Shown: positions 1 through 64,000 of the stretch, one piece after another
How positions within the stretch are numbered: the first letter of the stretch is position 1
Layout of the letters: the number at the start of each line of letters is the position of its first letter
DNA from: Flavobacterium sp.
GTDB lineage: Bacteria; Bacteroidota; Bacteroidia; Flavobacteriales; Flavobacteriaceae
DNA: 64,000 nt
Assembly: GCA_044378345.1 (NCBI GenBank)
Contig: JBILXS010000010.1
Span: 29,670 to 93,669 of the forward strand
Direction of reading: 5' to 3'
The notes under the pieces: generated by a model
The model's database searches: none
What the model was told of the DNA's origin: nothing
The model's input: the letters and a program-made list of their open reading frames with translations, nothing else
Translations under genes and position numbers: made by a program

Positions 1-968
1 TCAGCATCGAAAGGTTTGTAAACGTAATATCCAACCTGCGCCTCCAAAGAAATCCTATTGATAAATAATTCATGCCCAATGAATACGCCAATTCTTTTGA
101 AATCTGTATTTTCAATACCCTTATCCTCCGGATAGGCAACAGAGCGATATTTTATGTACTCTTTTATAGAATTAGTCACAAATAATTCTGTTCCTAATTG
201 CAAAGCACTTTTTCTGCTTAGTCGTTTGTCTGCATAGACGCCGATATGGTAAAAAGGCTTTTGTCCGCTTCCGATAACGATATTTTCATTTAAGCCTGAG
301 CGAAGTACCAAATTAAACTTGATTGGTTCTTTGTATTTGTAGCTTACTGCAATTGTGTCGATTATTTTTGGTTGTTTTTTGCTAAGATTATAATTGACAC
401 CGAGATTGATGCCATAAGTATTTAATCCGCTATTCGGTGATTTAAATCGGCCACTCGAATAATGTGTAAAGAATAATCCGGCTTCTATGCCAAGTCGATC
501 AAAAAGATACTCTTGTTTAAAGTTTAAAACAAAATTGGTGTTGCCCATATACTTCGATCCGAACGCCCTATTTTTACTATTATTTATTTTATCGTAAGGA
601 TTGGTTGTCATGGCGATTCCTTGCCCAATTTTAAACTGCAACTTCCTGTTGAGGAAATAGAAGTTGTAGTGTCCGCCGATAGCGTAATTTTTTCCAAGAA
701 TTTCATTTTTAAAGTCTTGATAAATAAAATACCCGCCATAGTCTGGGTAATTATACAATTTTTGCCAAGCTTCTTTACCGTGTGTTTTCTTGGAAAAGCT
801 TAATATAAACCCTTCGGGGTGCCCTGTAATGAGATGGTATAATTCTGGTGAATGTGGTAAGATAACACCTCTAAATTGGTTGAATTCAATGGCGTCTGTA
901 TCCTCTATTTCTTGCCCGAAAACAACAGAGCACAGCGCAACAAAAAGAAAAGAAAATACTTTTTTCAT
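1..968 (-). CDS. Acyloxyacyl hydrolase / PagL-like lipid A deacylase family outer-membrane protein (3' end runs off window)
   Basis: Not in the ORF track. Manual translation from ATG at 968 gives MKKVFSFLFVALCSVVFGQ...HPEG...YNYPDYG...HYSSGRFKSPNSGLN...GYYVYKPFDA, with a signal peptide and PagL-like H-x-S motif; no stop found in the stretches translated, including the window edge. Confidence 0.75.
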   Translation of the reverse strand, partial: MKKVFSFLFVALCSVVFGQEIEDTDAIEFNQFRGVILPHSPELYHLITGHPEGFILSFSKKTHGKEAWQKLYNYPDYGGYFIYQDFKNEILGKNYAIGGHYNFYFLNRKLQFKIGQGIAMTTNPYDKINNSKNRAFGSKYMGNTNFVLNFKQEYLFDRLGIEAGLFFTHYSSGRFKSPNSGLNTYGINLGVNYNLSKKQPKIIDTIAVSYKYKEPIKFNLVLRSGLNENIVIGSGQKPFYHIGVYADKRLSRKSALQLGTELFVTNSIKEYIKYRSVAYPEDKGIENTDFKRIGVFIGHELFINRISLEAQVGYYVYKPFDA

Positions 969-1000
969 CGAACAACTATTGGGCAAATATATTCCTTTTA

Positions 1001-1957
1001 TTAGAAAATCGTTTTTGCAATCGATTTAATATTTTCAGCTTTCCCCATGGAATAGTAATGTAATACAGGAATTCCCGCTGCTAACAATTCTTTACTCTGT
1101 TCGATGCACCATTCTATTCCAATTTGCTTTACAGCGTCATTGTCTTTTGCTTTAACGACTGCCATGATGAGATCGTCGGGCAATTCTAAACTAAAGCGAT
1201 GTGGAATTAAATTCAATTGCTTTTTGGTAGCAATAGGTTTTAAACCTGGAATGATTGGCACCGCGATTCCTGCATTTCTGCATTTAGCGACATATTCAAA
1301 AAACTTTTGATTGTCGAAAAACATTTGTGTGATGATATAATCTGCACCATTCTTTATTTTTTGCTTTAAGAAATGAATATCGCTATCCAAACTCGGTGCT
1401 TCCATGTGTTTTTCCGGATAGCCTGCCACACCAATACAAAAGTTAGTATTGGAGGTATTCTGTAAATCTTCATCTAAGTAAATGCCTTTATTCAAATTAC
1501 TGATTTGTAGCACCAAATCGGTTGCATATTCATTCCCGTCTTTTTCTGGCTTGAAATAGGTTTCAGTTTTTAATGCATCACCTCGAAGTGCTACGACATT
1601 ATCGATACCCAAAAAATCCAAATCGATGAGCAAGTTTTCCGTATCCTCTTGAGAAAATCCGCCGCACAAGATATGTGGAATAGCATCGATGGAATACTTA
1701 TTTTGTATTCCTGCACAAATTCCGACAGTTCCCGGTCGCTTTTTTACAATTTTCTTTTGCAACAATCCGCTGGGCAGTTCTTTGTATTCGTACTCTTCTC
1801 GATGATAAGTTACGTCTATAAATGGCGGATCAAATTCCATCAAAGGATCAATACTATCAAAAATAGATTGAATGTTTTGCCCTTTCAACGGCGGTAAAAT
1901 TTCAAATGAAAACAAAGGTTTTCCTTGTGCTTTTTCTATGTGTTGGATAACTTTCAT
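1001..1957 (-). CDS. metF: Methylenetetrahydrofolate reductase
   Basis: FSFEILPP, FIDVTY, ALRGD, GVAGYPEKH and ITQMFFD motifs; downstream of metH. Confidence 0.96.
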   Translation of the reverse strand: MKVIQHIEKAQGKPLFSFEILPPLKGQNIQSIFDSIDPLMEFDPPFIDVTYHREEYEYKELPSGLLQKKIVKKRPGTVGICAGIQNKYSIDAIPHILCGGFSQEDTENLLIDLDFLGIDNVVALRGDALKTETYFKPEKDGNEYATDLVLQISNLNKGIYLDEDLQNTSNTNFCIGVAGYPEKHMEAPSLDSDIHFLKQKIKNGADYIITQMFFDNQKFFEYVAKCRNAGIAVPIIPGLKPIATKKQLNLIPHRFSLELPDDLIMAVVKAKDNDAVKQIGIEWCIEQSKELLAAGIPVLHYYSMGKAENIKSIAKTIF

Positions 1958-1964
1958 AATTTTT

Positions 1965-2037
1965 GTTGTCGGTTGGTTGTCGGTTGTCAGCTTGCGTTGC
2001 GCGTAACCGACAACTGATAACTGATAACCGACAACTG
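1965..2037. repeat. Inverted pair of GACAACC-type heptamer arrays filling the metH-metF spacer (empty cassette)
   Basis: gttgtcggttggttgtcggttgtcag, short spacer, then ccgacaa ctgataa ctgataa ccgacaa ctg. Confidence 0.9.
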
Positions 2038-2040
2038 TTC

Positions 2041-4758
2041 TTAATCTGCTATATTCGGGTTAAGCCATTTTGTAGCTTGTTCTGTACTGATGCTTCTTCG
2101 TTTGGCGTAATCGATGACCTGATCTTCTTTAATTTTTCCGAGACCGAAATATTTGCTCTCTGGATTTCCAAAATAATATCCCGAAACAGAAGACGCGGGC
2201 CACATTGCCATACTTTCTGTGAGTTTTACTCCAATGGCTTCTTCTACCTTCAAGATATTCCATATCGTAGGTTTCTCTAAATGGTCTGGACAAGCCGGAT
2301 ATCCTGGTGCTGGACGAATTCCTTTGTATTCTTCTTCTATTAAATCAACTTTATCTAAATTTTCATCTGTGGCATAACCCCAAATTTCTTTGCGCACTTT
2401 CTCATGTAAATATTCGGCAAATGCTTCCGCCAAACGATCCGCGAGTGCTTTGACCATAATGGAGTTGTAATCATCTAAATTTTTCTCAAATTCCGCTGCC
2501 CATTCGTCGACCCCAAAACCAGTTGTGACACAAAAGCATCCCAAATAATCTTGCTTTCCGGAATCTTTTGGAGCAACAAAATCAGCCAAAGCCATGTTGA
2601 AAGCGCCCTTCGTTTTTTGAGATTGTTGGCGGAGCGTTAAGAATTTGGTTGTCAGTTGTCGGTTGTCGGTTGTGAATTCTGTGACAACTTCAATGTCATC
2701 ATCGTTAATGGTATTGGCGGGGAAAATGCCATAAATTCCTTTAGCAGTGAATTTGTTTTCTTTCACAATTTGATCGAGCATTTCTTGTGCATCATTAAAT
2801 ACGGCTTTCGCTTGTTCACCTACAACCTCATCGGTCAGAATTGCTGGATATTTTCCGAACAATTCCCAAGTTCTAAAAAAAGGTGTCCAATCGATATAGG
2901 GAATCAACGTTTCAATATCAACATCTATAGTTCTAGACCCAATGAAGTTTGGCTTTTTAGGTGTAAAATTTTCCCAATCTAATTTTAATTTATTGAGTCG
3001 CGCTTGTTCGATGGTCAGGAAATTTTTATCTCGACTTCTGGTCAAATAACCTTCACGCAATTCGTCGTATTCGGATCGTATTGCTTTTGAATACATTAAT
3101 TTATCTGCATTCAATAAATTTCCTGCAACCGTAACAGCGCGCGACGCGTCATTCACATGCACCACAGTTTCTTTATATTCAGGTGCTATTTTCACTGCGG
3201 TATGTGCACGAGAAGTTGTCGCACCGCCAATCATGATTGGTATTTTGATATTAAGCTTATCCATTTCTTTCGCGAGATAAACCATCTCATCCAACGAAGG
3301 TGTAATCAAACCGCTTAAGCCAATAATATCTACGTTTTCTTTGATGGCCATTTCAATAATTCGCTCTGGTTGCACCATTACGCCCAAGTCGATAATTTCG
3401 TAATTGTTGCAACCGAGCACGACAGAAACAATATTTTTTCCAATATCATGAACATCGCCTTTTACGGTAGCCATCAGTATTTTGCCTGCGGAGGAAGATT
3501 TGCCGTCTTTTTGCGCTTCAATGAATGGCAACAAATACGCTACTGCTTTTTTCATGACGCGCGCCGATTTCACCACTTGAGGGAGAAACATTTTTCCTGA
3601 TCCGAATAAATCTCCAACGACGTTCATTCCTTCCATTAAGTTTACTTCTATGACTTCAATTGGGCTAGTAACAGAGAGCCGTGCTTCTTCAATATCAATT
3701 TCTATAAACTCGTCGATGCCTTTTACTAACGAATGTGTTAAACGCTCTTGGATTGATCCGGAACGCCATTCTTGAACCGCCTTTTCACTACTTTTAGTGT
3801 TACCTTTTATATTTTCAGCGAAATCGAGTAAGCGTTCGGTAGCATCTTCCCGTCTGTTGAGTAGAACATCTTCGACAAATTCCAGTAAATCTTTTGGAAT
3901 TTCATCATATACTTCAAGCATTTCGGGGTTAACAATTCCCATTGTCATTCCGTTTTTAATGGCGTGATACAAGAAAACCGAATGCATTGCTTCACGTACT
4001 TTATCATTTCCTCTAAAGGAAAAGGAGACATTGCTAACGCCGCCACTTACATGTGCATAAGGCAGATTTTCCTTAATCCATTTGGTGGCTCGGAAGAAAT
4101 CGAGTGCGTTTAATTTATGTTCGTCCATTCCAGTGGCGACAGGAAAAATGTTTGGATCGAAGATGATGTCTTCTGCTGCAAAACCAACTTCATCAACCAA
4201 AATATCATAAGAACGTTTGCAAATTTCTATACGTCTTTCGTAATTGTCTGCTTGTCCTTGTTCGTCGAAAGCCATTACGATCACAGCAGCGCCATATCGT
4301 TTGACCAATTTCGCATGGTGAATAAAAAGAGCTTCGCCTTCCTTTAGTGAAATAGAATTGACGACGCATTTTCCCTGAACTACTTTCAATCCGGCCTCGA
4401 TAATTTCCCACTTCGAGCTATCAATCATGACTGGAACTCGCGAAATGTCTGGTTCGGCCGCGATTAGATTCAAAAAAGTTGTCATGGCATGAACCCCATC
4501 GAGCATGCCTTCATCCATATTGACGTCGATGATTTGTGCACCGCCTTCTACTTGATCACGTGCCACAGAAAGCGCTTCATCATACCGTTCTTCTTTGATT
4601 AAACGAAGGAATTTACGAGAGCCCGTGACATTTGTTCTTTCACCAACATTGACAAAATTGGTTTCTGGAGTTACGATTAACGGTTCGAGACCTGAAAGCC
4701 GGAGATACTTCGTTGTCGGTTGTCGGTTGTCGGTTGTCGGCGTGACATCTTTAATCAT
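2041..4758 (-). CDS. metH: Cobalamin-dependent methionine synthase, pterin-binding, B12-binding and reactivation domains
   Basis: [18 protein letters not shown]12-binding motif, [12 protein letters not shown]; ATG overlaps the end of the four-helix-bundle gene. Confidence 0.97.
2647..2673. repeat. In-frame GACAACC heptamer array inside metH (encodes TTDNRQLTT)
   Basis: ggttgtc agttgtc ggttgtc ggttgt. Confidence 0.9.
4711..4740. repeat. (GTTGTCG)4 array, downstream arm of four-helix-bundle cassette, translated in the MetH N-terminus ([10 protein letters not shown])
   Basis: cgttgtcggttgtcggttgtcggttgtcgg. Confidence 0.95.
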
Positions 4759-5125
4759 TGAGTTTTCTGTAATAATTAATGAATCCGTTTAATATTCGTT
4801 TACATCGCTGCACGGTTTCAAATAGTGATTCGAAAATTTCTTTGGTAATATAATTTTGATCAAGTGCGATGAAAATTTGTGTTTCAACTTCATACAATGC
4901 ACCACGAGCAATATGTAGAAAATGTAAAGTATCCTTACTAGTACTTCGTCCGCAACCCTCGGCAATATTGGAAGGTATAGAAACAGCCGAACGTCTGATT
5001 TGATTTGTCAAACCGTAAAGTTCTTCTTTTGGAAAATTCCTCGAAACCTCATAAACATGATTCGTTAGCTTCCTGCATTCCTGCCAGACTTCCAAATCAG
5101 TGTACTCTTTTTTATTATCTTTCAT
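4751..5125 (-). CDS. Four helix bundle protein (TIGR02436 / 23S rRNA IVS protein family)
   Basis: [35 protein letters not shown] and [15 protein letters not shown] match the family pattern. Confidence 0.93.
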
Positions 5126-5142
5126 ATTTTGTTATAAAAAAA

Positions 5143-5205
5143 CTGACAACCGACAACCGACAACCGACAACCGACAACCATCAACCATCAACGAACAACC
5201 ATCAA
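5143..5205. repeat. Nine-unit heptamer array (CCGACAA/CCATCAA), upstream arm of four-helix-bundle cassette; overlaps the stop of metH N-terminal gene
   Basis: ctgacaa (ccgacaa)4 ccatcaa ccatcaa cgaacaa ccatcaa. Confidence 0.95.
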
Positions 5206-6189
5206 CTTCCTAGGCTTAAATTCTGAAGCAACTTCAGCAATCAATTTGATATGTTCTGGCGTTGTTCCGCAGCAGCCACCAATGATGTTAACTAGATTTT
5301 CCTTTAGATATTCTCGTATCAATTCCTGCATTTCTTGAGGCGTTTGGTCGTATTGTCCAAAAGCATTTGGCAATCCGGCGTTAGGATGTGCGGAAATATT
5401 TAAAGAGGTATTTCTAGCCAATCTTTTGAGGTACGGCTTTAGTTGATCTGCGCCTAAAGCACAATTGAAACCGACGCTTAACAAAGGAATATGGGAAATT
5501 GAAATGAGAAATGCTTCCACTGTTTGACCAGAAAGTGTTCGTCCAGAAGCATCTGTAATCGTTCCTGAAACCATAATGGGAATATCAATATTCCGTTCTT
5601 CTTTGACTTCTTCAATCGCAAACAAAGCTGCTTTGGCATTGAGTGTATCGAAAATAGTCTCCACCAGAAGCAGGTCGCAACCACCGTCGATTAACGCTTC
5701 TGCTTGTTGTTTGTAAGCGATTCTCAAATCATCGAAAGTAACAGCTCTAAAACCGGGATCATTGACATCGGGGCTCATGCTTGCAGTTCGGTTAGTTGGT
5801 CCAATAGAACCGGCAACGAAGCGGGGTTTGTTTGGATTTTTAGCGGTGAACTCATCGGCTACTTCACGGGCAATTTTGGCTGATTGGTAATTCAGTTCGT
5901 AAACTAGATTTTCTAGATGATAATCTGCTATTCCAATAGTGGTGCTAGAAAAGGTATTCGTTTCTATGATATCAGCACCTGCTTCGAAGTACTGCGCATG
6001 GACATCTCTTATGGCTTGTGGTTGCGTGATTGAAAGTAAATCGTTATTTCCTTTTAGAGAATGGGGAAAATCTTTAAATCGTTCGCCTCTGAAATCGGTT
6101 TCAGAGAAATTGTATCGTTGCAACATGGTTCCCATGGCGCCATCTAGGACGAGGATTCTATTTTGAATTTCTTGTTGAATTGTTGACAT
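5188..6189 (-). CDS. metH: Methionine synthase homocysteine-binding (Hcy S-methyltransferase) domain, separate polypeptide
   Basis: [23 protein letters not shown] and GGCCGT Zn ligands; start moved to ATG 6189 (MSTIQQEI). Confidence 0.95.
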
Positions 6190-6200
6190 GTTTTTTTGCT

Positions 6201-6223
6201 CGCAAAGGCGCCAAGACGCCAAG
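6201..6223. repeat. Short octamer tandem (cgcaaagg cgccaaga cgccaag) just upstream of the metH' start
   Basis: Three degenerate 8-nt units seen directly. Confidence 0.5.
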
Positions 6224-6242
6224 TGTTGTTATGAAATTGATT

Positions 6243-6340
6243 GCCCTAGCCCCGATAGCAGCAGTTATCCTTTTGTGCTGTAGTTCAGCGCAAAAGATAG
6301 TAGCGGATAGCGGGATTAGCTACTGAAATAAATTCAGCAT
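6243..6340 (+). repeat. Palindromic intergenic element, family A (REP/Flavo-1-like)
   Basis: gccctagccccgatagcagcagttatcc-[ttttgtgctg..cagcgcaaaa hairpin]-gatagtagcggatagcgggattagcta, followed by ctgaaataaattcagcat. Confidence 0.8.
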
Positions 6341-6390
6341 AAATCCTAAAAAATAAAATGTCATCAAAAAGTGCGAGGGAAATTCTCGTG

Positions 6391-6492
6391 GTTATCTGTC
6401 CAAGTTTTCGCTTGGTAGAATGTAGCACCTTCTTTAAGTTAAAGGGTTGCTAAGCTTTCAACGGGTCTAATCCCTCTGGCTTTCGTGATAAC
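6391..6492 (-). promoter_or_regulatory. SAM-I riboswitch aptamer
   Basis: Minus strand reads GTTATC..GAAAG..GAGGGA.TAGACCC..TGAA..AGCAACC...AAGGTGCTA...GATAAC; P1 GTTATC/GATAAC; upstream of metH operon. Confidence 0.9.
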
Positions 6493-6682
6493 AATCAATA
6501 AATTTAAGAACAGAGCAAAGTAATGCAATAGAAGTGGTTTTTGCAACCACTTTTAAAAAAAAATGCGATAACGTTATAGTGAGCGAGACTGCTTTGCAGT
6601 GAGAAGAAAGAAGCAAGACCGCTGCGCTGCAAGAAAAAACTCTAGGGTTTTCTCAGAGCGCTGCGGTCTTCTCTTTAGAATT

Positions 6683-7561
6683 CTATTGCTTTATGATTTT
6701 TGTAGAACCTGTTCCTTGATTGGTCATTATTTTTAAAAAGTAAATCCCCGAATTTAGATTTCCAATATTTATTTGACTGGTCATCCCTTTGATTTCTTTT
6801 ATTGTACGACCGTTTACATCTGTAACTTGAATTGATTCAATTTTAATTTCCGAATTAGCGTCAATATTAACTATGTTGGTCGCTGGATTTGGCCAAAGCG
6901 CAAAATTGCTTTTAAAAAATGTCGCTGATGATAATTGTGGTCTATTGATTGTGAGCGCGTCAATCCAAATTGCGTTTCCGTTTGTACCCGTTGGACCGCC
7001 GTTGGTCACAAAGTAGCGAAATGCTAATTTGCAATCTGTTGCTGTAGGTAAACCGGAGACTGTATATAAAACTTCTGTCCACGCAACAGGGTAAATATTG
7101 GCAGAGAGATTGGGATTAACTGTCGCGGCGATTGTTGCAAAACTACCGATATCTGAGCTACCAGTTGATGGAATTACAGAGGCATCACCTGCTGTACTGA
7201 GTCGCAATTCTAGTCGATCAGGAATCGAGCTAAAATTACTTCCTGCTCTAGTGTAAAACTTGATTACATCGCCATCTTGCAGGCTAATGGTCGGCGTGAT
7301 TAACCAGTTACTAATGGTTCCTGAAGATCCTGCCGCCACACTGTTAAAATTTACGGAGACATAGGAAGTTGAACCTCCATTAAACCCTGTTCCGAAACCA
7401 CTAACATTTCCTTGTTGCCAATTGGAGGTTCCGACAGGTTGGCTTTGATTTGTTTTTGTCCATGTGGCTGGGAAAACATCAAAGTTCTCCGCAAAAATCG
7501 TTTGAGCTTGCAGGCCGCAAAGACCTACTAAAAGAACAACACCAAGTACATAATTTTTCAT
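6683..7561 (-). CDS. T9SS type A cargo with choice-of-anchor J / cleaved-adhesin-like domain
   Basis: Signal peptide, SNWLITP and LELRLST motifs, C-terminal WPNPAT...G.YFLKI...KIIKQ CTD; start moved to ATG 7561. Confidence 0.82.
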   Translation of the reverse strand: MKNYVLGVVLLVGLCGLQAQTIFAENFDVFPATWTKTNQSQPVGTSNWQQGNVSGFGTGFNGGSTSYVSVNFNSVAAGSSGTISNWLITPTISLQDGDVIKFYTRAGSNFSSIPDRLELRLSTAGDASVIPSTGSSDIGSFATIAATVNPNLSANIYPVAWTEVLYTVSGLPTATDCKLAFRYFVTNGGPTGTNGNAIWIDALTINRPQLSSATFFKSNFALWPNPATNIVNIDANSEIKIESIQVTDVNGRTIKEIKGMTSQINIGNLNSGIYFLKIMTNQGTGSTKIIKQ

Positions 7562-7593
7562 TAGAAGAAGTTTTAAGCATTTCACAAATATTC

Positions 7594-7625
7594 AAAAAAA
7601 AACCTGATTCTTTTCAGAATCAGGT
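7594..7625 (-). terminator. Intrinsic terminator between the two T9SS paralogs
   Basis: acctgattc/gaatcaggt stem followed by a T run on the minus strand. Confidence 0.7.
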
Positions 7626-7646
7626 CTTCTTTTTATTGTAAAAAAA

Positions 7647-8573
7647 TTAATTTTTGATAATTTTCGTTGTTCCAGTTCCTTGAGTACTTGATATTTTCAA
7701 GAAATAAACACCAGCGTTCAACTCGCTAACATTGATTTGGTTAGTCATTCCCTTTACTTCTTTTACGATACGACCATTGATATCTGTAATTTGAATACCA
7801 TTTACATCGATATTAGAAGCGTTAGCAATGTTTAAAACATCGCTAGCAGGATTTGGCGACACTGTAAAGTTACTTCTAAAGAAAGTATCTGTTGCCAAAA
7901 ATGGACGATCAACTGAAACAGAGTCTAAACCAATAATGTCTGAATTTGCTCCGACTGGTCCTCCTTCTGTAACATAATATCTGAATCCTAACTTAATTGC
8001 TGTAGGACCCGTTAGGCCTGTCATAGTATAAGAATATTGAGCCCAAGCTAAAGGATAAGAAACAAGATCTAAATCAGGATTAACTTCCACAGCTAAAGTT
8101 GTAAAATCACCTAAATCAGCTGCTCCAGTTGCAGGTAAGGTCGAAAAACCACCATTAGTGCTAATTCTTAATTCTAAGTTATCAGCATAAAGTGCAGCTG
8201 CATTTCTTCCAATTCTTGTGTAGAAAGTAATAACATCTCCATTTTCAACAGTTACCACAGGACTGATTAACCAATTACTTATTGTTCCTACACCTGCTGT
8301 TGCAGAAGTTCCAGTACTTGTATAGTTAATTAATGCGAATGAAAACGCTGCACCAGCTTGAGCACCACCTGCAAAGGTTGTTGTTGGAGCAGTTGTAGGA
8401 ATTCCCCAAATTGGAGCTCCAGCATAAGTTGGTGAGCTTTGATTGGTTCCAAACCAGCCATCTGTTGTATACATAGTTGCTGTTGGGTTATCAAACCCAT
8501 ATGTAAGTAAATTTTGAGCTTGTGTTGAAGCAAACATCAACACTAATGTAAGGGAAAGTAATAGTTTTTTCAT
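7647..8573 (-). CDS. T9SS type A cargo with choice-of-anchor J domain (paralog of 6683..7561)
   Basis: Signal peptide, SNWLISP, LELRIST, RYYVTEGGP.G.N, CTD VSPNPAS...GVYFLKI...KIIKN. Confidence 0.85.
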   Translation of the reverse strand: MKKLLLSLTLVLMFASTQAQNLLTYGFDNPTATMYTTDGWFGTNQSSPTYAGAPIWGIPTTAPTTTFAGGAQAGAAFSFALINYTSTGTSATAGVGTISNWLISPVVTVENGDVITFYTRIGRNAAALYADNLELRISTNGGFSTLPATGAADLGDFTTLAVEVNPDLDLVSYPLAWAQYSYTMTGLTGPTAIKLGFRYYVTEGGPVGANSDIIGLDSVSVDRPFLATDTFFRSNFTVSPNPASDVLNIANASNIDVNGIQITDINGRIVKEVKGMTNQINVSELNAGVYFLKISSTQGTGTTKIIKN

Positions 8574-8657
8574 AATAAAAAATTTTAAATAGTTTAGAAG
8601 CCAAAAGTAATAATAAAAACGACAACAAAAAACTTTTTCTAATCAAAATTGGTTTCA

Positions 8658-8665
8658 TACCTTTG
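8658..8665 (+). promoter_or_regulatory. Bacteroidetes -7 promoter box for metK
   Basis: TACCTTTG matches TAnnTTTG. Confidence 0.6.
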
Positions 8666-8688
8666 CATTCGAAAATAACGAGGAAAAA

Positions 8689-8747
8689 TTTGTACTGATT
8701 GCAACCTCTGACCTTAACCAATTAAGTGTCAAAAAAAATGCTAAAGC
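8689..8747 (+). promoter_or_regulatory. Candidate SAM-II-type riboswitch in metK leader
   Basis: ttgtacTGATTgcaac...gtgtcaaaaaaAAATGCTAAAgc resembles the SAM-II UGAUU...AAAUG-CUAAA core; located in the metK 5' leader. Confidence 0.5.
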
Positions 8748-8816
8748 AGAACTTCTCTCTTTTAGTTTGGTTGCGTTCGCCTATTATTTCCCATTAACAA
8801 TTAAAATTAAAGTATT

Positions 8817-10067
8817 ATGGCTTATTTATTTACGTCGGAATCAGTGAGTGAAGGACATCCAGACAAAGTAGCAGATCAAATTTCGGATGCATTAATTGAC
8901 AACTTTATGGCGTTCGATCCAAAATCGAAAGTGGCCTGTGAAACTTTGGTTACTACTGGCCAAGTAATTTTGGCGGGCGAAGTAAAATCAGACACCTATT
9001 TAGATGTTCAAAATATCGCAAGAGAGGTTATCAGAAAGATTGGCTACACGAAAAGCGAATATATGTTTGAAGCTGATTCTTGTGGTGTTCTTTCAGCTAT
9101 TCATGAGCAATCCTCAGACATCAATCAAGGTGTTGAAAGAGCCAACCCTGAAGAGCAAGGTGCAGGTGATCAGGGAATGATGTTCGGCTATGCAACAAAT
9201 GAAACGCAAAACTTTATGCCATTGGCGTTAGACCTCTCCCATGCCCTTTTGATTGAATTGGCGAATTTGAGAAGAGAAAATAATGAAATTACCTATTTAC
9301 GTCCAGATGCAAAATCGCAGGTGACACTAGAATACTCTGACGACAACAAGCCAGTGCGTATTGATGCTATTGTGATTTCTACGCAACATGATGATTTTGA
9401 TGAGGAAACGAAAATGTTGGCTAAAATTAATAGCGATTTAGTTTCGATATTGATTCCAAGAGTAAAAACAAAATATCCGGAATACGCGCATTTGTTTAAT
9501 GATAAAATACAATACCACATCAATCCAACCGGTAAATTTGTAATTGGTGGACCTCATGGCGATACTGGATTAACAGGAAGAAAAATCATTGTGGATACTT
9601 ATGGTGGAAAAGGGGCTCACGGTGGTGGCGCATTTTCTGGGAAAGACCCAAGTAAAGTAGATAGAAGTGCTGCTTATGCTACGCGTCACATTGCAAAGAA
9701 CTTAGTAGCTGCAGGTGTTGCCGATGAAATATTAGTACAGGTTTCCTATGCCATTGGCGTAGCCCAGCCGATGGGAATTTTTGTAGATACTTATGGAACT
9801 GCGAAGGTAAATATGACTAATGGTGAGATTGCGAAAAAAGTAGAAGCGATTTTTGATATGCGCCCTTATTTTATAGAGCAAAGATTAAAATTGAGAAATC
9901 CTATTTACAGCGAAACCGCAGCTTACGGACATATGGGAAGAACCCCCGAAACGGTTACAAAAAGTTTTAAAGCGCCAGGTGGTGCAGAAAAAACAATAAC
10001 TGTAGAATTGTTTACTTGGGAAAAATTAGACTACGTAGACAAAGTGAAAGCGGCGTTTGGTATTTAA
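8817..10067 (+). CDS. metK: S-adenosylmethionine synthetase
   Basis: [28 protein letters not shown]. Confidence 0.98.
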
Positions 10068-10108
10068 CCTTTAGTAAAAAATACAGCGCCAAAGAGTGCA
10101 AATTAAAT

Positions 10109-10139
10109 CCCTGACTACATTTGAAGTCAGGGTTTTTTT
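10109..10139 (+). terminator. Intrinsic terminator after metK
   Basis: ccctgact/agtcaggg stem plus T7. Confidence 0.8.
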
Positions 10140-10222
10140 AGACCCAAAGGCAGCGGCATCCTTTTAATGCTGAACTCGTTTGCGCATAAAAAAATAGAGC
10201 GAACCTCGGAGCCTGAGCTCTC
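10138..10222 (+). repeat. Palindromic intergenic element, family A (degenerate)
   Basis: tagacccaaaggcagcggcatcc-[ttttaatgctgaactcgtttgcgcataaaaa]-aatagagcgaacc. Confidence 0.65.
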
Positions 10223-10319
10223 TAAAGAGAAAATCGACGAAGCAAATAGTTCCATCAAACTATAGAAAAGAATTGACACATCCGTTTGATTCGAGAGCGA
10301 ATAATTGTAAATTCGCTTT

Positions 10320-11099
10320 ATGAAAAAAATTTCATATCTATTTTTGTTGCTATTCTTAACCCCTGCGTTTGCGCAAAAACCGCAATTGATAGGTAAAACG
10401 GAACTTATAGCAGATTCCTTCTGGGGTTATGATGCTCTAGGTGCGTTTTATTCTGTAACCAACAATGTCTTGACCAAACAAATGGGAGAACAAAAGTGGC
10501 AGTACAAGAACCCGCAATTGGGTAAAATTGCTAAAATAGACTTGCAAAATCCCTTGAAAATTGTCTTGTTTTATCAAAATTTCAATACTGTAATTATAGT
10601 TGATAATCAGTTGAATGAGTTATCGAATATCAATCTTAATGATTCTGAAAATCCGATTGTTCCCCTTGCAATTGGACTGGCAGCAGGAAACAGACTTTGG
10701 ATATATAACAATTTGACTCTAAAGATTGGTCTTTATGATTATGCGAAGCGTGAACTGAAAAATCTGACGGTGCCTTTTCCCAATAATGTGCGACATTACG
10801 TTTCTGATTTTAACTTTATTTATTGGGTAGATGAATTGGGCAATAACTATCGATGTGATGTCTATGGTAAAACTACGCTACTGGGATTTATTGAAGCTAG
10901 CGAACAAATTTCTTGGATGTCTGATTCGGTATTGGTATATAAAAAAGGAGGAAGTTTGTACGAATATTGCCTGAAAGATCAAAAAACAACTCTGCTGGAA
11001 ATAGAAGAAAAAACCTTTAAAAATTTTACCATTAAAGACCAAATTTTATCTATTTTTACAGACCACGGAATTACGAATTATAAAATAGCAGTACCATAA
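10320..11099 (+). CDS. Exported hypothetical protein (possible beta-propeller), coupled to the deoxynucleoside kinase gene
   Basis: Signal peptide; stop overlaps next ATG (TAATG). Confidence 0.75.
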   Translation: MKKISYLFLLLFLTPAFAQKPQLIGKTELIADSFWGYDALGAFYSVTNNVLTKQMGEQKWQYKNPQLGKIAKIDLQNPLKIVLFYQNFNTVIIVDNQLNELSNINLNDSENPIVPLAIGLAAGNRLWIYNNLTLKIGLYDYAKRELKNLTVPFPNNVRHYVSDFNFIYWVDELGNNYRCDVYGKTTLLGFIEASEQISWMSDSVLVYKKGGSLYEYCLKDQKTTLLEIEEKTFKNFTIKDQILSIFTDHGITNYKIAVP

Positions 11100-11713
11100 T
11101 GCACATAGCAGTAGCAGGAAATATAGGAGCGGGAAAAACGACACTTACCCGTTTGTTGGCGAAACAATTTAAATGGGAACCTCATTTTGAGGATGTTGTT
11201 GACAATCCCTATCTCGATGATTTTTACCATCAAATGGAACGGTGGTCTTTTAACTTACAGATTTATTTTTTGAATAGCCGTTTTCGTCAAATTTTACAGA
11301 TTCGTGAAAGCGGAAAAAAGATCATTCAAGACAGGACTATTTATGAAGATGCTCACATTTTTGCTCCGAACTTACATGCGATGGGATTAATGACCAATCG
11401 TGACTTCGAAAACTATAGGTCGCTATTTGAGTTAATGGAATCCTTGGTTGAAGCTCCTGACATGTTGATTTACTTACGAAGTTCCATTCCAAATTTAGTT
11501 TCTCAGATTCACAAGCGTGGACGAGAATACGAAAATTCTATTTCTATTGATTATTTGAGTAGGCTGAATGAACGCTACGAGGCTTGGATTCACTCCTACA
11601 ATAAAGGTAAATTACTTGTAATTGACGTTGATAATATTGATTTTGTAAACAACCCTGAAGACTTGGGTATGATTTTAAATAAGATCAATGCAGAACTAAA
11701 CGGACTATTTTAA
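11099..11713 (+). CDS. Deoxynucleoside kinase
   Basis: AGNIGAGKTT P-loop, QDRTIYED. Confidence 0.93.
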   Translation: MHIAVAGNIGAGKTTLTRLLAKQFKWEPHFEDVVDNPYLDDFYHQMERWSFNLQIYFLNSRFRQILQIRESGKKIIQDRTIYEDAHIFAPNLHAMGLMTNRDFENYRSLFELMESLVEAPDMLIYLRSSIPNLVSQIHKRGREYENSISIDYLSRLNERYEAWIHSYNKGKLLVIDVDNIDFVNNPEDLGMILNKINAELNGLF

Positions 11714-11715
11714 AT

Positions 11716-12204
11716 TTACGCCGACTCTAATTTTATTCTAAATCTTTCAATCTGTCGGCGGTGTCTTACCACATCTAGTACAGCATGTTCCATCATTTGT
11801 TCGATGTCGTAAACAACTCCCCAAGGAGTCCTAATTTTTTTCTTCGCATCAAACTCTTCCAGTTCATCGTCTTGGATACTATGAAATGTTTGATCTGTAT
11901 ACGCTATTAAATCAGTCAGATCATTATGGTATTCAATAGCGGACATTTTTGTCATTTTCCCAGGACGATTATCAGTGATTTTTTTTAGCTTTCTAATATA
12001 ACCCGCATAAGAATAACCAGAACTAATTACATCCGTTAAAATGTTTTGAATCGACTGCTGTTTCGCGCCTGTAGTTTCAGTATCTACTAACGTGCTCAAG
12101 CTTTCAAAAGATATGTTTGCAATTACTTTTTGGAAAGCAATTACAACGTTTTTGTATTCGGCAAGCATTGCTTTAACGGCGTATCTATTATTTTCTTGAT
12201 CCAT
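11716..12204 (-). CDS. DinB-superfamily protein
   Basis: WG..YDIEQMMEHA....RHRRQI C-terminal pattern. Confidence 0.7.
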   Translation of the reverse strand: MDQENNRYAVKAMLAEYKNVVIAFQKVIANISFESLSTLVDTETTGAKQQSIQNILTDVISSGYSYAGYIRKLKKITDNRPGKMTKMSAIEYHNDLTDLIAYTDQTFHSIQDDELEEFDAKKKIRTPWGVVYDIEQMMEHAVLDVVRHRRQIERFRIKLESA

Positions 12205-12308
12205 TTAAGCCAAATGAAATATTGAAGTATTGAGTTTATCTCGGAAGCTAATATAGCAATTAGATTAAAACGCAATTCTAATATGTAAATAAAATATTAA
12301 CAGCATTT

Positions 12309-12350
12309 ATAACGAAAAAAGCCTTGCAATTGCAAGGCTTTTTTCGTTAT
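12309..12350. terminator. Perfect 42-nt palindrome acting as terminator downstream of hppA
   Basis: ataacgaaaaaagccttgcaa|ttgcaaggcttttttcgttat. Confidence 0.8.
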
Positions 12351-12360
12351 GAATAGCAAC

Positions 12361-14928
12361 TTATTTCAGGGCGTCTACTTTCGCTTTCACTTCAGCTTCC
12401 GTCCCTTCAAAAGTTTGAGTAGCTGCAGTGCCATTTACGGTTGTTGTAACCGTCGCTTTTGCTTTACCATTAGTATTGATGATTTCTACACGAACATTTT
12501 TCTGCATTTCAGGCATTGCTGTTTCTTTATCTGCACAACACGCTTTTTTTGCAGGCGCAACAAATTTCCCGTTCGCATCATAATGAGACAAGCACATTTC
12601 TTTTTCTTCTGGAGAACAACCTAAGCTATCACACATTTGTGCGCATTCCTCTTTAGTCATTTCAGCACATTTGCTCATATCGCATTTGCCCATCATATCA
12701 CCATCACATTCCATTTTCATTTCCATTTTGACCATTTTTGTTGATGCATCATGGCTACCATTCCCTAAAATTGGTGCTATCACCAATCCTATTAAGCAAG
12801 TCAATTTGATTAAGATGTTCATTGAAGGTCCAGAAGTATCTTTAAATGGATCCCCAACTGTATCTCCAGTTACCGCAGCTTTGTGAGCGTCTGAACCTTT
12901 GAAAGTCATTTCACCATTGATCATTACTCCTGCTTCGAAAGATTTCTTCGCATTATCCCAAGCACCACCAGCATTATTTTGGAATACCGCCCAAAGCACA
13001 CCAGAAACCGTTACACCTGCCATATAACCACCTAACATTTCAGCAATCAATTGGTTGTTGTCACCGTAAACTAATTTTCCTAACAATACAATTGCAATTG
13101 GGAAACCGATAGTCATAATTCCAGGCAACATCATTTCACGCAAGGCAGCTTTCGTTGAAATCTCTACACATTTACCGTATTCTGGTTTTCCAGTTCCTTC
13201 CATGATTCCTGGAATTTCCTTAAACTGACGGCGCACTTCATATACCATATCCATCGCAGCTTTTCCAACCGAATTCATTGCCAAAGCAGAGAAAACTACT
13301 GGTATCATTCCACCCACAAACAACATCGCTAAAACCGGTGCTTTAAAAATATTTATTCCGTCAATTCCTGTAAATGTAACATAAGCAGCAAACAACGCTA
13401 GAGAAGTCAATGCCGCTGAAGCGATTGCAAATCCTTTTCCAGTTGCAGCCGTTGTATTTCCAACAGAATCTAAAATATCTGTACGGGTACGAACTTCTTT
13501 TGGTAATTCGCTCATTTCGGCAATTCCACCAGCATTATCTGAGATTGGTCCAAATGCGTCAATAGCCAACTGCATTGCTGTAGTTGCCATCATCGCTGAT
13601 GCCGCCAATGCTACACCATAAAATCCTGCTAATGCGTAAGACGCCCAGATAGCACCTGCAAACAATAGTACGGTTGGGAACGTTGAAATCATTCCAGTTG
13701 CTAAACCAGCGATTACGTTAGTTCCTGCACCTGTTGATGATTTTTGAACGATTGCCAATACAGGTTTTGTACCCAATCCTGTATAATATTCCGTAACTGA
13801 AGAAATTGCTCCACCCACAATCAATCCGATAATTGTAGCATAAAAAACTCTCATTGAAGATATGTCTTGCAAACCTTCTCCGAAGAATTCCATTTTCATT
13901 GTAGCTGGCAACATCATTTGTACCAGGAAGAAACAAGCGATTGCAGTCAAGATGATTGAAACCCAGTTACCGATATTCAACGCTTTTTGAACTTGTGCTT
14001 CTTTTGCGTTATCGTCAGTAATTTTTACCAACATTGTTCCGATGATAGAAAATAGTATTCCAAAACCAGCAATTGCCATTGGCAATAAAATTGGCCCAAT
14101 ACCACCGAAAGCATCTTGAATGTTTCCACCCATATCTTTAATCACGTAGTTACCTAAAACCATCGCGGCTAAAACAGTCGCAACGTATGATCCGAATAAA
14201 TCGGCACCCATACCGGCAACGTCTCCAACATTGTCTCCCACGTTATCCGCAATTGTAGCAGGATTACGCGGATCATCTTCTGGAATTCCGGCTTCGACTT
14301 TACCTACTAAATCCGCTCCTACGTCGGCTGCTTTGGTATAAATACCACCACCTACTCTGGCGAACAAAGCAATTGATTCCGCTCCTAAAGAGAATCCCGC
14401 TAAAGTTTCTAACACAATAGTCATTTGTTCGGTTGATGTCCAAACACCACCCATAAAATAGTTGTAAAAGAAAATGAAGAAACCCGTCAATCCTAAAACA
14501 GCCAAACCAGCAACACCCAATCCCATTACTGTGCCGCCGCCGAATGAAACTTTCAAAGCTTGTGGCAAACTTGTACGCGCTGCTTGTGTTGTGCGGACAT
14601 TCGTTTTGGTTGCGATCTTCATTCCCATATTTCCGGCCAAAGCAGAAAAGAAAGCTCCGAAAACAAAAGCTACTACAATTAAAATATTAGTTGTTGGCAC
14701 AACAAATGAAATTCCAGCTAAAACAACACTTGCAATCAAAACAAATATCGCTAATAAACGGTATTCAGCTTTCAAGAAAGCTAAAGCGCCTTCATAAATG
14801 TAATCTGAAATTTCTTTCATTTTACCATCTCCAGCATCTTGTTTTAAAACCCAAGCTCTTTTGTATGCCATAAATAGCAATCCAACTAACGCCATTATTA
14901 TTGGCACATAAATCATCATTGATTCCAT
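12361..14928 (-). CDS. hppA: K+-dependent membrane-bound cation-translocating pyrophosphatase (probably H+-pumping, Flavobacterium type)
   Basis: DVGADLVGKVE, DNVGDNVGD, GNTTAA, GDTVGDPFKD; start moved to ATG 14928 (MESMM), downstream of a TACTTTTG -7 box at 14962-14969. Confidence 0.93.
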   Translation of the reverse strand: MESMMIYVPIIMALVGLLFMAYKRAWVLKQDAGDGKMKEISDYIYEGALAFLKAEYRLLAIFVLIASVVLAGISFVVPTTNILIVVAFVFGAFFSALAGNMGMKIATKTNVRTTQAARTSLPQALKVSFGGGTVMGLGVAGLAVLGLTGFFIFFYNYFMGGVWTSTEQMTIVLETLAGFSLGAESIALFARVGGGIYTKAADVGADLVGKVEAGIPEDDPRNPATIADNVGDNVGDVAGMGADLFGSYVATVLAAMVLGNYVIKDMGGNIQDAFGGIGPILLPMAIAGFGILFSIIGTMLVKITDDNAKEAQVQKALNIGNWVSIILTAIACFFLVQMMLPATMKMEFFGEGLQDISSMRVFYATIIGLIVGGAISSVTEYYTGLGTKPVLAIVQKSSTGAGTNVIAGLATGMISTFPTVLLFAGAIWASYALAGFYGVALAASAMMATTAMQLAIDAFGPISDNAGGIAEMSELPKEVRTRTDILDSVGNTTAATGKGFAIASAALTSLALFAAYVTFTGIDGINIFKAPVLAMLFVGGMIPVVFSALAMNSVGKAAMDMVYEVRRQFKEIPGIMEGTGKPEYGKCVEISTKAALREMMLPGIMTIGFPIAIVLLGKLVYGDNNQLIAEMLGGYMAGVTVSGVLWAVFQNNAGGAWDNAKKSFEAGVMINGEMTFKGSDAHKAAVTGDTVGDPFKDTSGPSMNILIKLTCLIGLVIAPILGNGSHDASTKMVKMEMKMECDGDMMGKCDMSKCAEMTKEECAQMCDSLGCSPEEKEMCLSHYDANGKFVAPAKKACCADKETAMPEMQKNVRVEIINTNGKAKATVTTTVNGTAATQTFEGTEAEVKAKVDALK

Positions 14929-15010
14929 AAATATAATTTTTGTTATAAATTTTATCGGTGGCAAAAGTAACAAAACATTAACAAAAAACAAGTATCTCAC
15001 TTGATTATTG

Positions 15011-15382
15011 TTACGTGTTGCTATTATTCAAGAAGTTGTAGGAGATCTTTCTGTATCTTTTCTGTAAATAGCGCTGCCACAACAAAAAAGTAGCGTAAGA
15101 ACGATACGGACTCCATTTCTCCGTGTACAAAATCATTTCTTCTTTGTTGTGAATGCCAAACAATTCTTTTATTGTTGTTTGCACCGCGACATCTCCGATG
15201 GGAAGAATAGCTGGATTCTGCGATGAAAACATCAAATAAACACCGATGGTGCAACACCCGATTCCTTTAATTTTTATAAGTTGATCTCTCACCTCAACAA
15301 CTGTCTTTCTTGGCAAACCATCTAGAGACAAGTCTTTATTCATAATGGTTTTCGCAAGTCCTGCTGAGTAATCTACTTTTTG
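15011..15382 (-). pseudogene. 5'-truncated DNA-3-methyladenine glycosylase (AlkA, HhH-GPD) remnant
   Basis: QKVDY..GLA..I, LIKIKGIG HhH, P.GD.AV and WSPYRSYA motifs; N-terminal half absent, in-frame TGA then a palindromic element upstream. Confidence 0.75.
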
Positions 15383-15395
15383 TCAAGTTGGGTTT

Positions 15396-15488
15396 TAGCC
15401 CAGATGGCAGCGGCATCCTTTTGTGGTGGCTTTCACCGCAAAAGATATAGCATACAGCTGGCTTAAGCTACTGAAATAAATTGAGGAT
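15396..15488 (+). repeat. Palindromic intergenic element, family A
   Basis: tagcccagatggcagcggcatcc-[ttttgtggtg..caccgcaaaa]-gatatagcatacagctggcttaagcta ctgaaataaattgagga. Confidence 0.8.
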
Positions 15489-15493
15489 AATTC

Positions 15494-17974
15494 CTAGAAA
15501 TAAAAACCAATAGCGGCTTTCACCGTAAACCGATTTGCTCCGGGCATTTCCAGATAATTTCCGCGCCACGAGAAATCGATCCGCAACACTTTGAAGATAT
15601 TCCCCACACCAGCACTGTATTCCCAGTAGAATTTTTCCGGAGCATTATATATCAATCCCGAATCGTTAAGCGCTATATTTTCGTCAGATACGGTTCCGTA
15701 AACTCCTCTGAACCCAACAATTTCTCGCCAATTTAACTTGCGCAAGAACGGAACTCGGGCAAATATTTTTCCCTGAAAATTATGAATCCATTGAAAAGTA
15801 GCATATTCGTCTGTGACAAATTCGTAGAAATCTAAATTATTGAAAGTGTTTTCAATCGTGAAATACGTTTGATTTCCTGGAACTACACTCAGCAAACCTA
15901 ACGGCACTTTTCCGTAAGTTTTTCCGACTTCGGTAATTAAGTTAGTCCTGCCTATTGCACCGATTACAATGGGCTGGTTATAGTAGATTTGGAATTTGTT
16001 GTATGAAAAATCTCCATTCATAAAACCTTTATAACCTCGGCTGTAATTGGCAAATACTTTAGTATATGGATTGTCAACTATATTTCGCTCTACGCCGTAT
16101 CCAACGGTTTTTCTTTTGGGCGTAAAATCGACTTGTAAGCTCAATTCTGGCTGAATGACATCGCTTTTTGTTTTTGTAAATGTGTTGTCAGTAAAATAAT
16201 CCAAACTAAAAGTCGGAGATGCAGAAATTAGCGTTCGGTAGGTAAATCCAGCCTGTAGCGTCAAATTCTTTATTGGCTCTATTTCCAATTTTAAAGCGGT
16301 CAAATTGATTTTGGTTAGCTTTCCATTTGTACCGGTGGTCAGTAAAGCAGATGAAGCAAAACTTCTGCCTAAGATATCGCTTGTTGTTGTGAGACTGGCA
16401 CCTATTTGTTCTACATCGCGGCGGTTTCCTCCCGAAATAATAATTCTATTTTTCTTCTCCACCATCCATTTTCCAGAAAGTCCATATTTGACTACATCAT
16501 CTTTAAATCCGTAGGCGAGATAACCTTCCAAACGCCATGGATCATTTGAATCGAAATAGGTACGCAATCCTGCCCGCAGTCGAATTCCTTCCACATCGTT
16601 GTTTCCGATTGTAGAATAAATGGAACCGTACTCGACATTTCCTAGTGGAACGTAACCACTTCCGATAATCGAAACGAGATCGTAAAGCCGCTTGAACTTC
16701 TTAACCGTTTTCAATGTATCAAGCATTTTATATACGCCTAACTCGTCTTTCGAAAGCTTTTCAAAACGGTTTTCAGCCCAATACTCGTCTGGCTTTAAAT
16801 AAACAGATTCATCATTATAATTTACCTCTTGCTTGTAGAAATCGATTGGCTTTTCCTTATTAAATTGATGATTTCTAAAGTAAGTCGTTCGCTTCCCGTA
16901 AACACCTTTTGATTTTTCTTTCTTGTTAAGCGCAAAATCGGACATCATATAATCTTTGGTGAGGAGAAAAATAGAGTCGTTCATGACCTCGAACTCTTGC
17001 TCGATGTAAATGTCTTTCACCCAGTTGATATTAGCACTTTTTGTCACCGCCATATTGATATTTTTGATAGCCCAAGTGGTATCGTTTACCCAAAAATCGC
17101 CTTTAAAGGTCAACTCGTTTTTTCGTCTAGGATAGAAGACAATGTTATAACACAATTTTTTATCGATATAAGCGGTGTCAGTTAAGACGTAGTTGTAGAC
17201 GTCGATTCCGGTGCGGGACAATGGACTGGTAAAACTCTTATCAAAAAAAGTCACATAATTATTGTAGATATTGTAATCAGAATAGAGGTCTTTGATAAAG
17301 GCGATCAATTGTTGGTTGGTTTCAAAACCTGAATTCTTGTTGGCTTTCAGAATTTCTTTGACTTTTTTCTGCACATTATCTCCATAGACATCCGACAAAG
17401 CTTCATTGATAAAAATCGGCAAATACGTTTTTCCGGTAATTTTTGAGGTGTCGACTTGATTGAAAATAAACTCCATGCCCTTAAAGATCTTTCTCTTCAT
17501 AAAAGCACTGTCGATGGAATTCATATCAAATTCTACTTTCTCATACTTTTCCATTTGATACTGGTTAAACATATTCAAACCGTTCTTTCGCTTGCGCTCC
17601 CAAATTTTGCGAAGAATGTCAAGTGCTGGATTATTTTTTTTGGAGGTCTTTCCGGAATAAACAACTACTTCTTTGAGTTTTTGTCCGTCGCTGAGCGTGA
17701 CTTTAAAATTGTAGTTGACTTCTTTGGTCAGCGGCACTTCTTTGGTGTCAAAACCCATAAATGAAACTTGCAGGGTTTTGTATGTTTTTTCAGATTCAAG
17801 ATAAAACTTACCATCTTCGTTCGTCACCGTTCCTTGTGTAGAATTTTTGAAGACAACATTAGCATAAGGAATAGGCTGATTGGTATTATCTACAACAATG
17901 CCGCTCACTTTGGTTTGAGCCAATATTTTTGGTGATAAAATGATCAATAATAATAAAAATAAACTCTTTTTCAT
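15494..17974 (-). CDS. DUF5686 and carboxypeptidase-regulatory-like domain outer-membrane protein
   Basis: N-terminal VSGIVVD...PIPYANV...GTVTNEDGKF domain, C-terminal beta-barrel ending in F; start moved to ATG 17974. Confidence 0.85.
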   Translation of the reverse strand: MKKSLFLLLLIILSPKILAQTKVSGIVVDNTNQPIPYANVVFKNSTQGTVTNEDGKFYLESEKTYKTLQVSFMGFDTKEVPLTKEVNYNFKVTLSDGQKLKEVVVYSGKTSKKNNPALDILRKIWERKRKNGLNMFNQYQMEKYEKVEFDMNSIDSAFMKRKIFKGMEFIFNQVDTSKITGKTYLPIFINEALSDVYGDNVQKKVKEILKANKNSGFETNQQLIAFIKDLYSDYNIYNNYVTFFDKSFTSPLSRTGIDVYNYVLTDTAYIDKKLCYNIVFYPRRKNELTFKGDFWVNDTTWAIKNINMAVTKSANINWVKDIYIEQEFEVMNDSIFLLTKDYMMSDFALNKKEKSKGVYGKRTTYFRNHQFNKEKPIDFYKQEVNYNDESVYLKPDEYWAENRFEKLSKDELGVYKMLDTLKTVKKFKRLYDLVSIIGSGYVPLGNVEYGSIYSTIGNNDVEGIRLRAGLRTYFDSNDPWRLEGYLAYGFKDDVVKYGLSGKWMVEKKNRIIISGGNRRDVEQIGASLTTTSDILGRSFASSALLTTGTNGKLTKINLTALKLEIEPIKNLTLQAGFTYRTLISASPTFSLDYFTDNTFTKTKSDVIQPELSLQVDFTPKRKTVGYGVERNIVDNPYTKVFANYSRGYKGFMNGDFSYNKFQIYYNQPIVIGAIGRTNLITEVGKTYGKVPLGLLSVVPGNQTYFTIENTFNNLDFYEFVTDEYATFQWIHNFQGKIFARVPFLRKLNWREIVGFRGVYGTVSDENIALNDSGLIYNAPEKFYWEYSAGVGNIFKVLRIDFSWRGNYLEMPGANRFTVKAAIGFYF

Positions 17975-18043
17975 AGGACAAAAAAACTCCATCAAAAATA
18001 ACTTGATGAAGTTTCAAATATAAGGTTTTCAATTTGATTATTG

Positions 18044-18107
18044 GACTGTAAGATTATAAGATTCTGCAGTCTTAAAGTCTTGTGATCTTACAATCTTATG
18101 ATCTTAT
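18044..18107. repeat. Inverted pair of AAGATTGT-type octamer arrays overlapping the pdhB stop
   Basis: gactgtaa gattataa gatt ctgc agtcttaa agtcttgt gatcttac aatcttat gatcttat. Confidence 0.8.
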
Positions 18108-19081
18108 TTATACATCACTTTTTTAACCGCCTTAATCACATCCTCCGAATTCGGCAACCATTCCTTCAATAAAGTTGGAGAATAAGGTGCTGGCGTATCC
18201 GCAGTTGTAATCCTCTGAATAGGAGCATCCAAGAAATCGAAAGCGCGTTCCTGTACAATATACGTTATTTCAGAAGCCACACTAGCAAAAGGCCAAGCTT
18301 CTTCTAAAACCACAAGTCTGTTGGTTTTCTTTACTGAATTCAAAATAGCATCATAATCCATTGGGCGCACCGTCCGCAAGTCGATTATTTCACATGAAAT
18401 TCCCTCATTTGCCAAAGCATCTGCAGCAATATGTGCTTCTTTGATAATTTTGCCAAATGACACAATCGTTACATCAGTTCCTTCTCTTTTAATATCAGCA
18501 ACTCCTAATGGAATCGTATAATCTCCTTCCGGCACTTCTCCTTTGTCGCCATACATCTGCTCAGACTCCATGAAAATTACTGGGTCGTTGTCGCGAATAG
18601 CAGCTTTTAGCAAACCCTTTGCGTCATAAACGGTTGATGGCACTACAACCTTCAATCCAGGCGTGTTCGCAAACCAATTCTCAAATGCCTGAGAGTGTGT
18701 TGCTCCCAACTGTCCTGCAGAAGCAGTTGGCCCACGAAAAACCATCGGCATCGGAAATTGTCCCGCTGACATTTGACGCATTTTTGCTGCGTTGTTAATA
18801 ATCTGATCAATTCCTACCAACGAAAAGTTAAACGTCATATATTCTACTATTGGTCGACAGCCATTCATCGCTGAACCCACTGCAATCCCAGCAAAACCAA
18901 GCTCTGCAATTGGTGTATCAATGACTCTTTTTGGTCCGAATTCGTCTAACATTCCTTTCGATGCTTTGTATGCACCGTTATATTCCGCAACTTCCTCGCC
19001 CATCAAATACACCGATTCGTCACGGCGCATTTCTTCACTCATCGCCTCACAAATTGCTTCTCTAAATTGTATCGTTCTCAT
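18104..19081 (-). CDS. pdhB: Pyruvate dehydrogenase E1 beta subunit
   Basis: GEEVAEYNGAYK, DTPIAE, HSQ motifs. Confidence 0.96.
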   Translation of the reverse strand: MRTIQFREAICEAMSEEMRRDESVYLMGEEVAEYNGAYKASKGMLDEFGPKRVIDTPIAELGFAGIAVGSAMNGCRPIVEYMTFNFSLVGIDQIINNAAKMRQMSAGQFPMPMVFRGPTASAGQLGATHSQAFENWFANTPGLKVVVPSTVYDAKGLLKAAIRDNDPVIFMESEQMYGDKGEVPEGDYTIPLGVADIKREGTDVTIVSFGKIIKEAHIAADALANEGISCEIIDLRTVRPMDYDAILNSVKKTNRLVVLEEAWPFASVASEITYIVQERAFDFLDAPIQRITTADTPAPYSPTLLKEWLPNSEDVIKAVKKVMYK

Positions 19082-19154
19082 AGTATTTTCAAATTTTGAA
19101 CAGCAAAAATAAATATTTTAAACAACTAAAAGCACAAATTGTAGGTATTTTATT

Positions 19155-19257
19155 AGGAGCTTTTTCCCGCTATTCGCTATATCTTTTTTGCTTGTCAGTC
19201 CGAGCGCAGTCGAGAAGCTTCAACAAGCAAAAAAGGATGCCGCTGCTATCGGGGCTA
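19155..19257 (-). repeat. Palindromic intergenic element, family A, with a nested REP-like half site
   Basis: Reverse of tagccccgatagcagcggcatcc-[ttttttgcttg...caagcaaaaaa]-gatatagcgaatagcggg; loop holds gtcagtccgagcgcagtcgagaagc. Confidence 0.8.
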
Positions 19258-19361
19258 CGAAATCGTTGTAATAGCGAAAAATAGGATGCAAGCATATTAT
19301 ATAATTCAAATTAATATTATAATTTTGCGCTATCTTTTTTTAAACAAACAATCATTTAGAT

Positions 19362-20108
19362 ATGAAAATATTAGTTTGCATCAGTCATGTACCTGATACT
19401 ACTTCAAAGATCAATTTTATCAATAGCGACTCTGAATTTGATACCAACGGTGTTCAATTTGTGATCAATCCCAATGACGAATTCGGATTGACCCGCGCGA
19501 TTTGGTTTCAAGAGCAACAGGGTGCGAATGTTACTGTCGTAAATGTTGGCGGTCCAGACACAGAGCCGACTTTAAGAAAAGCACTAGCAATCGGAGCTAA
19601 CGAAGCGATTCGCGTCAATGCCAATCCAACCGACGGATTTTTTGTAGCGAAACAATTGGCAGAAGTTATCAAAAATGGCGGCTATGACTTGGTTATTGCC
19701 GGAAAAGAATCTTTAGATTACAATGGTGGAATGGTGCCCGGAATGGTTGCTGGATTGTTGGGTTACAACTTCGTAAATTCTTGTATCGAATTGACTATTG
19801 ACGGAACTTCCGTGAAAGCGTCAAGAGAAATTGACGGTGGAAAAGAAATCGTATCGACTTCATTACCTTTAATTATTGGAGGACAAAAAGGATTGGTAGA
19901 AGAGAAAGATTTGAGAATACCAAATATGCGTGGCATTATGACTGCGAGAACGAAAGTTTTAACTATTTTAGAACCTGTGGCCGCAAATGTTGAGACTAAG
20001 GCGGTGAAATTTGATAAACCAGCGCCAAAATCTGCTGTGAAATTGTTCTCGGCAGACGATTTAGATGGCTTGATTAACGCATTGCACAACGAAGCAAAAG
20101 TCATCTAG
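19362..20108 (+). CDS. etfB: Electron transfer flavoprotein beta subunit
   Basis: MKILVCISHVPDT, NPNDEF, LRIPNMRGIM. Confidence 0.95.
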   Translation: MKILVCISHVPDTTSKINFINSDSEFDTNGVQFVINPNDEFGLTRAIWFQEQQGANVTVVNVGGPDTEPTLRKALAIGANEAIRVNANPTDGFFVAKQLAEVIKNGGYDLVIAGKESLDYNGGMVPGMVAGLLGYNFVNSCIELTIDGTSVKASREIDGGKEIVSTSLPLIIGGQKGLVEEKDLRIPNMRGIMTARTKVLTILEPVAANVETKAVKFDKPAPKSAVKLFSADDLDGLINALHNEAKVI

Positions 20109-20120
20109 TTGTGCAGGTTC

Positions 20121-20182
20121 GCGTGAGGGATTGCAGCAAGTATCGCGTACTGCGAAAAGCCCGACCCGCAGGGACACGCCCA
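20121..20182 (-). repeat. Palindromic intergenic element, family B
   Basis: Reverse of gggcgtgtccctgcgggtcgggct...ctgcaatccctcacgc; matches 50283..50369. Confidence 0.75.
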
Positions 20183-20218
20183 TACAAATGAACGATTAAA
20201 CAAATAAACATTAAAAAA

Positions 20219-21184
20219 ATGTCGATATTAATATACGCAGAATCTGCAGACGGAAAATTTAAGAAAGTAGCTTTTGAATTGGCGTCCTACGCTAAGAAAG
20301 TGGCCACCGATATGGGAACAACGGTTACCGCTGTTTCGGTTAACGCTGGTGATGTTTCAGAATTGTCAAAATATGGCGTTGATAAAGTATTAAAAATCAG
20401 CAACGACAAACTCAATGGCTTTACGGCAAAAGCGTATGCATCGGTAATTCGGCAAGCGGCTCAGAAAGAAAACGCTCAATTAGTATTGCTGTCTTCTACT
20501 ACCGACAGCCTCTACTTGGCACCTTTAGTAGCAGTTGCATTGAACGCCGGTTTCGCGTCGAACGTCGTTGGTTTACCAGTTAGTGTGTCGCCATTTCAAG
20601 TAAAAAGAACCGCATTTTCAAATAAAGCATTCAATATTACGGAGATCAATACGGAAGTGAAAGTACTTGGTTTGGCAAAAAACTCCTATGGGATTTTTGA
20701 AAATGGGTCTTCCATGTCGCAGGAAGATTTTACTCCCTCGATGGATGATGCTGATTTTGGCGTTAAAGTACAATCGGTTGAAAAATCATCTGGAAAAGTA
20801 ACAATTGCTGATGCTGATATTGTAGTTTCTGCCGGTCGTGGAATGAAAGGTCCTGAGAACTGGGGAATGATCGAAGAATTAGCCGCAACTTTGGGCGCTG
20901 CAACTGCTTGTTCAAAACCAGTATCTGATTTGGGTTGGAGACCTCACGGTGAACATGTGGGCCAAACAGGAAAACCGGTAGCAACGAATTTGTATATTGC
21001 AGTTGGTATTTCTGGAGCGATTCAACATATCGCCGGAATCAACTCTTCAAAGGTAAAAGTGGTAATCAATACCGATGCGGAAGCACCATTTTTTAAGGTT
21101 GCAGACTATGGTGTGGTTGGAGATGCTTTTGAAATTGTTCCGAAATTGATTGAAAAATTTAAAGCGTTTAAAGCTCAAAACTAA
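20219..21184 (+). CDS. etfA: Electron transfer flavoprotein alpha subunit
   Basis: VGQTGK, GISGAIQH, INTDAEAPFF. Confidence 0.96.
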   Translation: MSILIYAESADGKFKKVAFELASYAKKVATDMGTTVTAVSVNAGDVSELSKYGVDKVLKISNDKLNGFTAKAYASVIRQAAQKENAQLVLLSSTTDSLYLAPLVAVALNAGFASNVVGLPVSVSPFQVKRTAFSNKAFNITEINTEVKVLGLAKNSYGIFENGSSMSQEDFTPSMDDADFGVKVQSVEKSSGKVTIADADIVVSAGRGMKGPENWGMIEELAATLGAATACSKPVSDLGWRPHGEHVGQTGKPVATNLYIAVGISGAIQHIAGINSSKVKVVINTDAEAPFFKVADYGVVGDAFEIVPKLIEKFKAFKAQN

Positions 21185-21307
21185 TATTTTACTTAAATTG
21201 TGCCTATCAAAGGCTATCTAAATGGAGATTGTTTAGATAGCCTTTTTTTTGAACTGAATTGAAAAATATCTTGGTGTTTTGTAACAATTCGTTGTACTTT
21301 TGCAATT

Positions 21308-21934
21308 ATGAGCTTAGTAAAATTAACAATAAAAGGGATTTCATACAGTCAAACTCAAAACGGTGCGTACGCTTTAATCCTCAACGAATTAGATGGCGAG
21401 CGCAAATTGCCAATTGTTATTGGAGCTTTCGAAGCACAGTCAATCGCTATTGCTTTAGAAAAAGAAATTAAACCACCACGTCCGTTGACCCATGATTTGT
21501 TTAAGAACTTTGCAGAGCGATTTGATATTGTTGTAAAGCAAGTCATCATACACAAATTAGTAGACGGTGTATTTTATTCCAGTATTATTTGCGAAAGAGA
21601 TAAAATTGAAGAAATTATCGATGCGAGAACCTCTGACGCGATCGCTTTGGCATTGCGTTTTTCTGCGCCCATTTTCACCTACAAAAATATACTTGACAAA
21701 GCTGGAATTTATTTGAAAGGCAGTAATTTGGAGGCGGCAAATGAGGAAGAAGGATTGGACGGTATACTTTCGACCCCGGACACCTTTGGAATGGAAGAAA
21801 GCAATCAGTCTGGTGAAACTTACAGCAAACAAAGTATGTCAGAGCTGTATGAACTTTTGGAAGGCGCGGTCCGTGATGAAGATTATGAAAAAGCCGCGAA
21901 AATAAGAGACGAGATTTCGAAACGAGAAGCGTAA
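21308..21934 (+). CDS. Bifunctional nuclease family protein (DUF151) with C-terminal UVR coiled coil
   Basis: LPIVIGAFEA, RPLTHDL, DARTSDAIALA, EDYEKAAKIRD. Confidence 0.92.
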   Translation: MSLVKLTIKGISYSQTQNGAYALILNELDGERKLPIVIGAFEAQSIAIALEKEIKPPRPLTHDLFKNFAERFDIVVKQVIIHKLVDGVFYSSIICERDKIEEIIDARTSDAIALALRFSAPIFTYKNILDKAGIYLKGSNLEAANEEEGLDGILSTPDTFGMEESNQSGETYSKQSMSELYELLEGAVRDEDYEKAAKIRDEISKREA

Positions 21935-21940
21935 AAGGGA

Positions 21941-21975
21941 TTTAGGGTCACAGGCGCAAGGTGCAAGGTTCAAAG
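21941..21975. repeat. Degenerate nnnAAGG heptamer array, upstream arm of second four-helix-bundle cassette
   Basis: tttaggg tcacagg cgcaagg tgcaagg ttcaaag. Confidence 0.65.
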
Positions 21976-22032
21976 TAATAAATAAGTAGATTACTTTTTT
22001 TTGATTATAAGCCAATATTTTAAATACAAGCC

Positions 22033-22391
22033 ATGAGAAATTTTAAAGAACTTGAAGTCTAGAAAGAAGGTAGAATTCTTTCAAAAAACATCTATCTACT
22101 TACGAAAACGTTACCAGATGATGAGAAATTTGGATTAATCTCACAAATTAAAAGATGTGTAATTTCAATTCCCGCCAATATAGCTGAAGGTGCTGCTAAA
22201 AATTCACAGAAGGATTTTGTTCGGTTTCGTCAAATCAGTTTAGGATCTTGCTTTGAATTAGAAAGGCATCTAATTTTATGCTGGATCTAGAAATAATAAA
22301 TAATTCGGAAACAATAGGAAATCTAGAGAATATTCAACAATTGCAAAAGAAAATTTATTCTTTAATAAAATACGTCAGCACAAAAATCTAA
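22033..22391 (+). pseudogene. Four helix bundle protein pseudogene
   Basis: Manual translation MRNFKELEV*KEG...EKFGLISQIKRCVISIPANIAEG...SLGSCFELE; TAG at 22060 (conserved W expected) and a 1-nt frameshift near 22283; C-terminus DLEII...QKKIYSLIKYVSTKI* in the shifted frame. Confidence 0.88.
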
Positions 22392-22428
22392 AACCCTATA
22401 CCTTTCACCTTAGAACTTTTACCATAAG
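22386..22428. repeat. Degenerate CCTTnnn heptamer array, downstream arm, just before thyA start
   Basis: ccctata cctttca ccttaga actttta ccataag; complementary in sense to 21941..21975. Confidence 0.6.
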
Positions 22429-22430
22429 CT

Positions 22431-23255
22431 ATGAAACAATACCACGACTTAGTAAAACACGTACTACAAAACGGCACTCAAAAAGGAGACCGAACAGGAA
22501 CAGGAACTAAAAGCGTTTTCGGTTATCAAATGCGTTTTGATTTGAGCGAAGGTTTTCCCATGGTAACTACGAAAAAACTGCACCTCAAGTCGATTGTTTA
22601 TGAATTGCTTTGGTTCTTAAAAGGCGAAACCAATATTGGCTACTTGAATGAAAACGGCGTTAAAATTTGGGATGAATGGGCCGATGCAGACGGGAATTTA
22701 GGTCCCGTTTACGGTCACCAATGGCGCAACTGGAACAGTGAAAATATCGATCAGATTTCGGAATTAATCGAAACTTTAAAAACAAATCCGAACAGTCGCC
22801 GCATGTTGATTTCTGCTTGGAATCCATCGGTGTTACCAGATACTTCTAAATCTTTTGCAGAAAATGTAGCCAATGGAAAAGTCGCTTTACCGCCCTGTCA
22901 TGCTTTTTTCCAATTTTATGTAGCCGACGGAAAATTATCTTGTCAACTGTACCAGCGGTCGGCTGATATCTTTTTAGGGGTTCCGTTCAATATCGCTTCG
23001 TACGCACTTTTGGTATTGATGATTGCACAAGTTTGCGATTTACAGCCGGGTGAATTCATCCATACTTTTGGTGATGCACATATTTATAATAATCATTTTG
23101 AACAATTAGAATTGCAATTGTCTCGTGACCCGAAACCATTGCCAAAAATGATTTTGAATCCAGCAGTAAAAAACATCTTCGACTTTACTTTTGAAGATTT
23201 TACGTTGGAAGGCTATGAACCGCATCCACATATTAAAGGTGTGGTGGCGGTTTAA
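22431..23255 (+). CDS. thyA: Thymidylate synthase
   Basis: DRTGTGT, GPVYG.QWR, ALPPCH, YQRSAD.FLGVPFN. Confidence 0.98.
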
Positions 23256-23413
23256 ATATTAAATCTATTTAACATTCTAGGCCTCTGATTCTATTAAAAC
23301 AACGGAAACTTATCCTTGTTTTTTTGATTCAAAATTTATGTGCTCCATGTAACAAATTATATTGTTTTTGCACTAAGATTTTGTACCAAAAAACTACGTG
23401 ACCACCTTATCGT

Positions 23414-24229
23414 ATGGAATCTGTAAAAAAATATATACCATCTCATCCGCTTCTTAGACAAAAAATAGCCGCGATTGTTTTTTGGAGGCGATCGGCGGAT
23501 GAAATTACCTCTAGTGTATTTTTACCCAATAATATCTGTGGATTTGGTTTTACTTTGTCGGGAGATTTACTCGTAAAGAATACTTCCGACTTCCAAATAA
23601 TGCCACAATATGGAACTCGAAATACCTTAAATAAACCCAGCGAGATTAAAACTCAAGGCGATTTTTTCAATGTATCTCTTCGACTGGTGATTCCTAATGG
23701 TTTGTCGTTGTTTACGAAAATCCCTATGGATAGAATTTACGAGGAAGATGCCATTTCACTTACCGATATTTTCAAGCCTTTTGAAATAGTACTTCTAGCA
23801 GAAAAACTGGCTGAAGCAAAAACCGATGAGCACCGAGTGGCCTTGCTTGAAAACTTTTTGCTTACCAAAATAAACTGCAGCACTCCTACAGTTTTTGAAT
23901 TCATCATTGAAGCAATTCATCTCGCCAATGGTTTTATTAGCGTTCAACAACTTGCAAAACAGTTTGTCCTTTCTGAACGAACGATTCATCGCTATTTTAA
24001 CAAATATATTGGTGTAAATCCCAACGAATACATTAATCTTATTCGTTTTAGATCGGTCATTACATTAACGCAAAATTCAAGTGAGTCTCTTTTGAATCAT
24101 GCGCTTGATGTTGGATATTATGATCAATCGCATTTTATCAAGCATTTCAAGGAATTTAGTACCGTTACGCCCAAACAGTTTTTTGCAGTAAAAAATTCTA
24201 ATAGTCTGTCCGATTTTTACAATATATGA
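23414..24229 (+). CDS. AraC-family transcriptional regulator
   Basis: C-terminal LSERTIHRYF..YIGV.P and GYYDQSHFIKHFKEF..TP. Confidence 0.9.
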   Translation: MESVKKYIPSHPLLRQKIAAIVFWRRSADEITSSVFLPNNICGFGFTLSGDLLVKNTSDFQIMPQYGTRNTLNKPSEIKTQGDFFNVSLRLVIPNGLSLFTKIPMDRIYEEDAISLTDIFKPFEIVLLAEKLAEAKTDEHRVALLENFLLTKINCSTPTVFEFIIEAIHLANGFISVQQLAKQFVLSERTIHRYFNKYIGVNPNEYINLIRFRSVITLTQNSSESLLNHALDVGYYDQSHFIKHFKEFSTVTPKQFFAVKNSNSLSDFYNI

Positions 24230-24284
24230 TGTGTCCGAATCTCTTTTTTTGAATAAAATTAAATTTATTAAAAATTGAAACGTT

Positions 24285-25618
24285 ATGGTTAAATTTATCT
24301 TTTCATTTACCTTATTTCTTTACTGCATATTCGCTTTCGGACAATACAATTGGTCAAATTTAGATTCCGCTCCATACAATGGCGGCAAGCAAGACGGTAT
24401 CTACTTTATTAATAAAGAAATAGGATGGGTTGTTAATGGTTCCGGTAGAATTTACAAAACAACCGATGGTGGAGAAACATGGATTCAGCAAAGAAATTCT
24501 CCGGGGACCTATTTTAGAAGTGTTGCTTTTGTTAATGAACAAATCGGATTTGCGGGAAATATCGGACCAAATTATTTTCCTGGTGTTACTGATACAAACC
24601 CACTTTACAAAACTATTGATGGCGGAAATAGTTGGGCTTCCGTTACGCCAAATATATCTGGAGTAATTCCAACTGGGATTTGCGCTATTCAAGTGGTTAA
24701 TGCAAACGTAATTTACGCAGCTGGCAGAGTCGGAACTCCAACCGTTATTATGAAAAGTACCGACGGAGGAAATAATTGGGTTGGAACCGATCTTTCAAGT
24801 CAATGCAAAATGATACTTGACATTTATTTCCAAACACCAGAAATCGGATATGTTTTTGCTGGAACCAATGCAAACATTGCAACTTCAAAAGCACGAATTC
24901 TAAGAACTACAGACGGTGGCACCACTTGGACTAATGTGTTTACCTCAACCAGAAACTATGAAATCTTTTGGAAAGCATCCTTTCCTTCAGAAAATGTAGG
25001 ATTTGCAACAATCCAAAGTTATAATAGCGCAACAACGCAACGATTTATTGTAAAAACTTCCGATGGCGGCCAGACTTGGACAGAACTTCCACTTGCAAAT
25101 TCAGGGGTTCGCGAATTTGGAATCGGCTTTATCAACGAAAATGTTGGCTGGGTTGGCGGAGAAAACAACGGCTACGAAACCTTAGATGGTGGCTTATCTT
25201 GGACCAGTAAAGATATTGGACAATACGCCAACAAAATGAGCGTCGTTTCGAATACCGATGGAAGTAAAACTTGCTATGCAGTTGGTTTAAATGTATACAA
25301 AATGGAAACGTCCAATTTATCAACAACAACAACAGTACTTCAAAAAAAAAAAATAACCCTTTGATGTATCCAAATCCAGCAACATCTGGCGGATTGGTAT
25401 CTATTGCTTTAGACGAAATAAAAGCAAAAATCAAAAAAGCAGAACTGATCGGAATTGATGGGAAATCAACGGAAATTTTATTCAACAATTACTTTGAAGG
25501 AACAAGAGAATCTCCATTCATGTTTTACCTACCTTCAGTTGCTGTGGGCGAATATATTGTAAAATTTACAGATGAAAAAAATGCTGTTTATCGCCAAAAG
25601 ATTCTAATAACGAAATAA
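24285..25618 (+). CDS. YCF48/BNR-repeat beta-propeller with T9SS C-terminal domain, split by a frameshift at A12 (25342-25353)
   Basis: Repeated KTTDGG.TW motifs in ORF 24285..25364; CTD MYPNPAT...GEYIVK...KILITK in ORF 25271..25618; A13 or A10 would join the two frames. Confidence 0.8.
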
Positions 25619-25635
25619 AAAACATCATAAAAAAC

Positions 25636-25668
25636 AAAAAACCTCAAACTTTAATTTGAGGTTTTTTT
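25636..25668. terminator. Bidirectional terminator between the T9SS gene and tRNA-Gly
   Basis: aaaaaacctcaaa...tttgaggtttttt. Confidence 0.75.
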
Positions 25669-25671
25669 CTG

Positions 25672-25744
<73 letters not shown>

Positions 25745-25939
25745 ATTTATATCACAAAGCGCTCATTATCTTATACTGATAACTGCCTCTTTGTTTTTGG
25801 TGGTGCAAATATAAATAATAACTTTATGCTTTTGCAAGTTTTTTTAATAAAATTCTCTTTTTATTTGTTCTTATTTAAGTTTAAATTCACAACGTTTTTA
25901 AAATTACATGGTTACCAGATTAAGTACCCTAATTTCTCC

Positions 25940-26389
25940 ATGATTAAAATAAGCGAAATAACAGCCGAGCAAACTTATCCGATTCGACACACTGTCTTGC
26001 GTCAGAATGAGCCTTTAGAAAAATGTATTTATCCTTTTGATACGGATGACTCAACGTTACATTTCGGTCTATTTGAGAGCGATTTACTCGTCGGAATTAT
26101 TTCTATTTTCGAGACTAAAAAAGAACTATTTGTAGATGACAAACAATATCAAATTCGAGGTATGGCGGTTTTAGAAAATCATCAAAAAAAAGGGTATGGT
26201 GGTGCTCTTGTCAGGCATGCCGTTTCACAGCTCCAAAAAGAAAAGAACTTTCTTATTTGGTTCAATGCAAGAATTATTGCCGTCGGATTCTATGAAAAAC
26301 TTAACTTTGAAAAAATCGGAGATTTATTTGAAATAGTCCCCATCGGAGACCATTACGTCATGTTCAAAAGATATCGCGAACGGCACTGA
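25940..26389 (+). CDS. GNAT family N-acetyltransferase
   Basis: TYPIRHTVLR, QIRGMAV...QKKGYG, WFNAR..AVGFY; start moved to ATG 25940. Confidence 0.88.
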   Translation: MIKISEITAEQTYPIRHTVLRQNEPLEKCIYPFDTDDSTLHFGLFESDLLVGIISIFETKKELFVDDKQYQIRGMAVLENHQKKGYGGALVRHAVSQLQKEKNFLIWFNARIIAVGFYEKLNFEKIGDLFEIVPIGDHYVMFKRYRERH

Positions 26390-27094
26390 CTAGGAAACTT
26401 TGCTGTCTCCCAAAATTGTTCGCGAAGGGTGATAAATAAACAAACACGATTTATTCTTGATAATCTCAATTATTTGAGGCGTCAATTCCGCAGGCACAGC
26501 CGGACATCCTTGACTCCTTCCTAATCGTTTATTACCTTTTATAAAACTTGCAGAAACATAATCTGCCGCGTGCATCACAATGCCACGCGCTCTCGCATTG
26601 TCATTGATGCCTTTTTCTACGCCGTCTAGTTTCAAAGACATCCCGTGTTTACCGTTATAAACTTCTGCAGTTACATAGAATCCGAGACTGCTTTTTAAAG
26701 ATGAATTTTGATTTGAAAAAGATCTTGCAAATTCTTCGCCCGTATTCTTACCATGCGCTACGTATGTGTTTGTCAAAACAGTACGAGTAGCCATATCAAT
26801 AATCCATAACCTTTTAGTATTAGATGACAAGCTGAAATCGATTATAGTCAAAACGTCCTTGTCTAAAAGCCCCTGATCTTTTAACTGATAAAATCCCACA
26901 ATAGCTTCTGTAAAAGAATCGCGGGTTGGTAAAGAAAATTGATTGCAGTTCAATTGACGGTATAGAGATTCAACCTCTAGTTCTTCAATAGCTTTGTTAT
27001 CGGCAGAAATTCTGGTGGAAAATATATCTATTCTATTTATGGTCGTAAACGAAAATAAAAAGAATAAAACAAATGGCAATAATCTGTATTTCAT
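26390..27094 (-). CDS. Murein L,D-transpeptidase catalytic domain family protein (YkuD_2)
   Basis: HGKNTG, KSSLGFY, IVMHAA, LGRSQGCPA. Confidence 0.9.
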   Translation of the reverse strand: MKYRLLPFVLFFLFSFTTINRIDIFSTRISADNKAIEELEVESLYRQLNCNQFSLPTRDSFTEAIVGFYQLKDQGLLDKDVLTIIDFSLSSNTKRLWIIDMATRTVLTNTYVAHGKNTGEEFARSFSNQNSSLKSSLGFYVTAEVYNGKHGMSLKLDGVEKGINDNARARGIVMHAADYVSASFIKGNKRLGRSQGCPAVPAELTPQIIEIIKNKSCLFIYHPSRTILGDSKVS

Positions 27095-27351
27095 TGTAAT
27101 CGCTTAAGTTAATGTATAGACTCGGGATGGCAAATGTAAATAAGTGAATTCGCTACACCAACTTTTTTTTCATAAAAATGCGTTAAAAGGCAAAAAAAAT
27201 CGACAAAATGCATATTATGCCTTTTCAAGTATATAAACGATGAATAACAAAACAGCAGAAATGGACCAATGAACAAAAACTCAAAATATTATAAAGAACT
27301 TGTGTTAATGAATTTATTAGTTATTTTTGTTTGACCAACCTACCGCCACAC

Positions 27352-29760
27352 ATGAGTAAATTTTCTTGCTTTTTACTTTTTATCCACCTTTTTTTTTGTG
27401 TGAATTTCTACAGTCAAAAGAAAGTCCTTAATGCAGTAGCTTCTGGAAATATTACAATTGACGGAAAATTTGAAGAGGCCATTTGGGAATATGCCCCAAT
27501 TGCTACAGACTTTGTTATGTTCTTTCCAGACAATGGCAAACCCATAAGTGAAAATAAAAAGACAGAGGTGCAAATTGCCTACAACGACGACGCTATCTAC
27601 ATTGCAGCAAAAATGTATGATGACGAACCAAACAAAATACTGCGCGAAATAAAACTCAGGGATAATTTCGGAACAGCAGATCACTTTGGGATATTTATCA
27701 ACGGTTTTAATGACAGTCAGCAAGATTTTCGCTTTTTTGTGAGTGCAGCTGGAGTTCAACTAGATTGTATCTTCACCAATAAAGACGGTGAAGATTTTAC
27801 TTGGGACGCCATTTGGGATAGTAAAGTAGTTTCCACAGACTACGGTTGGGCTGCCGAATTAAAAATTCCTTATGCTGCATTGCGATTTTCAAAAGCAGAA
27901 AAACAAACTTGGGGTGTCAATTTTTATCGTGAAATAAGAAGAGACCGACAATCCTACACATGGAATTTTATTGACAGCAAAATTGATAACGAAAGTGCAC
28001 AATCTGGACTCTTACAAGGAATAGACAACGTCAAAACACCAACCCGACTATTCCTTATTCCCTATTCTTCTTTTTATTTAAATAGCAATAGAGTTCAAAA
28101 AACACGGGGAGAATTCAAAGGTGGTCTGGATATAAAATACGGAATTTCCGACGCTTTTACTTTAGATGCTATTTTAGTTCCTGACTTTGGACAAACAAAG
28201 TTTGACAACGTCGAATTGTATTTGGGTCCATTTGAACAACAATTCAACGAAAACCGTCCATTCTTTACAGAAGGAACAGATGTTTTTAATATTGGAGATT
28301 TGGTTTACTCAAGAAGAATTGGGGAAGTAAGTAAAATCAATACTGGTGAAAACGAAGAAGTGGCAGCATATCCGAACGCTATTCAACTGATCAATGCACT
28401 TAAAATTTCTGGCAGAACCAAAAAAGGTCTTGGAATTGGAGTCTTGAACGCTGTCACGGAAAACACTAGTGTTCAAATAAAAAACACTGAAACCAATGCT
28501 GCTCGTTCTGAAACATTGCAACCATTGGCAAACTATAACGTGTTGGTGCTTGACCAACGTTTTAGAAAAAATTCAAGCGTTTCCCTAATCAACACAAACG
28601 TAACTCGAAATGGTTCTTTCCGCGATGCGAACGTAACTGCTGGTGTTTTCGACCTCAACACTAAAGAAAATACCTTCAATCTGAAAGGCGATTTCAAATA
28701 CAGCTTTATCAATGATAGCTTTACCTTAGAAAACAAAAAAGGATACAACACCTCATTGCTTTTTGCAGAAACAAGTGGCAAATACCGCTACAAAGTAAGC
28801 GGACAATATATCTCCGACGACTATGATATCAATGATTTAGGAATCAACTTCCGAACACACTATCATGCAATAAATGGAGAAGCCAGTTACAGAATTATCA
28901 ATCCAACGAAACGATTTAATTCGTTCAACATGCTTCTAAATACCGACTCAGAATTCGAAAACAGAACGGGAAGAGTACAGTCTTTCAACACCAATCTTAG
29001 CATAAATCTCACTGATAAATTGAATGACTACTATGGTGCTGGGACAACAGTCAGACCAGTAAAAGTATATGATTTCTATGAAGCACTTTCGCCCGAAGAC
29101 ACCGAATATCTCACGATACCGGAAAATATCGACTTTTGGTTTTTCTTTTCTTCCAATTATAACAGACCATTTGCACTCGATATCAATCCTACCCTTTCTT
29201 TTTTTAACGAAAACAAACGAATAAAGTACGGCTTTTTTGTCAGCCCACGGTACCGATTCAACGACAGACTTTCTCTAATTTACGAATTCGACTTTTCGCG
29301 ATTAAACAACAACATCGGAAATACTTTCGAAACAGAAGGCGACAATTTTGTATTTGCGCGACGAAACATTATTACCTATACCAACAAATTAGAAGGTAAA
29401 TATTCGGTAAACAACACCATGAACATCAATCTTTCCGCCCGTCATTATTGGTCTTATGTAACCAATCATGAATTTCTAAACCTGCAGACTAACGGCAGTG
29501 TAAAAACAAATACCACATTTACTGACAACTTAAACCAAAATCTTAATATCTGGAATTTCGACCTATCCTACAATTGGTGGTTCGCGCCAGGAAGTCAAGT
29601 TACCGTCCTTTACCGAAATAACACCTCCCTTTTTGAAAGACAGTTCAGACGCAACATCGAAAGAAATTTTCTTAATGCCGTCGATAACGAAAACCTGAAT
29701 CACATCTTCTCCATCAGTTTGCGCTATTTTATCGATTACAATTCCTTGAAAAAGAAGTAA
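27352..29760 (+). CDS. DUF5916 / CBM9-like domain outer-membrane protein
   Basis: IDGKFEEAIW, YDDEP, GWAAELKIPY.ALRF, PDFGQ, ENRPFF.EG; start moved to ATG 27352. Confidence 0.82.
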   Translation: MSKFSCFLLFIHLFFCVNFYSQKKVLNAVASGNITIDGKFEEAIWEYAPIATDFVMFFPDNGKPISENKKTEVQIAYNDDAIYIAAKMYDDEPNKILREIKLRDNFGTADHFGIFINGFNDSQQDFRFFVSAAGVQLDCIFTNKDGEDFTWDAIWDSKVVSTDYGWAAELKIPYAALRFSKAEKQTWGVNFYREIRRDRQSYTWNFIDSKIDNESAQSGLLQGIDNVKTPTRLFLIPYSSFYLNSNRVQKTRGEFKGGLDIKYGISDAFTLDAILVPDFGQTKFDNVELYLGPFEQQFNENRPFFTEGTDVFNIGDLVYSRRIGEVSKINTGENEEVAAYPNAIQLINALKISGRTKKGLGIGVLNAVTENTSVQIKNTETNAARSETLQPLANYNVLVLDQRFRKNSSVSLINTNVTRNGSFRDANVTAGVFDLNTKENTFNLKGDFKYSFINDSFTLENKKGYNTSLLFAETSGKYRYKVSGQYISDDYDINDLGINFRTHYHAINGEASYRIINPTKRFNSFNMLLNTDSEFENRTGRVQSFNTNLSINLTDKLNDYYGAGTTVRPVKVYDFYEALSPEDTEYLTIPENIDFWFFFSSNYNRPFALDINPTLSFFNENKRIKYGFFVSPRYRFNDRLSLIYEFDFSRLNNNIGNTFETEGDNFVFARRNIITYTNKLEGKYSVNNTMNINLSARHYWSYVTNHEFLNLQTNGSVKTNTTFTDNLNQNLNIWNFDLSYNWWFAPGSQVTVLYRNNTSLFERQFRRNIERNFLNAVDNENLNHIFSISLRYFIDYNSLKKK

Positions 29761-29775
29761 TATTAATTACTTTTG

Positions 29776-29860
29776 TAGCTATTTCCTGCTCTGCGCTATA
29801 TCTTTTTATTCTGAAAAAAGTTCAGAATAAAAAGGATGCCGCTTCCATCAGGGCTAGGGC
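29776..29860 (-). repeat. Palindromic intergenic element, family A
   Basis: Reverse of gccctagccctgatggaagcggcatcc-[tttttattctgaa..ttcagaataaaaa]-gatatagcgcagagcaggaaatagcta. Confidence 0.85.
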
Positions 29861-29870
29861 ATCGCAGTTC

Positions 29871-29912
29871 AATATTCGATATTCGTTAATCAACATTCAA
29901 ACTTCAAAAAAT
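29871..29912. repeat. Degenerate AACATTC heptamer run upstream of gpmI
   Basis: aatattc gatattc gttaatc aacattc aaacttc aaaaatt. Confidence 0.45.
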
Positions 29913-29995
29913 TTCAATCGATACGACAGAAATATTGAAGCCTTTAAAACAAAAAAAACAGCAATAAATTAGACAATTTGCAATTCAATAAAATT

Positions 29996-31513
29996 ATGAA
30001 CAAAAAAGTAATTCTCATGATTCTCGACGGTTGGGGGAAATCACCCAACCCAAAAGTATCCGCGATTGATAATGCTAATATTCCGTTTATCAACTCACTG
30101 TACAAAAATTATCCCTCCGCACAACTGCGCACAGATGGACTCAACGTGGGCTTACCCGAAGGTCAAATGGGTAATTCAGAAGTCGGGCACATGAATCTCG
30201 GCGCTGGACGTATCGTTTACCAAGATTTGGCAAAAATTAATTTGGCGGTTGAACATAAAACGCTCAGCAAAGAGCCAGTGCTTGTTGATGCCTTTCAATA
30301 CGCCAAAGACAACAATGTCAAGGTTCATCTTCTCGGTCTGGTTTCCGATGGCGGCGTACATTCGCACACGTCGCATTTGAGAGGTCTGATCGATGCAACA
30401 CAAGACTTCGGCTTGCAAAAGGTGTTTATTCATGCTTTTACCGACGGTCGAGATGTTGATCCAAAATCTGGAATATCGTATATTCAAAATTTAGAAAATT
30501 ACATCAGCAATACTACTGTTAAATTAGCTAGTGTTGTTGGTAGATACTATGCCATGGATCGCGACAAGCGCTGGGAAAGAGTTAAACTTGCCTATGATTT
30601 ATTGGTGAATGGCATTGGAACAAAATCTCAGAATATCGGTCAAACTATCGTCGAAAACTACAATAAAGACATTACCGATGAATTCATTGCACCTACGGTA
30701 GCAGTCGACGACAATGATTCGCCTATAGCATTAATACAGGAAAACGATGTTGTAATCTTCTTCAATTTCAGAACTGATCGTGGACGAGAATTAACCGAGG
30801 TGCTTTCGCAAAAGGATTTTCACGAACAAAACATGCACAAAATCAACTTATATTATGTGACATTAACCAATTACGACGAAAGCTATCAAAACGTCAAAGT
30901 CGTTTACAACAAAGATAATATCACCGAAACATTAGGCGAAATTTTAGAAAAAAATCATAAAAAACAAATTCGAATTGCAGAAACGGAGAAGTATCCACAC
31001 GTGACATTTTTCTTTTCTGGCGGAAGAGAATTGCCATTTGCTGGTGAAACTCGAATTCTAAAGAACTCTCCAAAAGTGGCAACCTACGATTTGCAACCTG
31101 AAATGAGTGCATTTGAACTAGCCGATGCTTTGGTTCCTGAACTCGAAAAAGGGGAAGTAGATTTTGTGTGTCTTAATTTTGCTAATGGCGACATGGTCGG
31201 CCACACCGGAGTTATGAGCGCAGCAATTAAAGCTTGTGAAGCGGTCGACAAATGTGTCGAGAAAGTCATCACTTCTGCCTTGAAAAACGATTATACGACA
31301 TTGGTAATTGCAGATCATGGCAATTGTGAGACGATGATTAATCCAGATGGTTCGCCAAATACAGCACATACGACAAATCCAGTTCCGATTATTCTCGTCG
31401 ATAAAGATTTGAAAAAAATCAATAATGGCGTATTGGCCGACTTGGCTCCAACCATTTTGGAATTGATGGGAATCGACAAACCAGAAGTAATGACAAGACA
31501 TTCGCTATTATAA
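29996..31513 (+). CDS. gpmI: 2,3-bisphosphoglycerate-independent phosphoglycerate mutase
   Basis: MILDGWG, MGNSEVGH, AETEKYPHVTFF, ADHGN; start moved to ATG 29996. Confidence 0.97.
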   Translation: MNKKVILMILDGWGKSPNPKVSAIDNANIPFINSLYKNYPSAQLRTDGLNVGLPEGQMGNSEVGHMNLGAGRIVYQDLAKINLAVEHKTLSKEPVLVDAFQYAKDNNVKVHLLGLVSDGGVHSHTSHLRGLIDATQDFGLQKVFIHAFTDGRDVDPKSGISYIQNLENYISNTTVKLASVVGRYYAMDRDKRWERVKLAYDLLVNGIGTKSQNIGQTIVENYNKDITDEFIAPTVAVDDNDSPIALIQENDVVIFFNFRTDRGRELTEVLSQKDFHEQNMHKINLYYVTLTNYDESYQNVKVVYNKDNITETLGEILEKNHKKQIRIAETEKYPHVTFFFSGGRELPFAGETRILKNSPKVATYDLQPEMSAFELADALVPELEKGEVDFVCLNFANGDMVGHTGVMSAAIKACEAVDKCVEKVITSALKNDYTTLVIADHGNCETMINPDGSPNTAHTTNPVPIILVDKDLKKINNGVLADLAPTILELMGIDKPEVMTRHSLL

Positions 31514-31567
31514 GAAGTAGCTAAAACATATTTCACTGAAAAAAGCTCCAAATTGGAGCTTTTTTAT

Positions 31568-32842
31568 TTACATTTCATTAAGTACTTCATAGTATTCTCG
31601 CTCTATCCGTTCCTGATGGTTCGGGTGAGCAATTCGAACCAATTCATTGGCGCGCTGCCTTAAAGTCTTGCCGTACAAATCCGCAATGCCATTCTCCGTA
31701 ATAACATAATGAATGTGAGCTCTTGTTGTAACAACTCCAGCACCTTGCTTCAAAAAAGGGACAATTCTACTCTCTCCTCTTTTGGTTGTAGAAGGCAATG
31801 CAATTATCGCCTTCCCTCCTGGACTCAGCGAAGCTCCTCGAATAAAATCCATTTGACCTCCAACTCCAGAATACATTTGTGGGCCAATAGAATCCGCACA
31901 GACTTGCCCGGTCAAATCTACCTCTATCGCAGAATTAATTGCAATCATCTTTGGGTTTTTTCGAATGCGCGCCGAGTCATTTACCATAGATGACTCTTTC
32001 ATTTCAATAAACGGATTGTCATTCACATAATCATACAAACGTTTCGAGCCGATAAGAAATGTCGCCAAAACACGACCTCGTAATGTGCCTTTATAATTGC
32101 AATTGATAACATCATTTTCAATTAAATCAATTACTCCGTCGGAAAACATCTCTGTATGCAAGCCCAAATCTTTGTGATTTTTCAACTTACTTAAAGCAGC
32201 GTTTGGGATAGAACCAATACCCATTTGAAGGGTGCTTTTGTCCTCTATCAAGGAGGCTATGTGACCTCCTATTTTTTCCTCTTCTGCTGAAAATGGAACG
32301 ACATCATGGGAATAAATTGGCACATCAACTGCCACCAAATAATTTATTTCGGACACATGTAAAATACCATCACCAAATGTTCTCGGCATCTGTGGATTGA
32401 CTTGCGCAATAACGATTTTAGCATTTTCGATTGCCGCAATTGTTGCTTCAACAGAAACCCCAAGCGAGCAATATCCGTGAATATCAGGCGGTGAAACATG
32501 AATAAAGGCAACATCTATTGGCAAAACATTTTTACGAAACAAATGTGGCAACTCGCTCAAAAAAACTGGCGTATAGGAACCGTTTCCCGCTTTCAAAGTG
32601 TGCCGAACGTTGGCGCCAATAAAAAAAGAATTGACATGAAAACTATCCGCTAGGTCCGGATTGGCATATCGTGCTTCACCTTCGATATGCAAATGACAAA
32701 CCTCAACATTACGCAGTTCGGAAGCTCTTTCGGTCAGTGCATTTGCTAAAATAGTGGGTGCAGCGGCGGCGGCTTGAAGATAAACTCGATCTCCAGATTT
32801 TACAACTTTTACAGCCTCATCCGCTGTGACATATTTAATCAT
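31568..32842 (-). CDS. Acetyl-CoA hydrolase/transferase family (4-hydroxybutyrate CoA-transferase-like)
   Basis: LQMGIGSIP, HTEMFSDG, SGVGGQMDFIRGA. Confidence 0.92.
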   Translation of the reverse strand: MIKYVTADEAVKVVKSGDRVYLQAAAAAPTILANALTERASELRNVEVCHLHIEGEARYANPDLADSFHVNSFFIGANVRHTLKAGNGSYTPVFLSELPHLFRKNVLPIDVAFIHVSPPDIHGYCSLGVSVEATIAAIENAKIVIAQVNPQMPRTFGDGILHVSEINYLVAVDVPIYSHDVVPFSAEEEKIGGHIASLIEDKSTLQMGIGSIPNAALSKLKNHKDLGLHTEMFSDGVIDLIENDVINCNYKGTLRGRVLATFLIGSKRLYDYVNDNPFIEMKESSMVNDSARIRKNPKMIAINSAIEVDLTGQVCADSIGPQMYSGVGGQMDFIRGASLSPGGKAIIALPSTTKRGESRIVPFLKQGAGVVTTRAHIHYVITENGIADLYGKTLRQRANELVRIAHPNHQERIEREYYEVLNEM

Positions 32843-33240
32843 ACCTTAAGTTTTATTCAAATTTAGGATGTAAATCTATTGAAAAACATGACAAATCTCA
32901 TTTAGTTATCATTTCAAAAACAATTAATTAAATTAAACTTTTGCGATTAATTGCATAAATTTTGTTGTTGTATTTTTTTTGAATCTAAATAATGCACTTG
33001 CCGACCACTATTCCAAAAGTAACCACCACTTAAATTCCCTGATAACGAAAAAATTTATTTATTTTAGGACAATTTTAGTCGTTGCTGCACTGAGATTTTT
33101 TAATCATGAGTTTTCAAAAAAGGGGAAGATGACAAACTTCGAATTACAGTACATAAATCCACGCTGCCATTTGCTCCAATAAAGTAGCTATTAACATGGT
33201 TGCGTAAGATTTACTCAACCCTCTAATTTTGAATAATTAT

Positions 33241-34017
33241 ATGAAACTAAAAATGTTTCTTTTTTTATGTTGTGTTCTAGCCAATTTCGTTTTAAATGCT
33301 CAAAACACGAGAATAAATGACCAGAATACGATTGGCTGGTATAATTACTTCGGCACATTCAAATTGGATAAAAAAATTGGCTTGCATACGGAATATCAAA
33401 CTCGTCGGACCGATTTAATCACCAAACCGCAACAAGGGTTGCTTCGATTGGGACTAAATTATCAATTAAATGCAAAAACGCAGCTTCGCCTTGGTTACGC
33501 TTGGATAGAAACTAGTCCATATGGTGACATTCCTATTAATAGTTTCGGTAAAGATTTCACAGAACATCGCAGTTTCCAGGCAATTACGCTAACAGATAAA
33601 ATCTCTGTCCTTGATATATCTCATCGATTTATGTTAGAACAACGTTGGGTTGGAAGGTATTCTGAAGCCAATTTATCTCATGAAGATGCATTTCCGTTGC
33701 TACACCGGTTACGATATTTGGTAAGACTGCAAGTACCATTAAAAGGAAATGCCATCAAAAATAAAACACCATATGTGGCAATCTATGATGAAATATTTAT
33801 TGGCTTTGGCAAAAATGTAAATGAAAATATCTTTGATCAAAACCGATTCGGATTATTATTTGGATATAAGTTTAATGATATCGTGCGCCTTGAAGCAGGA
33901 TATTTAAATCAAATGCTCCAATTGGGACGAGAAGTAAATGGACGTAATGTTTTTCAAAACAATAATGGCTTCATAATCAATACCAACATCAATATCGATT
34001 TGAGTAAAAAAAAGTGA
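33241..34017 (+). CDS. DUF2490 outer-membrane beta-barrel protein
   Basis: Signal peptide, HRFMLEQRW, RLRY, YDEIFIGFG, FDQNR. Confidence 0.85.
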   Translation: MKLKMFLFLCCVLANFVLNAQNTRINDQNTIGWYNYFGTFKLDKKIGLHTEYQTRRTDLITKPQQGLLRLGLNYQLNAKTQLRLGYAWIETSPYGDIPINSFGKDFTEHRSFQAITLTDKISVLDISHRFMLEQRWVGRYSEANLSHEDAFPLLHRLRYLVRLQVPLKGNAIKNKTPYVAIYDEIFIGFGKNVNENIFDQNRFGLLFGYKFNDIVRLEAGYLNQMLQLGREVNGRNVFQNNNGFIINTNINIDLSKKK

Positions 34018-34137
34018 ATCGACGATAATGTGATATTTCCTTTCCAAGTGCTAATCTGTTTTCAATCCTTGTCTATAAATCAATTACTCCAGGCAAATAA
34101 CAACTTACATTTGATAAATTGAAGTTAAAACTGCAAA

Positions 34138-34162
34138 ATCAAAAGCAATACTATTATATTTG
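34138..34162 (+). promoter_or_regulatory. Degenerate copy of TetR operator overlapping the terC -7 box
   Basis: Right half TACTATTATA identical to 35125-35134; TATATTTG at 34155-34162. Confidence 0.55.
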
Positions 34163-34173
34163 CACAAAACTAG

Positions 34174-34239
34174 ATTGTTCCAAAAGAACTCAAAGAATTA
34201 GATCATCTTCAATATTTGGATCTAAAAAACAACAAAATA
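34174..34239 (+). pseudogene. Single leucine-rich-repeat relic in terC leader
   Basis: Translates IVPKELKELDHLQYLDLKNNKI (LxxLxxLxLxxNxI), immediately after an in-frame TAG and with no start codon. Confidence 0.45.
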
Positions 34240-34300
34240 AAAGCCAATAATATTGACAATCAACAGTTTAAACTCTGGTTTTACCATAAATTTATAAAAC

Positions 34301-35002
34301 ATGCTCGATTTACTTGTACCCTTATTTTCATTAATTGTCTTAGAAGTAATTTTAGGTATTGATAATATTATTTTCATTTCAATCCTGGCCGACAAATTAC
34401 CAGAAAATCAAAGGGCAAAATTGCGATACTGGGGAATCGGATTGGCCATGATTATGCGATTGTGTCTTTTGGCTTTGATATCATGGATTTTAAAACTAGA
34501 TCAAGTATTATTTTCAATTTTTGAAAGTGAATTCACTGGAAAAGGTATAATATTGATCATCGGCGGACTGTTCCTCATGTATAAAAGCACCAAAGAAATT
34601 TATCACAAAACAGAAGTAGCGGCTTCATCGGAATCTCAACTTCCAAAAAAAGGCAGCTTCAATAAACTCCTAGGCGAAGTAATAATATTAGATTTAGTCT
34701 TTTCAATCGACTCAATAATTACCGCAGTAGGGATGGTTCAGGAGCTTTGGATTATGTACACTGCAGTTATAGTTACGGTGATCATTATGATTTTTGCATC
34801 GAAACCAATTAGTGAATTCATTTCAAAACATCCGTCATTCAAAATTTTAGCGCTCTGTTTTTTGATGATGATTGGAGTGACTTTGATTGCAGAAGGATTT
34901 CACTTTGAAATTCCGAAAGGATATATCTATTTCTCGATGGCTTTTGCCTTTTTAGTAGATGTTATTCAAATGAAAACCGTCAAGACAAATTTACCGTCGT
35001 AA
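34301..35002 (+). CDS. TerC family membrane protein
   Basis: LEVILGIDNIIFI, LDLVFSIDSIITAVG, PKGYIYF. Confidence 0.92.
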   Translation: MLDLLVPLFSLIVLEVILGIDNIIFISILADKLPENQRAKLRYWGIGLAMIMRLCLLALISWILKLDQVLFSIFESEFTGKGIILIIGGLFLMYKSTKEIYHKTEVAASSESQLPKKGSFNKLLGEVIILDLVFSIDSIITAVGMVQELWIMYTAVIVTVIIMIFASKPISEFISKHPSFKILALCFLMMIGVTLIAEGFHFEIPKGYIYFSMAFAFLVDVIQMKTVKTNLPS

Positions 35003-35113
35003 AACGAATTCGTAAAATAAAACCCTGAAACCGGAATTATCGGATGCTTGCATTACTAAATCTACGATGTTTAGTTAAAATTTTATTCCATAAATAAAAG
35101 TTAAAGTTTCTTT

Positions 35114-35138
35114 TATAATAGTAATACTATTATATTTG
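35114..35138 (+). promoter_or_regulatory. Perfect 10-1-10 palindrome (candidate TetR operator) overlapping the -7 promoter box
   Basis: TATAATAGTA-A-TACTATTATA then TTTG; TATATTTG at 35131-35138. Confidence 0.7.
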
Positions 35139-35155
35139 CATAAATTTTATCAAAC

Positions 35156-35830
35156 ATGGAAGCTTTACTAAGTAACTTTAAAATTCAGGTCAATCCTAAA
35201 ATCTATGTCAAAGACCCTGAAACATCATCTTTAGGAAAAAAGATTATCGAACAAAGTATCATCATGATTGATGAAATCGGATTTGAGAATTTTACTTTCA
35301 AGAAACTAGGAGAAAAAATTGGGTCAAACGAAAGTTCCATTTATCGCTATTTCGAAAACAAACACAAGCTGATGTTGTACTTATCGTCTTGGTATTGGAG
35401 TTGGATGGAGTATCGATTGGTTTTTAGCACTTCCAATATTGCAAACGCAACCGACAAACTAAATAAAGCTATTGCAATCATCACAGAAAAAATTTTAGAT
35501 GATCAAGATACAGCTCATATTAATGAAGCCACTTTAAACAGAATCATCATCGCTGAATTTACCAAAAACCTTCAAACCAAAGAAGTTGACGAGGAAAATA
35601 AAGAAGGCTTCTTTCTAATTTATAAACGAATTATCAACCGGATTGTGTCTAATATCGCGGCCGTGAATCCAGAATATCCGTTTGCAAAAAGTCTCGCTTC
35701 CACGATTGTTGAAGGTAGTTTGCACCAGCATTTTTTGCAGCAGCACCTCATCACAATAACCGACTGCTGCGAAACGGTTTCTCCATCGGATTTCTATATT
35801 AATTTAGTTCAAAATGTTTTAAGAAAATAA
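35156..35830 (+). CDS. TetR/AcrR family regulator
   Basis: GFENFTFKKLG..IGSNESSIYRYF HTH. Confidence 0.9.
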   Translation: MEALLSNFKIQVNPKIYVKDPETSSLGKKIIEQSIIMIDEIGFENFTFKKLGEKIGSNESSIYRYFENKHKLMLYLSSWYWSWMEYRLVFSTSNIANATDKLNKAIAIITEKILDDQDTAHINEATLNRIIIAEFTKNLQTKEVDEENKEGFFLIYKRIINRIVSNIAAVNPEYPFAKSLASTIVEGSLHQHFLQQHLITITDCCETVSPSDFYINLVQNVLRK

Positions 35831-35834
35831 ACTG

Positions 35835-37493
35835 ATGACGCCACTCAAAAGATATTACAGTTTACTCGGACTTGATAAAAAAGATGTGCTCCAACTTTTC
35901 TTTTACGCTATTTTCGCAGGATTGATCAGCTTGTCATTGCCTTTGGGAATTCAGGCCATTATCAACTTTATCCAAGCCGGAAGAATTAGTGCCTCATGGA
36001 TTGTTCTGATTTTTCTGGTCGTAATTGGAGTTGCATTAGTAGGAATTCTATCGTTGATGCAATTGCGAATCACTGAAAATTTGCAGCAAAAAATATTTGT
36101 GCGTTCATCATTTGACTTTGCGTCGCGATTTCCAAAAATAAAATTTGAGTCGATTTATAATGTGTATCCACCCGAACTAGCCAGCCGTTTTTTTGATACC
36201 ATTTCGATTCAAAAAGGAACTTCGAAGCTTCTTATTGATTTTTCCGCCGCGTTACTTCAAATCGTCTTTGGAATCATCTTACTGTCTTTATACCATCCCT
36301 ATTTTATTTTGTTTGGAATTCTCTTGATTTTCCTATTGTACATTATTTTCAAATTTTCTTATACTTCTGGTTTAGCAACAAGTATGAAAGAATCTCACTT
36401 CAAATACAAAGTTGCCAATTGGTTGCAAGAGATGGCGAGAAACAATTTTAGTTTTCGAAAAGCTCTAAACTATGATTTTGCGCTCGAAAAAAACAACACT
36501 TTAGTTCAAGATTATTTGAGTTACCGAGAAAAGCACTTCGCAATTATTAAAAGACAATTTACACAGCTAATTGTTTTCAAAATGATCATTACAGCAAGTC
36601 TTTTATCAATTGGAGGTTATTTGGTAATCAGCCAACAAATGAATATTGGTCAATTTGTTGCTGCAGAAATCATAATTCTGTTGGTGATAAATTCTGTTGA
36701 AAAAATCATTATTGGTTTGGAAACGCTGTATGACGTTCTTACCTCCATCGAAAAAATTGGGAGCATCACCGACATGGATTTAGAAGAAGAAATCACTGTT
36801 AAAAATGATTATTGTTTCACAAACATCCAACTCGAAACTGAAAACTTGAAATTCCGCTTTCCAGAAAGTAAGAGCGATGTATTAAAATCTATCACACTAA
36901 CCATTGAGCAGGGTGAACGAATATTTATTGAGGGTGAAAATGGATCTGGAAAAACAACACTAATTCGTGTTTTGTCTGGTTTACTGCAACCAACTTCTGG
37001 AGTTTTCTATATCAATGACGATACATTTAGAAAAATTAATTTGCAACAATACCGTTCTCAAATAGGAACAATTCTAAACGGCGAAACACCTTTTGAAGGA
37101 ACAATTAAAGAGAACATTGCCTTTAATGACGTCACTGTAACTGAAGAACAATTAAAGTGGGCTATTGATGCTGTTCAGCTTGGGTCATTAATTAAATCAT
37201 TGCCAAATGGTCTTGACACTAAAATTTTTCCAGAGGGAAAAGAACTTTCTTCTTCCAATGCCAGAAAAATTCTATTGGCAAGAAGTATAATTCATAAGCC
37301 TAAAATTTTGTTCTATGAAAATCCTACCGATAATATGGATGAACAAGTTGCAAATGAAATTATCGATTTTATTCTCTCCAAAGAACACAAATGGACTTTA
37401 GTAGTTTCGTCTAAAAACGAAAGATGGAAAAGCAACTGCTCAAGAATCATAACACTTCACAACGGTAAAATTGTTACAGAAATTAAAAAATAA
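35835..37493 (+). CDS. Type I secretion-like ABC exporter (TMD+NBD) with degenerate ATPase motifs
   Basis: Six-TM-like domain, Walker A GENGSGKTT; signature LSSSN, Walker B LFYEN. Confidence 0.88.
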   Translation: MTPLKRYYSLLGLDKKDVLQLFFYAIFAGLISLSLPLGIQAIINFIQAGRISASWIVLIFLVVIGVALVGILSLMQLRITENLQQKIFVRSSFDFASRFPKIKFESIYNVYPPELASRFFDTISIQKGTSKLLIDFSAALLQIVFGIILLSLYHPYFILFGILLIFLLYIIFKFSYTSGLATSMKESHFKYKVANWLQEMARNNFSFRKALNYDFALEKNNTLVQDYLSYREKHFAIIKRQFTQLIVFKMIITASLLSIGGYLVISQQMNIGQFVAAEIIILLVINSVEKIIIGLETLYDVLTSIEKIGSITDMDLEEEITVKNDYCFTNIQLETENLKFRFPESKSDVLKSITLTIEQGERIFIEGENGSGKTTLIRVLSGLLQPTSGVFYINDDTFRKINLQQYRSQIGTILNGETPFEGTIKENIAFNDVTVTEEQLKWAIDAVQLGSLIKSLPNGLDTKIFPEGKELSSSNARKILLARSIIHKPKILFYENPTDNMDEQVANEIIDFILSKEHKWTLVVSSKNERWKSNCSRIITLHNGKIVTEIKK

Positions 37494-37497
37494 TTAG

Positions 37498-38844
37498 ATG
37501 TTAAATTTATCAAGTACAGATCAAAAAATCGGTCCATTAGAGAAGTATTCCACAGTGAAAAACTTATCAAACAGACCACATTATAAGATTCTGAATAGAA
37601 TTATTGCCATCGTTTCACTTTTTGTTTTGATTGCATTGTTCTTACCGTGGACACAAAATATCTCAGGTAGTGGTTCAGTAACAACTCTGAAACCTAATCA
37701 AAGACCGCAAACCATTCAAACTGTGATTTCTGGTCGAATAGAAAAGTGGTATGTCAAAGAAGGCGATTTCGTACAAAAAGGTGATACTATTCTATTCATC
37801 TCAGAGATAAAAGAAGAGTATTTTGACCCCAACCTAGTTGAAAATACTAAGAATCAAGTAGAAGCGAAGAAAAGATCCGTTGAATCTTATGGCTCAAAAG
37901 TAACTTCATTAGGCAATCAAATTAATGCCATTGAAAATGAAAAAGCATTAAAGTTGCAACAAGCACAAAATAAAATCAAACAAGCTGTTTTTAAGATTAA
38001 AACAGACAGTATTGATTTAGAAGCAGTAAAAACACAATTAAAAATCGCTAAAACTCAGTTTAATCGTGCAACGCAATTAAACAAAGAAGGACTAAAACCG
38101 CTCACAGATGTTGAAGAAAAACGACTTAAACTGCAAGATGCTGAAGCAAAAATCATCTCGCAAGAGAACAAATACTTGACGAGTAAAAACGAATACATCA
38201 ACGCACGAGTCGAAATTAATCGCATCACAGCAGAGTATAATGAAAAATCCTCGAAAGCCGAAAGCGACCAGTTTACTGCCTTGAGTAATCAATATGACAC
38301 CGAAGCACAAGTTAATAAACTCGAGAATCAAGTTGTAAATTATAGAATCCGAAATGGATTATACTTCATAAAGGCCCCACAAACTGGCTACGTCAACAGA
38401 GCTTTACAAGCCGGGATTGGTGAAAATATCAAAGAAGGAACGCCTATAGTTAGCATCATGCCCGCTAATTATGAAATAGCAGTAGAGACCTTCGTTGATC
38501 CAATTGATCTTCCGCTAATACATCGCGGCGAAAAAATTCGAGTTTGGTTTGATGGATGGCCTACCATTGTGTTTTCAGGCTGGCCCAACATGTCTTACGG
38601 AACATTCGGTGGAAAAGTGGTTGCAATGGAAAATTTTATTAGTGAAAATGGGAAGTTTCGAATATTGATTGCACCTGATGAAAATGACATTCCTTGGCCA
38701 AAACAACTGAGTATTGGCGCAGGCGCGCAAACTATTGCGCTACTAAATAACGTTCCTGTATGGTTTGAATTATGGCGAACTTTAAATGGCTTTCCACCAA
38801 ACTATTACACTCCAAAATCAAAAGAAACTAAAGACAAAAAATAA
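37498..38844 (+). CDS. HlyD family membrane fusion protein
   Basis: GRIEKWYVKEGDFVQKGD, long coiled coil, GTFGGKV. Confidence 0.92.
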   Translation: MLNLSSTDQKIGPLEKYSTVKNLSNRPHYKILNRIIAIVSLFVLIALFLPWTQNISGSGSVTTLKPNQRPQTIQTVISGRIEKWYVKEGDFVQKGDTILFISEIKEEYFDPNLVENTKNQVEAKKRSVESYGSKVTSLGNQINAIENEKALKLQQAQNKIKQAVFKIKTDSIDLEAVKTQLKIAKTQFNRATQLNKEGLKPLTDVEEKRLKLQDAEAKIISQENKYLTSKNEYINARVEINRITAEYNEKSSKAESDQFTALSNQYDTEAQVNKLENQVVNYRIRNGLYFIKAPQTGYVNRALQAGIGENIKEGTPIVSIMPANYEIAVETFVDPIDLPLIHRGEKIRVWFDGWPTIVFSGWPNMSYGTFGGKVVAMENFISENGKFRILIAPDENDIPWPKQLSIGAGAQTIALLNNVPVWFELWRTLNGFPPNYYTPKSKETKDKK

Positions 38845-40232
38845 TGAGAAACCTATTGTACGTTTTCTTATTTGCTTCAATTTACGGTTTTGGACAAAAC
38901 ACCATTCCGACAGAGTTCACCTACAACGAATTCTTAGGACAAGTGAAAAAATTCCATCCATTGGTAAAAACTGCCGACCTCGAAATCAGCGCAGCTCAAG
39001 CTAATTTATTGAGAGCTCGAGGTAGCTTCGACCCAAAAATAGAAGTCGATTTTTCTAAAAAACAATTCAAAGACAGCGAATATTATTCTTTTTTAAATAG
39101 CAGTTTCAAGATTCCCACTTGGTACGGTATTGAAGTAAAAGCCGGATTTGACAACAGCGAGGGTGTGTTTCTAAATCCAGAAAATACAATGCCCAACCAA
39201 GGATTAACTTCTCTTGGAATTAGTGTCCCTTTGGGTCAAGGTTTGTTTATCAATCAAAGAATGGCGGATTTGCGAAAAGCAAAAATACAAGTTCGACTGA
39301 GTCAAGCAGAGAGAAAACTAAATGCTATTGCTGTTCTTTATGATGCTTCCGTTGCCTATTTCAATTGGAAAAGAAGTTATAATGAAGTAAAATTATATGA
39401 AAATTATGCAACAAACGCAAAAGTGCGGTTTGAAGGTGTTCGATCACTAATTGAACAGGGCGATAAACCAGCAATAGACAGCACCGAAGCTAGAATTATT
39501 TTGAAAAATCGGCTGTTAAGTCTAGAAGATGCCAATCTTAAATTAGCAAAGGCCAAACTAGAACTTGCTAATTTTTTATGGCTCGAAAATTCAATTCCTT
39601 TGGAGCTTTCAGACCTCTTGATACCAGAGGATAGACTAGACAATACCATTCAAGAAACCTTAACAACAAATGATCTTTTGAACGGAGATTCATCGATAAC
39701 CAACCATCCGAAAATTAATGCGCTTCAAAGCAAAGTAGATATTCTTACCGTTGATCGCAAACTCAAAAGCAATAACCTACTCCCGAAAATTGATTTAGGA
39801 TATACATATTTATCGGAACCAGACGCCTTTGACAATTACCGCTTTGAGGATTATAAAGTTGGTATGAACTTCTACTTTCCTCTTTTTTTACGAAAAGAAC
39901 GAGGTGATTTGAAAATCGCAAAATTCAAAGTACAGGAATCTAAGTTTACTTTAGAGCTAGAAAAAGTGCAACTGACCAACAAAATCAAAGCGCAAAAAAC
40001 CGAAATTCAATCTTTGCAAAAACAAAGAGTATTTATAAAGAGTTTAGTAACAGACAATACCACAATGTTAAATTCAGAGGAACGTCTTTTTTCATTTGGG
40101 GAAAGCTCGATGTTTCTTATTAATTCGCGAGAAAACAATTTAGTCACCGCGCAATTGGCAGATATTGCTTTGGAAAACAGATTTTTCATTTCCAATTCAG
40201 AACTGTTCAGAATTATGGCAAACCCAGATTAA
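38844..40232 (+). CDS. TolC family outer-membrane channel
   Basis: Signal peptide, GSFDPK, two helical repeats, position after HlyD. Confidence 0.88.
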   Translation: MRNLLYVFLFASIYGFGQNTIPTEFTYNEFLGQVKKFHPLVKTADLEISAAQANLLRARGSFDPKIEVDFSKKQFKDSEYYSFLNSSFKIPTWYGIEVKAGFDNSEGVFLNPENTMPNQGLTSLGISVPLGQGLFINQRMADLRKAKIQVRLSQAERKLNAIAVLYDASVAYFNWKRSYNEVKLYENYATNAKVRFEGVRSLIEQGDKPAIDSTEARIILKNRLLSLEDANLKLAKAKLELANFLWLENSIPLELSDLLIPEDRLDNTIQETLTTNDLLNGDSSITNHPKINALQSKVDILTVDRKLKSNNLLPKIDLGYTYLSEPDAFDNYRFEDYKVGMNFYFPLFLRKERGDLKIAKFKVQESKFTLELEKVQLTNKIKAQKTEIQSLQKQRVFIKSLVTDNTTMLNSEERLFSFGESSMFLINSRENNLVTAQLADIALENRFFISNSELFRIMANPD

Positions 40233-40321
40233 CGATAAATGTATCTTGATAAGTACGGCGCAAGGAAATCTTTATTTTATTTGACTTAAATATGTACTTT
40301 TGACACTCGAATTTACAGAAA

Positions 40322-41140
40322 ATGATTATACAAAAAACAAGAGAAGAAATTGAATTAATGCGCGAAAGTGCCATTATAGTTTCTAAAACTTTAGGAATGA
40401 TAGCAGGCGAGATCAAGCCGGGTGTCACCACTTTATATCTAGACAAATTAGCAGAAGAATTCATTCGAGATCATGGTGCTGAACCTAGTTTCCTTGGTTT
40501 ATACGGTTTTCCAAATTCGTTGTGCATGAGTCCCAATGCACAAGTCGTACACGGAATTCCCAATAACAAACCGCTTGAAAGTGGCGATGTTATATCTGTT
40601 GATTGTGGCGCATTTAAAAACGGTTATCATGGCGATCATGCTTATTCTTTTGAAATTGGAGAAGTGGCGCCCGAGACCAAAAAATTACTTCAAATTACAA
40701 AAGAATCACTTTACATAGGCATTCGTGAATTTAAACTAGGGAACCGTGTGGAAGATGTCGGAAATGCAATCCAAAAGTATACTGAAGCCCATGGCTATGG
40801 TGTTGTTCGCGAATTAGTCGGACACGGATTGGGTCAAAAAATGCACGAAGACCCAGAAATGCCTAACTATGGAAAACGTGGCAGAGGCAAATTATTTGTA
40901 GAAGGAATGGTAGTTGCCATTGAGCCTATGATTAATATGGGTACAAGAAATATCAAGCAACTGAAAGACGGCTGGACCATACTCACGGCCGATGGAAAAC
41001 CAAGCGCTCATTTTGAACATGATGTGGCGATTATAGACGGAAAACCCGAACTGCTTTCCACCTTTGCCTATATACACAAAGCACTTGGCATTGAAAGCAA
41101 CGAAGAAGACGAGTTCCGAAGCAAACCACTGGTTGTGTGA
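40322..41140 (+). CDS. map: Methionine aminopeptidase type I
   Basis: VVHGIP, DCG....GYHGDHA, GHG, EPM, AHFEH. Confidence 0.97.
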   Translation: MIIQKTREEIELMRESAIIVSKTLGMIAGEIKPGVTTLYLDKLAEEFIRDHGAEPSFLGLYGFPNSLCMSPNAQVVHGIPNNKPLESGDVISVDCGAFKNGYHGDHAYSFEIGEVAPETKKLLQITKESLYIGIREFKLGNRVEDVGNAIQKYTEAHGYGVVRELVGHGLGQKMHEDPEMPNYGKRGRGKLFVEGMVVAIEPMINMGTRNIKQLKDGWTILTADGKPSAHFEHDVAIIDGKPELLSTFAYIHKALGIESNEEDEFRSKPLVV

Positions 41141-41907
41141 TGAAAAAAGCCTTCAAACTATTATTAAACACAATACCGCGACCAATTCTCATCCGATTGA
41201 GTTACCTCGCCCGACCAATTTTGGCATTTTTACTAAAAGGAAAAACCTACACCGATCCTATTGACGGACGGAGTTTTCGAATGTTTTTACCTTATGGCTA
41301 CGGAACGCAACGTAACAATGTGCTTTCGCCGAGTACACTTTCACTTGAAAGGCATCGTTTGCTTTGGCTCTATTTAAAAGGCGAAACTGATTTTTTTTCT
41401 GCGCCCAAAAAAGTGTTGCATTTTGCGCCAGAACAAGCGTTTTATAAATTATTTCGGAATCTAAAAAACTTAGATTATACTACAACCGATTTGCTTTCGC
41501 CTTTGGCGGATGTAAAAGCAGATATTTGTAATTTGCCTTTTGAAGACAACACTTACGATGTGATCCTGTGCAATCATGTATTAGAACACATTCCCGATGA
41601 TAAGAAAGCAATGCAAGAATTATTTCGTGTATTAAAGCCAGGTGGAATAGGCATTTTCCAGATTCCACAAGATCTAAATAGAGCTATAACTTTCTCAGAC
41701 GATTCGATTACAGACCAAAAAGAAAGAGCAAAAATATTTGGCCAATATGACCATGTTCGCATTTACGGGCGAGATTATTTTGACAAATTGAGAGATATCG
41801 GTTTCACGGTTAATGAATTGGATTACACTGCATCACTACCTGCAGAACTTGTAGAAAAATATTGCTTAGCAAAAGGGGAAATTTTACCCATATGCACCAA
41901 AAAATAA
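41137..41907 (+). CDS. Class I SAM-dependent methyltransferase
   Basis: VLHFAPE, CNHVLEHIPDD, LFRVLKPGG. Confidence 0.88.
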   Translation: MMKKAFKLLLNTIPRPILIRLSYLARPILAFLLKGKTYTDPIDGRSFRMFLPYGYGTQRNNVLSPSTLSLERHRLLWLYLKGETDFFSAPKKVLHFAPEQAFYKLFRNLKNLDYTTTDLLSPLADVKADICNLPFEDNTYDVILCNHVLEHIPDDKKAMQELFRVLKPGGIGIFQIPQDLNRAITFSDDSITDQKERAKIFGQYDHVRIYGRDYFDKLRDIGFTVNELDYTASLPAELVEKYCLAKGEILPICTKK

Positions 41908-41980
41908 TCTAACAAAATCGTCTATTGACAAATAGTAACATTCTTTTTTTAGTACATTTATTTTTTTAAAATATAGTTTT

Positions 41981-43234
41981 ATGATAAAATCAATCTTAAC
42001 CGCGCTCTTGATGCTGCTATTGACCTCAAATATTACAGCGCAGGCAGAAAAAGAAATCGCGCCACCATTCCATATAAAAACAATAACGTTTGTACAAAAC
42101 CGACAAAATATTGTTCCTGTTTTTCAGTTGGGTGATTCATTTCAATTACAGTTTGATGATTTACATGGAAACGAAGCAAATTATTATTACCAAATTGTAC
42201 ATTGTGATTATGACTGGAAACAATCTCAACTTTCGGTTAACGAATATATGAGAGGATTTGATAACCAACGCATTATTGACTACACCAATTCGTACAACGC
42301 GCTTCAACTTTATTCTCATTATCGCATTCAGTTCCCGAATAGAAACACGCAGCTTTTGGTCAGCGGTAATTATATGATAAAAATTGCAGATGAGAATGGC
42401 GACATTGTTTTCTCTCGAAAATTTATAATGTATGAAAATATAGTAACTGTGCCGCTGCAAGTGAAAAGAGCAAGAAATATTGCGGACGTAAACTACAAAC
42501 ACAATCTTGAATTCTCTGTAAAGTCAACTACGATTACTTTTCAAAGTCCATTAGCGAATGTAAAAGTAATGTTACTTCAAAATGGAAAGCTCAACTCCCC
42601 AATCACGAACATCAAACCCATGTTTACAATTGGGAACGATCTGATTTACAAGTATGACACTGAAACCCAATTTTGGGCAGGAAATGAGTTTCGAAATTTT
42701 GAAAATAAAGACATCAGGGCGGCTGCAAATAACGTTGCAAGAATTGATTCTCAAGGCGGGGTTTACAACTCGTATTTGTATACGGATGAAGCAAGAGCAA
42801 GAGAGCCATATAGCTTCAATCCCGACTATAATGGTAATTTCTTGATTAATTCTTTGAACGTAGAGAACATTGAAATTGAGGCGGACTATGCTTGGGTTTA
42901 TTTTACGTTATCAGCGCCATCTTTTTACGAGAAAAAAGACATCTACGTAAACGGCATGTTTAACAACTATGCGATGAACGAAGAAAGCAAAATGGACTAT
43001 AATGCGGAAAAAGGAGTCTTCGAAAAAGCGATCATGATCAAACAAGGTTTCACGAATTACCAATATGTAGTAGCTGACAAGGCAGGTAAAATAGACCAAG
43101 CAAATGCTATTGACGGTAACTTTTTTCAAACGGAAGACAATTATTTTGCTTTGATATATTACAAGGAAAACAACCAAAGATATGACCGTATAATTGGAAA
43201 AGCAGTCGCTAGTTCCAACGATATAATTAATTAG
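41981..43234 (+). CDS. DUF5103 domain-containing exported protein
   Basis: FDDL....YYY...HCD.DW, F.AGNEFR, KQGFTNYQY. Confidence 0.78.
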   Translation: MIKSILTALLMLLLTSNITAQAEKEIAPPFHIKTITFVQNRQNIVPVFQLGDSFQLQFDDLHGNEANYYYQIVHCDYDWKQSQLSVNEYMRGFDNQRIIDYTNSYNALQLYSHYRIQFPNRNTQLLVSGNYMIKIADENGDIVFSRKFIMYENIVTVPLQVKRARNIADVNYKHNLEFSVKSTTITFQSPLANVKVMLLQNGKLNSPITNIKPMFTIGNDLIYKYDTETQFWAGNEFRNFENKDIRAAANNVARIDSQGGVYNSYLYTDEARAREPYSFNPDYNGNFLINSLNVENIEIEADYAWVYFTLSAPSFYEKKDIYVNGMFNNYAMNEESKMDYNAEKGVFEKAIMIKQGFTNYQYVVADKAGKIDQANAIDGNFFQTEDNYFALIYYKENNQRYDRIIGKAVASSNDIIN

Positions 43235-43401
43235 CATTTTATTTACATGATGTTTGCAGCGCTTAAAATCATGCTATAACATACTTCTTTCAATTTTGAC
43301 ACCTCACAAATTAAGTTTACATAAATGAAAATTTAACTTTAATTTCTCTTACAAAGTTGGTTTTTTCGTAAATTTGACCAACAAATTCTACAGATACTAT
43401 C

Positions 43402-43788
43402 ATGGTTTCTCAAATTACAAGAGGTATAAAGATTTCCGTTTTGACGAATTTTGAAGGAACTTACTTCAAAAATCACAAGATACATTATGCCTTTAGTTAC
43501 GAAGTTTCGATAGAGAACCATAGCAAAGATTCCGTTCAACTCATGTCACGTCATTGGGAAATTTATGACTCTTTGAATGAAAAAGAAATCGTTGATGGCG
43601 AAGGCGTAATTGGTAAGAAACCAGTTCTTAAACCTGGCGAAGTTCACTCTTATAGCTCAGGTTGCCTGTTGTCATCGCCTTTTGGCGCGATGCATGGCCA
43701 CTTCAATATGATTAATTTTACTTCTACAAAAACCTTTAAAGTGATTGTCCCTACGTTCAAATTGAGCGCTCCTTTTGCACTAAATTAG
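43402..43788 (+). CDS. apaG: ApaG (Co2+/Mg2+ efflux-associated) protein
   Basis: QLMSRHWEI, GEGVIG..PVLKPG, YSSGC. Confidence 0.93.
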   Translation: MVSQITRGIKISVLTNFEGTYFKNHKIHYAFSYEVSIENHSKDSVQLMSRHWEIYDSLNEKEIVDGEGVIGKKPVLKPGEVHSYSSGCLLSSPFGAMHGHFNMINFTSTKTFKVIVPTFKLSAPFALN

Positions 43789-43823
43789 AAATCCAAAATC
43801 ACCAGCACATCAAAATTTAAACT

Positions 43824-44270
43824 ATGATGAAACTAACATATTTTTTACTTATTCTGGCTTCAACTGTTGCTGCACAAAGCAAAAAAATCAATTTCTTTGG
43901 GACAGAATTTGCAGTGAACAATGCATGTATAGTAAATGAATCGAGTGCCAGATATGATAAAAACGCGATGATTTGGATGGATGCGCCACCAAAAATGATG
44001 CGCAATACTATGGTTTCGATGATCAAAAATAAATTCAAGGAAAATAACATAAAGGAAGTTAAGGACGACGCATTTAAAGTTACTTTACTCAAAAAAAGTT
44101 GGGAAGGCAGACTATCCGCATTCAAAAAAGAAGGCAACGATAGCATCACAAATTGCGTCGAACTTTATGGTCATTACAAAGATGAGGAACGGCTGCTGAT
44201 TTTAGTATACAAAACGGCAAGACTTGAAGCTTTTCGTATCCCGGCTTACTTTAATTTCCTTGCAAAATAA
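43824..44270 (+). CDS. Exported hypothetical protein
   Basis: Signal peptide, gene-sized ORF filling the apaG-pruA gap. Confidence 0.65.
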   Translation: MMKLTYFLLILASTVAAQSKKINFFGTEFAVNNACIVNESSARYDKNAMIWMDAPPKMMRNTMVSMIKNKFKENNIKEVKDDAFKVTLLKKSWEGRLSAFKKEGNDSITNCVELYGHYKDEERLLILVYKTARLEAFRIPAYFNFLAK

Positions 44271-44370
44271 TCGTCGAACGGTCTCTTATAACTAGCCCTT
44301 TTTTAAAATTTACGTTGTACTTTTGCAATCTACTTTTAACTTTCACAAAGAACAATCAAAACAAAAAAAT

Positions 44371-45999
44371 ATGCTCAAAGGATTCTTTAATGTACCAAAA
44401 GCAGTCAATGAACCTGTAAAGTCGTACGCGCCAAACTCCCCTGAAAAAGTAGCAGTTTTAGCTGCTTACAAAAAAATGTGGAACGAACAAATTGACGTTC
44501 CATTATATATCGGAAGCGAAGAAATAAAAACGGGAAATACCAAAACCATGTCGGCTCCTCATGATCACCAGCATGTTGTTGGGACTTATCATTTGGCAGA
44601 AAAATCTCACATTGAAAAAGCGATTGCCAATGTGTTGGAATCAAAGAGCAAATGGGCTAATATGGCTTGGGAACAAAGAGCGGCCATCTTTTTAAAGGCA
44701 GCCGAATTAATAGCCGGACCATACCGTGCGCGCATTAATGCAGCGACGATGATTGCACAGTCGAAGACTATTTTTCAAGCAGAAATAGATGCGTCTTGCG
44801 AGTTGATTGACTTCTTACGCTACAATGTTGAATTCATGACGCAAATTTATAGTGACCAACCCAAATCAGATTCTGCTGTATGGAATAGATTAGAATATCG
44901 CCCGTTGGAAGGATTTGTCTACGCTATTACGCCGTTTAATTTTACAGCAATTGCTGCTAATCTTCCAGCCAGCGCTGCGATGATGGGAAATGTTGTCATC
45001 TGGAAACCAAGTGACAGTCAAGTGTTTTCTGCTAAAATTATCATCGATATTTTTAAAGAAGCTGGTCTTCCCGACGGAGTTATCAATGTTGTTTTTGGAG
45101 ATGCAGAGATGATCAGCGAAACTGTTTTTGCGAGTCGAGACTTTGCAGGGGTGCATTTTACGGGCTCTACGCATGTTTTTAAAGACATTTGGAAAACAAT
45201 TGGAATGAACATTCACCATTATAAAACCTATCCGAGAATCGTTGGGGAAACCGGTGGCAAAGATTTTGTCATTGCACATCCAACTGCAAATGTGAAACAA
45301 GTTGTTACAGGATTGGTGCGTGGTGCATTTGAATTTCAAGGTCAGAAATGTTCTGCAGCATCACGAGCGTACATTCCTAAAAGCATGTGGAGTGAGGTGA
45401 AATCACAATTAATCAGCGATGTAAAATCGATGAAAATGGGATCTCCAGAAGATTTTGGAAATTTTATTACTGCGGTAATTCACGAAGGATCATTTGATAA
45501 ATTAGCAAGCTTTATAGATCAAGCCAAAACCGACAATAATGTAGAAATTATTGTGGGCGGAAACTACGACAAATCTAAAGGATATTTTATTGAACCAACA
45601 GTTATTGTAACTGATGATCCAAAATATACCACGATGGAAACCGAATTGTTTGGTCCAGTCCTAACATTATATGTTTACGAAGATGACCAATGGAGCGAGA
45701 CCTTAAAGCTCGTCGATCAAACTTCAGATTACGCATTGACAGGTGCTGTATTCAGTCAAGACCGTTATGCTATCGAAGAAGCCACGATTGCTTTACAAAA
45801 TGCAGCCGGGAATTTCTATGTCAATGACAAACCAACGGGAGCAGTAGTTGGTATGCAACCTTTCGGTGGGGCGAGATCATCGGGAACCAATGACAAAGCT
45901 GGCTCTGCATTAAATTTATTGAGATGGGCTTCGCCGAGAACAATTAAAGAAACATTTGTAACTCCGGAAGATTATCGTTATCCATTTTTAGGTGAATAA
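44371..45999 (+). CDS. pruA: L-glutamate gamma-semialdehyde (P5C) dehydrogenase
   Basis: TPFNFTAI, FTGST, GETGGKDF, FEFQGQKCSA, PFGGAR.SGTNDK; start moved to ATG 44371. Confidence 0.95.
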   Translation: MLKGFFNVPKAVNEPVKSYAPNSPEKVAVLAAYKKMWNEQIDVPLYIGSEEIKTGNTKTMSAPHDHQHVVGTYHLAEKSHIEKAIANVLESKSKWANMAWEQRAAIFLKAAELIAGPYRARINAATMIAQSKTIFQAEIDASCELIDFLRYNVEFMTQIYSDQPKSDSAVWNRLEYRPLEGFVYAITPFNFTAIAANLPASAAMMGNVVIWKPSDSQVFSAKIIIDIFKEAGLPDGVINVVFGDAEMISETVFASRDFAGVHFTGSTHVFKDIWKTIGMNIHHYKTYPRIVGETGGKDFVIAHPTANVKQVVTGLVRGAFEFQGQKCSAASRAYIPKSMWSEVKSQLISDVKSMKMGSPEDFGNFITAVIHEGSFDKLASFIDQAKTDNNVEIIVGGNYDKSKGYFIEPTVIVTDDPKYTTMETELFGPVLTLYVYEDDQWSETLKLVDQTSDYALTGAVFSQDRYAIEEATIALQNAAGNFYVNDKPTGAVVGMQPFGGARSSGTNDKAGSALNLLRWASPRTIKETFVTPEDYRYPFLGE

Positions 46000-46102
46000 A
46001 TAATACAAGGTAAAAAGTTTTCGTTTTTTAAGGAGACTTTTTTATCTATTTGAAAAAGAAATAATTATTACTTTAGTCACTTCATTTTTAATTCAACGCG
46101 TT

Positions 46103-47122
46103 ATGAAACGAAAACTACTTTTTTTCTTATCTTTTTTTGCTTTTGTAAGTTATGGCCAATCCCCAATAAACTCCTTTTATGTTGATGACAATGCCGTTTT
46201 TGCCGTGGTGACCTCTGGTGTTGAACTTGACCAAACTGCATCAGGCGCAAATTTGATTTGGAATTTCGACCAATTATTACAATATGGCACTTCATTTTAT
46301 ACAAAAACCTTACCTACTCCGGCCGAAATTACAGCATTCCCAAATACTAATAATGTTGTTTTATCAACCTTCAATACACCTGAAACTTCGACTTCACAAA
46401 TGTTTGTAAAGGATCTTTCTAGTGTCGTTTCAATAACAGGACTAAGAGCAGCTGGTTTAGAATTAAAGTTCAATACAAACAATGCAACCTTAGGTGCTTT
46501 TCCAATGAATTATGGATATACCAACACAGATCAAGTGGCAGGAAATTATTTATATGACACTTTTTCAGGTACGTTCTCTGGCAATATAGTAACTACTGTC
46601 GATGCTTATGGAACACTCAACAGAAATGTTGGTAGCGTGCTCAGCACCAATGCAACACGACTAAAAACAGTTATTACGCTATCTCTGAATTATGGTTTTT
46701 TTACCAATGTGGGGACGATAACACAAACAACCTATAGTTATTATCAAAATCCTGCTGTCTCTGCAGATGGATTGCTTTTCAGGTCGTCAACCACGGCAGC
46801 GCTTGTACCTTTAGCCTCTATTGACCAAACAGACGTTGCGCTTGAAAGTTATGTTTCAACGCTTTTAGATACAGATGAGAAATACTTTATCGAAAATCAA
46901 ATTCAAATTGCATCCAACCCAGTGCGTGATTTTCTGAGTTTTAGAAGTGCTGCGGATCTGCAAATTCAATCTACAACCATTGTAGATTCGAGTGGTAGAA
47001 TTGTACTTTCAATCCAATCAAATACAAATTCCATTGATATGAGTAAGTTAACGACTGGTATCTACTGCGTTAAAATTGAGACAAACAAAGGAACTGTCAC
47101 AAAGAAAATCATCAAAGAATAA
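46103..47122 (+). CDS. T9SS type A sorting-domain protein
   Basis: Signal peptide, TVDAYGTL motif, CTD ASNPV...GIYCVKI...KKIIKE. Confidence 0.8.
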   Translation: MKRKLLFFLSFFAFVSYGQSPINSFYVDDNAVFAVVTSGVELDQTASGANLIWNFDQLLQYGTSFYTKTLPTPAEITAFPNTNNVVLSTFNTPETSTSQMFVKDLSSVVSITGLRAAGLELKFNTNNATLGAFPMNYGYTNTDQVAGNYLYDTFSGTFSGNIVTTVDAYGTLNRNVGSVLSTNATRLKTVITLSLNYGFFTNVGTITQTTYSYYQNPAVSADGLLFRSSTTAALVPLASIDQTDVALESYVSTLLDTDEKYFIENQIQIASNPVRDFLSFRSAADLQIQSTTIVDSSGRIVLSIQSNTNSIDMSKLTTGIYCVKIETNKGTVTKKIIKE

Positions 47123-47154
47123 AACAAAAAAGTCTCTAAACTTAGAGACTTTTT

Positions 47155-47784
47155 TTATGCTTTAAACTTTAAAGGCAAATGCACTACTTTTTTGGTTTCG
47201 AAAAATTCATTATCAAAAAAATCTGCGATAGCATATTCTGTGGCTTTTGGAAAATCTTTGAGTTCCTCCGTTAAATCTCCACCTTTTAGATATAAAATGC
47301 CGTTTTTCAACTCGTGCTTGTTTTGCTTTTTGATTTTATCTTTTATCCACGAATAAAAATCGGGCATATTAGTGACTGCTCGACTCACAATAAAATCAAA
47401 ATCACCTTTTACATTTTCCGCGCGCAATTGTTCTGCCTTCACATTTTTCAATCCGATTGAATCAGCCACAGCTTTTACAACGGTAATTTTCTTCATAATT
47501 ACGTCAATCAGATAAAACCGAGTCTCTGGAAACATTATCGCCAATGGGATTCCCGGAAATCCACCACCTGTGCCAACATCTAAAACATAAGTTCCTGGCT
47601 CAAATTTTTGAACTATGGCAATTGCAAGCGAATGCAGAACGTGTTTAACATACAACTGCTCTATATCTTTCCTAGAAATAACATTTATCTTAGCGTTCCA
47701 ATCTAGATAAAGAGACTCCAATTTTCTGAATTGCTCAATTTGATTTTCCGTAAGATCAGGGAAATATTTGAGAATTTCATCCAT
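47155..47784 (-). CDS. rsmG: 16S rRNA m7G527 methyltransferase
   Basis: WNAKINVISR, KHVLHSL, LDVGTGGGFPGIPL, VSRAV. Confidence 0.96.
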   Translation of the reverse strand: MDEILKYFPDLTENQIEQFRKLESLYLDWNAKINVISRKDIEQLYVKHVLHSLAIAIVQKFEPGTYVLDVGTGGGFPGIPLAIMFPETRFYLIDVIMKKITVVKAVADSIGLKNVKAEQLRAENVKGDFDFIVSRAVTNMPDFYSWIKDKIKKQNKHELKNGILYLKGGDLTEELKDFPKATEYAIADFFDNEFFETKKVVHLPLKFKA

Positions 47785-47887
47785 GCTGTTTTTTTAACAA
47801 AAGTAATACTTTAGTGTTGAAATATTTGTGTCAACTTTATCACGGCAAAAATTTATAATAATTACCTTTGCCTTTTAAACATATTAT

Positions 47888-48982
47888 ATGAATAATACAG
47901 CGCCTACATTTTCTAATCAGGATAATCTGAAATTCTTTAGAACATTAAACTCTAGAGTAAATAATTATTTTAAAGAGAATAATATTCCAAAGACCGGAAA
48001 CTGGAAAATACATTTAAAAACTGTTATTCTTTTTACCATTTTTCTTACTCCTTATTTCCTTATCCTGACGCTTGAAATGTCTATTTGGTATCAGCTAATG
48101 CTGAATATATTGATGGGAATTGGCATGGCTGGAATTGGCATGAATGTCATGCACGACGGAAACCATGGTGCGTATTCTTCTAAATCATGGATCAACAAAT
48201 TTATGGGCGGTAGTATCTATGTTTTGGCGGGAAATGTTTACAACTGGCAAGTGCAGCACAATGTTCTGCATCATACTTACACTAACATTCTTGGTCATGA
48301 TGAAGACCTAGATGCCGGTCGAATCATTCGATTTTCGCAAAATGCAGAGTGGAGACGCTTTCACAAATTTCAACATTATTACTCTTTCTTTTTGTATGGC
48401 CTATTGACTTTCAATTGGTCACTTACCACAGATTTCAAACAAATGCGAGGGTATTTGAAAAGAAAGTTATCGTATGGTGAGCCTCAAAGCCCCAGAAAAT
48501 TATGGACCGTATTAGTCATTACCAAAATTATATACGCGCTAATTTGGGTTGTTTTGCCAATCACTTTCGGCGTAATCTGGTGGAAAGTCTTACTAGGTTT
48601 CTTCGTAATGCATTACGCAGCTGGATTAATCCTAAGTATTGTTTTTCAATTAGCACACGTTGTTGAAGAAACCGACAATCCAATTCCAAATGTAGCTGGC
48701 GAGATGGAAAACACATGGGCGATTCACCAATTATATACGACTGCTAATTTTGCTCCCACAAACAAAATTGTCAATTGGTTTACCGGCGGATTAAACCATC
48801 AAATCGAACATCACTTGTATCCTCACATTAGCCATGTTCATTACAGTAAAATCGCTGAGTTTGTAAAACAAACTGCAGAGGAATGCAATCTACCTTACAA
48901 CGAATTTAAGACGATGCGCAGTGCCGTTATCGCACACTATAAGCATCTAAAAGACTTAGGACAAAACCCACAAATTGCATAA
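47888..48982 (+). CDS. Acyl-CoA/fatty acid desaturase
   Basis: His boxes HDGNH, HNVLHH, QIEHH. Confidence 0.92.
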   Translation: MNNTAPTFSNQDNLKFFRTLNSRVNNYFKENNIPKTGNWKIHLKTVILFTIFLTPYFLILTLEMSIWYQLMLNILMGIGMAGIGMNVMHDGNHGAYSSKSWINKFMGGSIYVLAGNVYNWQVQHNVLHHTYTNILGHDEDLDAGRIIRFSQNAEWRRFHKFQHYYSFFLYGLLTFNWSLTTDFKQMRGYLKRKLSYGEPQSPRKLWTVLVITKIIYALIWVVLPITFGVIWWKVLLGFFVMHYAAGLILSIVFQLAHVVEETDNPIPNVAGEMENTWAIHQLYTTANFAPTNKIVNWFTGGLNHQIEHHLYPHISHVHYSKIAEFVKQTAEECNLPYNEFKTMRSAVIAHYKHLKDLGQNPQIA

Positions 48983-49048
48983 AAACGAAAGGCGCTTCTA
49001 AGGCGTCTTTTGCTTTTAATCATTTTTAAAAACCTCTAAAAGTATCGT

Positions 49049-50236
49049 ATGAATCATTTTCTTTCCGATCGAATCAATAATTTATCGACTTCACAAACCC
49101 TCGCAATGGCTGCATTGGCAAGAGAATTAAAAGCACAGGGGAAAGACATCATCAGTTTGAGTTTGGGTGAACCAGATTTCAATACACCAGATTTCGTAAA
49201 AGTTGCAGCAAAGAAAGCCATCGACGAAAATTACAGCACTTATTCCCCCGTTGAAGGTTACCTTGAACTCAAAGAAGCAATCTGCCGAAAATTTAAAAGA
49301 GATAACAAACTCGATTATAAACCAAACAACATTGTCGTTTCTACTGGCGCTAAACAATCTTTATACAACATTGCGCAAGTGATGCTAAATGATGGAGATG
49401 AGGTCATCCTTCCAGCGCCATATTGGGTAAGCTATTATGAAATTATCAAAATTGCTGGCGGCATTCCGGTCGAAGTGCCTACCAACGTCGAAAGCGATTT
49501 CAAAATCACACCAGAACAATTAGAGAAAGCCATCACGCCAAAAACAAAAATGATTTGGTACAGCTCGCCTTGCAACCCAAGTGGTTCTGTATATAGCCGA
49601 GAAGAATTGACTGCGCTAGCTAAAATCATCGAAAAACATCCGAATATATTCATCGTTTCAGACGAAATCTACGAGCACATCAATTTCTCAGGAACTTTTT
49701 GCAGCATTGCCTCGGTTCCAGGAATGTTCGAAAGAACCATCACCGTCAACGGAGTTGCCAAAGCTTTCGCCATGACAGGTTGGAGAATCGGCTATATTGG
49801 CGCTCCCGAATTTATCGCAAAAGCCTGCACTAAAATGCAAGGTCAAGTAACCAGCGGCGCGAATAGTATCGCACAAAGAGCGACGATTACAGCGGTAGAT
49901 GCTGATCCAAGTGTCCTCAACGACATGGTTGCCGCATTCAAAAGCCGACGCGATTTAGTCGTTAAGTTAGTCAAAGATATTCCAGGATTCAAACTCAATG
50001 TTCCTGAAGGGGCTTTTTATGTTTTCCCAGATGTTTCTTATTATTTTGGAAAAACGTTACGCGGCCAACTAATCAAAAACGCAGATGACTTCTCTATGTA
50101 TTTGCTCTCAGAAGCCACTGTTGCAACGGTAACTGGCGACGCTTTTGGCAACCCAAATTGCATTCGCTTTTCATACGCAACAAGCGAAGCACTGCTCACC
50201 GAAGCCATGAAAAGAATCAAAGAAGCACTCGTCTAA
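49049..50236 (+). CDS. aspC: Aspartate aminotransferase (PLP class I)
   Basis: GEPDF, NPSG, SDEIY, KAFAMTGWRIG. Confidence 0.88.
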   Translation: MNHFLSDRINNLSTSQTLAMAALARELKAQGKDIISLSLGEPDFNTPDFVKVAAKKAIDENYSTYSPVEGYLELKEAICRKFKRDNKLDYKPNNIVVSTGAKQSLYNIAQVMLNDGDEVILPAPYWVSYYEIIKIAGGIPVEVPTNVESDFKITPEQLEKAITPKTKMIWYSSPCNPSGSVYSREELTALAKIIEKHPNIFIVSDEIYEHINFSGTFCSIASVPGMFERTITVNGVAKAFAMTGWRIGYIGAPEFIAKACTKMQGQVTSGANSIAQRATITAVDADPSVLNDMVAAFKSRRDLVVKLVKDIPGFKLNVPEGAFYVFPDVSYYFGKTLRGQLIKNADDFSMYLLSEATVATVTGDAFGNPNCIRFSYATSEALLTEAMKRIKEALV

Positions 50237-50282
50237 AAAACCATACGCCTCAAGTTTACTTGAGGCTCTTTTTTATAAATTT

Positions 50283-50369
50283 GGGCGTGACCACAAGGGT
50301 CGGGCTTTGCTTTGCAATCTTTTGTTTTTAAAGAAAAAACAAAAGGATTTTCACTGCAATCCCTCACGC
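50283..50369 (+). repeat. Palindromic intergenic element, family B
   Basis: gggcgtgaccacaagggtcgggct...atc[ttttgttttt..aaaaaacaaaa]ggat...ctgcaatccctcacgc. Confidence 0.78.
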
Positions 50370-50390
50370 AAACCAGCATAAAAAACAACT

Positions 50391-51557
50391 ATGAAATACA
50401 AAATACTACTCCTCGGCTCCGGTGAACTTGGCAAAGAATTCGTCATCGCAGCACAACGAATCGGCCAGACCATCATCGCAGTAGATAGCTACGAAAATGC
50501 ACCTGCCATGCAAGTTGCCGATGGTTTTGAAGTCATCAATATGCTCGACGGTAACGCTTTAGACCGCATCGTAGCCAAACACCAACCCGATTTCATCGTT
50601 CCCGAAATCGAAGCCATTCGAACGGAGCGCTTTTACGATTATGAAAAACAAGGAATAACAGTTGTGCCATCTGCAAAAGCCGCCAATTTCACCATGAATA
50701 GAAAAGCAATACGCGACCTCGCAGCCATAGAATTGGGTTTGCGAACTGCAAATTATCGCTATGCCACGACAGCCGCTGAGTTGCAAAAAGCGGTGAGCGA
50801 AATCGGCATGCCGTGTGTAGTAAAACCGCTTATGAGTTCATCTGGTAAAGGACAATCAACAATAAGAACAGAAAGCGATATCGAGAAGGCATGGCAATAC
50901 GCCGTGGAAGGTTCACGTGGCGATGTAGTTGAAGTCATCGTAGAAGCCTTTGTTCATTTCAATTCTGAAATCACGCTATTGACCGTCACCCAAAATGGAA
51001 ATCCTACCATGTTCTGTGCTCCTATTGGTCATCGACAAGAACGTGGCGATTATCAAGAAAGCTGGCAACCTGCACAGATTTCTAATGAAGCACTAAACGA
51101 AGCAAAAGAAATGGCGGCAAAAGTTACTCAAGCGTTAGGTGGCGCTGGACTATTTGGTGTCGAATTTTTTTTAGCAGATGATGGCGTTTATTTCTCTGAA
51201 TTATCACCTCGTCCACACGATACTGGGATGGTAACACTAGCAGGAACGCAAAACTTCAACGAATTCGAATTGCATCTCCGGGCCATCTTAAGTTTGCCAA
51301 TATTTGAAATTACGTTAGAAAAAGTAGGCGCCAGCGCGGTTATTTTATCCTCAGAAAATTCAAATAACCCAACGTTCTCTGGACTAGAAAAAATTAGCGC
51401 TTTACCACAAACTGATTTTCGTATATTTGGCAAACCAACTTCGCGACCTTACAGAAGAATGGGAGTTGCATTAACATATGATACTGTTGATTCTCCTATT
51501 GAAAATGTAATCAATGCAGCGAAGAAAGCAGCTAGTTTAGTAACCGTAAATCCATAA
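50391..51557 (+). CDS. purT: Formate-dependent phosphoribosylglycinamide formyltransferase
   Basis: [37 protein letters not shown]. Confidence 0.97.
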
Positions 51558-51561
51558 CGAT

Positions 51562-51903
51562 ATGAAAAATGTTTTTTTATTTTTATTCCTATTTGCCTGT
51601 GTTGCAATAAATGCGCAGGACAAGTCTAAAGCTCAGATCGTAGAAGCTTCCTGCGGCCAGTGCAAATTCGGAATGAAAGGCAAAAGTGGTTGTGATTTGG
51701 CTGTTCGAATTGATGGCAAATCCTATTTTGTTGACGGGGAAGACATCAACAAACATGGCGATGCACATGCAAAAGATGGCTTCTGCTCTGCAATCAGAAA
51801 AGCGGAAGTAGTCGGAGAAGTCAAAGAAGATCGTTTCGTAGCAACTTCTTTTATGCTTTTGCCTGTTGAGCAGCACGACGATCATAAAGGGCACAATCAT
51901 TAA
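51562..51903 (+). CDS. Exported Cys/His-rich small protein (DUF6370-like)
   Basis: Signal peptide, SCGQC, GCDLAV, HGDAH...FC. Confidence 0.72.
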   Translation: MKNVFLFLFLFACVAINAQDKSKAQIVEASCGQCKFGMKGKSGCDLAVRIDGKSYFVDGEDINKHGDAHAKDGFCSAIRKAEVVGEVKEDRFVATSFMLLPVEQHDDHKGHNH

Positions 51904-52075
51904 AATACAAGCGGATTAATTTCTGCTTTTTTTGACTTCAAATTTCACTTTCTATAACATGAGAACGCACTTTTTGAAATAGTAGTAGTGTCATTCAAAA
52001 CATTTCAAATCACATTTCTTTGTCTTCAGAATAAGAAACGTTATTCTTATCCAAAAATGAAATAAAAAATTATAT

Positions 52076-52792
52076 ATGAAAAATACCGTCTTACACAAAG
52101 CCAACACGCGCGGACATGCGGATCATGGTTGGCTCAACGCACACCATACTTTTAGTTTTGCTAGTTATTACGATCCGAATCGCGTTCAGTTTGGCGTTTT
52201 GAGAGTCTTAAACGATGATATTGTTGCAGCAGGAATGGGCTTCGGCACGCATCCCCACGATAACATGGAAATCATCACAATTCCTCTCGAAGGTGACCTA
52301 GCACATAAAGACAGCATGGGAAATACGGAAACCATCAAATTTGGTGATGTGCAGGTCATGAGTGCTGGGACTGGAATTCAACATTCGGAATTCAATCCGA
52401 ATCACGACAAACGAACCAATTTATTACAGATTTGGATATTTCCGAAAGAAAGAAATGTAGTTCCGCGTTACCAACAAATTACGCTTGAAACTTCAGATCG
52501 CCATAATCAATTTCAACAAATTCTTTCGCCCAATTCCGATGATGATGGCGTTTGGATTCATCAAGATGCGTGGTTTCACATGGGCAATTTAGATGCTGGA
52601 ACAACAGTAAAATATGAGCGAAAATTGGATGGCAATGGCTTATATATTTTTGTAATCAAAGGCAATGTAAAAGTTGACGGGCAACTACTTGAACAACGCG
52701 ATGGCCTTGGAATTACTGACTTCAACGAAGTGACTTTTGAAGCATCTTCAGATGCAGAGCTATTGTTGATGGAGGTTCCCATGAATGTTTAA
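52076..52792 (+). CDS. Pirin family protein
   Basis: HPHDNMEI, QVMSAGTGIQHSE, LLQIWI. Confidence 0.93.
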   Translation: MKNTVLHKANTRGHADHGWLNAHHTFSFASYYDPNRVQFGVLRVLNDDIVAAGMGFGTHPHDNMEIITIPLEGDLAHKDSMGNTETIKFGDVQVMSAGTGIQHSEFNPNHDKRTNLLQIWIFPKERNVVPRYQQITLETSDRHNQFQQILSPNSDDDGVWIHQDAWFHMGNLDAGTTVKYERKLDGNGLYIFVIKGNVKVDGQLLEQRDGLGITDFNEVTFEASSDAELLLMEVPMNV

Positions 52793-52845
52793 ATCAATAT
52801 CTAACAATTGAATTGTCGAAAATGAACTCCTATTAAATTCCCAAA

Positions 52846-53373
52846 ATGAAAAAAATTATTGCCTTTGCAGGTTCTTCAAGCAAACAATCTATCAACAAAC
52901 AGTTGGTAACCTTTACCTCGACTTTATTTGAAAATTCTGAAAGTGAAATTATCGACTTAAATGAGTACGAAATGCCAATCTATTCTGCTGACCGTGAACA
53001 AGAAAACGGAATTCCACAATTGGCCATCGACTTTTATAATAAATTGGGTTCAGCGGATTTGATTATCATTTCCCTAGCGGAACACAACGGCGCCTATTCC
53101 TCGGCTTTTAAGAACATTTTCGATTGGACTTCGCGTTACAACAGCAAACTATTTCAACAAAAACCAATGCTATTGATGGCAACTTCTCCCGGTCCAAGAG
53201 GTGGATTAGGTGTTTTAGAATTGGCAATAGACCGTTTTCCACGTCATGATGCAAATATAGTTGCAACTTTTTCATTGCCGAGTTTTCTGGATAATTTTGA
53301 TGCCTCGCTTGGTATTACAAATGAAATATTGAAAATCGAATTGCAATCAATTGTAAAAGATATTGTATTGTAA
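52846..53373 (+). CDS. NADPH-dependent FMN reductase
   Basis: AFAGSSS..SIN, EHNG.YS.AFKN, TSPG.RGG. Confidence 0.9.
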   Translation: MKKIIAFAGSSSKQSINKQLVTFTSTLFENSESEIIDLNEYEMPIYSADREQENGIPQLAIDFYNKLGSADLIIISLAEHNGAYSSAFKNIFDWTSRYNSKLFQQKPMLLMATSPGPRGGLGVLELAIDRFPRHDANIVATFSLPSFLDNFDASLGITNEILKIELQSIVKDIVL

Positions 53374-53459
53374 TTAAAACACTATTTTTGCTTTTTAAAC
53401 TTTGAAATAAAACGCAACTATTCAGCATTGATCGGATGTTGAAATAAAATTAGTATTAG

Positions 53460-54332
53460 ATGAAAGCATACGTTTTTCCTGGGCAAGGAGCTCAATTTAC
53501 CGGAATGGGCAAAGATTTATACGAAACTTCAACTTTGGCCAAAGATCTATTTGAAAAAGCCAATGATATTCTTGGATTTCGCATTACTGATATTATGTTT
53601 GAGGGAACCACAGAGCAATTGAAAGAAACTAATGTTACCCAACCTGCTGTTTTTTTACATTCCGTGATATTAGCCAAAACATTAGAAAATTTCAAACCTG
53701 AGATGGTCGCAGGACATTCTTTGGGTGAGTTTTCTGCCTTGGTTGCCAACGGTGCTTTGTCTTTTGAAGATGGATTGAAATTGGTTTCCCAACGGGCGCA
53801 GGCCATGCAAAAAGCTTGTGAAATTAAACCCTCTACCATGGCTGCCGTTTTAGGATTAGAAGACAATATCGTGGAAGAAGTTTGTGAAACTATTGACGGA
53901 ATAGTGGTGGCAGCAAACTACAATTGCCCGGGACAATTGGTTATTTCGGGTGAATTTTCTGCAGTTGGAAAAGCTTGTGAAGCTATGAAAGAAGCTGGAG
54001 CCAAACGCGCTCTGATATTACCCGTTGGAGGTGCTTTTCATTCACCAATGATGGAGCCCGCAAGAGAGGAATTGGCAGCAGCTATAGAAGCGACAACCTT
54101 TTCAACTCCGATTTGCCCAGTGTATCAAAATGTGACTGCAAGTGCGGTTTCTGATCCTAATGAAATTAAAAGAAACCTGATTACGCAATTGACTGCTCCG
54201 GTGCGATGGACGCAATCTGTTCAACAAATGATTACCGATGGTGCTACTTCGTTTACAGAAGTTGGACCAGGAAAAGTGTTGGTTGGATTGGTGAATAAGA
54301 TTAATAGAGAAGTGGAAACAATCAGCGCGTAG
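53460..54332 (+). CDS. fabD: Malonyl-CoA:ACP transacylase
   Basis: FPGQGAQ, GHSLGE, GAFHS. Confidence 0.97.
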   Translation: MKAYVFPGQGAQFTGMGKDLYETSTLAKDLFEKANDILGFRITDIMFEGTTEQLKETNVTQPAVFLHSVILAKTLENFKPEMVAGHSLGEFSALVANGALSFEDGLKLVSQRAQAMQKACEIKPSTMAAVLGLEDNIVEEVCETIDGIVVAANYNCPGQLVISGEFSAVGKACEAMKEAGAKRALILPVGGAFHSPMMEPAREELAAAIEATTFSTPICPVYQNVTASAVSDPNEIKRNLITQLTAPVRWTQSVQQMITDGATSFTEVGPGKVLVGLVNKINREVETISA

Positions 54333-54340
54333 TTGATTAA

Positions 54341-54396
54341 AAGATTGTAAGACTGTAAGACTGCAAGACTGCAAGATTGTAAGATTGTAAGATAAC
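54341..54396. repeat. Seven-unit AAGATTGT/AAGACTGC octamer array after fabD stop
   Basis: aagattgt aagactgt aagactgc aagactgc aagattgt aagattgt aagataac. Confidence 0.9.
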
Positions 54397-54535
54397 AATA
54401 CAAGAAAAAAAGAAGCCGGCTCAGAACTAAAAAATCACAAAATTCGTTGCGAATTCTATATTAATATTTGATTTGTATTCCAATTATAAAGACTAAATCG
54501 GGATTTTCTGAGAATATTCTGTTAATGAAAAAAAC

Positions 54536-54573
54536 AAAAGGGGGAATCTCATAGTTTTGAGACTCCCTCTTTT
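54536..54573. terminator. Bidirectional terminator between fabD and galE
   Basis: aaaagggggaatctca...tgagactccctctttt. Confidence 0.7.
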
Positions 54574-54574
54574 C

Positions 54575-54606
54575 CATCTCATAATCTTTCCGTCTTGTGG
54601 TCTTAT
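54575..54606. repeat. Degenerate complementary octamer array after galE stop
   Basis: catctcat aatctttc cgtcttgt ggtcttat. Confidence 0.55.
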
Positions 54607-55616
54607 GATCTAATTTTCTTTTCCCATTTCCAAGCGCTGGCTAAAGCTTCTTCTAAAGTTGATTGCGCTTTCCATCCCAAAACTTTGTTCGCTTTGTCTG
54701 TATTGGCGTAAGCAGATATGATATCACCTGCTCTCCTACCGACAATTTTGTAAGGTAATTTTTGTCCGCTCACTTTCTCGAAAGTATTGATGACTTCGAG
54801 AACAGAGCTACCCGTTCCAGTTCCCAAATTGAAAACTTCAACCTTCTCAAGGTTCTTTTTGTTGATCAACCTTTGAAGTGCGACTACATGCGCTTTTGCC
54901 AAATCGACTACATGAATGTAATCGCGGATACAAGTTCCATCAGGCGTTGGATAATCATCGCCATAAACGGACAATTCGTTTCGCAAACCAATTCCCGTTT
55001 GGGTAATAAACGGAATTAGGTTTTGAGGAACTCCAATAGGTAATTCTCCAATTTCAGCGGTTGGATGTGCGCCCATTGGATTGAAATAACGCAATAAAAT
55101 GGAATTGATATTACTTACTTTACAAACTTCATTGATGATTTCTTCTCCAACTTGCTTGGTATTTCCATATGGTGATAGTGCAGGTTGAATTGGCGCATTT
55201 TCCGTAATTGGCATTTTTTCTGCTTCACCATAAACGGTACAAGAAGAACTAAAGATGAAATTCGCTGCTGTCTTTTGCTGCAACTCCTGAAGAATATAAA
55301 CTAGTGTATTGATATTGTTTTCGTAATACAACAATGGATTTTCTACACTTTCGTTTACTGCTTTTGAAGCTGCAAAATGGATAACTCCACTAATATCTTG
55401 GTGTCTTTTAAAGAAATCTACAACGGCAGGTTTATCCCTTAAATCCATTTTTTCAAACGTTGGCTTTTTGCCAGTGATTGCAAAGATACCTTGCAATACA
55501 TTTTCAGAAGAATTCGAAAGATTGTCGATGATTACGACTTCAAAACCTTCGTTCTGCAATTCGACTACCGTATGGGAACCGATAAAACCTAAACCGCCTG
55601 TAACTAATACTTTCAT
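54603..55616 (-). CDS. galE: UDP-glucose 4-epimerase
   Basis: TGGLGFIGSH, FSSSCTVYG, YGNTK, LRYFNP, GTCIRDYIHV. Confidence 0.96.
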   Translation of the reverse strand: MKVLVTGGLGFIGSHTVVELQNEGFEVVIIDNLSNSSENVLQGIFAITGKKPTFEKMDLRDKPAVVDFFKRHQDISGVIHFAASKAVNESVENPLLYYENNINTLVYILQELQQKTAANFIFSSSCTVYGEAEKMPITENAPIQPALSPYGNTKQVGEEIINEVCKVSNINSILLRYFNPMGAHPTAEIGELPIGVPQNLIPFITQTGIGLRNELSVYGDDYPTPDGTCIRDYIHVVDLAKAHVVALQRLINKKNLEKVEVFNLGTGTGSSVLEVINTFEKVSGQKLPYKIVGRRAGDIISAYANTDKANKVLGWKAQSTLEEALASAWKWEKKIRS

Positions 55617-55646
55617 TTTTATTGAATACTTGTTGGTGAATTTAGT

Positions 55647-55719
55647 GCCCTAGCCCTGATAGAGCCGATATCCTCGGAATGCAATGGAGAGATAAAGGCG
55701 AAAGCAGGAAATAGCTCCT
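55647..55719 (+). repeat. Palindromic intergenic element, family A (short loop)
   Basis: gccctagccctgatagagccgatatcc-[tc..ga]-gataaaggcgaaagcaggaaatagctcc. Confidence 0.78.
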
Positions 55720-55723
55720 TGAC

Positions 55724-56854
55724 TTATTTAAAAAATTCTAAAACTGCGTTGGTGATATATTGAATTTGATCGTCATCCAATTCGGTGTGCATCGGAAGTG
55801 AAATTACTTCATTGATCAATTGATTGGTAACTGGAAAATCTTCTTCTTTATATCGTGGGTCCGTATACGCTTTTTGGCTGTGCAATGGAATTGGATAATA
55901 AATTGCACATGGAATATCTTTGTCGGTAAGATGTTGCATCAGGCCATTGCGATCTCCGTTGATAATTCTAAGCGTGTATTGATGAAAAACATGGCAATCG
56001 CAAATGTCGCAAATTGACGGTGCGATTATATTTTTGTGGCCTTCGAAAGCCGCAGTATATTTTCTTGCTGCATTTTGACGGGCTTGACAGTACTGATCTA
56101 AGAAAGGCAATTTTGCATTCAGAACCGCAGCTTGAATACTGTCTAATCTGGAGTTGACACCTACCACATCATGATGATACCTAACGTACATTCCGTGGTT
56201 TGCGATTCCTCTGATTTTGTGCGCCAAAGCATCGTCGTTGGTAAAAATCGCGCCGCCATCGCCGTAGCAGCCAAGATTCTTGGAAGGAAAAAACGAGGTA
56301 GAAGCCACGTGTCCGATGGTTCCTGCTTTCCTTTTGCTTCCGTCAGAAAACCGGCAATTGGCACCAATCGCTTGGGCGTTGTCTTCGATAACATATAGAT
56401 TGTATTCTTCTGCGATGCGCATAATGGCTTCCATGTTGGCCGCACGACCGAACAAGTGCACGGGAACAATGGCTTTTGTTTTTGGGGTAATCGCTTTTTT
56501 GATGGCTTCGATAGAAATATTCATATTGACCAGATCTACGTCGACCAATACAGGCGTCAATTGCAATAAGGCAATTACTTCTACGGTTGCTGCGAACGTA
56601 AAATCGGCTGTAATGACTTCATCTCCTGGTTTCAAATCTAATCCCATCATCGCAATTTGCAAAGCATCTGTTCCGTTGGCGCAAGGAATGACGTGTTTTA
56701 CGTCGAGATATGCTTCAAGATTTTTTTGAAAAGATTGTACTTGAGGTCCGTTGATGTATGTATTGGTATCTAAAACTTCTTGAATAGAAGCATTTACCGT
56801 TGAAGCAATTTTTTCATATTGACCTTTAAGGTCAACCATTTGGATTTTTTTCAT
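55724..56854 (-). CDS. DegT/DnrJ/EryC1/StrS family sugar aminotransferase
   Basis: NGTDAL, EDNAQA.G, SFFPSKNLGCYGDGG, NSRLD; start moved to ATG 56854. Confidence 0.93.
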   Translation of the reverse strand: MKKIQMVDLKGQYEKIASTVNASIQEVLDTNTYINGPQVQSFQKNLEAYLDVKHVIPCANGTDALQIAMMGLDLKPGDEVITADFTFAATVEVIALLQLTPVLVDVDLVNMNISIEAIKKAITPKTKAIVPVHLFGRAANMEAIMRIAEEYNLYVIEDNAQAIGANCRFSDGSKRKAGTIGHVASTSFFPSKNLGCYGDGGAIFTNDDALAHKIRGIANHGMYVRYHHDVVGVNSRLDSIQAAVLNAKLPFLDQYCQARQNAARKYTAAFEGHKNIIAPSICDICDCHVFHQYTLRIINGDRNGLMQHLTDKDIPCAIYYPIPLHSQKAYTDPRYKEEDFPVTNQLINEVISLPMHTELDDDQIQYITNAVLEFFK

Positions 56855-56953
56855 GTCGCCGTTTATTAAATGCACGCAAAATTAGTAATTAAATGATGGA
56901 CATCAATAAAAATTCTGTAAACTAATGTATTTTAGCGACACAATTTATGCGCT

Positions 56954-58195
56954 ATGTTTTTTCTGTATAATTTACTTGTGACTTTTGCTGGTTTTTGTAT
57001 TAAGATCTTAGCAGCATTCAATCCGAAAATGAGGTTGTTTGTTGATGGAAGGTCGACCGTATTTGAAACTCTAGCTTCAAAAATAAGTTCGGAAGATAAG
57101 TCGATTTGGTTTCACGCTGCGTCTTTGGGTGAATATGAGCAAGGCCTACCGGTAATGGAAAAAGTGAAAACGAACTTTCCAGATCATAAGGTTGTTTTGA
57201 CTTTCTTTTCCCCGTCTGGTTATGAAGTGCGAAAGAACAATTCGGTTGCAGATGTGACGGTCTATTTGCCGATTGACACCAAATTCAATGCAGAAAAATT
57301 TATTGATTTGGTGCATCCTGAAATGGTGTTTTTTATTAAATATGAATTTTGGCCGAACTATTTAAGGTCGTTACAAAACTCTACAATCAGGACCTATTTG
57401 ATTTCAGGAATTTTTAGAAAAGACCAATTGTTTTTTAAATGGTATGGCGGATTTTATAGAGAGGCGCTTGATAGTTTTGCACATTTTTTTGTGCAGAATA
57501 CGACTTCAAAAGACTTGCTGCTACAATTGGGAAAATCAAACGTTACTGTTTCAGGCGACACAAGGTTTGATCGTGTTTCCGCCATTTTGGAAAAGGACAA
57601 TCACTTAGATTTTATCACTGAATTTAAAGACAACAAATTGACAATTGTTGTTGGGAGTTCGTGGCCCAAAGATGAAAAAATCTTGGTGGATTATATTAAT
57701 TCAATGACCCATCAAGTGAAATTTATTATTGCGCCACATAATATAAAGAAAGAGCAGATTCAAGAATTACGGAAGTCGATTGTAAAAAAAACAGTTTTGT
57801 TTTCTGAAAGAGAAGAAAAAAACTTGAGCGACTACGATGTGTTTATTATTGATACGATTGGGATTTTAACCAAAATTTACAGTGAAGCAGATATTGCTTA
57901 TGTAGGTGGTGGATTTGGAAATCCTGGCGTTCACAACTTGTTAGAACCAGCTACTTACGGCGTTCCGATTGTTCTTGGTCCAAATTATTCCCATTTTTCA
58001 GAAGCGACAGCATTGGTCAATTTGGGTGGCTGCGAAGTGATTTCTAATGAAGAACAACTGAAAAAAACGTTGGATAATTTAATTCAAAATACAGATATCA
58101 GAGCAGAAAAAGGGCATATTTGCAGCACTTTTGTGAAGATGAATACCGGTGCGTTAGCAACAATTATAAAGTTTATTTCGAATCGGCCGTTATAA
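56954..58195 (+). CDS. waaA: 3-deoxy-D-manno-octulosonic acid transferase
   Basis: WFHAASLGE, TFFSPSGYE, GDTRFD, GGGF...HN.LEP. Confidence 0.94.
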   Translation: MFFLYNLLVTFAGFCIKILAAFNPKMRLFVDGRSTVFETLASKISSEDKSIWFHAASLGEYEQGLPVMEKVKTNFPDHKVVLTFFSPSGYEVRKNNSVADVTVYLPIDTKFNAEKFIDLVHPEMVFFIKYEFWPNYLRSLQNSTIRTYLISGIFRKDQLFFKWYGGFYREALDSFAHFFVQNTTSKDLLLQLGKSNVTVSGDTRFDRVSAILEKDNHLDFITEFKDNKLTIVVGSSWPKDEKILVDYINSMTHQVKFIIAPHNIKKEQIQELRKSIVKKTVLFSEREEKNLSDYDVFIIDTIGILTKIYSEADIAYVGGGFGNPGVHNLLEPATYGVPIVLGPNYSHFSEATALVNLGGCEVISNEEQLKKTLDNLIQNTDIRAEKGHICSTFVKMNTGALATIIKFISNRPL

Positions 58196-58231
58196 AAAAG
58201 TTACAATCATAATTAATTAAAATAAATCACG

Positions 58232-60382
58232 ATGAGAATTTTAAAAGTACTCTTATTATTAGTCGCAGTTCAACTATATGGGCAGCAAGGCGGGATGTGG
58301 ATTCCTTCTCTATTGAAAGGAATGAATGAAAAAGAGATGAAGAATTTAGGGATGAAAATGTCGATTTCTGATATTTATGATATCAATAAGTCGAGTTTGA
58401 AAGACGCTGTACCTCAGTTTAACGGCGGTTGTACTTCAGAGGTGATCTCGCCCAAAGGGCTATTGTTGACCAATCACCATTGTGGTTTTGATGAAATTCA
58501 GAGCCATTCCTCGGTGGAACACGATTACATTACCGACGGTTTTTGGGCATATAAAATGCAAGACGAGTTACCTAATCCAGATTTGGAAGTTACTTTTATT
58601 GTTAGAATCGAAGACATAACTGCTAAAGTTTTAGAAGGCGTTTCATTGCTTGGAACAGAATCAGAAAAACAAAAGAAAATTCAAGAGAATATCAGTGCAT
58701 TAAGCAAATCGTTGCCAAAGGAAAATTGGCAGGAAAACAAAATTAGAACCTTTTACGAAGGCAATCAGTACATGCTTTTCGTGACTGAAAGTTATCCAGA
58801 TGTTAGATTGGTTGGTGCGCCGCCTTCGTCTATTGGTAAGTTTGGATCTGATACCGATAACTGGGTATGGCCGAGACACACGGGTGATTTTTCATTGTTC
58901 AGAATTTATGCTGACAAAAACAATCGTCCTGCCGCGTATTCGAAAGACAATGTCCCCTATACTCCCAAACATTTCTTACCCATCTCACTAGATGGAGTTG
59001 CTGAAGATGACTTTACACTAGTTTTTGGGTATCCCGGAAAGACCAACGAATATCTTCCGGCGGTTGCTATTGAACAAATTGTAAATGAACTAAATCCAGC
59101 AAAAATTGAAATTAGAGATAAAGCTTTGAAAGTGCAAGATGGCTTTATGAGGAAAGACAATGCAATCAAGATTCAATATGCCTCTAAATATGCAGGGATT
59201 GCAAATTATTGGAAAAAGTGGATTGGAGAAACGCAAGGATTGATAAAGTCTGGAGCTATTGCGATAAAGAAAAAACAAGAAGCTGCATTCATTGAGAAAG
59301 TTGTTAAAGCGGGAAAACAAACTGAATATGGTAATTTGCTGTCGGAATTTGAAAAAAATTATAAAGAAATTGCGCCTTATGCTATAAGTCGCGATTATTT
59401 CATTGAAGTTGTTTTACGCAATACCGAATTGTTGAATCTTGCATTCAAGTTATACCAACTTGAACAGCTCAATACAACTAAAGGAGAACAAGCATTTACA
59501 GATAGAAAAAACAATTTGGTAAACGGTCTGGGTGCATTTTATAAAGATTTCAATGGCGCCGTAGATGAAAAGGTTTTTGAACAGTTGATTCAGCTCTACG
59601 CGACAAAGTCTCCTAAATCCTTTTTACCAAATGTAATTGTAAATTCAAGTGTTGATGAATTAACAAACGCTTTGTACAAAGATTCGAAACTAATTTCTTA
59701 TGACGGTATAAAGGAACTACTATCTGGCGACACAAAAACAATATTAACTAATCTTAATAATGATAAAGGCTATTTGATCGTGAAAGAAATGGCAGAAAAA
59801 TACTTGAAAGAAGTTGCACCTAAATACGATGAGATTAATTTAAAAAATGTCGCCTTACAACGAATGTACATGAAAGCCCAATTGGAACTAAACAGTGGTG
59901 AACGTATCTTTCCAGATGCCAACAGTACACTTCGAGTAACTTACGGAAAAGTTAAAGGTTATGAGCCCAAAGACGCAACGATATACAAGCCCTTTACATA
60001 CTTAGATGGCGTTTTAGAAAAATACATCCCTGGCGATTACGAATTTGACGTGCCAAAAAAACTGATTGATTTACATACTTCAAAAGATTATGGTCCATAT
60101 GGAGATAGTGGTAAAATGCCCGTTTGCTTTATAGGTACAAATCATACTACTGGAGGGAATTCTGGCAGTCCCGCAATCGACAGTAGAGGTAACTTAATTG
60201 GATTAAATTTTGATAGAGTTTGGGAAGGAACAATGAGTGACATTTATTATGATCCTTCCATTTGTAGAAACGTAATGGTTGATATTAGATACGTATTATT
60301 CATAATTGACAAGTTTGCAAATGCCAAAAACATCATTGACGAATTGAGAATTACGCACCCAAAACAAAAAAGCAAAAAATAA
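58232..60382 (+). CDS. S46 family dipeptidyl-peptidase (DPP11-like)
   Basis: GMWIP, TNHHC, TGGNSGSP catalytic Ser, FDRVWE. Confidence 0.93.
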   Translation: MRILKVLLLLVAVQLYGQQGGMWIPSLLKGMNEKEMKNLGMKMSISDIYDINKSSLKDAVPQFNGGCTSEVISPKGLLLTNHHCGFDEIQSHSSVEHDYITDGFWAYKMQDELPNPDLEVTFIVRIEDITAKVLEGVSLLGTESEKQKKIQENISALSKSLPKENWQENKIRTFYEGNQYMLFVTESYPDVRLVGAPPSSIGKFGSDTDNWVWPRHTGDFSLFRIYADKNNRPAAYSKDNVPYTPKHFLPISLDGVAEDDFTLVFGYPGKTNEYLPAVAIEQIVNELNPAKIEIRDKALKVQDGFMRKDNAIKIQYASKYAGIANYWKKWIGETQGLIKSGAIAIKKKQEAAFIEKVVKAGKQTEYGNLLSEFEKNYKEIAPYAISRDYFIEVVLRNTELLNLAFKLYQLEQLNTTKGEQAFTDRKNNLVNGLGAFYKDFNGAVDEKVFEQLIQLYATKSPKSFLPNVIVNSSVDELTNALYKDSKLISYDGIKELLSGDTKTILTNLNNDKGYLIVKEMAEKYLKEVAPKYDEINLKNVALQRMYMKAQLELNSGERIFPDANSTLRVTYGKVKGYEPKDATIYKPFTYLDGVLEKYIPGDYEFDVPKKLIDLHTSKDYGPYGDSGKMPVCFIGTNHTTGGNSGSPAIDSRGNLIGLNFDRVWEGTMSDIYYDPSICRNVMVDIRYVLFIIDKFANAKNIIDELRITHPKQKSKK

Positions 60383-60608
60383 AAACCATTTTTTTACAAA
60401 AAAAAGGCAATAAAACCAATGATTAGTTAAATTTTATCATAATTTAATTAATATTCAAAAAATATGATTTTTGGCACAATACTTGGTAAATAGAGCAGAG
60501 TTGCAATAGATTTTAAATTTTAAAAAAAAAATTGAAAAATATTTTTCCATAATAAAAAATTTATATCTTTGCCTCGAATTAATAATTAACCTTTTATAAT
60601 TAAGTAAG

Positions 60609-60830
60609 ATGAAAAAAGTATTTTTAAGTTTAGCTGTAATCGCTGCATTAACTGTAGTATCTTGCAAACAAGCTGAAGCTCCAGCTGAAGAAGCTCCAAT
60701 GACTGAAGAAGTTGCTCCTGCTGTAGAAGAAGCTCCTGCTGCTGTTGACACTGCTGCTGCTGCTGCAACTGAAGCTGCTCCTGCTGCTGAAGCTGCTGCT
60801 GCTCCTGCTGCTGAGCCTGCAAAAAAATAA
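60609..60830 (+). CDS. Small Ala/Glu/Pro-rich lipoprotein
   Basis: Lipoprotein signal with LTVVS-C, low-complexity acidic tail, own terminator at about 60853-60880. Confidence 0.75.
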   Translation: MKKVFLSLAVIAALTVVSCKQAEAPAEEAPMTEEVAPAVEEAPAAVDTAAAAATEAAPAAEAAAAPAAEPAKK

Positions 60831-60985
60831 TTAGAAATAACTTCTAAAGATTTTAAAACCACACTTTTGTGTGGTTTTTTTATGCTTCACAGTTTCGCTC
60901 AGAAGGGTATTAGAAAATTAGTTCCATATTTCCTGAGCCAAGATTATTCCAAAAAAAAACCCCAAACGTTTGTTTGAAGTTTTTG

Positions 60986-61071
60986 TACTCAGAGCGGGAC
61001 TTGAACCCGCACGAACATTGCTGTTCACTGGATTTTAAGTCCAGCGTGTCTACCAATTTCACCATCCGAGC
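60986..61071 (-). tRNA. tRNA-Leu (TAA)
   Basis: ctgga-cttaaaa-tccag anticodon arm, long variable arm, GTTCAAG T-loop. Confidence 0.96.
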
Positions 61072-61083
61072 ATGATGACTTTG

Positions 61084-61156
61084 AGCGAAAAACGGGGCTC
61101 GAACCCGCGACCTCGACCTTGGCAAGGTCGCGCTCTACCAACTGAGCTATTTTCGC
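61084..61156 (-). tRNA. tRNA-Gly (GCC)
   Basis: cgacc-ttgccaa-ggtcg anticodon arm, GCGAAAA acceptor. Confidence 0.97.
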
Positions 61157-61300
61157 ATTTACACTTTATAAAAACAACACTACTTGTTTAGTAATGCGAG
61201 GGCAAATTTAATACTTTAATTCAATTTCGCAAGTCTTTTCAGAAAAAAAAGAAAGCCATTTTATAAGAAGCTCAATCTCTACTCTTTAGCAGATTTTTTA

Positions 61301-63907
61301 CTACTTTTTGACTAACATTCTTTTTATCTCATTAAGTTTCATCATTGCTTCGATAGGGGTTAACGTATTGATATCTAGATTTAATATCTCCTCTTTTATT
61401 TCTTCGAGCAACGGGTCATCTAAATTGAAAAAACTCATTTGCATCTCAGCATTTTCATTTTTCATACCTGTAAAGGTTTCACTAGTATGATTTTTTTCAA
61501 GCTTCTTTAGTATCTTTTGCGCTTTTGCAATTACGATTTGTGGAATTCCCGCCATTTTTGCAACATGTATTCCGAAACTATGTGCACTACCGCCTTTAAC
61601 TAATTTTCGGATGAACAATACTGTATCTTTAAGTTCTTTGATAGATACGTTGTAATTCTGAATCCGAGGCAACACCTCACTCATTTCATTGAGTTCATGA
61701 TAATGTGTCGCAAATAATGTTTTTGGTCTAGTGGGATGCTCATGAAGAAATTCGGCAATTGACCATGCGATTGAAATACCATCATATGTGCTGGTTCCAC
61801 GTCCGATTTCATCCAGTAAAATCAAACTTCGTTCTGAAAGATTGTTCAGAATCGATGCGGTCTCGTTCATTTCTACCATAAATGTTGATTCTCCCATCGA
61901 AATATTATCGCTTGCGCCAACTCTCGTAAATATTTTGTCAACAATACCAACATTTGCTGCTTCTGCTGGAACAAAACTTCCTATTTGAGCCATCAAAACG
62001 ATTAAAGCAGTTTGTCTTAAAATTGCTGATTTCCCAGACATATTCGGACCAGTAATCATCATTAATTGCTGGGAATCACGATCTAAAAAAACATCGTTAG
62101 CAACATAAGGAACTCCTATTGGCAACTGTTTTTCAATTACTGGATGCCGTCCATTTTTGATATCTAAAACAAAACTTCCATCCATAGCGGGACAGACATA
62201 ATTATTTTGATTCGCTAACTGCGCAAAAGAAGTCAAACAATCCAGTTGGGCTATTAAGTTTGCATTCAATTGCACTGGTTGTATATAAGTGGCAATCCAA
62301 ACTATTAACTGCTCGAACAACTCTGCTTCTAGTTTGTTTATTTTTTCTTCTGCACCTAAGATTTTCGTCTCGTACTCCTTTAGTTCCTCTGTAATATATC
62401 GCTCTGCATTTACGAGTGTCTGTTTTCTAATCCATTCTTGCGGAACTTTATCTTTGTGCGCATTGCGAACCTCAATGTAATAACCAAAAACATTATTGAA
62501 CGAAATCTTGAGTGAGGCAATTCCGGTTTTTGCCGATTCTCTTGATTCAATTCCTTCTAAAAACTCTTTTCCTGAAGTAGAAATAGCGCGCAATTCATCG
62601 AGTTCGGCACTTACACCTGCTGATATAGCACCGCCTTTAGAGATTGCAACTGGCGCATCTTGATTTAAAGTCGATTTGATTTTTTCTCTCAAAAGATCAC
62701 AACTATGCAGATTGTCTCCAATAATTTTTAAAGCTTCTTGTTTGCTTTGCGCAGCAATTTCTTTAATTGGTATAATGGCATCTAAAGAATCTTTTAAATA
62801 TATAACTTCTCTTGGCGAAACTTTACCTGCAGCAATTTTTGAGATTAAACGTTCAAGGTCGGAAATCAACTTAATTTGAGATTGTATGTCCGCACATACT
62901 TCCTGGTTGTCCTTCAAAAAAGAAACAACTTCATGCCGATTTTGAATCTTGTGTATGTCCTTTAATGGCAGTGCCAGCCAACGTTTTAGTAAACGACCGC
63001 CCATGGGTGACACAGTTTTATCAATAACATCGAGCAAGGTAACTGCATTCGGATTGTAACTATGATACAATTCAAGATTACGAATTGTAAACCGATCCAT
63101 CCATACGTATGCGTCTTCCGCAATTCTTTGTATGGATGTGATGTGTTGTCTTTTGTTGTGTTGCGTCTCAGACAAATAATATAAAATAGCACCAGAAGAA
63201 ATGATTCCTTCTTGTAATTCTTCTATACCAAATCCTTTCAAGGTATTCGTTTGAAAATGATTAGTCAAAGTCTCAAATGCGTAATCTTCTGCGTAAATCC
63301 AATCTTCTAAGTAAAAATGGTGATAATCTTCCCCGAAGGTCTCTCTAAATTTACTTTTGTGAATTTTAGGGATTAAAATCTCGCTTGGACTAAAATTTTG
63401 CAGTAACTTGTCTATGTATTCCTCATTCCCTTGAGATGTTAGAAATTCTCCGGTTGAGATGTCTAGAAAAGAAACTCCAATTGCTTTTTTTCCAAAAAAC
63501 ACAGAAGCCAAAAAATTATTTGATTTAGCTAGTAAAACCTCATCATTCATAGAAACGCCAGGAGTAACTAACTCTGTCACACCGCGCTTGACAATGGTTT
63601 TAGTCATTTTAGGGTCTTCTAACTGATCACAAATTGCAACTCGAAGTCCCGCCTTAACTAACTTAGGCAGATAGGTATTCAATGAATGATGAGGAAATCC
63701 CGCTAAAGCTGTCTCCGTTTCCGACCCAGCTCCTCTCTTTGTGAGAACAATCCCTAATATTTTGGAAGCTCTTACAGCATCTTCTCCAAAAGTTTCGTAG
63801 AAATCTCCCACCCGAAACAACAAGCATGCATCAGGATATTTCCTTTTTATCTCATTGTACTGCTTCATCAATGGAGTTTCCTTCACTTCTTTTTCTGACG
63901 GTTTCAA
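61301..63907 (-). CDS. mutS: DNA mismatch repair protein MutS
   Basis: FRVGDFYE, GPNMSGKS, STFMVEM, DEIGRGT, ATHYHEL. Confidence 0.98.
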   Translation of the reverse strand: MKPSEKEVKETPLMKQYNEIKRKYPDACLLFRVGDFYETFGEDAVRASKILGIVLTKRGAGSETETALAGFPHHSLNTYLPKLVKAGLRVAICDQLEDPKMTKTIVKRGVTELVTPGVSMNDEVLLAKSNNFLASVFFGKKAIGVSFLDISTGEFLTSQGNEEYIDKLLQNFSPSEILIPKIHKSKFRETFGEDYHHFYLEDWIYAEDYAFETLTNHFQTNTLKGFGIEELQEGIISSGAILYYLSETQHNKRQHITSIQRIAEDAYVWMDRFTIRNLELYHSYNPNAVTLLDVIDKTVSPMGGRLLKRWLALPLKDIHKIQNRHEVVSFLKDNQEVCADIQSQIKLISDLERLISKIAAGKVSPREVIYLKDSLDAIIPIKEIAAQSKQEALKIIGDNLHSCDLLREKIKSTLNQDAPVAISKGGAISAGVSAELDELRAISTSGKEFLEGIESRESAKTGIASLKISFNNVFGYYIEVRNAHKDKVPQEWIRKQTLVNAERYITEELKEYETKILGAEEKINKLEAELFEQLIVWIATYIQPVQLNANLIAQLDCLTSFAQLANQNNYVCPAMDGSFVLDIKNGRHPVIEKQLPIGVPYVANDVFLDRDSQQLMMITGPNMSGKSAILRQTALIVLMAQIGSFVPAEAANVGIVDKIFTRVGASDNISMGESTFMVEMNETASILNNLSERSLILLDEIGRGTSTYDGISIAWSIAEFLHEHPTRPKTLFATHYHELNEMSEVLPRIQNYNVSIKELKDTVLFIRKLVKGGSAHSFGIHVAKMAGIPQIVIAKAQKILKKLEKNHTSETFTGMKNENAEMQMSFFNLDDPLLEEIKEEILNLDINTLTPIEAMMKLNEIKRMLVKK

Positions 63908-64000
63908 TGGCTTACAAAATATTAAAGGGTTGAAAATAGAAGAGCGAATTTAAAAATTTTAAAACGAAAATATTGCCTATTTAAAAATTAATTAATTTTA

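Follow-up and report, generated by a model that had tools for sequence, protein, structure and literature searches.

Inverted arrays of 7-8-nt words frame two small gene families in operon spacers of a Flavobacterium genome: candidate IVS-like passenger cassettes

The PF05635 or '23S rRNA IVS protein'/Avd-like family is among the larger protein families of unknown function. The systems most similar to the elements considered here include the intervening sequences (IVSs) of 23S rRNA in Coxiella burnetii and Leptospira, in which terminal inverted repeats form a long stem whose loop contains a PF05635-family ORF, the stem region carries tandem heptamers whose copy number varies between strains, and the element is carried inside the host transcript; in Coxiella the stem measures 28 bp, holds tandem heptamers and has been shown to be cut internally by RNase III, leading to excision (PMC4990558). 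Gene-less tandem heptamers have been described in Xanthomonas and Nostoc (GGGAATC/GGGGAYT) as enriched between co-directional genes, in G-rich sense after stops and antisense before starts, with frequent convergent inverted pairs, and were read as G-quadruplexes (PMC4692102). Two further systems join a protein to repeats: REP/REPIN elements with RAYT are palindromic and mostly gene-less spacer elements, a few inverted copies of which flank a small gene (PMC3116915), while the gene of an Ssn GIY-YIG nuclease is flanked on both sides by dispersed hairpin-forming SRM/NTS repeats (PMC11893778).

Features of all these systems recur in the genome of a Flavobacterium sp., from which a 64-kb stretch of DNA, hereafter the window, was analysed together with the remaining contigs. 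Across the whole genome, inverted arrays of 7-8-nt words enclose all 11 four-helix-bundle (FHB; PF05635/TIGR02436) genes and all six GxxExxY (PF13366/TIGR04256) genes, and each of the 17 points the same way as the gene on either side. Each unit consists of a word array, a short leader, a small ORF (either the PF05635 four-helix-bundle gene or the PF13366 GxxExxY gene of PD-(D/E)XK fold) and the reverse-complement array, and since it has the same sense as the host operon it is presumably transcribed together with it, as IVSs are. All 17 cassettes are located between protein genes and none in helix 9, 25 or 45 of 23S rRNA, where IVSs insert, although the 23S gene is unassembled in this draft and may also hold a copy. 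In contrast to 23S rRNA IVSs, these elements occupy spacers of protein operons and in part reach into the coding ends, carry a second cargo family on the same chassis and have many gene-less copies; the family link to IVSs is drawn from the Pfam and NCBIfam family names and the Coxiella IVS features (PMC4990558). No published description of tandem-word hairpins with FHB or GxxExxY cargo between operon genes was found in the literature. We put at about 55% the probability that these are IVS-like passenger cassettes, built like 23S IVSs but residing in spacers of co-transcribed protein genes, together with gene-less relatives.

Gene-less tandem-word hairpins are present in other spacers at about 90 loci, accompanied by many solo arrays, far above the expectation from shuffled sequence. 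Arrays of period 7 or 8 occur in 225 genome spacers versus 55-75 in Markov shuffles, and the excess grows with the Tandem Repeats Finder (TRF) score (96 versus 3 spacers at a score of at least 40, and 45 versus 0 at a score of at least 50). Periods 7 and 8 dominate the spacer arrays (167 and 143, against 19 for period 6 and 40 for period 9), and the 302 arrays of the genome represent 143 distinct canonical words. A strict arm score was passed by nine of the 17 cargo genes compared to 21 of 483 small control genes, the passing controls being mostly AT-rich noise. The original prediction spoke of a window-wide system, which is fair as a description but modest in extent, as about six of some 45 spacers in the window hold such arrays; its proposal that one architecture recurs with different repeat words is borne out by the loci of both window and genome.

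Set against REP/RAYT systems, inverted flanking arms and numerous gene-less copies are present, although this diversity of words sits uneasily with the one REP conserved per genome, and the cargo is PF05635 or PF13366 only, not a Y1 HUH transposase. With regard to Ssn, the folds are a four-helix bundle and PD-(D/E)XK rather than GIY-YIG, and the repeats are tandem-word arrays; the analogy is confined to the flanking pattern. As for the Xanthomonas/Nostoc heptamers, G-rich arrays were found in sense within 50 nt after stops and antisense within 50 nt before starts, the positional pattern set out by Rehm et al. 2015, and tandem 7-mers are likewise enriched between co-directional genes with frequent convergent inverted pairs. 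Identity with those G-quadruplex heptamers, which requires four or more G-tracts per array (Rehm et al. 2015), was rejected because a GGG run is absent from GTTGTCG, AAGATTGT, TAATTAA and CGCAAAG. Moreover, the words found here are locus-specific and frame two gene families. The STRR, reportedly described by Mazel and colleagues in 1990 as intergenic tandem heptamers of heterocystous cyanobacteria, are said to show these same likenesses and differences. Finally, the Avd protein of diversity-generating retroelements (DGRs) and the FHB proteins are both four-helix bundles with weak profile similarity (PF22296, 26.5 bits); a DGR was rejected in view of the lack of any PF00078 (reverse transcriptase) match in this genome, which is 99.99% complete, and Avd identity in view of an Avd equivalog score of 24.6 bits, where the cut-off is 80, Avd models remaining under their cut-offs.

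One cassette of the window lies in the metH-metF operon on the minus strand, where a SAM riboswitch (6389-6494) heads, in order, the Hcy-methyltransferase part of MetH (metH-N, 5188-6222), the cassette, the pterin/B12/activation part (metH-C, 2041-4758), a gene-less hairpin and metF (1001-1957), the genes being assigned by Pfam. The cargo (4751-5125, minus strand) is an intact FHB gene of 124 aa that matches PF05635 (E 1e-40) and TIGR02436 (E 1.9e-38), and its closest solved structure is 2GSC, XCC0516. In operon sense the 5' arm, [GTTGATG/GTTGTCG]n (5141-5206, minus; [AACCGAC]n on the plus strand), begins within the final codons of metH-N, whose TGA stop it provides, and the 3' arm, [CGACAAC]4 (4712-4740, minus; [GTTGTCG]4 on the plus strand), lies downstream of the metH-C ATG (4758), which overlaps the cargo stop codon, and is translated, into 10 residues. 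The arms are 100% complementary over 29 nt and, joined, fold at -65.9 kcal/mol (z -9.2); they can pair in at least five registers, in agreement with the earlier suggestion that tandem arms pair in several. The gene-less hairpin (1965-2037, minus), whose words belong to the same family, fills the whole metH-C/metF spacer, with a predicted RNA fold of -32.5 kcal/mol (z -7.3). An intrinsic terminator was considered and rejected, as no T-run follows the arms and the metH elements are inside a riboswitch-headed operon with needed distal genes.

A second cassette of the window, between BFN/DUF151 (21308-21934) and thyA (22431-23255; both plus strand, Pfam), is a decay intermediate. A decayed 5' arm, [nnCAAGG]n (21937-21975, plus), follows the BFN/DUF151 stop, a PF05635 pseudogene with in-frame stops (22033-22390, plus) is orthologous to the intact cassette gene at the same junction of relative G043, and a decayed 3' arm, [CCTTnnn]n (22390-22422, plus), ends 8 nt before the thyA ATG. 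At every locus named in the original prediction the genes and repeat arms are present, although the AAGG/CCTT arms at thyA fold no better than shuffles (z -0.35). Between pdhB (18104-19081) and the DUF5686 gene (15494-17995; both minus strand, Pfam) there is a gene-less hairpin, [TAAGATnn]n/[nnATCTTA]n (18040-18107, minus), of weaker folding (z -3.5). Downstream of fabD (53460-54332, plus, Pfam), an arm of 6.6 copies of AAGATTGT (54341-54393, plus) begins 9 nt after the stop, and its reverse-complement arm (54574-54611, plus) overlaps the stop of galE (54603-55616, minus, Pfam); they pair once joined (z -5.3) and bracket approximately 180 nt with a terminator-like hairpin.

It had been proposed that the paired arms are polarised in mRNA sense, but this polarity is strand-symmetric: an inverted repeat that is G-rich first on one strand is G-rich first on the other. 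This order is unchanged by reverse complementation and therefore gives no evidence on transcription, for which only cargo orientation is informative. Near stops, G exceeds C in 76 arrays versus 20 with the reverse, and near starts C exceeds G in 81 versus 11; arrays before starts contain 6% G, and 84 of 106 lack ATG, GTG or TTG. The G-poor arm may abut the start codon because Bacteroidota leaders would have to be G-poor and start-codon-free, although convergent spacers, too, follow the G-first rule (19 versus 3 arrays), which this argument leaves unexplained. Arm mismatches are no more polarised, as no sense-strand excess of G·U over A·C was seen in 61 cassettes (80 versus 94) or in 68 gene-less hairpins (148 versus 170); complementarity thus looks kept at the DNA level and not by selection on an RNA stem. 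In addition, the metH-C start codon is on the loop side of the stem, so that cutting the stem would behead metH and RNase III excision, of the kind known from Coxiella, would be harmful here. Together, the strand-symmetric mismatches and the position of this start codon suggest that RNA looping-out or processing, as originally envisaged, is not the force that maintains the arms. Arm words drift fast, yet both arms of one unit remain complementary, and words co-vary between orthologous cassettes (for example CTAAG/CTTAG versus CAAAG/CTTTG). Complementarity may be maintained by a DNA-level process, such as slippage within arrays combined with template switching or conversion between arms, or alternatively by selection on strict Watson-Crick pairing rather than on a wobble-tolerant RNA stem. 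The long stem would also form in the transcript, as in rRNA IVSs, possibly sparing the operon from the insert, and RNase III, whose gene is present in the genome, might cut some stems, though not as a general rule.

Comparison across the genus was based on 40 congeners with 30 FHB loci and 24 readable GxxExxY loci. The anticipated tie to the cargo was confirmed for both families, with arms at every one of the 30 FHB loci and at the majority of readable GxxExxY loci in addition to the 17 genes here, and the 5' arm pairs best with its cognate 3' arm in 31 of 53 cassettes. Filled and empty alleles at orthologous junctions, also foreseen, were observed together with decayed and fused ones. The metH-N/metH-C junction is filled in genomes G000, G031 and G047, whereas in other species the two genes overlap at TAATG with nothing inserted, form a single fused gene or have a different occupant between them; the BFN-thyA junction holds the intact cassette in G043 and the pseudogene here, most other species having hairpins with different words; and groES/groEL holds cassettes in three species. 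At a third junction there are 12 cassettes, nine conserved hairpins and eight other states, which need eight changes on the flank tree versus a shuffled mean of 9.5, this tree being weakly resolved (270 columns), with well-supported branches that force at least four cassette presence/absence changes. Cassette and gene-less hairpin at one junction act as alternative alleles scattered among species. Cargo does decay into pseudogenes. The view that empty hairpins are cassettes after cargo loss fails for most of them, since they lack the words of the cassette occupying the same junction in other species. With some 90 loci, gene-less hairpins are far more numerous than the 17 cargo genes, and their words differ from those of cassettes at shared junctions.

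A single case of relocation was found, between species: the gmk-nadD cassette of G013 and a cassette at an unrelated junction of G035 encode proteins 85% identical, and their DNA homology spans the 5' array through the 3' array and then stops. No target-site duplication is visible at these homology ends or against empty metH alleles, and no transposase linked to cassettes was noticed, absent a systematic search. Most turnover would occur through recombination within the conserved genes on either side, colonisation of a new spacer being presumably rare. The arms of GxxExxY cassettes are built from YRCARRK words (CGCAAAG, CACAGAG, CGCAGAT), with at least three such words in 16 of 28 GxxExxY cassettes and in none of 40 FHB cassettes, a contrast whose p-value is overstated because the pattern was chosen with the data in view and from genomes that are not independent of one another, being related. 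Each cargo family has arm words of its own, and the arms are passed on and moved to new sites together with their cargo as a single unit. The GxxExxY proteins match PF13366, a PD-(D/E)XK nuclease family, over their full length. By eye, a D...E-x-K motif can be discerned in the GxxExxY sequence.

The gene-less hairpins may be an independent host feature merely exploited by the cassettes. If so, they would be REP-like spacer elements serving in 3'-end protection, processing or translational insulation, with FHB and GxxExxY genes as secondary riders in their loops. This appears rather unlikely, even though the hairpins outnumber cargo about five to one, occupy entire spacers from stop to start, include an orthologous gene-less hairpin kept in nine species with five compensatory pairs, and obey the positional rule published for gene-less GGGAATC heptamers (PMC4692102), because arm ends are the exact ends of cassette homology so that arms move with cargo, arm words depend on the cargo family, the wobble signature of RNA-stem selection is lacking, and close relatives have no hairpin at all at the same junctions, as with the metH TAATG overlap.

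Distinctly unlikely, in our judgement, is a protein-plus-repeat system of REP/RAYT or Ssn/SRM type, in which the proteins would recognise their own words in single-stranded DNA or in hairpins, which GxxExxY would also cut, and would in this way make, spread or maintain gene-less copies in trans, possibly affecting recombination or DNA uptake. Ssn was identified by just such a pattern, a repeat on both sides of the cargo that is also dispersed without genes (PMC11893778). About 20 gene-less loci of this genome carry GxxExxY-type words, and gene-less copies exist for several FHB word families too; the nuclease-family match and the D...E-x-K motif also speak for this reading, and the strand-symmetric mismatch spectrum fits a DNA substrate. 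Conversely, no catalytic activity is known for FHB, nearly all FHB paralogues use different words, arms are unrelated in non-syntenic FHB pairs below 60% identity, several abundant word families (AACCTAC, AATTATC, AAAATCTT) have no cargo gene in this genome, and no cassette was seen to move within its genome. Contingency loci of simple sequence or G-quadruplex elements, as proposed for Xanthomonas/Nostoc heptamers, unconnected with the small genes, are very improbable, for although tandem 7-8-mers are prone to slippage (in G035 a 5' arm has grown to about 190 nt) and published G-rich heptamers obey the same positional rule, the arrays come in complementary pairs, cargo association is complete (17/17) and the words (GTTGTCG, AAGATTGT, TAATTAA) lack G-tracts, which already rules out the G-quadruplex part here.

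Under the passenger-cassette reading, each cargo protein probably acts on nucleic acid bearing its own words, by binding or, for GxxExxY, by cleavage. A wider proposal, tentative and rather unlikely, is that FHB and GxxExxY cassettes form one undescribed class of mobile element whose proteins recognise their own words, whose gene-less derivatives are the intergenic 7-8-nt repeats of many bacteria (flavobacterial, Xanthomonas GGGAATC, cyanobacterial STRR) and of which 23S IVSs are the same element in rRNA. PF05635, the GxxExxY nuclease-fold family and the excess of intergenic 7-8-nt repeats have each been described in isolation and are here parts of one design, with test cases within essential operons (metH-N/metH-C, groES/groEL and thyA). 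If the proteins do recognise their own words, both families would gain a function and the cassettes would represent a new kind of small genetic element; otherwise, the hairpins would still play a major, unannotated part in determining how operon spacers are structured in Flavobacteriia.

The window also contains arrays that stand apart from these units. An in-frame [GACAACC]3.9 array of the metH cassette word (2647-2673, minus strand) lies inside the MetH activation domain, where it encodes TTDNRQLTT. A solo array of GxxExxY-type word (CGCAAAGG/CGCCAAGA on the plus strand; 6201-6223, minus) is placed at the metH-N start, downstream of the SAM riboswitch, and another, G-poor solo array (20184-20220, plus) immediately precedes the start codon at 20219.

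The inverted arrays of short tandem words that had been predicted at operon junctions, with or without a gene between them, are best read from the comparisons below as passenger cassettes resembling the intervening sequences (IVS) of 23S rRNA, together with gene-less relatives, which would be maintained at the DNA level. The tandem-word architecture itself is real, statistically solid and genome-wide. In the genome of the window (2.68 Mb, 23 contigs, 36% GC, the surveys covering assembled contigs, from which 23S rRNA is missing), TRF identified 425 arrays of period 6-10 in intergenic DNA (10.5% of the genome) versus 650 in coding DNA, gene calls resting on a simple ORF heuristic that yielded a map with 89.5% coding. 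Spacer arrays were predominantly of period 7 (167) and 8 (143) as compared to periods 6 (19) and 9 (40), and 225 spacers contained a period-7/8 array versus 55-75 in first-order Markov shuffles, the respective numbers being 96 versus 3 at a TRF score of at least 40, and 45 versus 0 at a score of at least 50. A reverse-complement partner was present within 60 nt for 119 arrays, which merge to 91 hairpin loci.

About six of the approximately 45 spacers of the window are affected, and Pfam supported the identity of every gene named in the original prediction. The metH operon, on the minus strand and headed by a SAM (S-box) riboswitch (6389-6494, minus strand), consists of metH-N (the homocysteine methyltransferase part), a four-helix-bundle (FHB) gene, metH-C (pterin, B12 and activation domains) and metF. 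As proposed, the FHB gene (124 aa; PF05635, E 1e-40; TIGR02436 match) lies between a 5' arm of [GTTGATG/GTTGTCG]n at 5206-5141 and a 3' arm of [CGACAAC]4 at 4740-4712, in operon sense, with 100% complementarity over 29 nt and at least five pairing registers. The expected element between metH and metF proved to be a hairpin without a gene, built from the same words and spanning the spacer from stop to start (z -7.3), while a [TAAGATnn] hairpin separates pdhB from the DUF5686 gene (z -3.5), and the convergent genes fabD and galE are each followed by [AAGAnnnn]n arrays that are mutual reverse complements (z -5.3 when joined). At the BFN/DUF151-thyA junction the predicted FHB pseudogene with AAGG/CCTT-type arms is present, but these arms fold no better than shuffles.

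Six-frame searches of this genome revealed 11 FHB loci and six loci of the GxxExxY family (PF13366 PD-(D/E)XK_3, TIGR04256), here collectively termed cargo. The proposal that one architecture recurs with different repeat units near such genes held throughout, since inverted short-word arrays flank 17/17 cargo loci with words that differ at nearly every locus, and at all 17 the stop of the upstream gene coincides with or closely precedes the 5' arm, the 3' arm being located within the start of the downstream gene or shortly before it. A strict arm score was passed by 9/17 cargo genes versus 21/483 other small genes, most of the latter 21 representing AT-rich chance matches. Among 40 other genomes of the genus, the design was present at 30/30 fetched FHB loci and at most of 24 readable GxxExxY loci, and in 31 of 53 cassettes no other arm partnered the 5' arm as well as its cognate 3' arm did. 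Words of GxxExxY cassettes take the form YRCARRK (CGCAAAG, CACAGAG, CGCAGAT), at least three such words occurring in 16/28 GxxExxY versus 0/40 FHB cassettes, a post hoc pattern among related genomes for which any p-value is overstated; words of this type also occur at about 20 gene-less loci of the window's genome. Such cargo-specific words would fit arms that travel with their cargo, or recognition of the arms by the cargo. Single linkage of words at one mismatch chained nearly all of them into two blobs, and exact canonical words were used instead; within the window's genome the mapping of word families to cargo was indistinguishable from random placement. By inspection, 9/17 cassettes, of both cargo families, have a TATAC(A)AGCCA(TG) motif in the leader that connects the 5' arm to the start of the cargo (e.g., window 22005-22035, and 24770-24790 and 49340-49370 on contigs C6 and C8 of this genome), and it was dropped as a cassette-defining feature, being post hoc and, by a regex count, present in only 4/51 relatives' cassettes versus 1% of all genes. 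In three species (loci L095, L109 and L112 in genomes G007, G036 and G040, respectively), an FHB cassette separates groES from groEL, the genes of an operon that is essential and strongly expressed.

Arm orientation had been predicted to follow transcription, of which only a part stood. Among period-7/8 arrays located no more than 40 nt from a gene end and read in gene sense, G>C prevails at stops (76 versus 20) and C>G at starts (81 versus 11), but for paired arms this bias does not amount to a relation with transcription. An inverted repeat with a G-rich 5' arm reads alike on the other strand, so that arm polarity, being unchanged by reverse complementation, was abandoned as a test of transcription. 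The G-rich arm comes first in 38 versus 9 hairpins in co-directional spacers, in 19 versus 3 arrays in convergent spacers and, more weakly, in 22 versus 14 arrays in divergent spacers. What does relate to transcription is the orientation of the cargo, which matches that of both neighbor genes at 17/17 loci. Arrays abutting start codons contain 6% G and are devoid of ATG, GTG and TTG in 84 of 106 cases, and in arrays that follow stops, stop trinucleotides number 11 per 100 nt; a host-side reason for the G rule is plausible, although it leaves the convergent spacers unexplained. In Xanthomonas and Nostoc, gene-less GGGAATC heptamers have been published as obeying the same rule, which was there interpreted as G-quadruplex biology (PMC4692102). 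Unlike those heptamers, the present words lack G-tracts, which rules out a G-quadruplex reading here.

Evidence on the level at which the arms are maintained comes from their mismatches. Orthologous cassettes at one junction, in which CTAAG words changed to CAAAG and CTTAG in the other arm changed to CTTTG to match, indicate that arm complementarity is actively kept. Selection on a sense-strand RNA helix would be expected to leave a predominance of G·U over A·C mismatches, and the census shows otherwise: among 68 co-directional hairpins, sense and antisense folds were equally stable (31 versus 37 wins) with 148 versus 170 G·U pairs, and the aligned arms of 61 cassettes contained 80 sense wobble mismatches versus 94 of the A·C type. 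From kept complementarity with no G·U excess we infer that the arms are kept matched either by a process acting on DNA or by selection that demands strict Watson-Crick pairs. The alternative that the stem is generally excised from mRNA by RNase III has a precedent in the IVS of Coxiella, where this enzyme cuts a 28-bp stem that contains tandem GACAGAT heptamers and encloses, in its loop, a gene of the FHB family (PMC4990558). The sole usable start codon of metH-C, however, overlaps the FHB stop (ATGATTAA), both here and in the orthologous cassette of G031 (the same overlap is probable in that of G047, its frame not having been worked through), and thus lies upstream of the 3' arm, so that a cut in the stem would part the start codon from its gene. 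This argues against general excision. Translation of the 3' arm extends the metH-C product at its N-terminus. The word of the cassette also recurs as an array ([GACAACC], 3.9 copies, 2647-2673, minus strand) in frame within the MetH activation domain, where it encodes TTDNRQLTT, approximately the same peptide as that at the MetH-C N-terminus.

With relatives sampled at one genome per species, so that allele data are between species, the filled and empty alleles that had been anticipated were found at the metH, BFN-thyA and contig C16 junctions. Between metH-N and metH-C, an FHB cassette of one word family is present in the window's genome (G000), G031 and G047, two species have only a TAATG overlap, and metH is fused in at least two relatives (L015 and L022; open frames of 1248 and 1175 aa) and possibly in a third, at a contig end; the remaining species carry other hairpins or unrelated inserts. 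In most members of the genus, MetH is split where the homocysteine domain would join the pterin domain (window 2041-6222), and cassettes, hairpins and unrelated inserts concentrate at this site. At four such junctions (L002, L003, L008 and L010), there is a conserved gene (about 140 aa) for an apparently membrane-anchored protein, then a structured element (GCGTGAGGGATAGAAGTGAAAAGCCC...CACGCCC), and finally a solo [CTTAGnAn] array abutting metH-C; a similar element is present at window 20120-20185.

At BFN-thyA, an intact cassette of G043 aligns with the window's pseudogene across arms, leader and ORF (58-64% nucleotide identity, flanks 70-76%), while in most other species the junction holds gene-less hairpins with very different words, solo arrays or unrelated genes. 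The C16 junction comprises 12 cassettes, eight other states and nine copies of a single conserved [AAGAnnn] hairpin, in which five pairs are compensatory. On the flanking-protein tree these states require 8 changes versus 9.5 for shuffled labels, i.e., no better, and well-supported branches force at least four changes; this scatter suggests that cassette and hairpin are alternative alleles of long standing that have been reshuffled between species, for which recombination within the conserved flanks would be the simplest route. Relocation was seen in one case, where a gmk-nadD cassette of G013 and one at an unrelated junction in G035 encode proteins with 85% identity, the homology extending from 5' array to 3' array and stopping there. 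The G035 5' arm (L111:1850-2080) has expanded to about 190 nt of [TAGTGATAAGTAAT]/[TAGTGAT] units and its 3' arm about 40 nt; arms of one cassette can thus be very unequal in length. Below approximately 60% protein identity, no arm similarity was detected between non-syntenic cassettes.

ORF-bearing 23S rRNA IVS are the nearest described object, and no description of cassettes of this design in operon spacers was found in the literature searched. FHB genes within cas operons have been noted and left unexplained (PMC3936711). Ssn/SRM (PMC11893778) and REP/RAYT are functional analogies, in which a gene is flanked by its own dispersed hairpin repeat, although their proteins differ from the cargo. 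A terminator reading is ruled out by the lack of a U-run and by elements within the SAM-riboswitch operon, and a DGR reading by a genome without reverse transcriptase, where models of the DGR accessory protein Avd remained under cut-off. Neither cargo family gave a PADLOC match to anti-phage defense, and no FHB homologs were found among 50,697 phage records. Most FHB homologs on plasmids belong to Nostoc and Calothrix, the classic organisms for heptamer repeats. On plasmid alpha of Nostoc sp. PCC 7120 (pCC7120alpha, locus L144), an FHB gene at 3776-4126 is directly followed by a [CTCTGCC]n array, while upstream the end of a putative transposase gene adjoins it, with no partner arm left.

The window further contains a SAM-II riboswitch (8674-8754, plus strand) upstream of a gene at 8817, and five spacer copies of the Flavo-1 RNA motif (RF01705; 6244-6321, 15393-15468, 19159-19260, 29778-29859 and 50294-50383), a second dispersed structured repeat family unrelated to the word arrays.

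Follow-up and report, generated by a model that had tools for sequence, protein, structure and literature searches.

A PF05635 gene between inverted heptamer arrays in a Flavobacterium metH operon and its likeness to 23S rRNA intervening sequences

To our knowledge, no function has been assigned to the S23p/IVP protein family since rRNA intervening sequences (IVSs) were described some 30 years ago, and we know of no explanation for bacterial heptamer arrays, of which the cyanobacterial STRR is another class in tandem form. The closest known counterparts of the locus analysed here are the 23S rRNA IVSs that carry an S23p ORF, found in Coxiella burnetii, Leptospira, Xanthomonas, and Brucella. 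The Coxiella IVS has a 28-bp stem with tandem heptameric repeats (three copies of GACAGAT) upstream of the S23p ORF; RNase III cuts it mid-stem, and the ORF is decaying and apparently untranslated (PMC4990558). A homologue in the S23p family is a homopentamer (PMC4990558).

In this study, we analysed a 64,000-nt stretch of a Flavobacterium sp. genome (the window), in which a gene of the same protein family (PF05635) lies between the two parts of a split metH (Table 1). Besides the cargo family, the element shares with 23S rRNA IVSs a similar size (here 467 nt, counted from one outer end of the perfect stem to the other; 428-444 nt in PMC4990558), a helix of some 28-29 bp formed by inverted repeats at its ends, and tandem heptamers in the 5' part, whose copy number varies by strain or species. 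In contrast to them, it is located in a protein-coding operon (metH'|metH) rather than an rRNA helix, its arms run over the stop of the preceding ORF and into the first 16 codons of the following one, and excision by RNase III would destroy the downstream cistron. Unlike the decaying Coxiella ORF, its cargo is intact and under purifying selection.

Several other systems share single features with the locus. The Avd accessory proteins of diversity-generating retroelements have a distantly related four-helix-bundle fold, and the cargo reaches 26.5 bits against bAvd (PF22296), under the cut-off of 40. However, its neighbours are metH', metH, and metF, with no reverse transcriptase or TR/VR pair, and its repeats are inverted arrays rather than a direct template/variable pair. 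The TAACTGA heptamer repeats of Beggiatoaceae, Cyanobacteria, and Bacteroidetes likewise form 7-nt arrays, placed directly before start codons or across ORF ends (PMC4679880), and the solo hairpin of the metH|metF spacer even has units that read CAGTTAT, which complements TAACTGA in another register. Those repeats are direct, are unlinked to PF05635, and have been proposed to be bound by S1/Csp-type proteins (PMC4679880), whereas the arrays described here occur in complementary pairs that often enclose an IVP gene. REP/BIME elements and MITEs are also abundant intergenic hairpins at operon junctions, with more gene-less than gene-bearing copies, but the arms here are periodic arrays whose unit varies by locus and not one conserved palindrome, no RAYT or transposase accompanies them, and the gene-bearing form encodes a four-helix-bundle protein.

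The cassette and its flanking genes

Table 1 Features of the metH'-IVP-metH-metF region (positions in the window).
Feature	Position	Strand	Basis and remarks
SAM-I riboswitch aptamer, upstream of metH'	6389..6494	-	RF00162, 74.4 bits (gathering score 44.4), E 2.6e-16
metH', homocysteine S-methyltransferase domain	5188..6222	-	ORF list; PF02574, E 1.3e-100
5' arm	5141..5206	-	Nine 7-nt units (sequence); Tandem Repeats Finder: period 7, 9.4 units, core run 5141-5179 with 96% matches
Pairing segment of 5' arm	5150..5178	-	29 nt, 100% complementary to 3' arm; paired in MFE and centroid folds
Cargo gene, 23S rRNA-IVS protein family, four-helix bundle	4751..5125	-	PF05635; 124 aa, 375 nt including stop
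Large metH: pterin-binding, B12-binding, and activation domains	2041..4758	-	PF00809, PF02607, PF02310, PF02965; ORF list
3' arm	4712..4740	-	Four CCGACAA units, MetH codons 7-16; Tandem Repeats Finder: period 7, 4.1 units, 100% matches
Single in-frame GACAACC array, MetH activation-domain loop (TTDNRQLTT)	2647..2674	-	Repeat and motif searches
Solo ("empty") hairpin of the same heptamer family, metH|metF spacer	1965..2035	-	Fold -32.5 kcal/mol, z -5.8
metF-like gene, last in operon	1001..1957	-	ORF list; named by eye; anchor for the metH|metF comparison

The original prediction, made from the letters of the window, held that nine upstream and four downstream heptamer units could form a stem of about 28-30 bp around an intact 375-nt gene for a four-helix bundle. 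A repeat search bears this out, with a perfect inverted repeat of 29 nt (4712-4740 and 5150-5178) at a spacing of 409 nt. The proposed fold was likewise recovered: in minus-strand RNA from 4690 to 5230, both arrays are paired (MFE -149.8 kcal/mol, z -4.57), and none of 100 shuffled sequences folded as well, while each arm alone shows no self-folding. The units of the 5' arm run GTTGATG, GTTGTTC, GTTGATG twice, GTTGTCG four times, and GTTGTCA, with TGA triplets in the outer units. The 14-mer GACAACCGACAACC occurs 11 times in the window with at most one mismatch and in none of 100 shuffles. In an Rfam scan no family matched the arms, and positions 1-12000 held no rRNA match. A promoter and terminator scan of 900-6700 showed no excess over shuffles (17 and 4 sites against 14.1 and 5.5), with a tool that is not tuned to Bacteroidota promoters.

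The cargo protein matches PF05635 with an E-value of 1e-40 and 138.7 bits (cut-off 33.8) over profile positions 2-106 of 106, and its residues 6-118 match PDB entry 2gsc (XCC0516, five chains) with an E-value of 1.7e-21. Its dN/dS against orthologues is 0.05-0.25, indicating purifying selection. A search of 50,697 phage records with the cargo protein gave zero matches, and plasmid copies are less than 60% identical. The genome also contains an RNase III gene.

Cobalamin-dependent methionine synthase is split here, with PF02574 on one gene and PF00809, PF02607, PF02310, and PF02965 on the next. A match was obtained in 54 genomes of the genus; apart from a few fragmentary cases, it lies in a short frame of about 300-375 aa, in keeping with a split gene, and in four genomes it lies in a fused frame of 1248-1298 aa. 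The likely start of metH' in the window is the ATG at 6189, and control of the metH'-IVP-metH-metF operon by the SAM riboswitch is plausible. The start codons of the cargo and of metH are both right beside the arms. The upstream array had been said to supply the end of metH' (LMVVR*), and indeed the C-terminus reads ...KPRKLMVVR with the stop TGA (5188-5190) within the third unit of the 5' array. The downstream array had been read as the N-terminus of MetH, with the metH ATG overlapping the cargo stop. The ATG (4756-4758) does overlap the stop (TAA), by 8 nt, and is by sequence the only possible MetH start, so that the 3' array is predicted to be translated.

Distribution and movement across Bacteroidota

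The proposed comparison of metH'-metH junctions across Flavobacterium supports the view that the cassette has taken the place of native termini, which are short elsewhere. Among 50 species sampled, the cassette is at this junction in four and absent in at least 42, and the junction was partly recovered in the remaining four; cassette-free junctions hold other fillers. The cassette is therefore dispensable for MetH. In the cassette-free species G060, the junction is 44 nt long, with the termini ...PRQILEKI* and MPESDCKKNLRL, whereas in its cassette-bearing sister species G019 the host termini run into the arrays (...PRRVDGCQLSVDGSKIAY* and MSIDKTNNQQPTTNNYLK). The MetH ATG lies -8 to +5 nt from the cargo stop in all four cassette-bearing species. 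The earlier reading, that both termini were rewritten with coupling kept, is thus supported. The cassette has a patchy distribution on the host tree, where supported branches force at least three changes, and G024 carries a scar of two residual units (MSTTNNFLK). Orthologous cassette positions are stable across the genus.

Beyond the genus, loci were gathered by a related-locus search of genome contigs, and the closest 73 relatives across Bacteroidota all have the GTTGNNG heptamer family. They are located at metH'|metH (36), metH|metF (18), and other subunit junctions (19). Arms were scored by aligning each flank locally to its reverse-complemented counterpart, with random controls; RNAduplex on 200-nt flanks was dropped as too permissive (control mean -53.8 kcal/mol, with only one of 37 cassettes beating the control minimum). 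Of the 37 genus loci, 30 had arms scoring above the 99th percentile of 500 random controls, and of the 73 phylum-wide loci, 64 had arms above the control 95th percentile; period 7 was seen in 57 of 58 phylum-wide loci. In 32 of 36 metH'|metH cassette loci (Flavobacteriaceae), the sole in-frame MetH start is upstream of the 3' arm, making translation of the arm obligatory there. The seven met-operon IVPs form one clade (100/99), in which the metH|metF copies are nested inside the metH'|metH copies. One IVP clade holds one repeat-unit family across loci and bacterial orders, whereas the units differ in the remaining clades, where periods are 7-9.

The gene and its arms make up a single heritable unit, which retains the GTTGNNG/CNNCAAC repeat family wherever it is located, always lies between co-oriented operon partners, and has moved among junctions, from metH'|metH to metH|metF and other subunit pairs. 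The divergence of host and cargo (saturated dS), with the same junction occupied in many genera, rules out a recent insertion in this species and identifies the lineage as an old resident of met operons. The earlier picture of an operon parasite fits all 11 co-oriented junctions described below, but insertion as a recent event is not supported.

The genome has 11 PF05635 genes, all between co-oriented operon partners and with periodic inverted arms; three were predicted from array spacing alone, ahead of the HMM list. Identity among these paralogues is just 30-45%, and every one carries a repeat unit of its own (for example, the array GGTTCTAAG of another paralogue), so there has been no recent copying burst. 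Transposase, recombinase, and reverse transcriptase genes were absent beside every copy examined, and no target-site duplication was seen flanking the arms. This pattern is not that of a transposon or MITE, though a factor acting in trans is possible.

Arrays also occur without a gene. The genome contains 74 hairpins against seven in a shuffled genome, and at least 34 are periodic solo hairpins. The metH|metF junction, which holds a solo hairpin in the window, carries an IVP cassette in three relatives. The MetH activation-domain loop is array-coded in one clade of relatives and native (DIELTDENGKPLQTFL) in another, and GACAACC arrays are also in frame within EPSP synthase and a GSCFA protein. 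The proposition that every solo array matches the unit of some IVP in its genome is borne out only in part: solo arrays of the TAATTAA and GGATTTA types have units in common with IVP arms, whereas the abundant GTTGTAA family has no IVP counterpart in this genome.

Arm constraints and candidate roles of the element

The arms are built for reading by ribosomes. The 5' arm is heterogeneous and stop-rich and here ends metH', and the 3' arm is homogeneous and largely stop-free and forms the N-terminal leader of the downstream protein, with the cargo stop coupled to the downstream start. The density of stop triplets is 0.089 per nt for 5' arms and 0.037 for 3' arms, and 2 of 58 and 24 of 58 arms, respectively, are stop-free. 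Within each cassette the two arms have stayed complementary: pairing with the own arm exceeds pairing with the arms of other cassettes (34.1 against 25.2; 60 of 73 loci, p 2e-10), and covariation is exemplified by GTTGTCG:CGACAAC in G000 and GTTGATA/G:CATCAAC in G058.

The excess of G.U pairs expected on the sense strand was not found in a wobble test. Instead, A.C outnumbered G.U among stem mismatches on the sense RNA (44 against 25 and 83 against 37), and the antisense fold was the more stable one in 15 of 19 metH|metF solo hairpins. There is accordingly no sign of selection for sense-RNA pairing over DNA-level pairing. Because most of the A.C excess comes from A residues of the 5' arm that create stop triplets, however, the test does not separate the two levels.

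We consider it about an even chance (roughly 0.5) that the element is an IVS-type cassette, in which inverted heptamer arrays form a stem with a selected PF05635 gene as its loop, and that it has long resided in the SAM-riboswitch-controlled metH'-IVP-metH-metF operon and is mostly selfish or neutral, its stem acting mainly in the transcript. Threaded into the translation chain of the operon, it would be carried without polarity. As in rRNA IVSs, the stem would matter mainly in the transcript: on ribosome-free mRNA the 29-bp helix could form and be cut by RNase III. Such a cut would leave the MetH ORF without the one start codon it has. As regards the mRNA processing switch suggested earlier, the anatomy thus argues against simple excision; the cut would act instead as a translation-sensitive off-switch or decay route. 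Efficient processing is hard to reconcile with a mid-stem cut, since at least 32 of 36 lineages would lose the head of MetH by it. The host probably gains little on balance.

A different reading, which we regard as possible though improbable, places the action in DNA. The arrays would extrude as single-strand hairpins or a cruciform and become a substrate that the pentameric cargo protein, or host recombination and replication functions, could insert, excise, or copy, and the solo hairpins would be gene-less, MITE-like derivatives. The scattered presence with its forced changes, the two-unit scar, the hops between two junctions of one operon and into unrelated operons with the repeat family kept, the many solo hairpins, the in-frame arrays in EPSP synthase, the GSCFA protein, and the MetH loop, and the lack of wobble enrichment on the sense RNA all agree with mobility at this level. 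They have to be set against stable orthologous positions, strongly diverged paralogues with their own units, the absence of adjoining enzymes and target-site duplications, and the searches of phage records and plasmids. Strong purifying selection on the cargo could instead point to a host-useful regulatory module, in which the cargo pentamer binds the arrays in mRNA or DNA with about one 7-nt unit per subunit and tunes the translational coupling or stability of the flanking cistrons, here the MetH'/MetH ratio. Arrays of 4-9 units beside a homologue of a homopentamer (2gsc, five chains; PMC4990558), start codons next to the arms, and the correspondence of one IVP clade to one unit family would suit this role. 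That correspondence may reflect common descent only, given the physical linkage, most relatives lack the cassette, and the Coxiella S23p is apparently untranslated (PMC4990558); we therefore judge a regulatory role unlikely.

The heptamer period raises the question of phase variation: since 7 leaves a remainder of 1 when divided by 3, slippage of one unit in the translated 3' arm, which is inside the MetH ORF, would shift the MetH frame and switch the large subunit on or off. Heptamer copy number varies among Coxiella strains (PMC4990558), and L121, the nearest relative, has 12 units in its untranslated 5' arm against nine here. But the in-frame 3' arm has just four units in both, is constant at four with the same peptide in the four closest loci, and every MetH ORF observed at cassette loci is in frame, making such a switch very improbable. 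A chance microsatellite or an assembly artefact devoid of biological meaning would draw on the general instability of short repeats and nothing else; it deserves practically no credence, as shuffles never reach the observed array count and all 11 paralogues and more than 60 independent assemblies show the array-plus-gene architecture.

Wider context and unit order

The locus presents an rRNA-IVS-type element of a protein-coding operon in a directly testable form, with an intact, selected cargo and covarying arms. One arm is predicted to be translated as a conserved leader peptide of an essential-pathway enzyme across a bacterial family. The locus illustrates how a small element can lie between translationally coupled cistrons, or where the domains of a split gene meet, and do no polar damage, which bears on operon evolution and gene fission. 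A broader reading seems unlikely to us: a phylum-wide class of PF05635 elements at operon junctions would have "ribosome-ready" arms, with stops placed in the 5' arm and the 3' arm left open, and through their 7-nt period the gain or loss of a unit could reset the frame. Each pentameric cargo would recognise the heptamer arrays of its own element, and the metH fission seen in Flavobacteriaceae could then have resulted from a cassette that inserted between the domains of a fused metH, in their linker. If true, array recognition by the cargo would provide a function for both the S23p/IVP family and the unexplained heptamer repeats.

The order of variant units in the outer arms differs between loci. 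In G025, variant units appear in the same order in both outer arms and not in the mirror order that a hairpin needs, and in G029 they are arranged in mirror order.

Architecture of the metH'|metH cassette

The original prediction placed an intact four-helix-bundle gene, enclosed by inverted heptamer arrays, between the two halves of the split methionine synthase gene, and every element of that observation stands. On the minus strand, the coding end of metH' runs into nine 7-nt units, followed by 15 nt, a 375-nt ORF, 10 nt, four complementary units and the remainder of metH. The cargo is a 23S rRNA-intervening sequence protein (IVP) that also matches the pentameric four-helix-bundle structure 2gsc (E 1.7e-21). 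A repeat search returned an inverted repeat of 4712-4740 with 5150-5178 (29 nt, 100% complementary, spacing 409 nt), which extends to 32 nt at 88%, and a 14-mer of two units has 11 copies in the window compared with 0 in 100 shuffles. The arms pair in the fold of the transcript (minus) strand (z -4.57), and neither the 5' arm nor the 3' arm folds alone. Both predicted overlaps with the host genes were recovered: metH' ends in KPRKLMVVR with its TGA within the third unit of the 5' array, and the 3' arm encodes 10 residues of the MetH N-terminus after an ATG that overlaps the cargo TAA by 8 nt. Upstream, the met operon has a SAM-I riboswitch.

Features of the cassette, its operon and neighboring elements (window coordinates unless a contig of the same genome, G000, is named)
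Feature	Position	Strand	Description
5' array	5141-5206	minus	period 7, Tandem Repeats Finder
3' array	4712-4740	minus	period 7, Tandem Repeats Finder
Cargo ORF	4751-5125	minus	124 aa; PF05635, 23S rRNA-intervening sequence protein, E 1e-40
MetH ATG	4756-4758	minus	overlaps cargo TAA
metH' (upstream flank)			homocysteine-methyltransferase domain of MetH, PF02574
metH (downstream flank)			pterin/B12/activation part; PF00809, PF02607, PF02310, PF02965
Solo hairpin	1965-2035		fills metH|metF spacer
MetH activation-domain loop	2647-2674		insertion hot spot
PF05635 pseudogene	22045-22287	plus	internal TAG
Flavo-1 RNA	6244-6321	plus	RF01705, full-length; 67.7 bits, gathering score 42
Flavo-1 RNA, weaker match	10136-10216		after metK
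SAM-II riboswitch	8674-8754	plus	RF01726, 56.2 bits
metK-like ORF	8817-10067		downstream of SAM-II riboswitch
GACAACC arrays	C10:23403-23437, 23644-23685		in frame in EPSP synthase gene, ~6 kb before window
GACAACC array	C11:91907-91934		in frame in GSCFA-family gene

Distribution and history of the cassette

We found metH' in 54 of 61 Flavobacterium genomes (one per species, mutually related, so that the counts are not independent), as a short frame in nearly all 54, as expected of a split gene, and within a fused 1248-1298-aa frame in four divergent genomes. The metH'|metH junction differs greatly among genomes, its gap ranging from 35 to 1161 nt. The IVP cassette occupies 4 of the 50 junctions examined (G000 and the genomes G035, G019 and G058); the others are minimal overlap-type junctions or hold other hairpin repeats, small ORFs, a GNAT gene or ~140-aa ORFs. 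That relatives lacking the cassette would have other termini was borne out by G060, the sister of G019, whose 44-nt junction has quite different termini. In G024, the sister of G035, MetH begins MSTTNNFLK with two residual CAACAAC units, which read as the scar of a cassette loss. The four carriers are scattered on the MetH' tree, where supported branches force at least three changes, and dS is saturated for both metH' (0.66-4.3) and the cargo (> 0.85), with a cargo dN/dS of 0.05-0.25. Together, these values and the scattered carriers indicate, from sequence comparison, that the cassette is old, that its cargo is under purifying selection and that the junction has lost it repeatedly.

At metH|metF, three further species have a cassette from the same IVP clade. 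All seven IVPs of met operons group in a single clade (100/99), in which the metH|metF copies are nested. Almost every species has a gene-less periodic (solo) hairpin of species-specific unit in its metH|metF spacer; that of the window is built from units of the cassette's family (z -5.8). Units recorded at loci L087-L114 include AGTCATAA, GTTTAAA, GTTTCAA and GTTGATA among others, and GTTTAAA-type hairpins have a conserved A.C mismatch per unit on the sense strand, equivalent to G.U on the antisense. The metH|metF cassettes, L062 in G025 among them, have a full small hairpin on either side of the gene. In L062, the outer 3' arm complements the series of variant units found in the outer 5' arm (GATG, GATG, TTTG, GATA) unit by unit and in unchanged order, not in the mirror order needed by a hairpin. 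In one subclade (L007, L010, L013, L022, L080) a conserved ~45-aa ORF fills the metH'|metH junction (MKN..I.F....QSQRCWVCQYVS.SK.FWK.VAKHYKRISNEL); neither this ORF nor the ~140-aa ORFs of other subclades, which have an N-terminal hydrophobic stretch, gave a Pfam match.

For this IVP clade, a related-locus search recovered 80 loci (51-90% identity) in Flavobacteriaceae, Cytophagales, Sphingobacteriales, Ignavibacteria and other hosts. Among the 73 analysable loci, 36 are at metH'|metH, 18 at metH|metF and 19 at other subunit-gene junctions, such as TrpE/TrpG (Chryseobacterium, Kaistella), two dihydropyrimidine-dehydrogenase-like subunits (Ignavibacteria) and MiaB/sigma-54 regulator (Hymenobacter). 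With arm detection based on ungapped or nearly ungapped alignment, 64 of the 73 loci score above the 95th percentile of the controls, and 57 of 58 well-scoring loci have period 7 with a single unit family, GTTGNNG/CNNCAAC. One unit family across such different junctions shows that gene and arms travel as a unit and that the repeats are a property of the cassette rather than of the host site. The arms covary: the match is 34.1 within a cassette versus 25.2 to other cassettes of the clade (60/73, p 2e-10, a value that overstates independence because the loci are related), indicating that complementarity is maintained locally. Two cyanobacterial plasmid IVP copies (~45% identity) are flanked upstream and downstream by period-7 arrays, and in one copy the two arrays are complementary. 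Three contigs with Flavobacteriia-type metH junction cassettes (L121, L144 and L180) bear the labels of Bifidobacterium breve, Klebsiella pneumoniae and Agrobacterium MAGs and are probably mis-binned; the L121 IVP is 90% identical to that of the window.

Translation of the arms and the level of pairing

At 32 of the 36 metH'|metH loci, the sole in-frame ATG, GTG or TTG preceding the conserved YLKLSGLE is located upstream of the 3' arm, which must therefore be translated, giving MetH leader peptides such as SINHQPSTIN. The 3' arm is likewise translated in TrpG (MTDISNPTTNNQQPTTRVLVFDNYD) and others. The 3' arm is more homogeneous than the 5' arm (32 vs 15, p 0.001), mismatches are concentrated on 5'-arm A residues (89/204), and the 5' arm has a 2.4-fold higher density of sense-strand stop triplets. 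All frames are free of stops in 24 of 58 3' arms versus 2 of 58 5' arms. Between the nearest relative, L121, and the window, the untranslated 5' arm differs (12 vs 9 units) and the translated 3' arm has four units in each. The cassette thus reads as adapted to sitting between coupled cistrons: the 5' arm would terminate whichever frame enters it, the 3' arm would be readable in all frames, with the cargo stop coupled to the next start codon. Full-text literature searches returned papers on rRNA intervening sequences and a heptamer-repeat paper on TAACTGA that does not involve PF05635, and no description of IVP cassettes in operons or of translated arms.

We infer the level at which arm pairing matters from several lines of evidence. 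A perfect 29-bp helix is a standard RNase III substrate, and RNase III is encoded in this genome. In 23S rRNA, RNase III cuts the identical element type mid-stem (PMC4990558). These points support pairing at the RNA level. Simple excision is disfavored because in nearly all lineages MetH would lose its start codon to the cut. We give a probability of about 0.5 to the cassette being a translationally integrated, mostly selfish resident whose stem would form and be cut only on transcripts without ribosome cover.

On the sense strand, stem mismatches are of the A.C and not the G.U type, and for 15 of 19 solo hairpins of the metH|metF spacer the antisense fold is the better one, which specifically disfavors selection on the sense RNA; the A excess is at least partly explained by the stop triplets of the 5' arm. 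A hairpin acting at the DNA level and used for mobility is an unlikely but serious competitor, and a putative regulatory protein that binds the arrays would be a weaker candidate still. Phase variation through heptamer slippage seems very improbable.

Related elements in the same genome

The sampled genome (2.68 Mb, 23 contigs) contains 11 PF05635 genes, each bracketed by two arrays of short units, the downstream one complementary to the upstream one, whose unit changes from locus to locus (GGTTCTAAG, GACTGTAAG, AAGAAAC, TAATTAA and others). Three of them were located from array pairs 380-410 nt apart, independently of the HMM list. All 11 lie between two same-strand ORFs and are co-oriented with both, their neighbors being operon partners. 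Pfam-confirmed neighbors are PanB/pseudouridine synthase, guanylate kinase/NadD-like, PaaB/PaaC, mevalonate-PP decarboxylase/next gene and PRiA4_ORF3/NA37; those named by eye are RND adaptor/pump, thiolase/acyl-CoA dehydrogenase, NuoM/NuoN and enoyl-CoA hydratase/hydroxyacyl-CoA dehydrogenase. Gene-less periodic hairpins are common here: the genome has 74 hairpins whose arms reach 20 nt or more, compared with 7 in the shuffled genome, and 34 of the 74 have period 7-9. The second PF05635 copy in the window, a pseudogene, has eroded AAGGT/ACCTT-type arms and lies between a DUF151/UVR-like ORF and thyA. In the in-frame arrays of the EPSP synthase (two arrays) and GSCFA-family genes, GACAACC is invariably on the sense strand.

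The MetH activation-domain loop (loci L086-L118) has the native DIELTDENGKPLQTFL in one clade and array-coded peptides in another. In G050, it holds a ~420-nt in-frame insert, bounded by GC-rich inverted repeats, that encodes a DUF559 endonuclease-like domain (E 1.1e-35); G024 retains just the repeat ends. The full-length Flavo-1 match is on the strand opposite to the met operon and is flanked by the SAM-I aptamer and the metH' start. Several relatives have similar GC-rich pieces ('AGCCCG...') at their metH junctions, and Flavo-1 may therefore be an intergenic repeat element and not a free-standing sRNA. With SAM-I upstream of metH' and SAM-II upstream of the metK-like ORF, two SAM riboswitch classes lie within 2.5 kb.

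Follow-up and report, generated by a model that had tools for sequence, protein, structure and literature searches.

The metH operon of this lake Flavobacterium raises the question of how a tandem array of 7-nt units came to lie, in frame, inside an essential enzyme, and whether that array was copied from a repeat-flanked gene cassette in the same operon. The window, i.e., the whole stretch of 64,000 nt analyzed here (contig JBILXS010000010.1, positions 29,670 to 93,669), encodes on its minus strand metH-N with the Hcy S-methyltransferase domain (5188–6222), a 124-aa four-helix-bundle protein assigned by Pfam to PF05635, the 23S rRNA IVS protein family (4751–5125), metH-C (2041–4758) and metF (1001–1957). 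The four-helix-bundle gene is the cargo of the cassette. Its upstream arm (5145–5186, plus strand) consists of five GACAACC units followed by CATCAAC, reads as GGTTGTC in the mRNA sense and overlaps the end of metH-N, and its downstream arm (4711–4738, minus strand) consists of four GACAACC units which are translated as the N-terminus of MetH-C. In addition, an inverted heptamer hairpin without cargo fills the metH–metF spacer (1965–2036).

The array in question is located at 2647–2674, 2.04 kb from the downstream arm. Read directly from the window, the plus strand carries the units ggttgtc, agttgtc, ggttgtc and ggttgtg, which on the minus strand, in the mRNA sense, give CACAACC, GACAACC, GACAACT and GACAACC, i.e., four head-to-tail units of which two are perfect GACAACC and two carry one change each, coding for TTDNRQLTT. 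The metH-C ORF contains no GGTTGTC partner, and the array consists of direct repeats only. The segment E694–F706 of the 905-aa MetH-C ORF that it encodes lies inside the Pfam Met_synt_B12 match (residues 614–888), the activation (reactivation, AdoMet-binding) domain PF02965 at 2095–2919 on the minus strand (E = 2.1e-125), and is nearly the same as the peptide at the MetH-C N-terminus. In the mRNA sense the array is bordered by GAATT-C on one side and AAATTC on the other. The preliminary description of this DNA had reported nearly four in-frame GACAACC units in the reactivation domain, a peptide resembling the N-terminus and AATTC on both sides, and all three observations stand. The AATTC borders recur at locus L004; the closest array-bearing relatives have GAACC-GACAACC on the left side, and the left AATTC thus looks like a later change. 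A plus-strand ORF (2656–2982) begins within the array and runs antisense to the conserved domain.

The host gene is an intact ORF in which all four domains, pterin-binding, B12 cap, B12-binding and activation, are preserved (Pfam scores of 215, 79, 76 and 418 bits, respectively). The exact MetH-C protein is recorded in several public assemblies, and about 20 metagenome runs from lake water have contigs that contain the loop stretch, showing that the loop array is not an assembly artefact.

What kind of site the array occupies was examined using metH-C from 134 loci and about 120 further proteins, gathered from sources that name the genus Flavobacterium. Among the 134 orthologous loci, length varies strongly at just one internal site of MetH-C, the stretch from DDDIE(L/V) to FLTLRQQ, with 13 length classes genus-wide vs. 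no more than three at any other internal site of this ~890-aa protein. In the ortholog alignments of the window protein, this hypervariable loop comprises codons V692–K705 (2644–2685, minus strand), with DDDIEV conserved on one side and FLTLRQQ on the other. An AlphaFold2 model of residues 600–905 (P0001:600-905; mean pLDDT 86, falling to about 71 at the loop) shows a strand at 89–95, a turn at 96–102 (FTTDNRQ) and a second strand at 103–108, and the loop is accordingly predicted to be the turn of a solvent-exposed β-hairpin in the MetH reactivation domain. The activation domain of E. coli MetH (1MSK) can be aligned (E = 8.7e-110) with only a 2-residue gap at the loop, and hairpins of about this length are thus normal in the domain. 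Both the alignment and the model therefore bear out the earlier suggestion that the repeat was inserted into, or replaced, a variable surface loop of an essential enzyme.

Most congeners carry an xDENGKxLxx loop (hereafter DENGK) at this site, and in the closest outgroup rows the stretch is likewise acidic or rich in Asn (e.g., KDENEIYQ), for which reason DENGK is taken as the ancestral loop in the genus. In several Flavobacterium lineages, xDENGKxLxx has been replaced by NACAACC arrays. At least three NACAACC-type units are found at the loop in about 24 of 121 full rows, and another 23–29 rows show decayed arrays or other inserts. Array loops contain from 1 to about 9 units (1, 3, 4, 5 and 9 were seen), for a loop length of 4–25 aa; AACAACC arrays code for PTTNNQQPTT, and GACAACC arrays for the window-type peptide. 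The same site also holds other heptamer units, namely three copies of CTTCCAA in L083, GCAACTC or GCAACCC units in L106 and L123 and two copies of CAACCTA/CCACCTC in L007 and L109, as well as unrelated small repeats, namely an 18-nt LSAVEG-coding piece, a CCCCCGAAGGGGG hairpin coding for PEGG and a 24-nt palindromic repeat in L116.

Changes in length at the loop proceed in steps of three units. The L004 loop equals the window loop minus GACAACCGACAACTGACAACC, a step of 21 nt or 7 aa, and the nearest relatives (93–94% identity) have loops of 7, 14 and 20 aa, in agreement with the 21-nt steps expected beforehand. All 134 loci are in frame at the loop, with no frame-shifting allele, and the unit number is constant within the 90% cluster of the window protein. 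No loop length variants or indels were seen in contigs of four metagenome runs, where contigs drop rare variants. Over 701 nt, four differences separate the window from a co-occurring strain in run X20, and three of them lie in or beside the loop; among these, A>G at 2675 results in F695S, and A>G at 2654 makes one unit a perfect GACAACC again (L702P). The loop array is thus a genuine and derived feature; it sits in a hairpin turn that tolerates variation, and its changes of three units at a time preserve the reading frame.

The proximity of the cassette suggests a simple origin for the array, namely that the cassette arms seeded it locally by cis or transcript-linked copying within the metH operon, as the preliminary description proposed. 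Within the window, the unit is indeed nearly restricted to this operon. A two-unit probe, GACAACCGACAACC, with up to two mismatches allowed, has 14 matches in the window vs. 0.24 expected (14 were reached in none of 100 shuffles), and 13 of the 14 fall in 1975–5186. In favor of the proposal, all 11 PF05635 genes of this genome (G000) are flanked by inverted arrays, each with its own unit, so that the loop, the metH cassette arms and the spacer hairpin share one unit family while the ten other cassettes each use another. The P0002 cassette lineage (at least 57% identity; found in 29 of 400 congeners) is present in nine metH operons, at the metH-N/metH-C junction in six and in the metH–metF spacer in three, and all six operons with a junction cassette have an array loop. 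AroA (EPSP synthase), which carries three arrays of its own, is encoded only 8 kb from the metH locus on the same contig.

However, the loop array is found without the cassette, and the cassette without the array. At least 18 array loops lie in operons without a four-helix-bundle cassette. The clearest case is L031, whose MetH-C is 89% identical to that of the window and carries four to five perfect GACAACC units at the same position and with the same length, the window array differing from it only by TTC for CCG and CTG for CCG; there is no PF05635 gene in the L031 locus and there are no heptamer arms in its flanking spacers. L032 and L034 likewise have array loops with no cassette or arms. 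Within the 90%-identity cluster of the window protein, all members have the loop array, whereas the N-terminal arm peptide occurs only in the window's type, i.e., nearly identical MetH proteins have the loop array without the arm. Conversely, the three operons with a spacer cassette (L064, L103 and L112), in which the P0002-lineage cassette occupies the metH–metF spacer instead of the cargo-less hairpin of the window, 70–100 nt downstream of metH-C and with arms GGTTGTT/GGTTGAT...CATCAAC, all retain a DENGK loop. The cassette is therefore neither necessary nor sufficient for the loop array. In addition, the first base of the unit (G or A) often disagrees between the arm and the loop of one gene, e.g., in L010 and P0019–P0026, which speaks against ongoing conversion between the two.

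The unit is also not confined to this operon in the genome. The preliminary description held that the arrays were restricted to one operon, which is correct for the window, but in the genome as a whole loose NACAACY arrays were counted at about 42 places spread over 15 contigs, and perfect GACAACC arrays are found elsewhere at C5:40464, C10:23410 and C11:91914. Eight of about 20 strict NACAACY arrays in this genome lie in frame within conserved enzymes, and each is read in the ACAACC sense, giving the hydrophilic peptide P-T-T-D/N-N-R/Q-Q. These are the MetH loop, three arrays in AroA (C10:23013-24323) and one each in a class I/II aminotransferase, an E2 acyltransferase linker, a GSCFA protein and YggS, with in-frame arrays of the GACAACC-type unit lying also on other contigs. 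Compared with 19 relatives, the AroA arrays are insertions of 7, 8 and 4 aa at variable loops. The two observations named in advance as telling against local spread, the same peptide in orthologs without a cassette and scattering of the unit over the genome (and, as it turns out, over the genus, with in-frame arrays in five other enzymes), have thus both been made. We conclude that the loop array belongs to a heptanucleotide repeat family dispersed through the genome and is no offshoot of the neighboring cassette, and we regard local seeding by the arms as distinctly unlikely. It should be noted in favor of the earlier proposal that the association of junction cassettes with array loops is complete in the operons seen and that loop and arms belong to one unit family.

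If the adjacent cassette is not the source, a trans-acting writer, either the PF05635 lineage or another factor, might spread its cognate heptamer by active copying in a 7-nt register. Consistent with such a writer, every PF05635 gene of this genome is bracketed by inverted arrays, arms of the form GGTTGTY...NACAACC or CATCAAC are kept with the P0002 lineage in 9 of 9 operons seen, and arrays are homogeneous per locus while units differ between species. However, the genomes richest in NACAACC, G091, G353 and G152 (65, 59 and 53 matches, respectively), lack the P0002 lineage, and the PF05635 genes examined in them have no NACAACC arms, each gene having its own, different unit; one PF05635 gene with TACAAC-type arms was found in G263. 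The P0002 lineage as a requirement for the repeat was rejected for its presence in only 29 of 400 genomes and its absence from the NACAACC-richest ones. Moreover, genes for a polymerase, reverse transcriptase or recombinase linked to the arrays are missing from the window.

At least one run of three perfect units is present in 135 of 401 congeners. Among genomes with metH read, matches to ACAACCNACAACCNACAACC elsewhere in the genome were found in 22 of 24 array-loop genomes (median 7.5) vs. 13 of 74 DENGK genomes (median 0), a comparison that serves as a description rather than a test since the genomes are kin. The loop state thus follows the genome-wide abundance of NACAACC, and not the presence of the four-helix-bundle cassette.

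The history of the loop was investigated with MetH-C trees made without the loop and N-terminal columns, on which DENGK and replaced loops are intermixed and at least five changes are needed. A single origin of the replaced loops was rejected, the constraint costing 609 log-likelihood units (AU p = 2.5e-41), with the replaced-loop group named after the tree was seen and recombination lying outside the model. Since reversion from an array to a DENGK loop is implausible, the interleaved loops point to several independent overwrites or to loop alleles exchanged between species. The former fits repeated rewriting by a trans-acting factor, whereas allele exchange could equally give the tree pattern. 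Overall, we consider such a writer improbable.

Whether the array is kept as DNA or for its peptide can be approached through its codons. The array codons are strongly skewed toward those of the repeat, with GAC at 17 of 18, AAC at 30 of 35 and CGA at 16 of 17 positions vs. 5.3, 10.5 and 3.4 expected from genome codon usage, although this test is partly circular because the loops were picked by their DNA units. Between the window and L031, the arrays show synonymous differences at 0 of 12 sites, compared with 53% in the flanks. The rare codons, such as CGA and GAC, and the perfect units in some species indicate that the array is kept or renewed as DNA. Units that are alike within an array but diverge between lineages are what concerted evolution of a tandem repeat leaves behind. 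A pooled synonymous-site test (0.31 in arrays vs. 0.47 in flanks) was discarded as a sign of DNA-level constraint since the DENGK control shows a similar drop (0.29 vs. 0.41) and the effect is thus not specific. An origin through microhomology was also considered and set aside. The ancestral loop DNA GAAAACGGAAAACC resembles GACAACCGACAACC at 11 of 14 bases, but the match of the 30-nt loop to a perfect array is only in the top 10% of windows from the same genes, which makes it a lead rather than evidence.

A signal at the level of DNA could in principle reflect a functional RNA or DNA element, in which the array would pair with the GU-rich GGUUGUC arms of the cassette or of the metH–metF hairpin and so act in processing or decay of the operon mRNA, or would bind a heptamer-reading protein. 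Complementary GGUUGUC arrays do exist in this operon, at 5145–5186 and at 2007–2036, the second of which lies about 620 nt further downstream than the loop array, and units have remained perfect in some species although synonymous sites in their flanks are saturated. However, the array is missing in most congeners, species with the array often lack a complementary arm (L031) or have spacer hairpins of other units (TGAAACC in L010, GACTTTC in L007), and in other species the MetH loop is occupied by unrelated units or repeats. A role of this kind is thus very unlikely. Selection on the peptide for enzyme function, as a flexible linker or as a contact to flavodoxin or the B12 domain during reactivation, would fit the invariably hydrophilic sense of the arrays and the wide occurrence of the motif in the genus, but hardly a loop that varies from 4 to 25 aa and accepts unrelated sequences, nor rare codons kept at the DNA level. 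The same peptide also occurs in loops of unrelated enzymes, while E. coli and the majority of the genus do without it, and we find this explanation highly improbable.

Taken together, the reading that we favor, with a probability of roughly two in three, is that the array is a copy of a dispersed NACAACC heptanucleotide simple sequence repeat (SSR) family, here in its GACAACC form, which overwrote a MetH hairpin turn and is translated as a passenger peptide. The NACAACC array shows the traits of an SSR family, i.e., tandem units, many genomic copies and copy-number differences between close relatives. We infer that arrays would arise and turn over via replication slippage and/or ectopic conversion between arrays, and that, in an essential ORF, only three-unit changes (21 nt, 7 aa) with stop-free, loop-compatible translations would survive selection. 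Such a filter would explain the site, the orientation and the step size of the array. The peptide would then be a tolerated passenger rather than a functional module, and the arms, the spacer hairpin and the loop array would all draw on one genomic repeat family, with none having seeded another. Two observations sit uneasily with this reading. Tolerance alone does not account for the period of 7 or for the repeated use of one site, and the 6-of-6 coincidence of junction cassettes and array loops leaves room for some local interplay.

According to a stronger claim, a DNA process with a 7-nt register repeatedly overwrites the same stretches of housekeeping loops with heptamer arrays. In a single genus it would have struck the MetH hairpin at least four to five separate times, using different units per lineage, in addition to AroA and other enzymes. 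The arrays would then be actively seeded and homogenized, and would not be chance microsatellites filtered by selection. We put this forward tentatively, as a rather doubtful alternative to the passenger-repeat reading. In line with the favored reading, period 7 is over-represented in the genome, in which 54 arrays of this period were found vs. 30, 25 and 15 for periods 5, 6 and 8, respectively. The period-7 arrays fall chiefly into two families, NACAACY and a TAATTAA type, the latter AT-rich and with stop codons.

Heptanucleotide SSRs have been described previously, including the cyanobacterial STRR and the GGGAATC-type repeats of Xanthomonas and Nostoc (PMC4692102) and the TAACTGA repeats of Beggiatoaceae, cyanobacteria and some Bacteroidetes (PMC4679880). 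Slippage with a polymerase contact of ~7 nt has been proposed for heptamers (Mrazek 2007, as cited in PMC4679880). The family reported here resembles these repeats in that tandem 7-nt units are dispersed over the genome, period 7 is over-represented and some arrays form inverted pairs. However, known bacterial heptamer families are described as mainly intergenic and under-represented in coding regions (PMC4692102, PMC4679880), whereas here some 40% of the strict NACAACY arrays are read in frame within conserved enzymes, with changes of three units at a time and with one loop occupied recurrently by differing units. Our literature searches yielded no report of heptamer arrays being translated within enzymes of Flavobacterium.

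We note three further systems to which the loop array may be compared. First, Rickettsia palindromic elements (RPEs) are in-frame inserts in metabolic genes (reviewed in PMC10969869), and as in RPEs, repeat DNA is translated here as an extra peptide at fold-compatible sites of unrelated housekeeping genes, with the gene functional. RPEs, however, are palindromic and MITE-like elements of ~100–150 bp, whereas the array is a short direct 7-nt repeat that is neither palindromic nor bounded by terminal inverted repeats, has no inverted partner in the gene and seems to show no consistent target duplication. Second, the PF05635 cassette arms share the unit family of the loop array, and the downstream arm is also translated, as the MetH-C N-terminus, but the loop array is solo and direct, carries no cargo and is found in cassette-free genomes and operons. 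Third, a slippage-prone tandem repeat inside an ORF recalls phase-variable contingency loci; here, in contrast, no out-of-frame allele was seen in 134 loci and four metagenomes, the host is a housekeeping enzyme and all steps preserve the frame.

Heptanucleotide repeats have long been noted, and left unexplained, in some bacterial genomes, where they were treated as intergenic. Here, one such family is translated within essential enzymes, MetH, AroA and others, where selection appears to let through only surface turns, a single strand orientation and changes by three units, and one hairpin of MetH was struck in many lineages. Setting the repeat family apart from the four-helix-bundle cassettes bears on whether these cassettes make their repeats or borrow them. 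The DENGK, array and other-unit alleles in 134 orthologs form a natural series for the origin, homogenization and decay of such repeats, and may be used to gauge the sequence tolerance of a conserved enzyme loop.

Within the genome of the window (G000), the enolpyruvylshikimate-phosphate (EPSP) synthase gene aroA carries three in-frame heptamer arrays (contig C10:23013-24323; L135/L170), and it lies 5.3-6.7 kb ahead of the window's first base. In comparison with 19 relatives, they insert 7, 8 and 4 aa into variable loops of the enzyme. In-frame NACAACC-type arrays are also found in four further genes of the same genome (loci L136-L139), i.e., those for a class I/II aminotransferase (C8:180531-181739), an E2 acyltransferase, where the array lies in the linker (C11:76269-77594), a GSCFA-family protein (C11:91612-92580) and YggS (C4:123031-123705), and every one of their arrays is in the ACAACC sense. 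A heptamer array of a different unit, TCTTGCT/TCTTGTC, is present at C15:15790-15834, where it is translated as LLLLASCFLSLVSCLS in the opening stretch of an ORF, apparently a signal or lipoprotein peptide encoded by the repeat.

The metH-metF spacer of three species (L064, L103 and L112) holds a cassette of the P0002 lineage of four-helix-bundle (PF05635) proteins. The spacer of the window (1965-2036) contains inverted arms only, which fits either an empty site or a remnant without cargo.

Other small repeats were observed at the array sites. An 18-nt piece, CTGAGCGCAGTCGAAGGG, encoding LSAVEG, stands in frame immediately ahead of the heptamer array in MetH sequences closely related to that of the window; it was noted for the loops of L034-L036, L083, L121 and L129 and for the proteins P0124-P0135. 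At L094 and L119, the loop is replaced by pieces related to it (CQAEPVEA and CQTELVEVH). A palindrome-coded peptide, PDSYRD(G/A), occurs at the second array site of an AroA (L182) and in the MetH loop of P0025. Because it thus sits at heptamer-array sites in two different enzymes of two species, this palindrome suggests one more small repeat family that lands in these same loops.

A GC-rich hairpin element, CCCCCGAAGGGGG, which codes for PEGG or GVPPSGVRG, is read in frame at the MetH hairpin loop of L029 and L059, and at the metH-N N-terminus of L003/L005. Four MetH-C variants of about 1030 aa each (P0022, P0068, P0071 and P0075) contain an in-frame insert of about 136 aa, a DUF559 (PF04480) endonuclease-like domain at residues about 417-556, in the linker N-terminal to the B12-binding domain. 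The peptides PEGG and PPSG flanking this insert look like the two arms of a CCCCCGAAGGGGG / CCCCCTTCGGGGG hairpin. The DUF559 insert would be a second type of cargo-bearing in-frame insert within metH.

Follow-up and report, generated by a model that had tools for sequence, protein, structure and literature searches.

Inverted arrays of a heptamer repeat around a small gene raise the question of what holds the gene and its repeats together, and this question can be put at a locus of a Flavobacterium genome where the enclosed gene is broken. The locus lies between a nuclease gene and thyA in a stretch of 64 000 nucleotides, here called the window, to which coordinates refer unless another source is named; all of its features are on the forward strand. 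The genome is a draft of 2.68 Mb in 23 contigs and is 99.99% complete. A first-pass annotation had described the locus as a second cassette of the type found at metH, with a repeat unit of its own and dead cargo, and had proposed that repeat fidelity and cargo integrity are coupled through a protein that maintains or generates its arrays. The description is supported by the analysis reported here.

A broken four-helix-bundle gene upstream of thyA

The upstream neighbour (21308–21934, with the stop codon TAA at 21932–21934) is an open reading frame for a bifunctional nuclease with BFN/DUF151 (PF02577) and UVR domains, and the downstream neighbour (22431–23255) is thyA, encoding thymidylate synthase (PF00303); both Pfam assignments were made on identical products. 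The spacer between these genes holds no open reading frame of at least 60 codons in the list compiled for the window. A pseudogene that the open reading frame track had missed, with a TAG at 22060 and a frameshift near 22283, had been reported here, and its presence was confirmed by a match to PF05635 and by alignment with orthologues, which placed a deletion after ∼22281. The PF05635 profile matches 22045–22287 (G000:C10:51714-51956) with 95.7 bits (E 3.9e-27, cut-off 33.8), over model positions 1–81 of 106 only and with one TAG inside the match.

The pseudogene occupies 22033–22391 and falls in the PF05635/TIGR02436 family, the 23S rRNA intervening sequence (IVS) protein family. Read from the ATG at 22033, it encodes MRNFKELEV and then meets the TAG at 22060–22062. 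The family motif SIPxNIAEG is kept past this codon; the first frame ends at a TAG at 22288–22290, and the C-terminal 37 codons lie in another frame, which runs to the TAA at 22389–22391. The copy scores above the curated PF05635 cut-off and, unlike a working member of the family, cannot make a full protein, since the TAG at 22060 and the 1-nt deletion near 22281 leave no whole-protein open reading frame; it is therefore a pseudogene member. An intact orthologue from the same junction in F. soli DSM 19725 (L017) scores 110 bits against TIGR02436 (cut-off 24). Solved structures of the family are 2GSC (Xanthomonas XCC0516) and 2RLD (Bacteroides thetaiotaomicron), and 2GSC is the nearest to an intact junction orthologue (E 3.6e-19). 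An Rfam scan of 21800–22550 gave no matches, and a scan of the cassette for sigma-70 promoters and terminators gave none above shuffled sequences, the sigma-70 consensus being unsuited to Bacteroidota.

Two young lesions, unlikely to be assembly errors

The TAG at 22060 replaces a TGG codon, the tryptophan of an ELEVW motif, that is present in all five intact orthologues, and near 22281 the broken copy is one base shorter than each of them. The second lesion was placed at 22281–22282, a position good to 1–2 nt. As the genome comes from a draft in 23 contigs, the lesions could in principle be assembly or sequencing errors, or the stop could be read through, so that the gene would not truly be broken. 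For an independent check, contigs encoding an exactly identical nuclease protein were compared with the window. A metagenome contig from JGI and the Logan assemblies of two separate runs (SRR27426723 and SRR27422076) showed 0 differences over 3.9–4.6 kb, both lesions included. An assembly artefact, which the first-pass annotation had named as a condition that would undo its account, is made unlikely by the identity of both lesions in these three other assemblies. Two independent lesions in one gene, and the standard bacterial code of the genus, under which the neighbouring genes are open (table 11), also argue against an unbroken gene, which we regard as very improbable.

The read-through protein is 71–74% identical to four of the intact junction orthologues and 64% identical to the fifth, L016. 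Of the 65 positions at which all five agree, it retains 61. In a leave-one-out comparison an intact orthologue keeps 65 of 66–81 invariant positions, and the broken copy performs as well. Because so many invariant residues are still kept, the gene at the nuclease–thyA junction was inactivated recently.

Degenerate arms and a weak stem

The pseudogene is bracketed by two arms, previously described as degenerate heptamers of the types nnnAAGG and CCTTnnn. The 5′ arm (21935–21976) consists of six degenerate G-rich units with a GG core and a period of 7–8, of which the last three, GCAAGGT, GCAAGGT and TCAAAGT, are the best kept; TRF reports a repeat of period 7 at 21952–21973. An AT-rich leader (21977–22032) joins this arm to the start codon. 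The 3′ arm (22392–22427) consists of five C-rich units with a CC core and a period of 7, among them ACCTTTC, ACCTTAG, AACTTTT and ACCATAA. It is approximately the reverse complement of the 5′ arm and ends 3 nt 5′ of the thyA start.

Arm quality was measured in two ways: an array score gives the tandem self-match at a lag of 6–10, and a stem score is the local alignment of the upstream flank with the reverse complement of the downstream flank. The array score of 13 for the 5′ arm was equalled by 0 of 200 shuffles, the score of 7 for the 3′ arm by 9 of 200, and the stem score of 12 by 3 of 200. Both the arrays and their complementarity thus stand above shuffles, which bears out the earlier description of the arms.

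The stem is nonetheless weak. No other of the six junction cassettes has so weak an arm duplex as the broken copy (−18.8 kcal/mol, against −28.9 to −67.6 kcal/mol in the intact orthologues), and its stem score is the lowest in the genome, the ten intact copies ranging from 15 to 31. The same score stands at the first percentile of the intact copies in the family census described below. In the minimum free energy fold of the spacer the arms pair only loosely, and the centroid keeps a single 6-bp long-range helix. The whole 502-nt spacer folds no better than shuffles (z +0.44), a value compatible with a dead stem and without positive support for a stem at the broken locus.

The arms have the polarity seen at metH, G-rich in the 5′ arm and C-rich in the 3′ arm, as had been claimed, and this polarity holds for ∼80% of the 228 intact loci of the census. 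With period 7–8 inverted arrays, a locus-specific unit, a G-rich 5′ arm and co-orientation with its neighbours, the thyA junction has the features of a cassette, together with the weakest stem of the genome.

The first-pass annotation had further stated that arms and cargo are both eroded here and both intact at metH. The cargo is indeed broken and the stem is weak, but the array purity of 0.74 is close to the median of 0.75 for intact copies (interquartile range 0.69–0.81). The contrast arises from metH, whose arms have purities of 0.88 and 1.00. None of the 228 intact loci has both arms at a purity of at least 0.95, which marks the metH cassette as the outlier. Degenerate arms of the nnnAAGG type are the ordinary state of working cassettes. 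Since the gene has only just been broken and intact orthologues, such as that of F. soli, are equally impure, most of the degeneracy of the arms is older than the lesions.

An old resident of the nuclease–thyA junction

Eighty Flavobacterium loci encoding close relatives of the nuclease were surveyed, and in 78 of them thyA lies downstream. The intact orthologue for which the first-pass annotation had suggested a search at this junction was found in five species (L016, L017, which is F. soli DSM 19725, L026, L029 and L036), in each case in the nuclease–thyA spacer; that of L036 starts with TTG. The arms of all five can be aligned with those of the broken copy and are of the GGTT/AACC type. A leader that can be aligned exists in L016 and L017 but not in L026, L029 or L036. 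A CGCCA-type motif upstream of the start codon was found in only eight of 229 intact family copies and is therefore not a general leader motif. Five intact orthologues with homologous GGTT-type arms indicate that the cassette is an old resident of this junction that has, as judged by these alignments, been inherited vertically.

Other spacers of the survey were unusual in their own right. That of Flavobacterium sp. 5N022 (L013:3125-3555) combines a small hairpin of the TTTAATCG type with ∼150 nt of GC-rich sequence and with ∼18 CGATTCAA octamers in a pure run, which can be read as an open frame. The spacer of Flavobacterium sp. SUN046 (L077:3116-3300) holds ∼9 copies of a 14-mer made of the related 7-mers GTTGTAG and GTTATAA, with no evident complementary arm. 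In L080:3122-3493 there are two tandem units of ∼170 nt, each ending in a 7–8-mer run of the AACCG/AACCA type, and a run of complementary units precedes the two together.

The family in Flavobacterium and other Bacteroidota

PF05635 is present in 155 of 201 sampled Bacteroidota genomes, usually in several copies. For a census, all matches in the source genome and in 49 further Flavobacterium genomes were collected, and duplicates and contig-edge cases were removed. The remaining set comprised 228 intact copies, a further 42 broken by internal stops or frameshifts, and 10 that were set aside as ambiguous, being truncated only with respect to a home-made profile. The stop calls of the pseudogenes were inspected by eye and were real internal stops. 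The flank windows, like the profile, were home-made, and for frameshifted copies the flank positions were estimated from model coordinates. Some 18% of the non-edge copies in the 50 genomes (52 of 281) are broken or truncated, which is a high proportion of pseudogenes for a gene family in bacteria.

Inverted arrays flank all 11 copies of the source genome, each with its own unit, and likewise 30 of 30 loci from distant Bacteroidota families. The case against the annotation's account in which intact genes would commonly lack arms did not arise, although the arms of intact genes are usually degenerate. Co-orientation with both neighbours was found for 217 of the 228 intact copies (95%), and the median gaps to those neighbours, 67 nt upstream and 56 nt downstream, are filled by the arms. 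A period of 7 dominates in the census, with 8 in second place. Of the intact loci, 82% have a G-rich 5′ arm and 80% a C-rich 3′ arm. With inverted arms, a G-rich-first polarity is identical on both strands; it is a property of the palindrome, not of gene direction, and cannot tell which strand is transcribed. One idea for its cause is that an arm rich in C and poor in G would, if it came early, be left exposed during transcription of the loop. A comparison of sense with antisense RNA duplex energy, which uses G–U pairs as a test of selection at the RNA level, gave 122 of 228 (p = 0.057).

Inverted terminal repeats around a small gene, presence or absence between species at one junction and the frequency of pseudogenes (52 of 281) are all what would be seen if the arrays were the terminal inverted repeats of a mobile DNA element, used for transposition or recombination, and the thyA-junction copy an immobilised, decaying insertion. 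The repeat unit, however, is specific to each locus, and no transposase-like gene is associated with the cassette. The paralogues of the source genome are at most 45% identical to one another, which speaks against recent movement, and the 280 census loci fall into 93 junction classes common to several species, which points to long residence instead; cargo and arms are orthologous and homologous, respectively, across species within these classes. Co-orientation of 95% with both neighbours would also be unexpected for a DNA transposon. On this evidence a mobile DNA element is quite unlikely.

Arm pairing, not repeat fidelity, follows the integrity of the gene

The null distribution of the stem score was obtained from flanks of different loci and has a median of 11 and a 95th percentile of 18. 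Intact copies have a median stem score of 22.5, with 77% above the 95th percentile of the null, and pseudogenes a median of 17.5, with 38% above it. The difference between the 42 pseudogenes and the 228 intact copies is clear in the unpaired comparison (AUC 0.75, p = 2e-7), and when each pseudogene was paired with the median of the intact orthologues at the same junction the stem was lower in 29 of 36 (Wilcoxon p = 8e-5); because of the relatedness of the census loci, these and the following p-values overstate independence, the paired design included. The stem score also falls with the number of lesions, from 19 with one and 18 with two to 11, the value of the null, with three or more (Spearman rho −0.51, p = 6e-4). 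Already among single-lesion pseudogenes the stem is weaker than that of the intact orthologues in 13 of 19. The arms may therefore fail first, or something beyond neutral drift may act.

The tandem arrays behave differently. The array score differs little between intact copies and pseudogenes (28 vs 25.5, p = 0.02), and pseudogenes with stops only score 27.5 against 28 for intact copies (p = 0.63). In same-junction pairs it was lower in 21 and higher in 14 (p = 0.05). The coupling of repeat fidelity with cargo integrity that had been proposed is thus upheld across the 50 Flavobacterium genomes for the complementarity of the arms and fails for the fidelity and purity of the tandem repeats (p = 0.63): it is arm pairing that holds with the integrity of the gene.

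Arrays without the gene

In 60 of the 78 species with thyA downstream the nuclease–thyA spacer is short (25–181 nt), and 37 of these 60 spacers fold as a hairpin with z ≤ −2. In ∼30 species the spacer is plainly no more than a pair of inverted tandem arrays (period 7 or 8) that enclose no other sequence. Their unit varies by species, being TTGAATG in L012, GGTGTTG in L018 and of the TAAGCY type in L041–L050; empty hairpins of the TTTAATCG type are present in L040 and L045–L048. The closest relative, L012, has an empty hairpin of −35.6 kcal/mol (z −11).

The source genome has 25 inverted array pairs. Of the 23 that could be placed between neighbouring genes, three have a four-helix-bundle gene inside and 20 are without one. 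Most of the cargo-less pairs have units shared with no cargo-bearing locus. One of these 20 (G000:C11:72173-72528; L421:340-485) has arms of AGTTGTA and ACAACTT and encloses, in a 284-nt loop, a Flavo-1 RNA (RF01705, 51.3 bits, gathering score 42). Seven pairs of the source genome with mid-sized gaps were searched for decayed four-helix-bundle remnants and none were found; one of the seven was the pair around the Flavo-1 RNA, and another was fortuitous, lying within coding sequence. The empty hairpins at the junction and the cargo-less pairs elsewhere in the genome establish that well-kept arrays exist without a four-helix-bundle gene in the loop.

Further arrays were seen beside these. At G000:C8:128016-128104 an empty inverted pair of the TTTAGAAG type, with an 8-nt loop, lies directly 5′ of a four-helix-bundle cassette that is intact. 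The downstream arm of this cassette shares its unit with the empty pair, so that three arrays surround one gene. In the window, TRF reports 6.6 copies of the octamer AAGATTGT after fabD (54341–54393), apparently the same class of junction array, and 4.9 copies of TAACTGA at 2004–2037, adjoining a GTTGTCGGTTG repeat at 1965–1986.

These arrays bear directly on the proposal that the four-helix-bundle protein itself maintains or generates its flanking arrays, which would then erode after loss of the protein. Cargo integrity and arm quality are statistically coupled, as the proposal requires, and a distant relative of the protein, Avd, acts together with a reverse transcriptase on template sequences that are repeated; a weak match to NF033474 recalls that relationship. 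An action in trans would give no coupling and an action in cis only would give no empty arrays, and both expectations are contradicted. Some 30 species have clean, gene-less inverted arrays at this very junction, that of L012 among them, and 20 pairs in the source genome are cargo-less, one of them around the Flavo-1 RNA. The ten intact paralogues in the same cell fail to keep the arms at the thyA junction paired. Periodicity and purity are equal in young pseudogenes and intact genes, and the gene at thyA was broken too recently for the degeneracy of its arms to have followed from its death. A polymerase partner is also wanting: the RVT_1 profile for reverse transcriptase found no match in the 99.99%-complete source genome, nor in eight of the 13 genomes of the genus that were searched. 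The protein is accordingly an unlikely maker of the repeats, and this part of the first-pass annotation is abandoned.

The same arrays lend weight to the main rival of the reading that we favour, namely that the heptamer hairpins are independent RNA elements of operon junctions, which stabilise, terminate or process the messages of their neighbours, and that the four-helix-bundle gene is a passenger in the loop. Cassettes with a dead passenger would then be hairpins in the course of collapsing or of losing their insert. Most species have an empty hairpin at the nuclease–thyA junction (37 of the 60 short spacers with z ≤ −2), such hairpins are also seen at co-directional and other junctions of the source genome, one hairpin carries a different cargo in the Flavo-1 RNA, and the units differ between species at one junction, which suggests that the hairpin is kept and not its sequence. 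If the gene were a passenger, however, pairing should ignore its integrity, yet pairing depends on it even within junctions. The cargo-bearing arms are moreover homologous across species (GGTT type), unlike the units of the empty hairpins, which argues against simple loss of the insert. We hold the passenger account to be possible, though doubtful. Since empty hairpins exist independently, the hairpins may also be functional at operon junctions in their own right.

A probable unit of gene and stem

The reading that we consider fairly probable is that the locus is a recently inactivated copy of a cassette standard in Bacteroidota, inherited vertically between co-directional genes, in which gene and RNA stem are selected as one unit. 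The cassette would be transcribed together with the neighbouring genes. In the RNA the two arms would form a long and imperfectly paired stem, the loop of which contains the gene, as in the open reading frame-bearing intervening sequences of 23S rRNA, and the stem would probably be cut by RNase III, or otherwise insulate the small gene from the operon; an RNase III is encoded in the genome. Selection would keep gene and stem together, and once it lapsed both would drift, with pairing lost first and periodicity later. Joint decay of gene and stem under such selection is the simpler account of the coupling. At the thyA junction the stem is already near background and the gene carries two young lesions. 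The tandem arrays are independent of the enclosed protein, as well-kept arrays without the gene occur both at this junction in other species and within the source genome.

Relation to known elements and significance

The nearest known likeness is the IVS of Coxiella burnetii, in which an S23p open reading frame lies inside an intervening sequence of the 23S rRNA, within a 28-bp terminal inverted-repeat stem at which RNase III cleaves (Warrier et al., 2016, PMC4990558). Upstream of this open reading frame, which is undergoing reductive evolution, are tandem heptamers, two or three in number depending on the strain (PMC4990558), and IVSs with open reading frames are also known from Leptospira, Xanthomonas and Brucella (cited in PMC4990558). 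The thyA cassette has cargo of the same family (PF05635/S23p) in the loop of a terminal-inverted-repeat stem, tandem heptamers 5′ of the open reading frame in variable copy number, a decaying open reading frame as in Coxiella and, presumably, a position within a longer transcript. It differs in lying between two protein-coding genes rather than in helix 25 or 45 of the 23S rRNA, in having whole 7-mer arrays with a locus-specific unit as both arms, and in its weak stem (−18.8 kcal/mol) compared with the near-perfect 28-bp stem of Coxiella. An S23p-family open reading frame within pairable terminal inverted repeats is present, weakly (3/200 shuffles, −18.8 kcal/mol); the insertion in a 23S rRNA gene is absent, the cassette lying in the nuclease–thyA spacer with no Rfam match. 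The cassette therefore resembles an rRNA IVS without being one, since it lies outside any rRNA gene.

Avd, an accessory protein found with diversity-generating retroelements (DGRs), has a distantly related four-helix-bundle fold, and the weak NF033474 matches reflect this. They reach 19.6–24.6 bits against a cut-off of 80, the genome lacks an RVT_1 match, and a pair of template and variable repeats is absent; an identity as a DGR Avd was ruled out.

Direct tandem heptamers of the unit TAACTGA have been described in a few Bacteroidetes, Cyanobacteria and Beggiatoaceae (MacGregor, 2015, PMC4679880). Like the arms described here they are intergenic tandem 7-mers beside start codons and occur in the same phylum, but they are direct repeats of one unit, and the text of that study contains neither ‘four helix’ nor ‘intervening sequence’ and links them neither to inverted partners nor to the PF05635 family. 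A full-text literature search found no publication linking the PF05635 family to inverted heptamer arrays outside rRNA. What is added here is a quantitative test of the coupling, a series of empty hairpins at one junction, a figure for co-orientation, lesions verified in independent assemblies and the rejection of the idea that the protein writes the repeats.

Taken over 280 copies, the census indicates that gene and arrays belong together as a unit under joint selection, which sits inside operons and is oriented with transcription. Selection would keep the pairing of the arms and not the sequence of the repeat, which points to an RNA stem like that cut from ribosomal RNA, and the attractive idea of a protein writing its own repeats is corrected as unsupported. 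A vague association of gene and repeat is thereby turned into a testable prediction, that RNase III-dependent ends will lie in the arms of intact cassettes and not of decayed ones. More speculatively, four-helix-bundle proteins and fast-evolving inverted heptamer hairpins might form one widespread RNA-level system at operon junctions, in Bacteroidota and other phyla, in which the protein would act on the stems, by binding them, guiding their cleavage or protecting them, and the stem would be needed for expression of the gene. We offer this as a tentative suggestion that stands rather far from certainty. If it were true, the decay of pairing with the gene would be the footprint of a mutual dependence of protein and stem, and a function would be at hand both for the orphan PF05635 family, present in most Bacteroidota genomes, and for the unexplained heptamer repeats of bacteria.

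Follow-up and report, generated by a model that had tools for sequence, protein, structure and literature searches.

A run of twelve adenines sets a Ycf48-like propeller out of frame with its T9SS sorting domain in a freshwater Flavobacterium, an arrangement probably due to recent replication slippage

We analysed a 64,000-nucleotide stretch of DNA, hereafter the window, in which one gene appears as two overlapping reading frames. The first frame (ORF1, 24285..25364, plus strand) encodes a propeller protein of 359 aa and ends ...TTTTVLQKKKITL, that is QKKKITL followed by TGA. Near its 3' end the window sequence reads twelve consecutive A's (A12; 25342-25353, plus strand, corresponding to G000:C10:55011-55022). 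The run lies inside a disordered linker of Thr and Lys, where relatives whose gene is in frame carry A10. The premature TGA of the zero frame (25362..25364, plus strand) ends 11 nt past the last A. The -1 frame (equivalently +2) is open through the run and encodes MYPNPATSGG...KILITK, an intact T9SS type A C-terminal sorting domain (CTD) of 84 aa plus stop (25364..25618, plus strand) that has no signal peptide of its own. On either side of the run the reading frame is perfect. By frame arithmetic, A10 yields a fusion of 443 aa and A13 one of 444 aa, whereas A11 gives LQKKK and then a stop; the linker junction of the fused frame reads VLQKKK(K)NNPLMYPNPATSGG. The A12 run contains, in the zero frame, the slippery heptamer A_AAA_AAA. 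A preliminary description of the locus had reported the A12, the stop 11 nt further on, the CTD in the -1 frame and the restoration of a protein of ~444 aa by A10 or A13, and our reading agrees with it in every detail. The A12 allele comes from one freshwater Flavobacterium strain.

The premature TGA shares bases with the ATG of the next frame (TGATG). We considered translational coupling across this overlap and rejected it. Intact alleles already have the Met (NNPLMYPNP), which makes the overlap incidental; furthermore, a CTD made on its own lacks a signal peptide and has no route to the T9SS.

A gene for an AraC-family regulator (23414..24229, plus strand) lies directly upstream of ORF1 and is syntenic in orthologous loci. 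Regulator and propeller gene adjoin in the window, in the closest orthologous locus, L108 (~86% nucleotide identity in the upstream region), and in L190, where the neighbour is an AraC-like ORF. This suggests a conserved pair of regulator and target. Downstream, a 14-bp hairpin between an A tract and a T tract (25636..25667, assigned to neither strand) follows the CTD and not ORF1, and could terminate transcription from both directions. It sits between the stop codon of the CTD and a convergent tRNA-Gly(TCC) gene on the opposite strand (25671-25744).

Profile searches placed the seven-bladed BNR beta-propeller of ORF1 among Ycf48-like proteins. ORF1 scored 67 bits against PF14870 (PSII_BNR/YCF48; cut-off 27) and matched the Sortilin-Vps10 and BNR models more weakly, and Ycf48 chains in the PDB matched the propeller at E 1e-10. 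We examined whether the protein could be a true Ycf48/HCF136 photosystem II assembly factor and rejected this, as its score against the equivalog model NF010237 (81.8 bits) falls far under the cut-off of 326. The protein thus has a Ycf48-like fold and is not Ycf48 itself. The AF2 model of an intact allele, P0132, displays a propeller at residues 23-342 (mostly pLDDT >90), a disordered linker at residues 346-356 (pLDDT <50) and a beta-sandwich at residues 360-443 (pLDDT ~80). Foldseek searches with this model returned the cyanobacterial Ycf48 structures 5ojp and 2xbg as best matches (target TM 0.71-0.74), followed by GH74 and other BNR propellers. The N-terminus of ORF1 is hydrophobic (MVKFIFSFTLFLYCIFAFG, then QYNW), and AF2 places a helix at residues 2-16; the segment is a candidate Sec signal peptide.

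The 84-aa piece matched TIGR04183 over the full length of the model, marginally, with 23.8 bits at a cut-off of 23. Against PF18962 it scored 23.1 bits, under the cut-off of 27 (22.3 in the whole-genome scan); precomputed annotation assigns PF18962 to several orthologues. Propeller and CTD stand on separate polypeptides in the window and on the same polypeptide in all orthologues. The genome encodes T9SS machinery, as profile searches recovered SprA (2766 bits) and GldM (446 bits), together with ~100 type A CTDs. Thus, the locus is one T9SS cargo gene with a poly-A run in its flexible linker. An intact propeller paralogue that bears a CTD is found on contig 16 of the same genome. Natural homologues without a CTD exist as well, among them a protein of 357 aa in genome G029 (50% identity). 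The existence of such homologues and of the contig 16 paralogue indicates that truncation may be tolerated. The type without a CTD (~357 aa), which ends just past the last blade, occurs in some genomes, including G029 (locus L009); in G204 (L190, G204:C90), one such copy lies downstream of, and adjoins, an orthologue that bears the CTD.

We searched 5.8 billion proteins for relatives and obtained more than 5000. At least 48 cluster representatives matched at ≥60% identity over their full length, and all are single proteins, of 438-459 aa (~442) apart from one of 520 aa. A few relatives are shorter (290-394 aa) and align with just a portion of the query. Relatives are named as YCF48-related, BNR-like or T9SS type A sorting domain proteins, and those with an organism name are Flavobacterium. 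Of 400 genomes of the genus searched at the DNA level, 3 gave a match, a small sample of tract lengths (A10, A9, A7 and no run). The nearest, L108 (identical to L189), from a Flavobacterium metagenome-assembled genome, has 87% amino acid identity and identical flanks, and carries an in-frame A10 that reads LQKKNNPLM (CTT CAA AAA AAA AAT AAC CCT TTG ATG). L109, at 79% amino acid identity, has A9 (TKKKS). The more distant L111 has A7, and L110, L112/L190 and L191, also more distant, have no run. In one metagenome scan, no homologue exceeded 48% identity. The comparison of orthologues that the preliminary description had proposed thus finds relatives to be single ORFs, some with A10, A9 or A7 in the Lys-rich linker.

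Comparison with P0132 (443 aa) is the most informative. From residue 264 to the frameshift, and again through all residues of the CTD (84/84), this intact allele is identical to the window; the sole difference after residue 264 is QKKNN in place of QKKK... at the tract, and the protein sequence implies an A10. Since the tract of the nearest orthologue is also A10, the window tract is best read as A10 plus 2. Likewise, because P0132 is otherwise identical through the last residue of the CTD, the expansion of the tract appears to be the only lesion and to be very recent. At the DNA level the CTD is identical to that of L108 at 261 of 265 nt, the differences being three synonymous changes and one non-synonymous change.

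The remainder of the gene has a different ancestry. Residues 1 to ~284 differ at one position from the intact alleles P0122/P0126, and the part from residue 264 to the end is of the P0132 type. The DNA compared with L108 is ~78% identical over the 5' 800 nt and 93-99% identical over the 3' 500 nt. As its 5' part follows P0122/P0126 and its 3' part P0132, the window gene is a mosaic that recombination has made from two allele types in co-circulation. A second such recombinant, its breakpoint lying earlier, seems to be P0123. These observations suggest frequent exchange among co-occurring freshwater Flavobacterium populations.

No other homopolymer in the 2.68-Mb genome is as long as the A12. 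Base composition predicts ~3.9 A/T runs of at least 12, and a run of this length is not improbable by itself. Its position inside a gene is another matter. Confident long ORFs, 1.26 Mb in total, contain no sense-strand A run of at least 10, and they use AAA-AAA for consecutive Lys less often than expected (46% vs 61%); thus, a coding A10-A12 is exceptional in this genome. Long ORFs contain 34% of the A6 runs, 12% of the A9 runs and 8% of those with at least ten A's. Selection in this genome clearly acts against long A runs in coding sequence, and Baranov et al. attribute such depletion to transcriptional or replicational slippage (PMC1088944). The A10 in the linker was therefore already an unusual weak point.

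Tract length was read from assemblies. The exact ORF1 (P0121), the CTD frame (P0133) and the strain-specific AraC neighbour (P0135) were each found on 10 contigs, which come from NCBI, JGI/IMG, Logan and ENA and may share read sets; the longest has 123311 nt, compared with 122813 nt here. The matching tallies indicate that records holding the locus of this strain also appear to hold the same split. Among the fully listed clusters there was no intact protein with the N-terminal sequence of the strain, and none of the orthologue sequences that we read had an A13 (QKKKNN). Junctions between ORFs that resemble frameshifts are not commoner at homopolymers (0.3-0.5%) than at random positions (0.26%), and the other coding A10/T10 runs in the genome are in frame. 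This locus is the only one of the ~100 CTDs to be cut from its passenger by a homopolymer.

Several further orphan CTDs were considered as homopolymer frameshifts and rejected. Of three such candidates, C8:102678-102887, C21:56633-56842 and C16:100261-100458, two are short frames (107 and 92 aa) made up of little more than a CTD and the third is decayed by an internal TAA. Three homopolymer sites that resemble frameshifts, C13:38303, C9:41749 and C21:3834, look like ordinary adjacent genes, one of them being the end of a CTD gene. Two contig ends, C22:215045-215188 and C5:3-146, carry the same partial CTD match with the same score; the shared match indicates that the assembly probably breaks there inside a repeated gene that bears a CTD.

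We consider it probable that the locus records a recent replication-slippage mutation in a slippery Lys tract that already existed in the linker, and that the mutation is leaky and in principle revertible. An A10 tract encoding Gln-Lys-Lys-Asn in the disordered linker would have grown to A12 by slippage, and the zero frame would then, after Leu-Gln, end in KKKITL and a stop. The main product would be a complete, Sec-exported propeller without the T9SS tag. One study describes the CTD as the recognition signal of the T9SS (PMC12618676); an untagged propeller would therefore not be passed through this system and would be left in the periplasm, neither secreted nor attached to the surface. A minority of full-length protein may still be made by slippage of RNA polymerase or of the ribosome. 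That some is made is probable, because the CTD is intact and A12 is long enough for slippage or sliding in other bacteria. An A11 in tssM1 of C. rodentium gives 20-25% transcriptional frameshifting, with transcripts that carry 10-15 A's (PMC4256274), and ribosomes slide on A11 in E. coli (PMC4363877). Reversion of the tract might also occur at a raised rate, as in inlA of Listeria. The slipped-strand origin put forward in the preliminary description gains support from the in-frame relatives with A10, A9 and A7 and from the allele that is identical apart from the tract. The step from A10 to A12 counts against simple slippage, as the tract must have slipped either twice or once by two units. We found no sign of selection or programming behind the arrangement. 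Nevertheless, the truncated form could be functional or even favoured, since the allele seems to be stably present and homologues without a CTD exist, and to call it a mere lesion would then be too dismissive.

A reversible switch would make more of the same tract. Slipping between lengths that keep the frame (A10, A13) and lengths that break it (A11, A12) would toggle the propeller between a secreted and a periplasmic form, to the benefit of the population. Several features of the locus fit such a phase-variable gene: the tract is the longest homopolymer of the genome, it falls exactly in the disordered linker so that both states give folded products, the CTD is undamaged, and nature holds both A10 and A12 alleles whose 3' halves are the same apart from the tract. 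Tract lengths on both sides of the frame are found among close relatives (A12 here; A10 in L108/L189 and P0132; A9 in L109). Elsewhere poly(A) tracts do such switching (PMC2831843), and tracts at the 3' end that alter C-termini are known in Helicobacter canadensis (PMC2823697). Against the switch, the assemblies present the same state on every contig with the exact allele of the strain (10/10), and the natural lengths are A10 and A12 only, the single-step A11 and A13 not being seen. The run is absent from the more distant orthologues L110, L112 and L191, and the mismatch repair genes MutS and MutL are present and intact. We also compared tracts across the other T9SS cargo genes, about 95 in number, and found no enrichment of A/T runs (in 92 long cargo ORFs, 31 vs 44 expected for runs of at least 8, and 3 vs 6.3 expected for runs of at least 9). 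As cargo genes are not enriched in tracts, the locus is not a member of a contingency-gene repertoire. Our literature search found no relevant report of phase variation in Flavobacterium or in T9SS cargo. We therefore regard a beneficial switch as unlikely. The ON/OFF switch of the preliminary description keeps the in-frame and out-of-frame alleles on its side and loses ground to the uniform tract, the unenriched cargo and the intact mismatch repair.

Runs of G/C behave somewhat differently in the cargo set. Those of at least 6 are mildly over-represented in cargo ORFs (4 vs 1.25 expected, P ~0.04, post hoc). The longest G/C homopolymer, a G8 on the coding strand at G000:C11:21098-21105, lies in frame ~150 codons into a T9SS cargo ORF of 1802 aa.

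The split might instead be an artefact of sequencing or assembly, the true tract being in frame (A13 or A10) and the gene intact. Every platform has most difficulty with homopolymers of at least 12, this is the longest single run in the assembly, and the frame is perfect on both sides of it. Yet the identical split recurs on 10 contigs from four sources, independent Logan reassemblies included, and the listed clusters hold no intact version of the strain's allele. An error starting from the A10 of the relatives would need an overcall of 2 nt, and the alternative A13 was absent from every orthologue sequence that we read. Furthermore, homopolymer frameshifts are not in excess in this assembly. 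A random assembly error at the tract is thus unlikely, and we give artefact in general only a small chance. The preliminary description had held a sequencing error to be an equally simple explanation; the repeated contigs and the need for either a gain of two or an unseen A13 weaken this claim, which keeps some probability.

The A12 could also be kept as a stochastic partition device, in which most of the propeller would stay in the periplasm without a tag, in the manner of the natural homologues that lack a CTD, and slippage or sliding would send a fixed minority out through the T9SS. We think this improbable; if true, it would be a dosing of a secretion signal by a homopolymer, which has not yet been described for the T9SS.

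Programmed recoding, in which A12 would be a maintained site of transcriptional slippage or -1 frameshifting that fixes the ratio of tag-less to tagged protein as in tssM1, is very improbable, even though A12 is longer than the runs of 9-11 A's on which RNA polymerase slips efficiently in other bacteria (PMC1088944, PMC4256274), A_AAA_AAA stands in the zero frame, one extra A in the mRNA restores the frame and the terminator is placed after the CTD and not after ORF1, since the split is conserved in none of the orthologues seen, all of them single in-frame ORFs, the RNA downstream lacks stimulatory structure (fold of 25330-25460, z = -0.72; 49/200 shuffles fold at least as well) and the split allele differs from an intact one by the tract alone, which argues for a very recent origin. 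Judged by conservation and by RNA structure, the locus does not behave as a programmed site.

Taken as a recent slippage mutation, the locus is a natural example of a flexible linker made vulnerable to mutation by its run of AAA codons for Lys. A change in the tract detaches the secretion signal from its cargo and harms neither domain. Annotators should treat the locus as a single T9SS cargo gene that carries a frameshift, and not as two genes. If both forms were made and useful, the destination of a protein in the Bacteroidota would be tunable by a slippery tract, which the present evidence does not support.

The event is of a kind already known, the uncoupling of a secretion tag by a recent frameshift in a homopolymer. 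In its general build the gene, with its candidate signal peptide, resembles other T9SS type A cargo of Flavobacterium (TIGR04183 / PF18962), in which a Sec signal peptide precedes a passenger, a flexible linker and a C-terminal beta-sandwich tag of ~80 aa; here the tag is out of frame with the passenger. The locus is akin to inlA, tssM1 and the H. canadensis genes because a slippery tract with natural in-frame and out-of-frame alleles is common to them. In Listeria monocytogenes inlA (Orsi, Bowen and Wiedmann 2010, PMC2831843), a coding poly(A) in a surface-protein gene varies between in-frame and out-of-frame lengths among natural strains whose surrounding sequence is the same, slippage causes the frameshift, and the tract can revert at raised frequency. 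In inlA the tract (A6/A7) is located 5' and its frameshift eliminates the protein, whereas A10/A12 lies near the 3' end and removes the sorting domain alone. The tssM1 A11 of Citrobacter rodentium (Gueguen et al. 2014, PMC4256274) shares with our locus a run of 11-12 A's before a premature stop, a C-terminal domain in another frame and the possibility that RNA polymerase slippage restores the full length. Both tssM1 forms were shown to be made and needed, whereas the orthologues of the present gene are in frame and its split layout is therefore not maintained. In Helicobacter canadensis (Snyder et al. 2010, PMC2823697), repeats at the 3' end likewise change the C-terminal part of a protein and do not silence it. 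That genome has 29 repeat-associated coding regions, whereas the propeller gene is a single case, in a genome whose cargo genes are unenriched in tracts and whose mismatch repair genes are intact.
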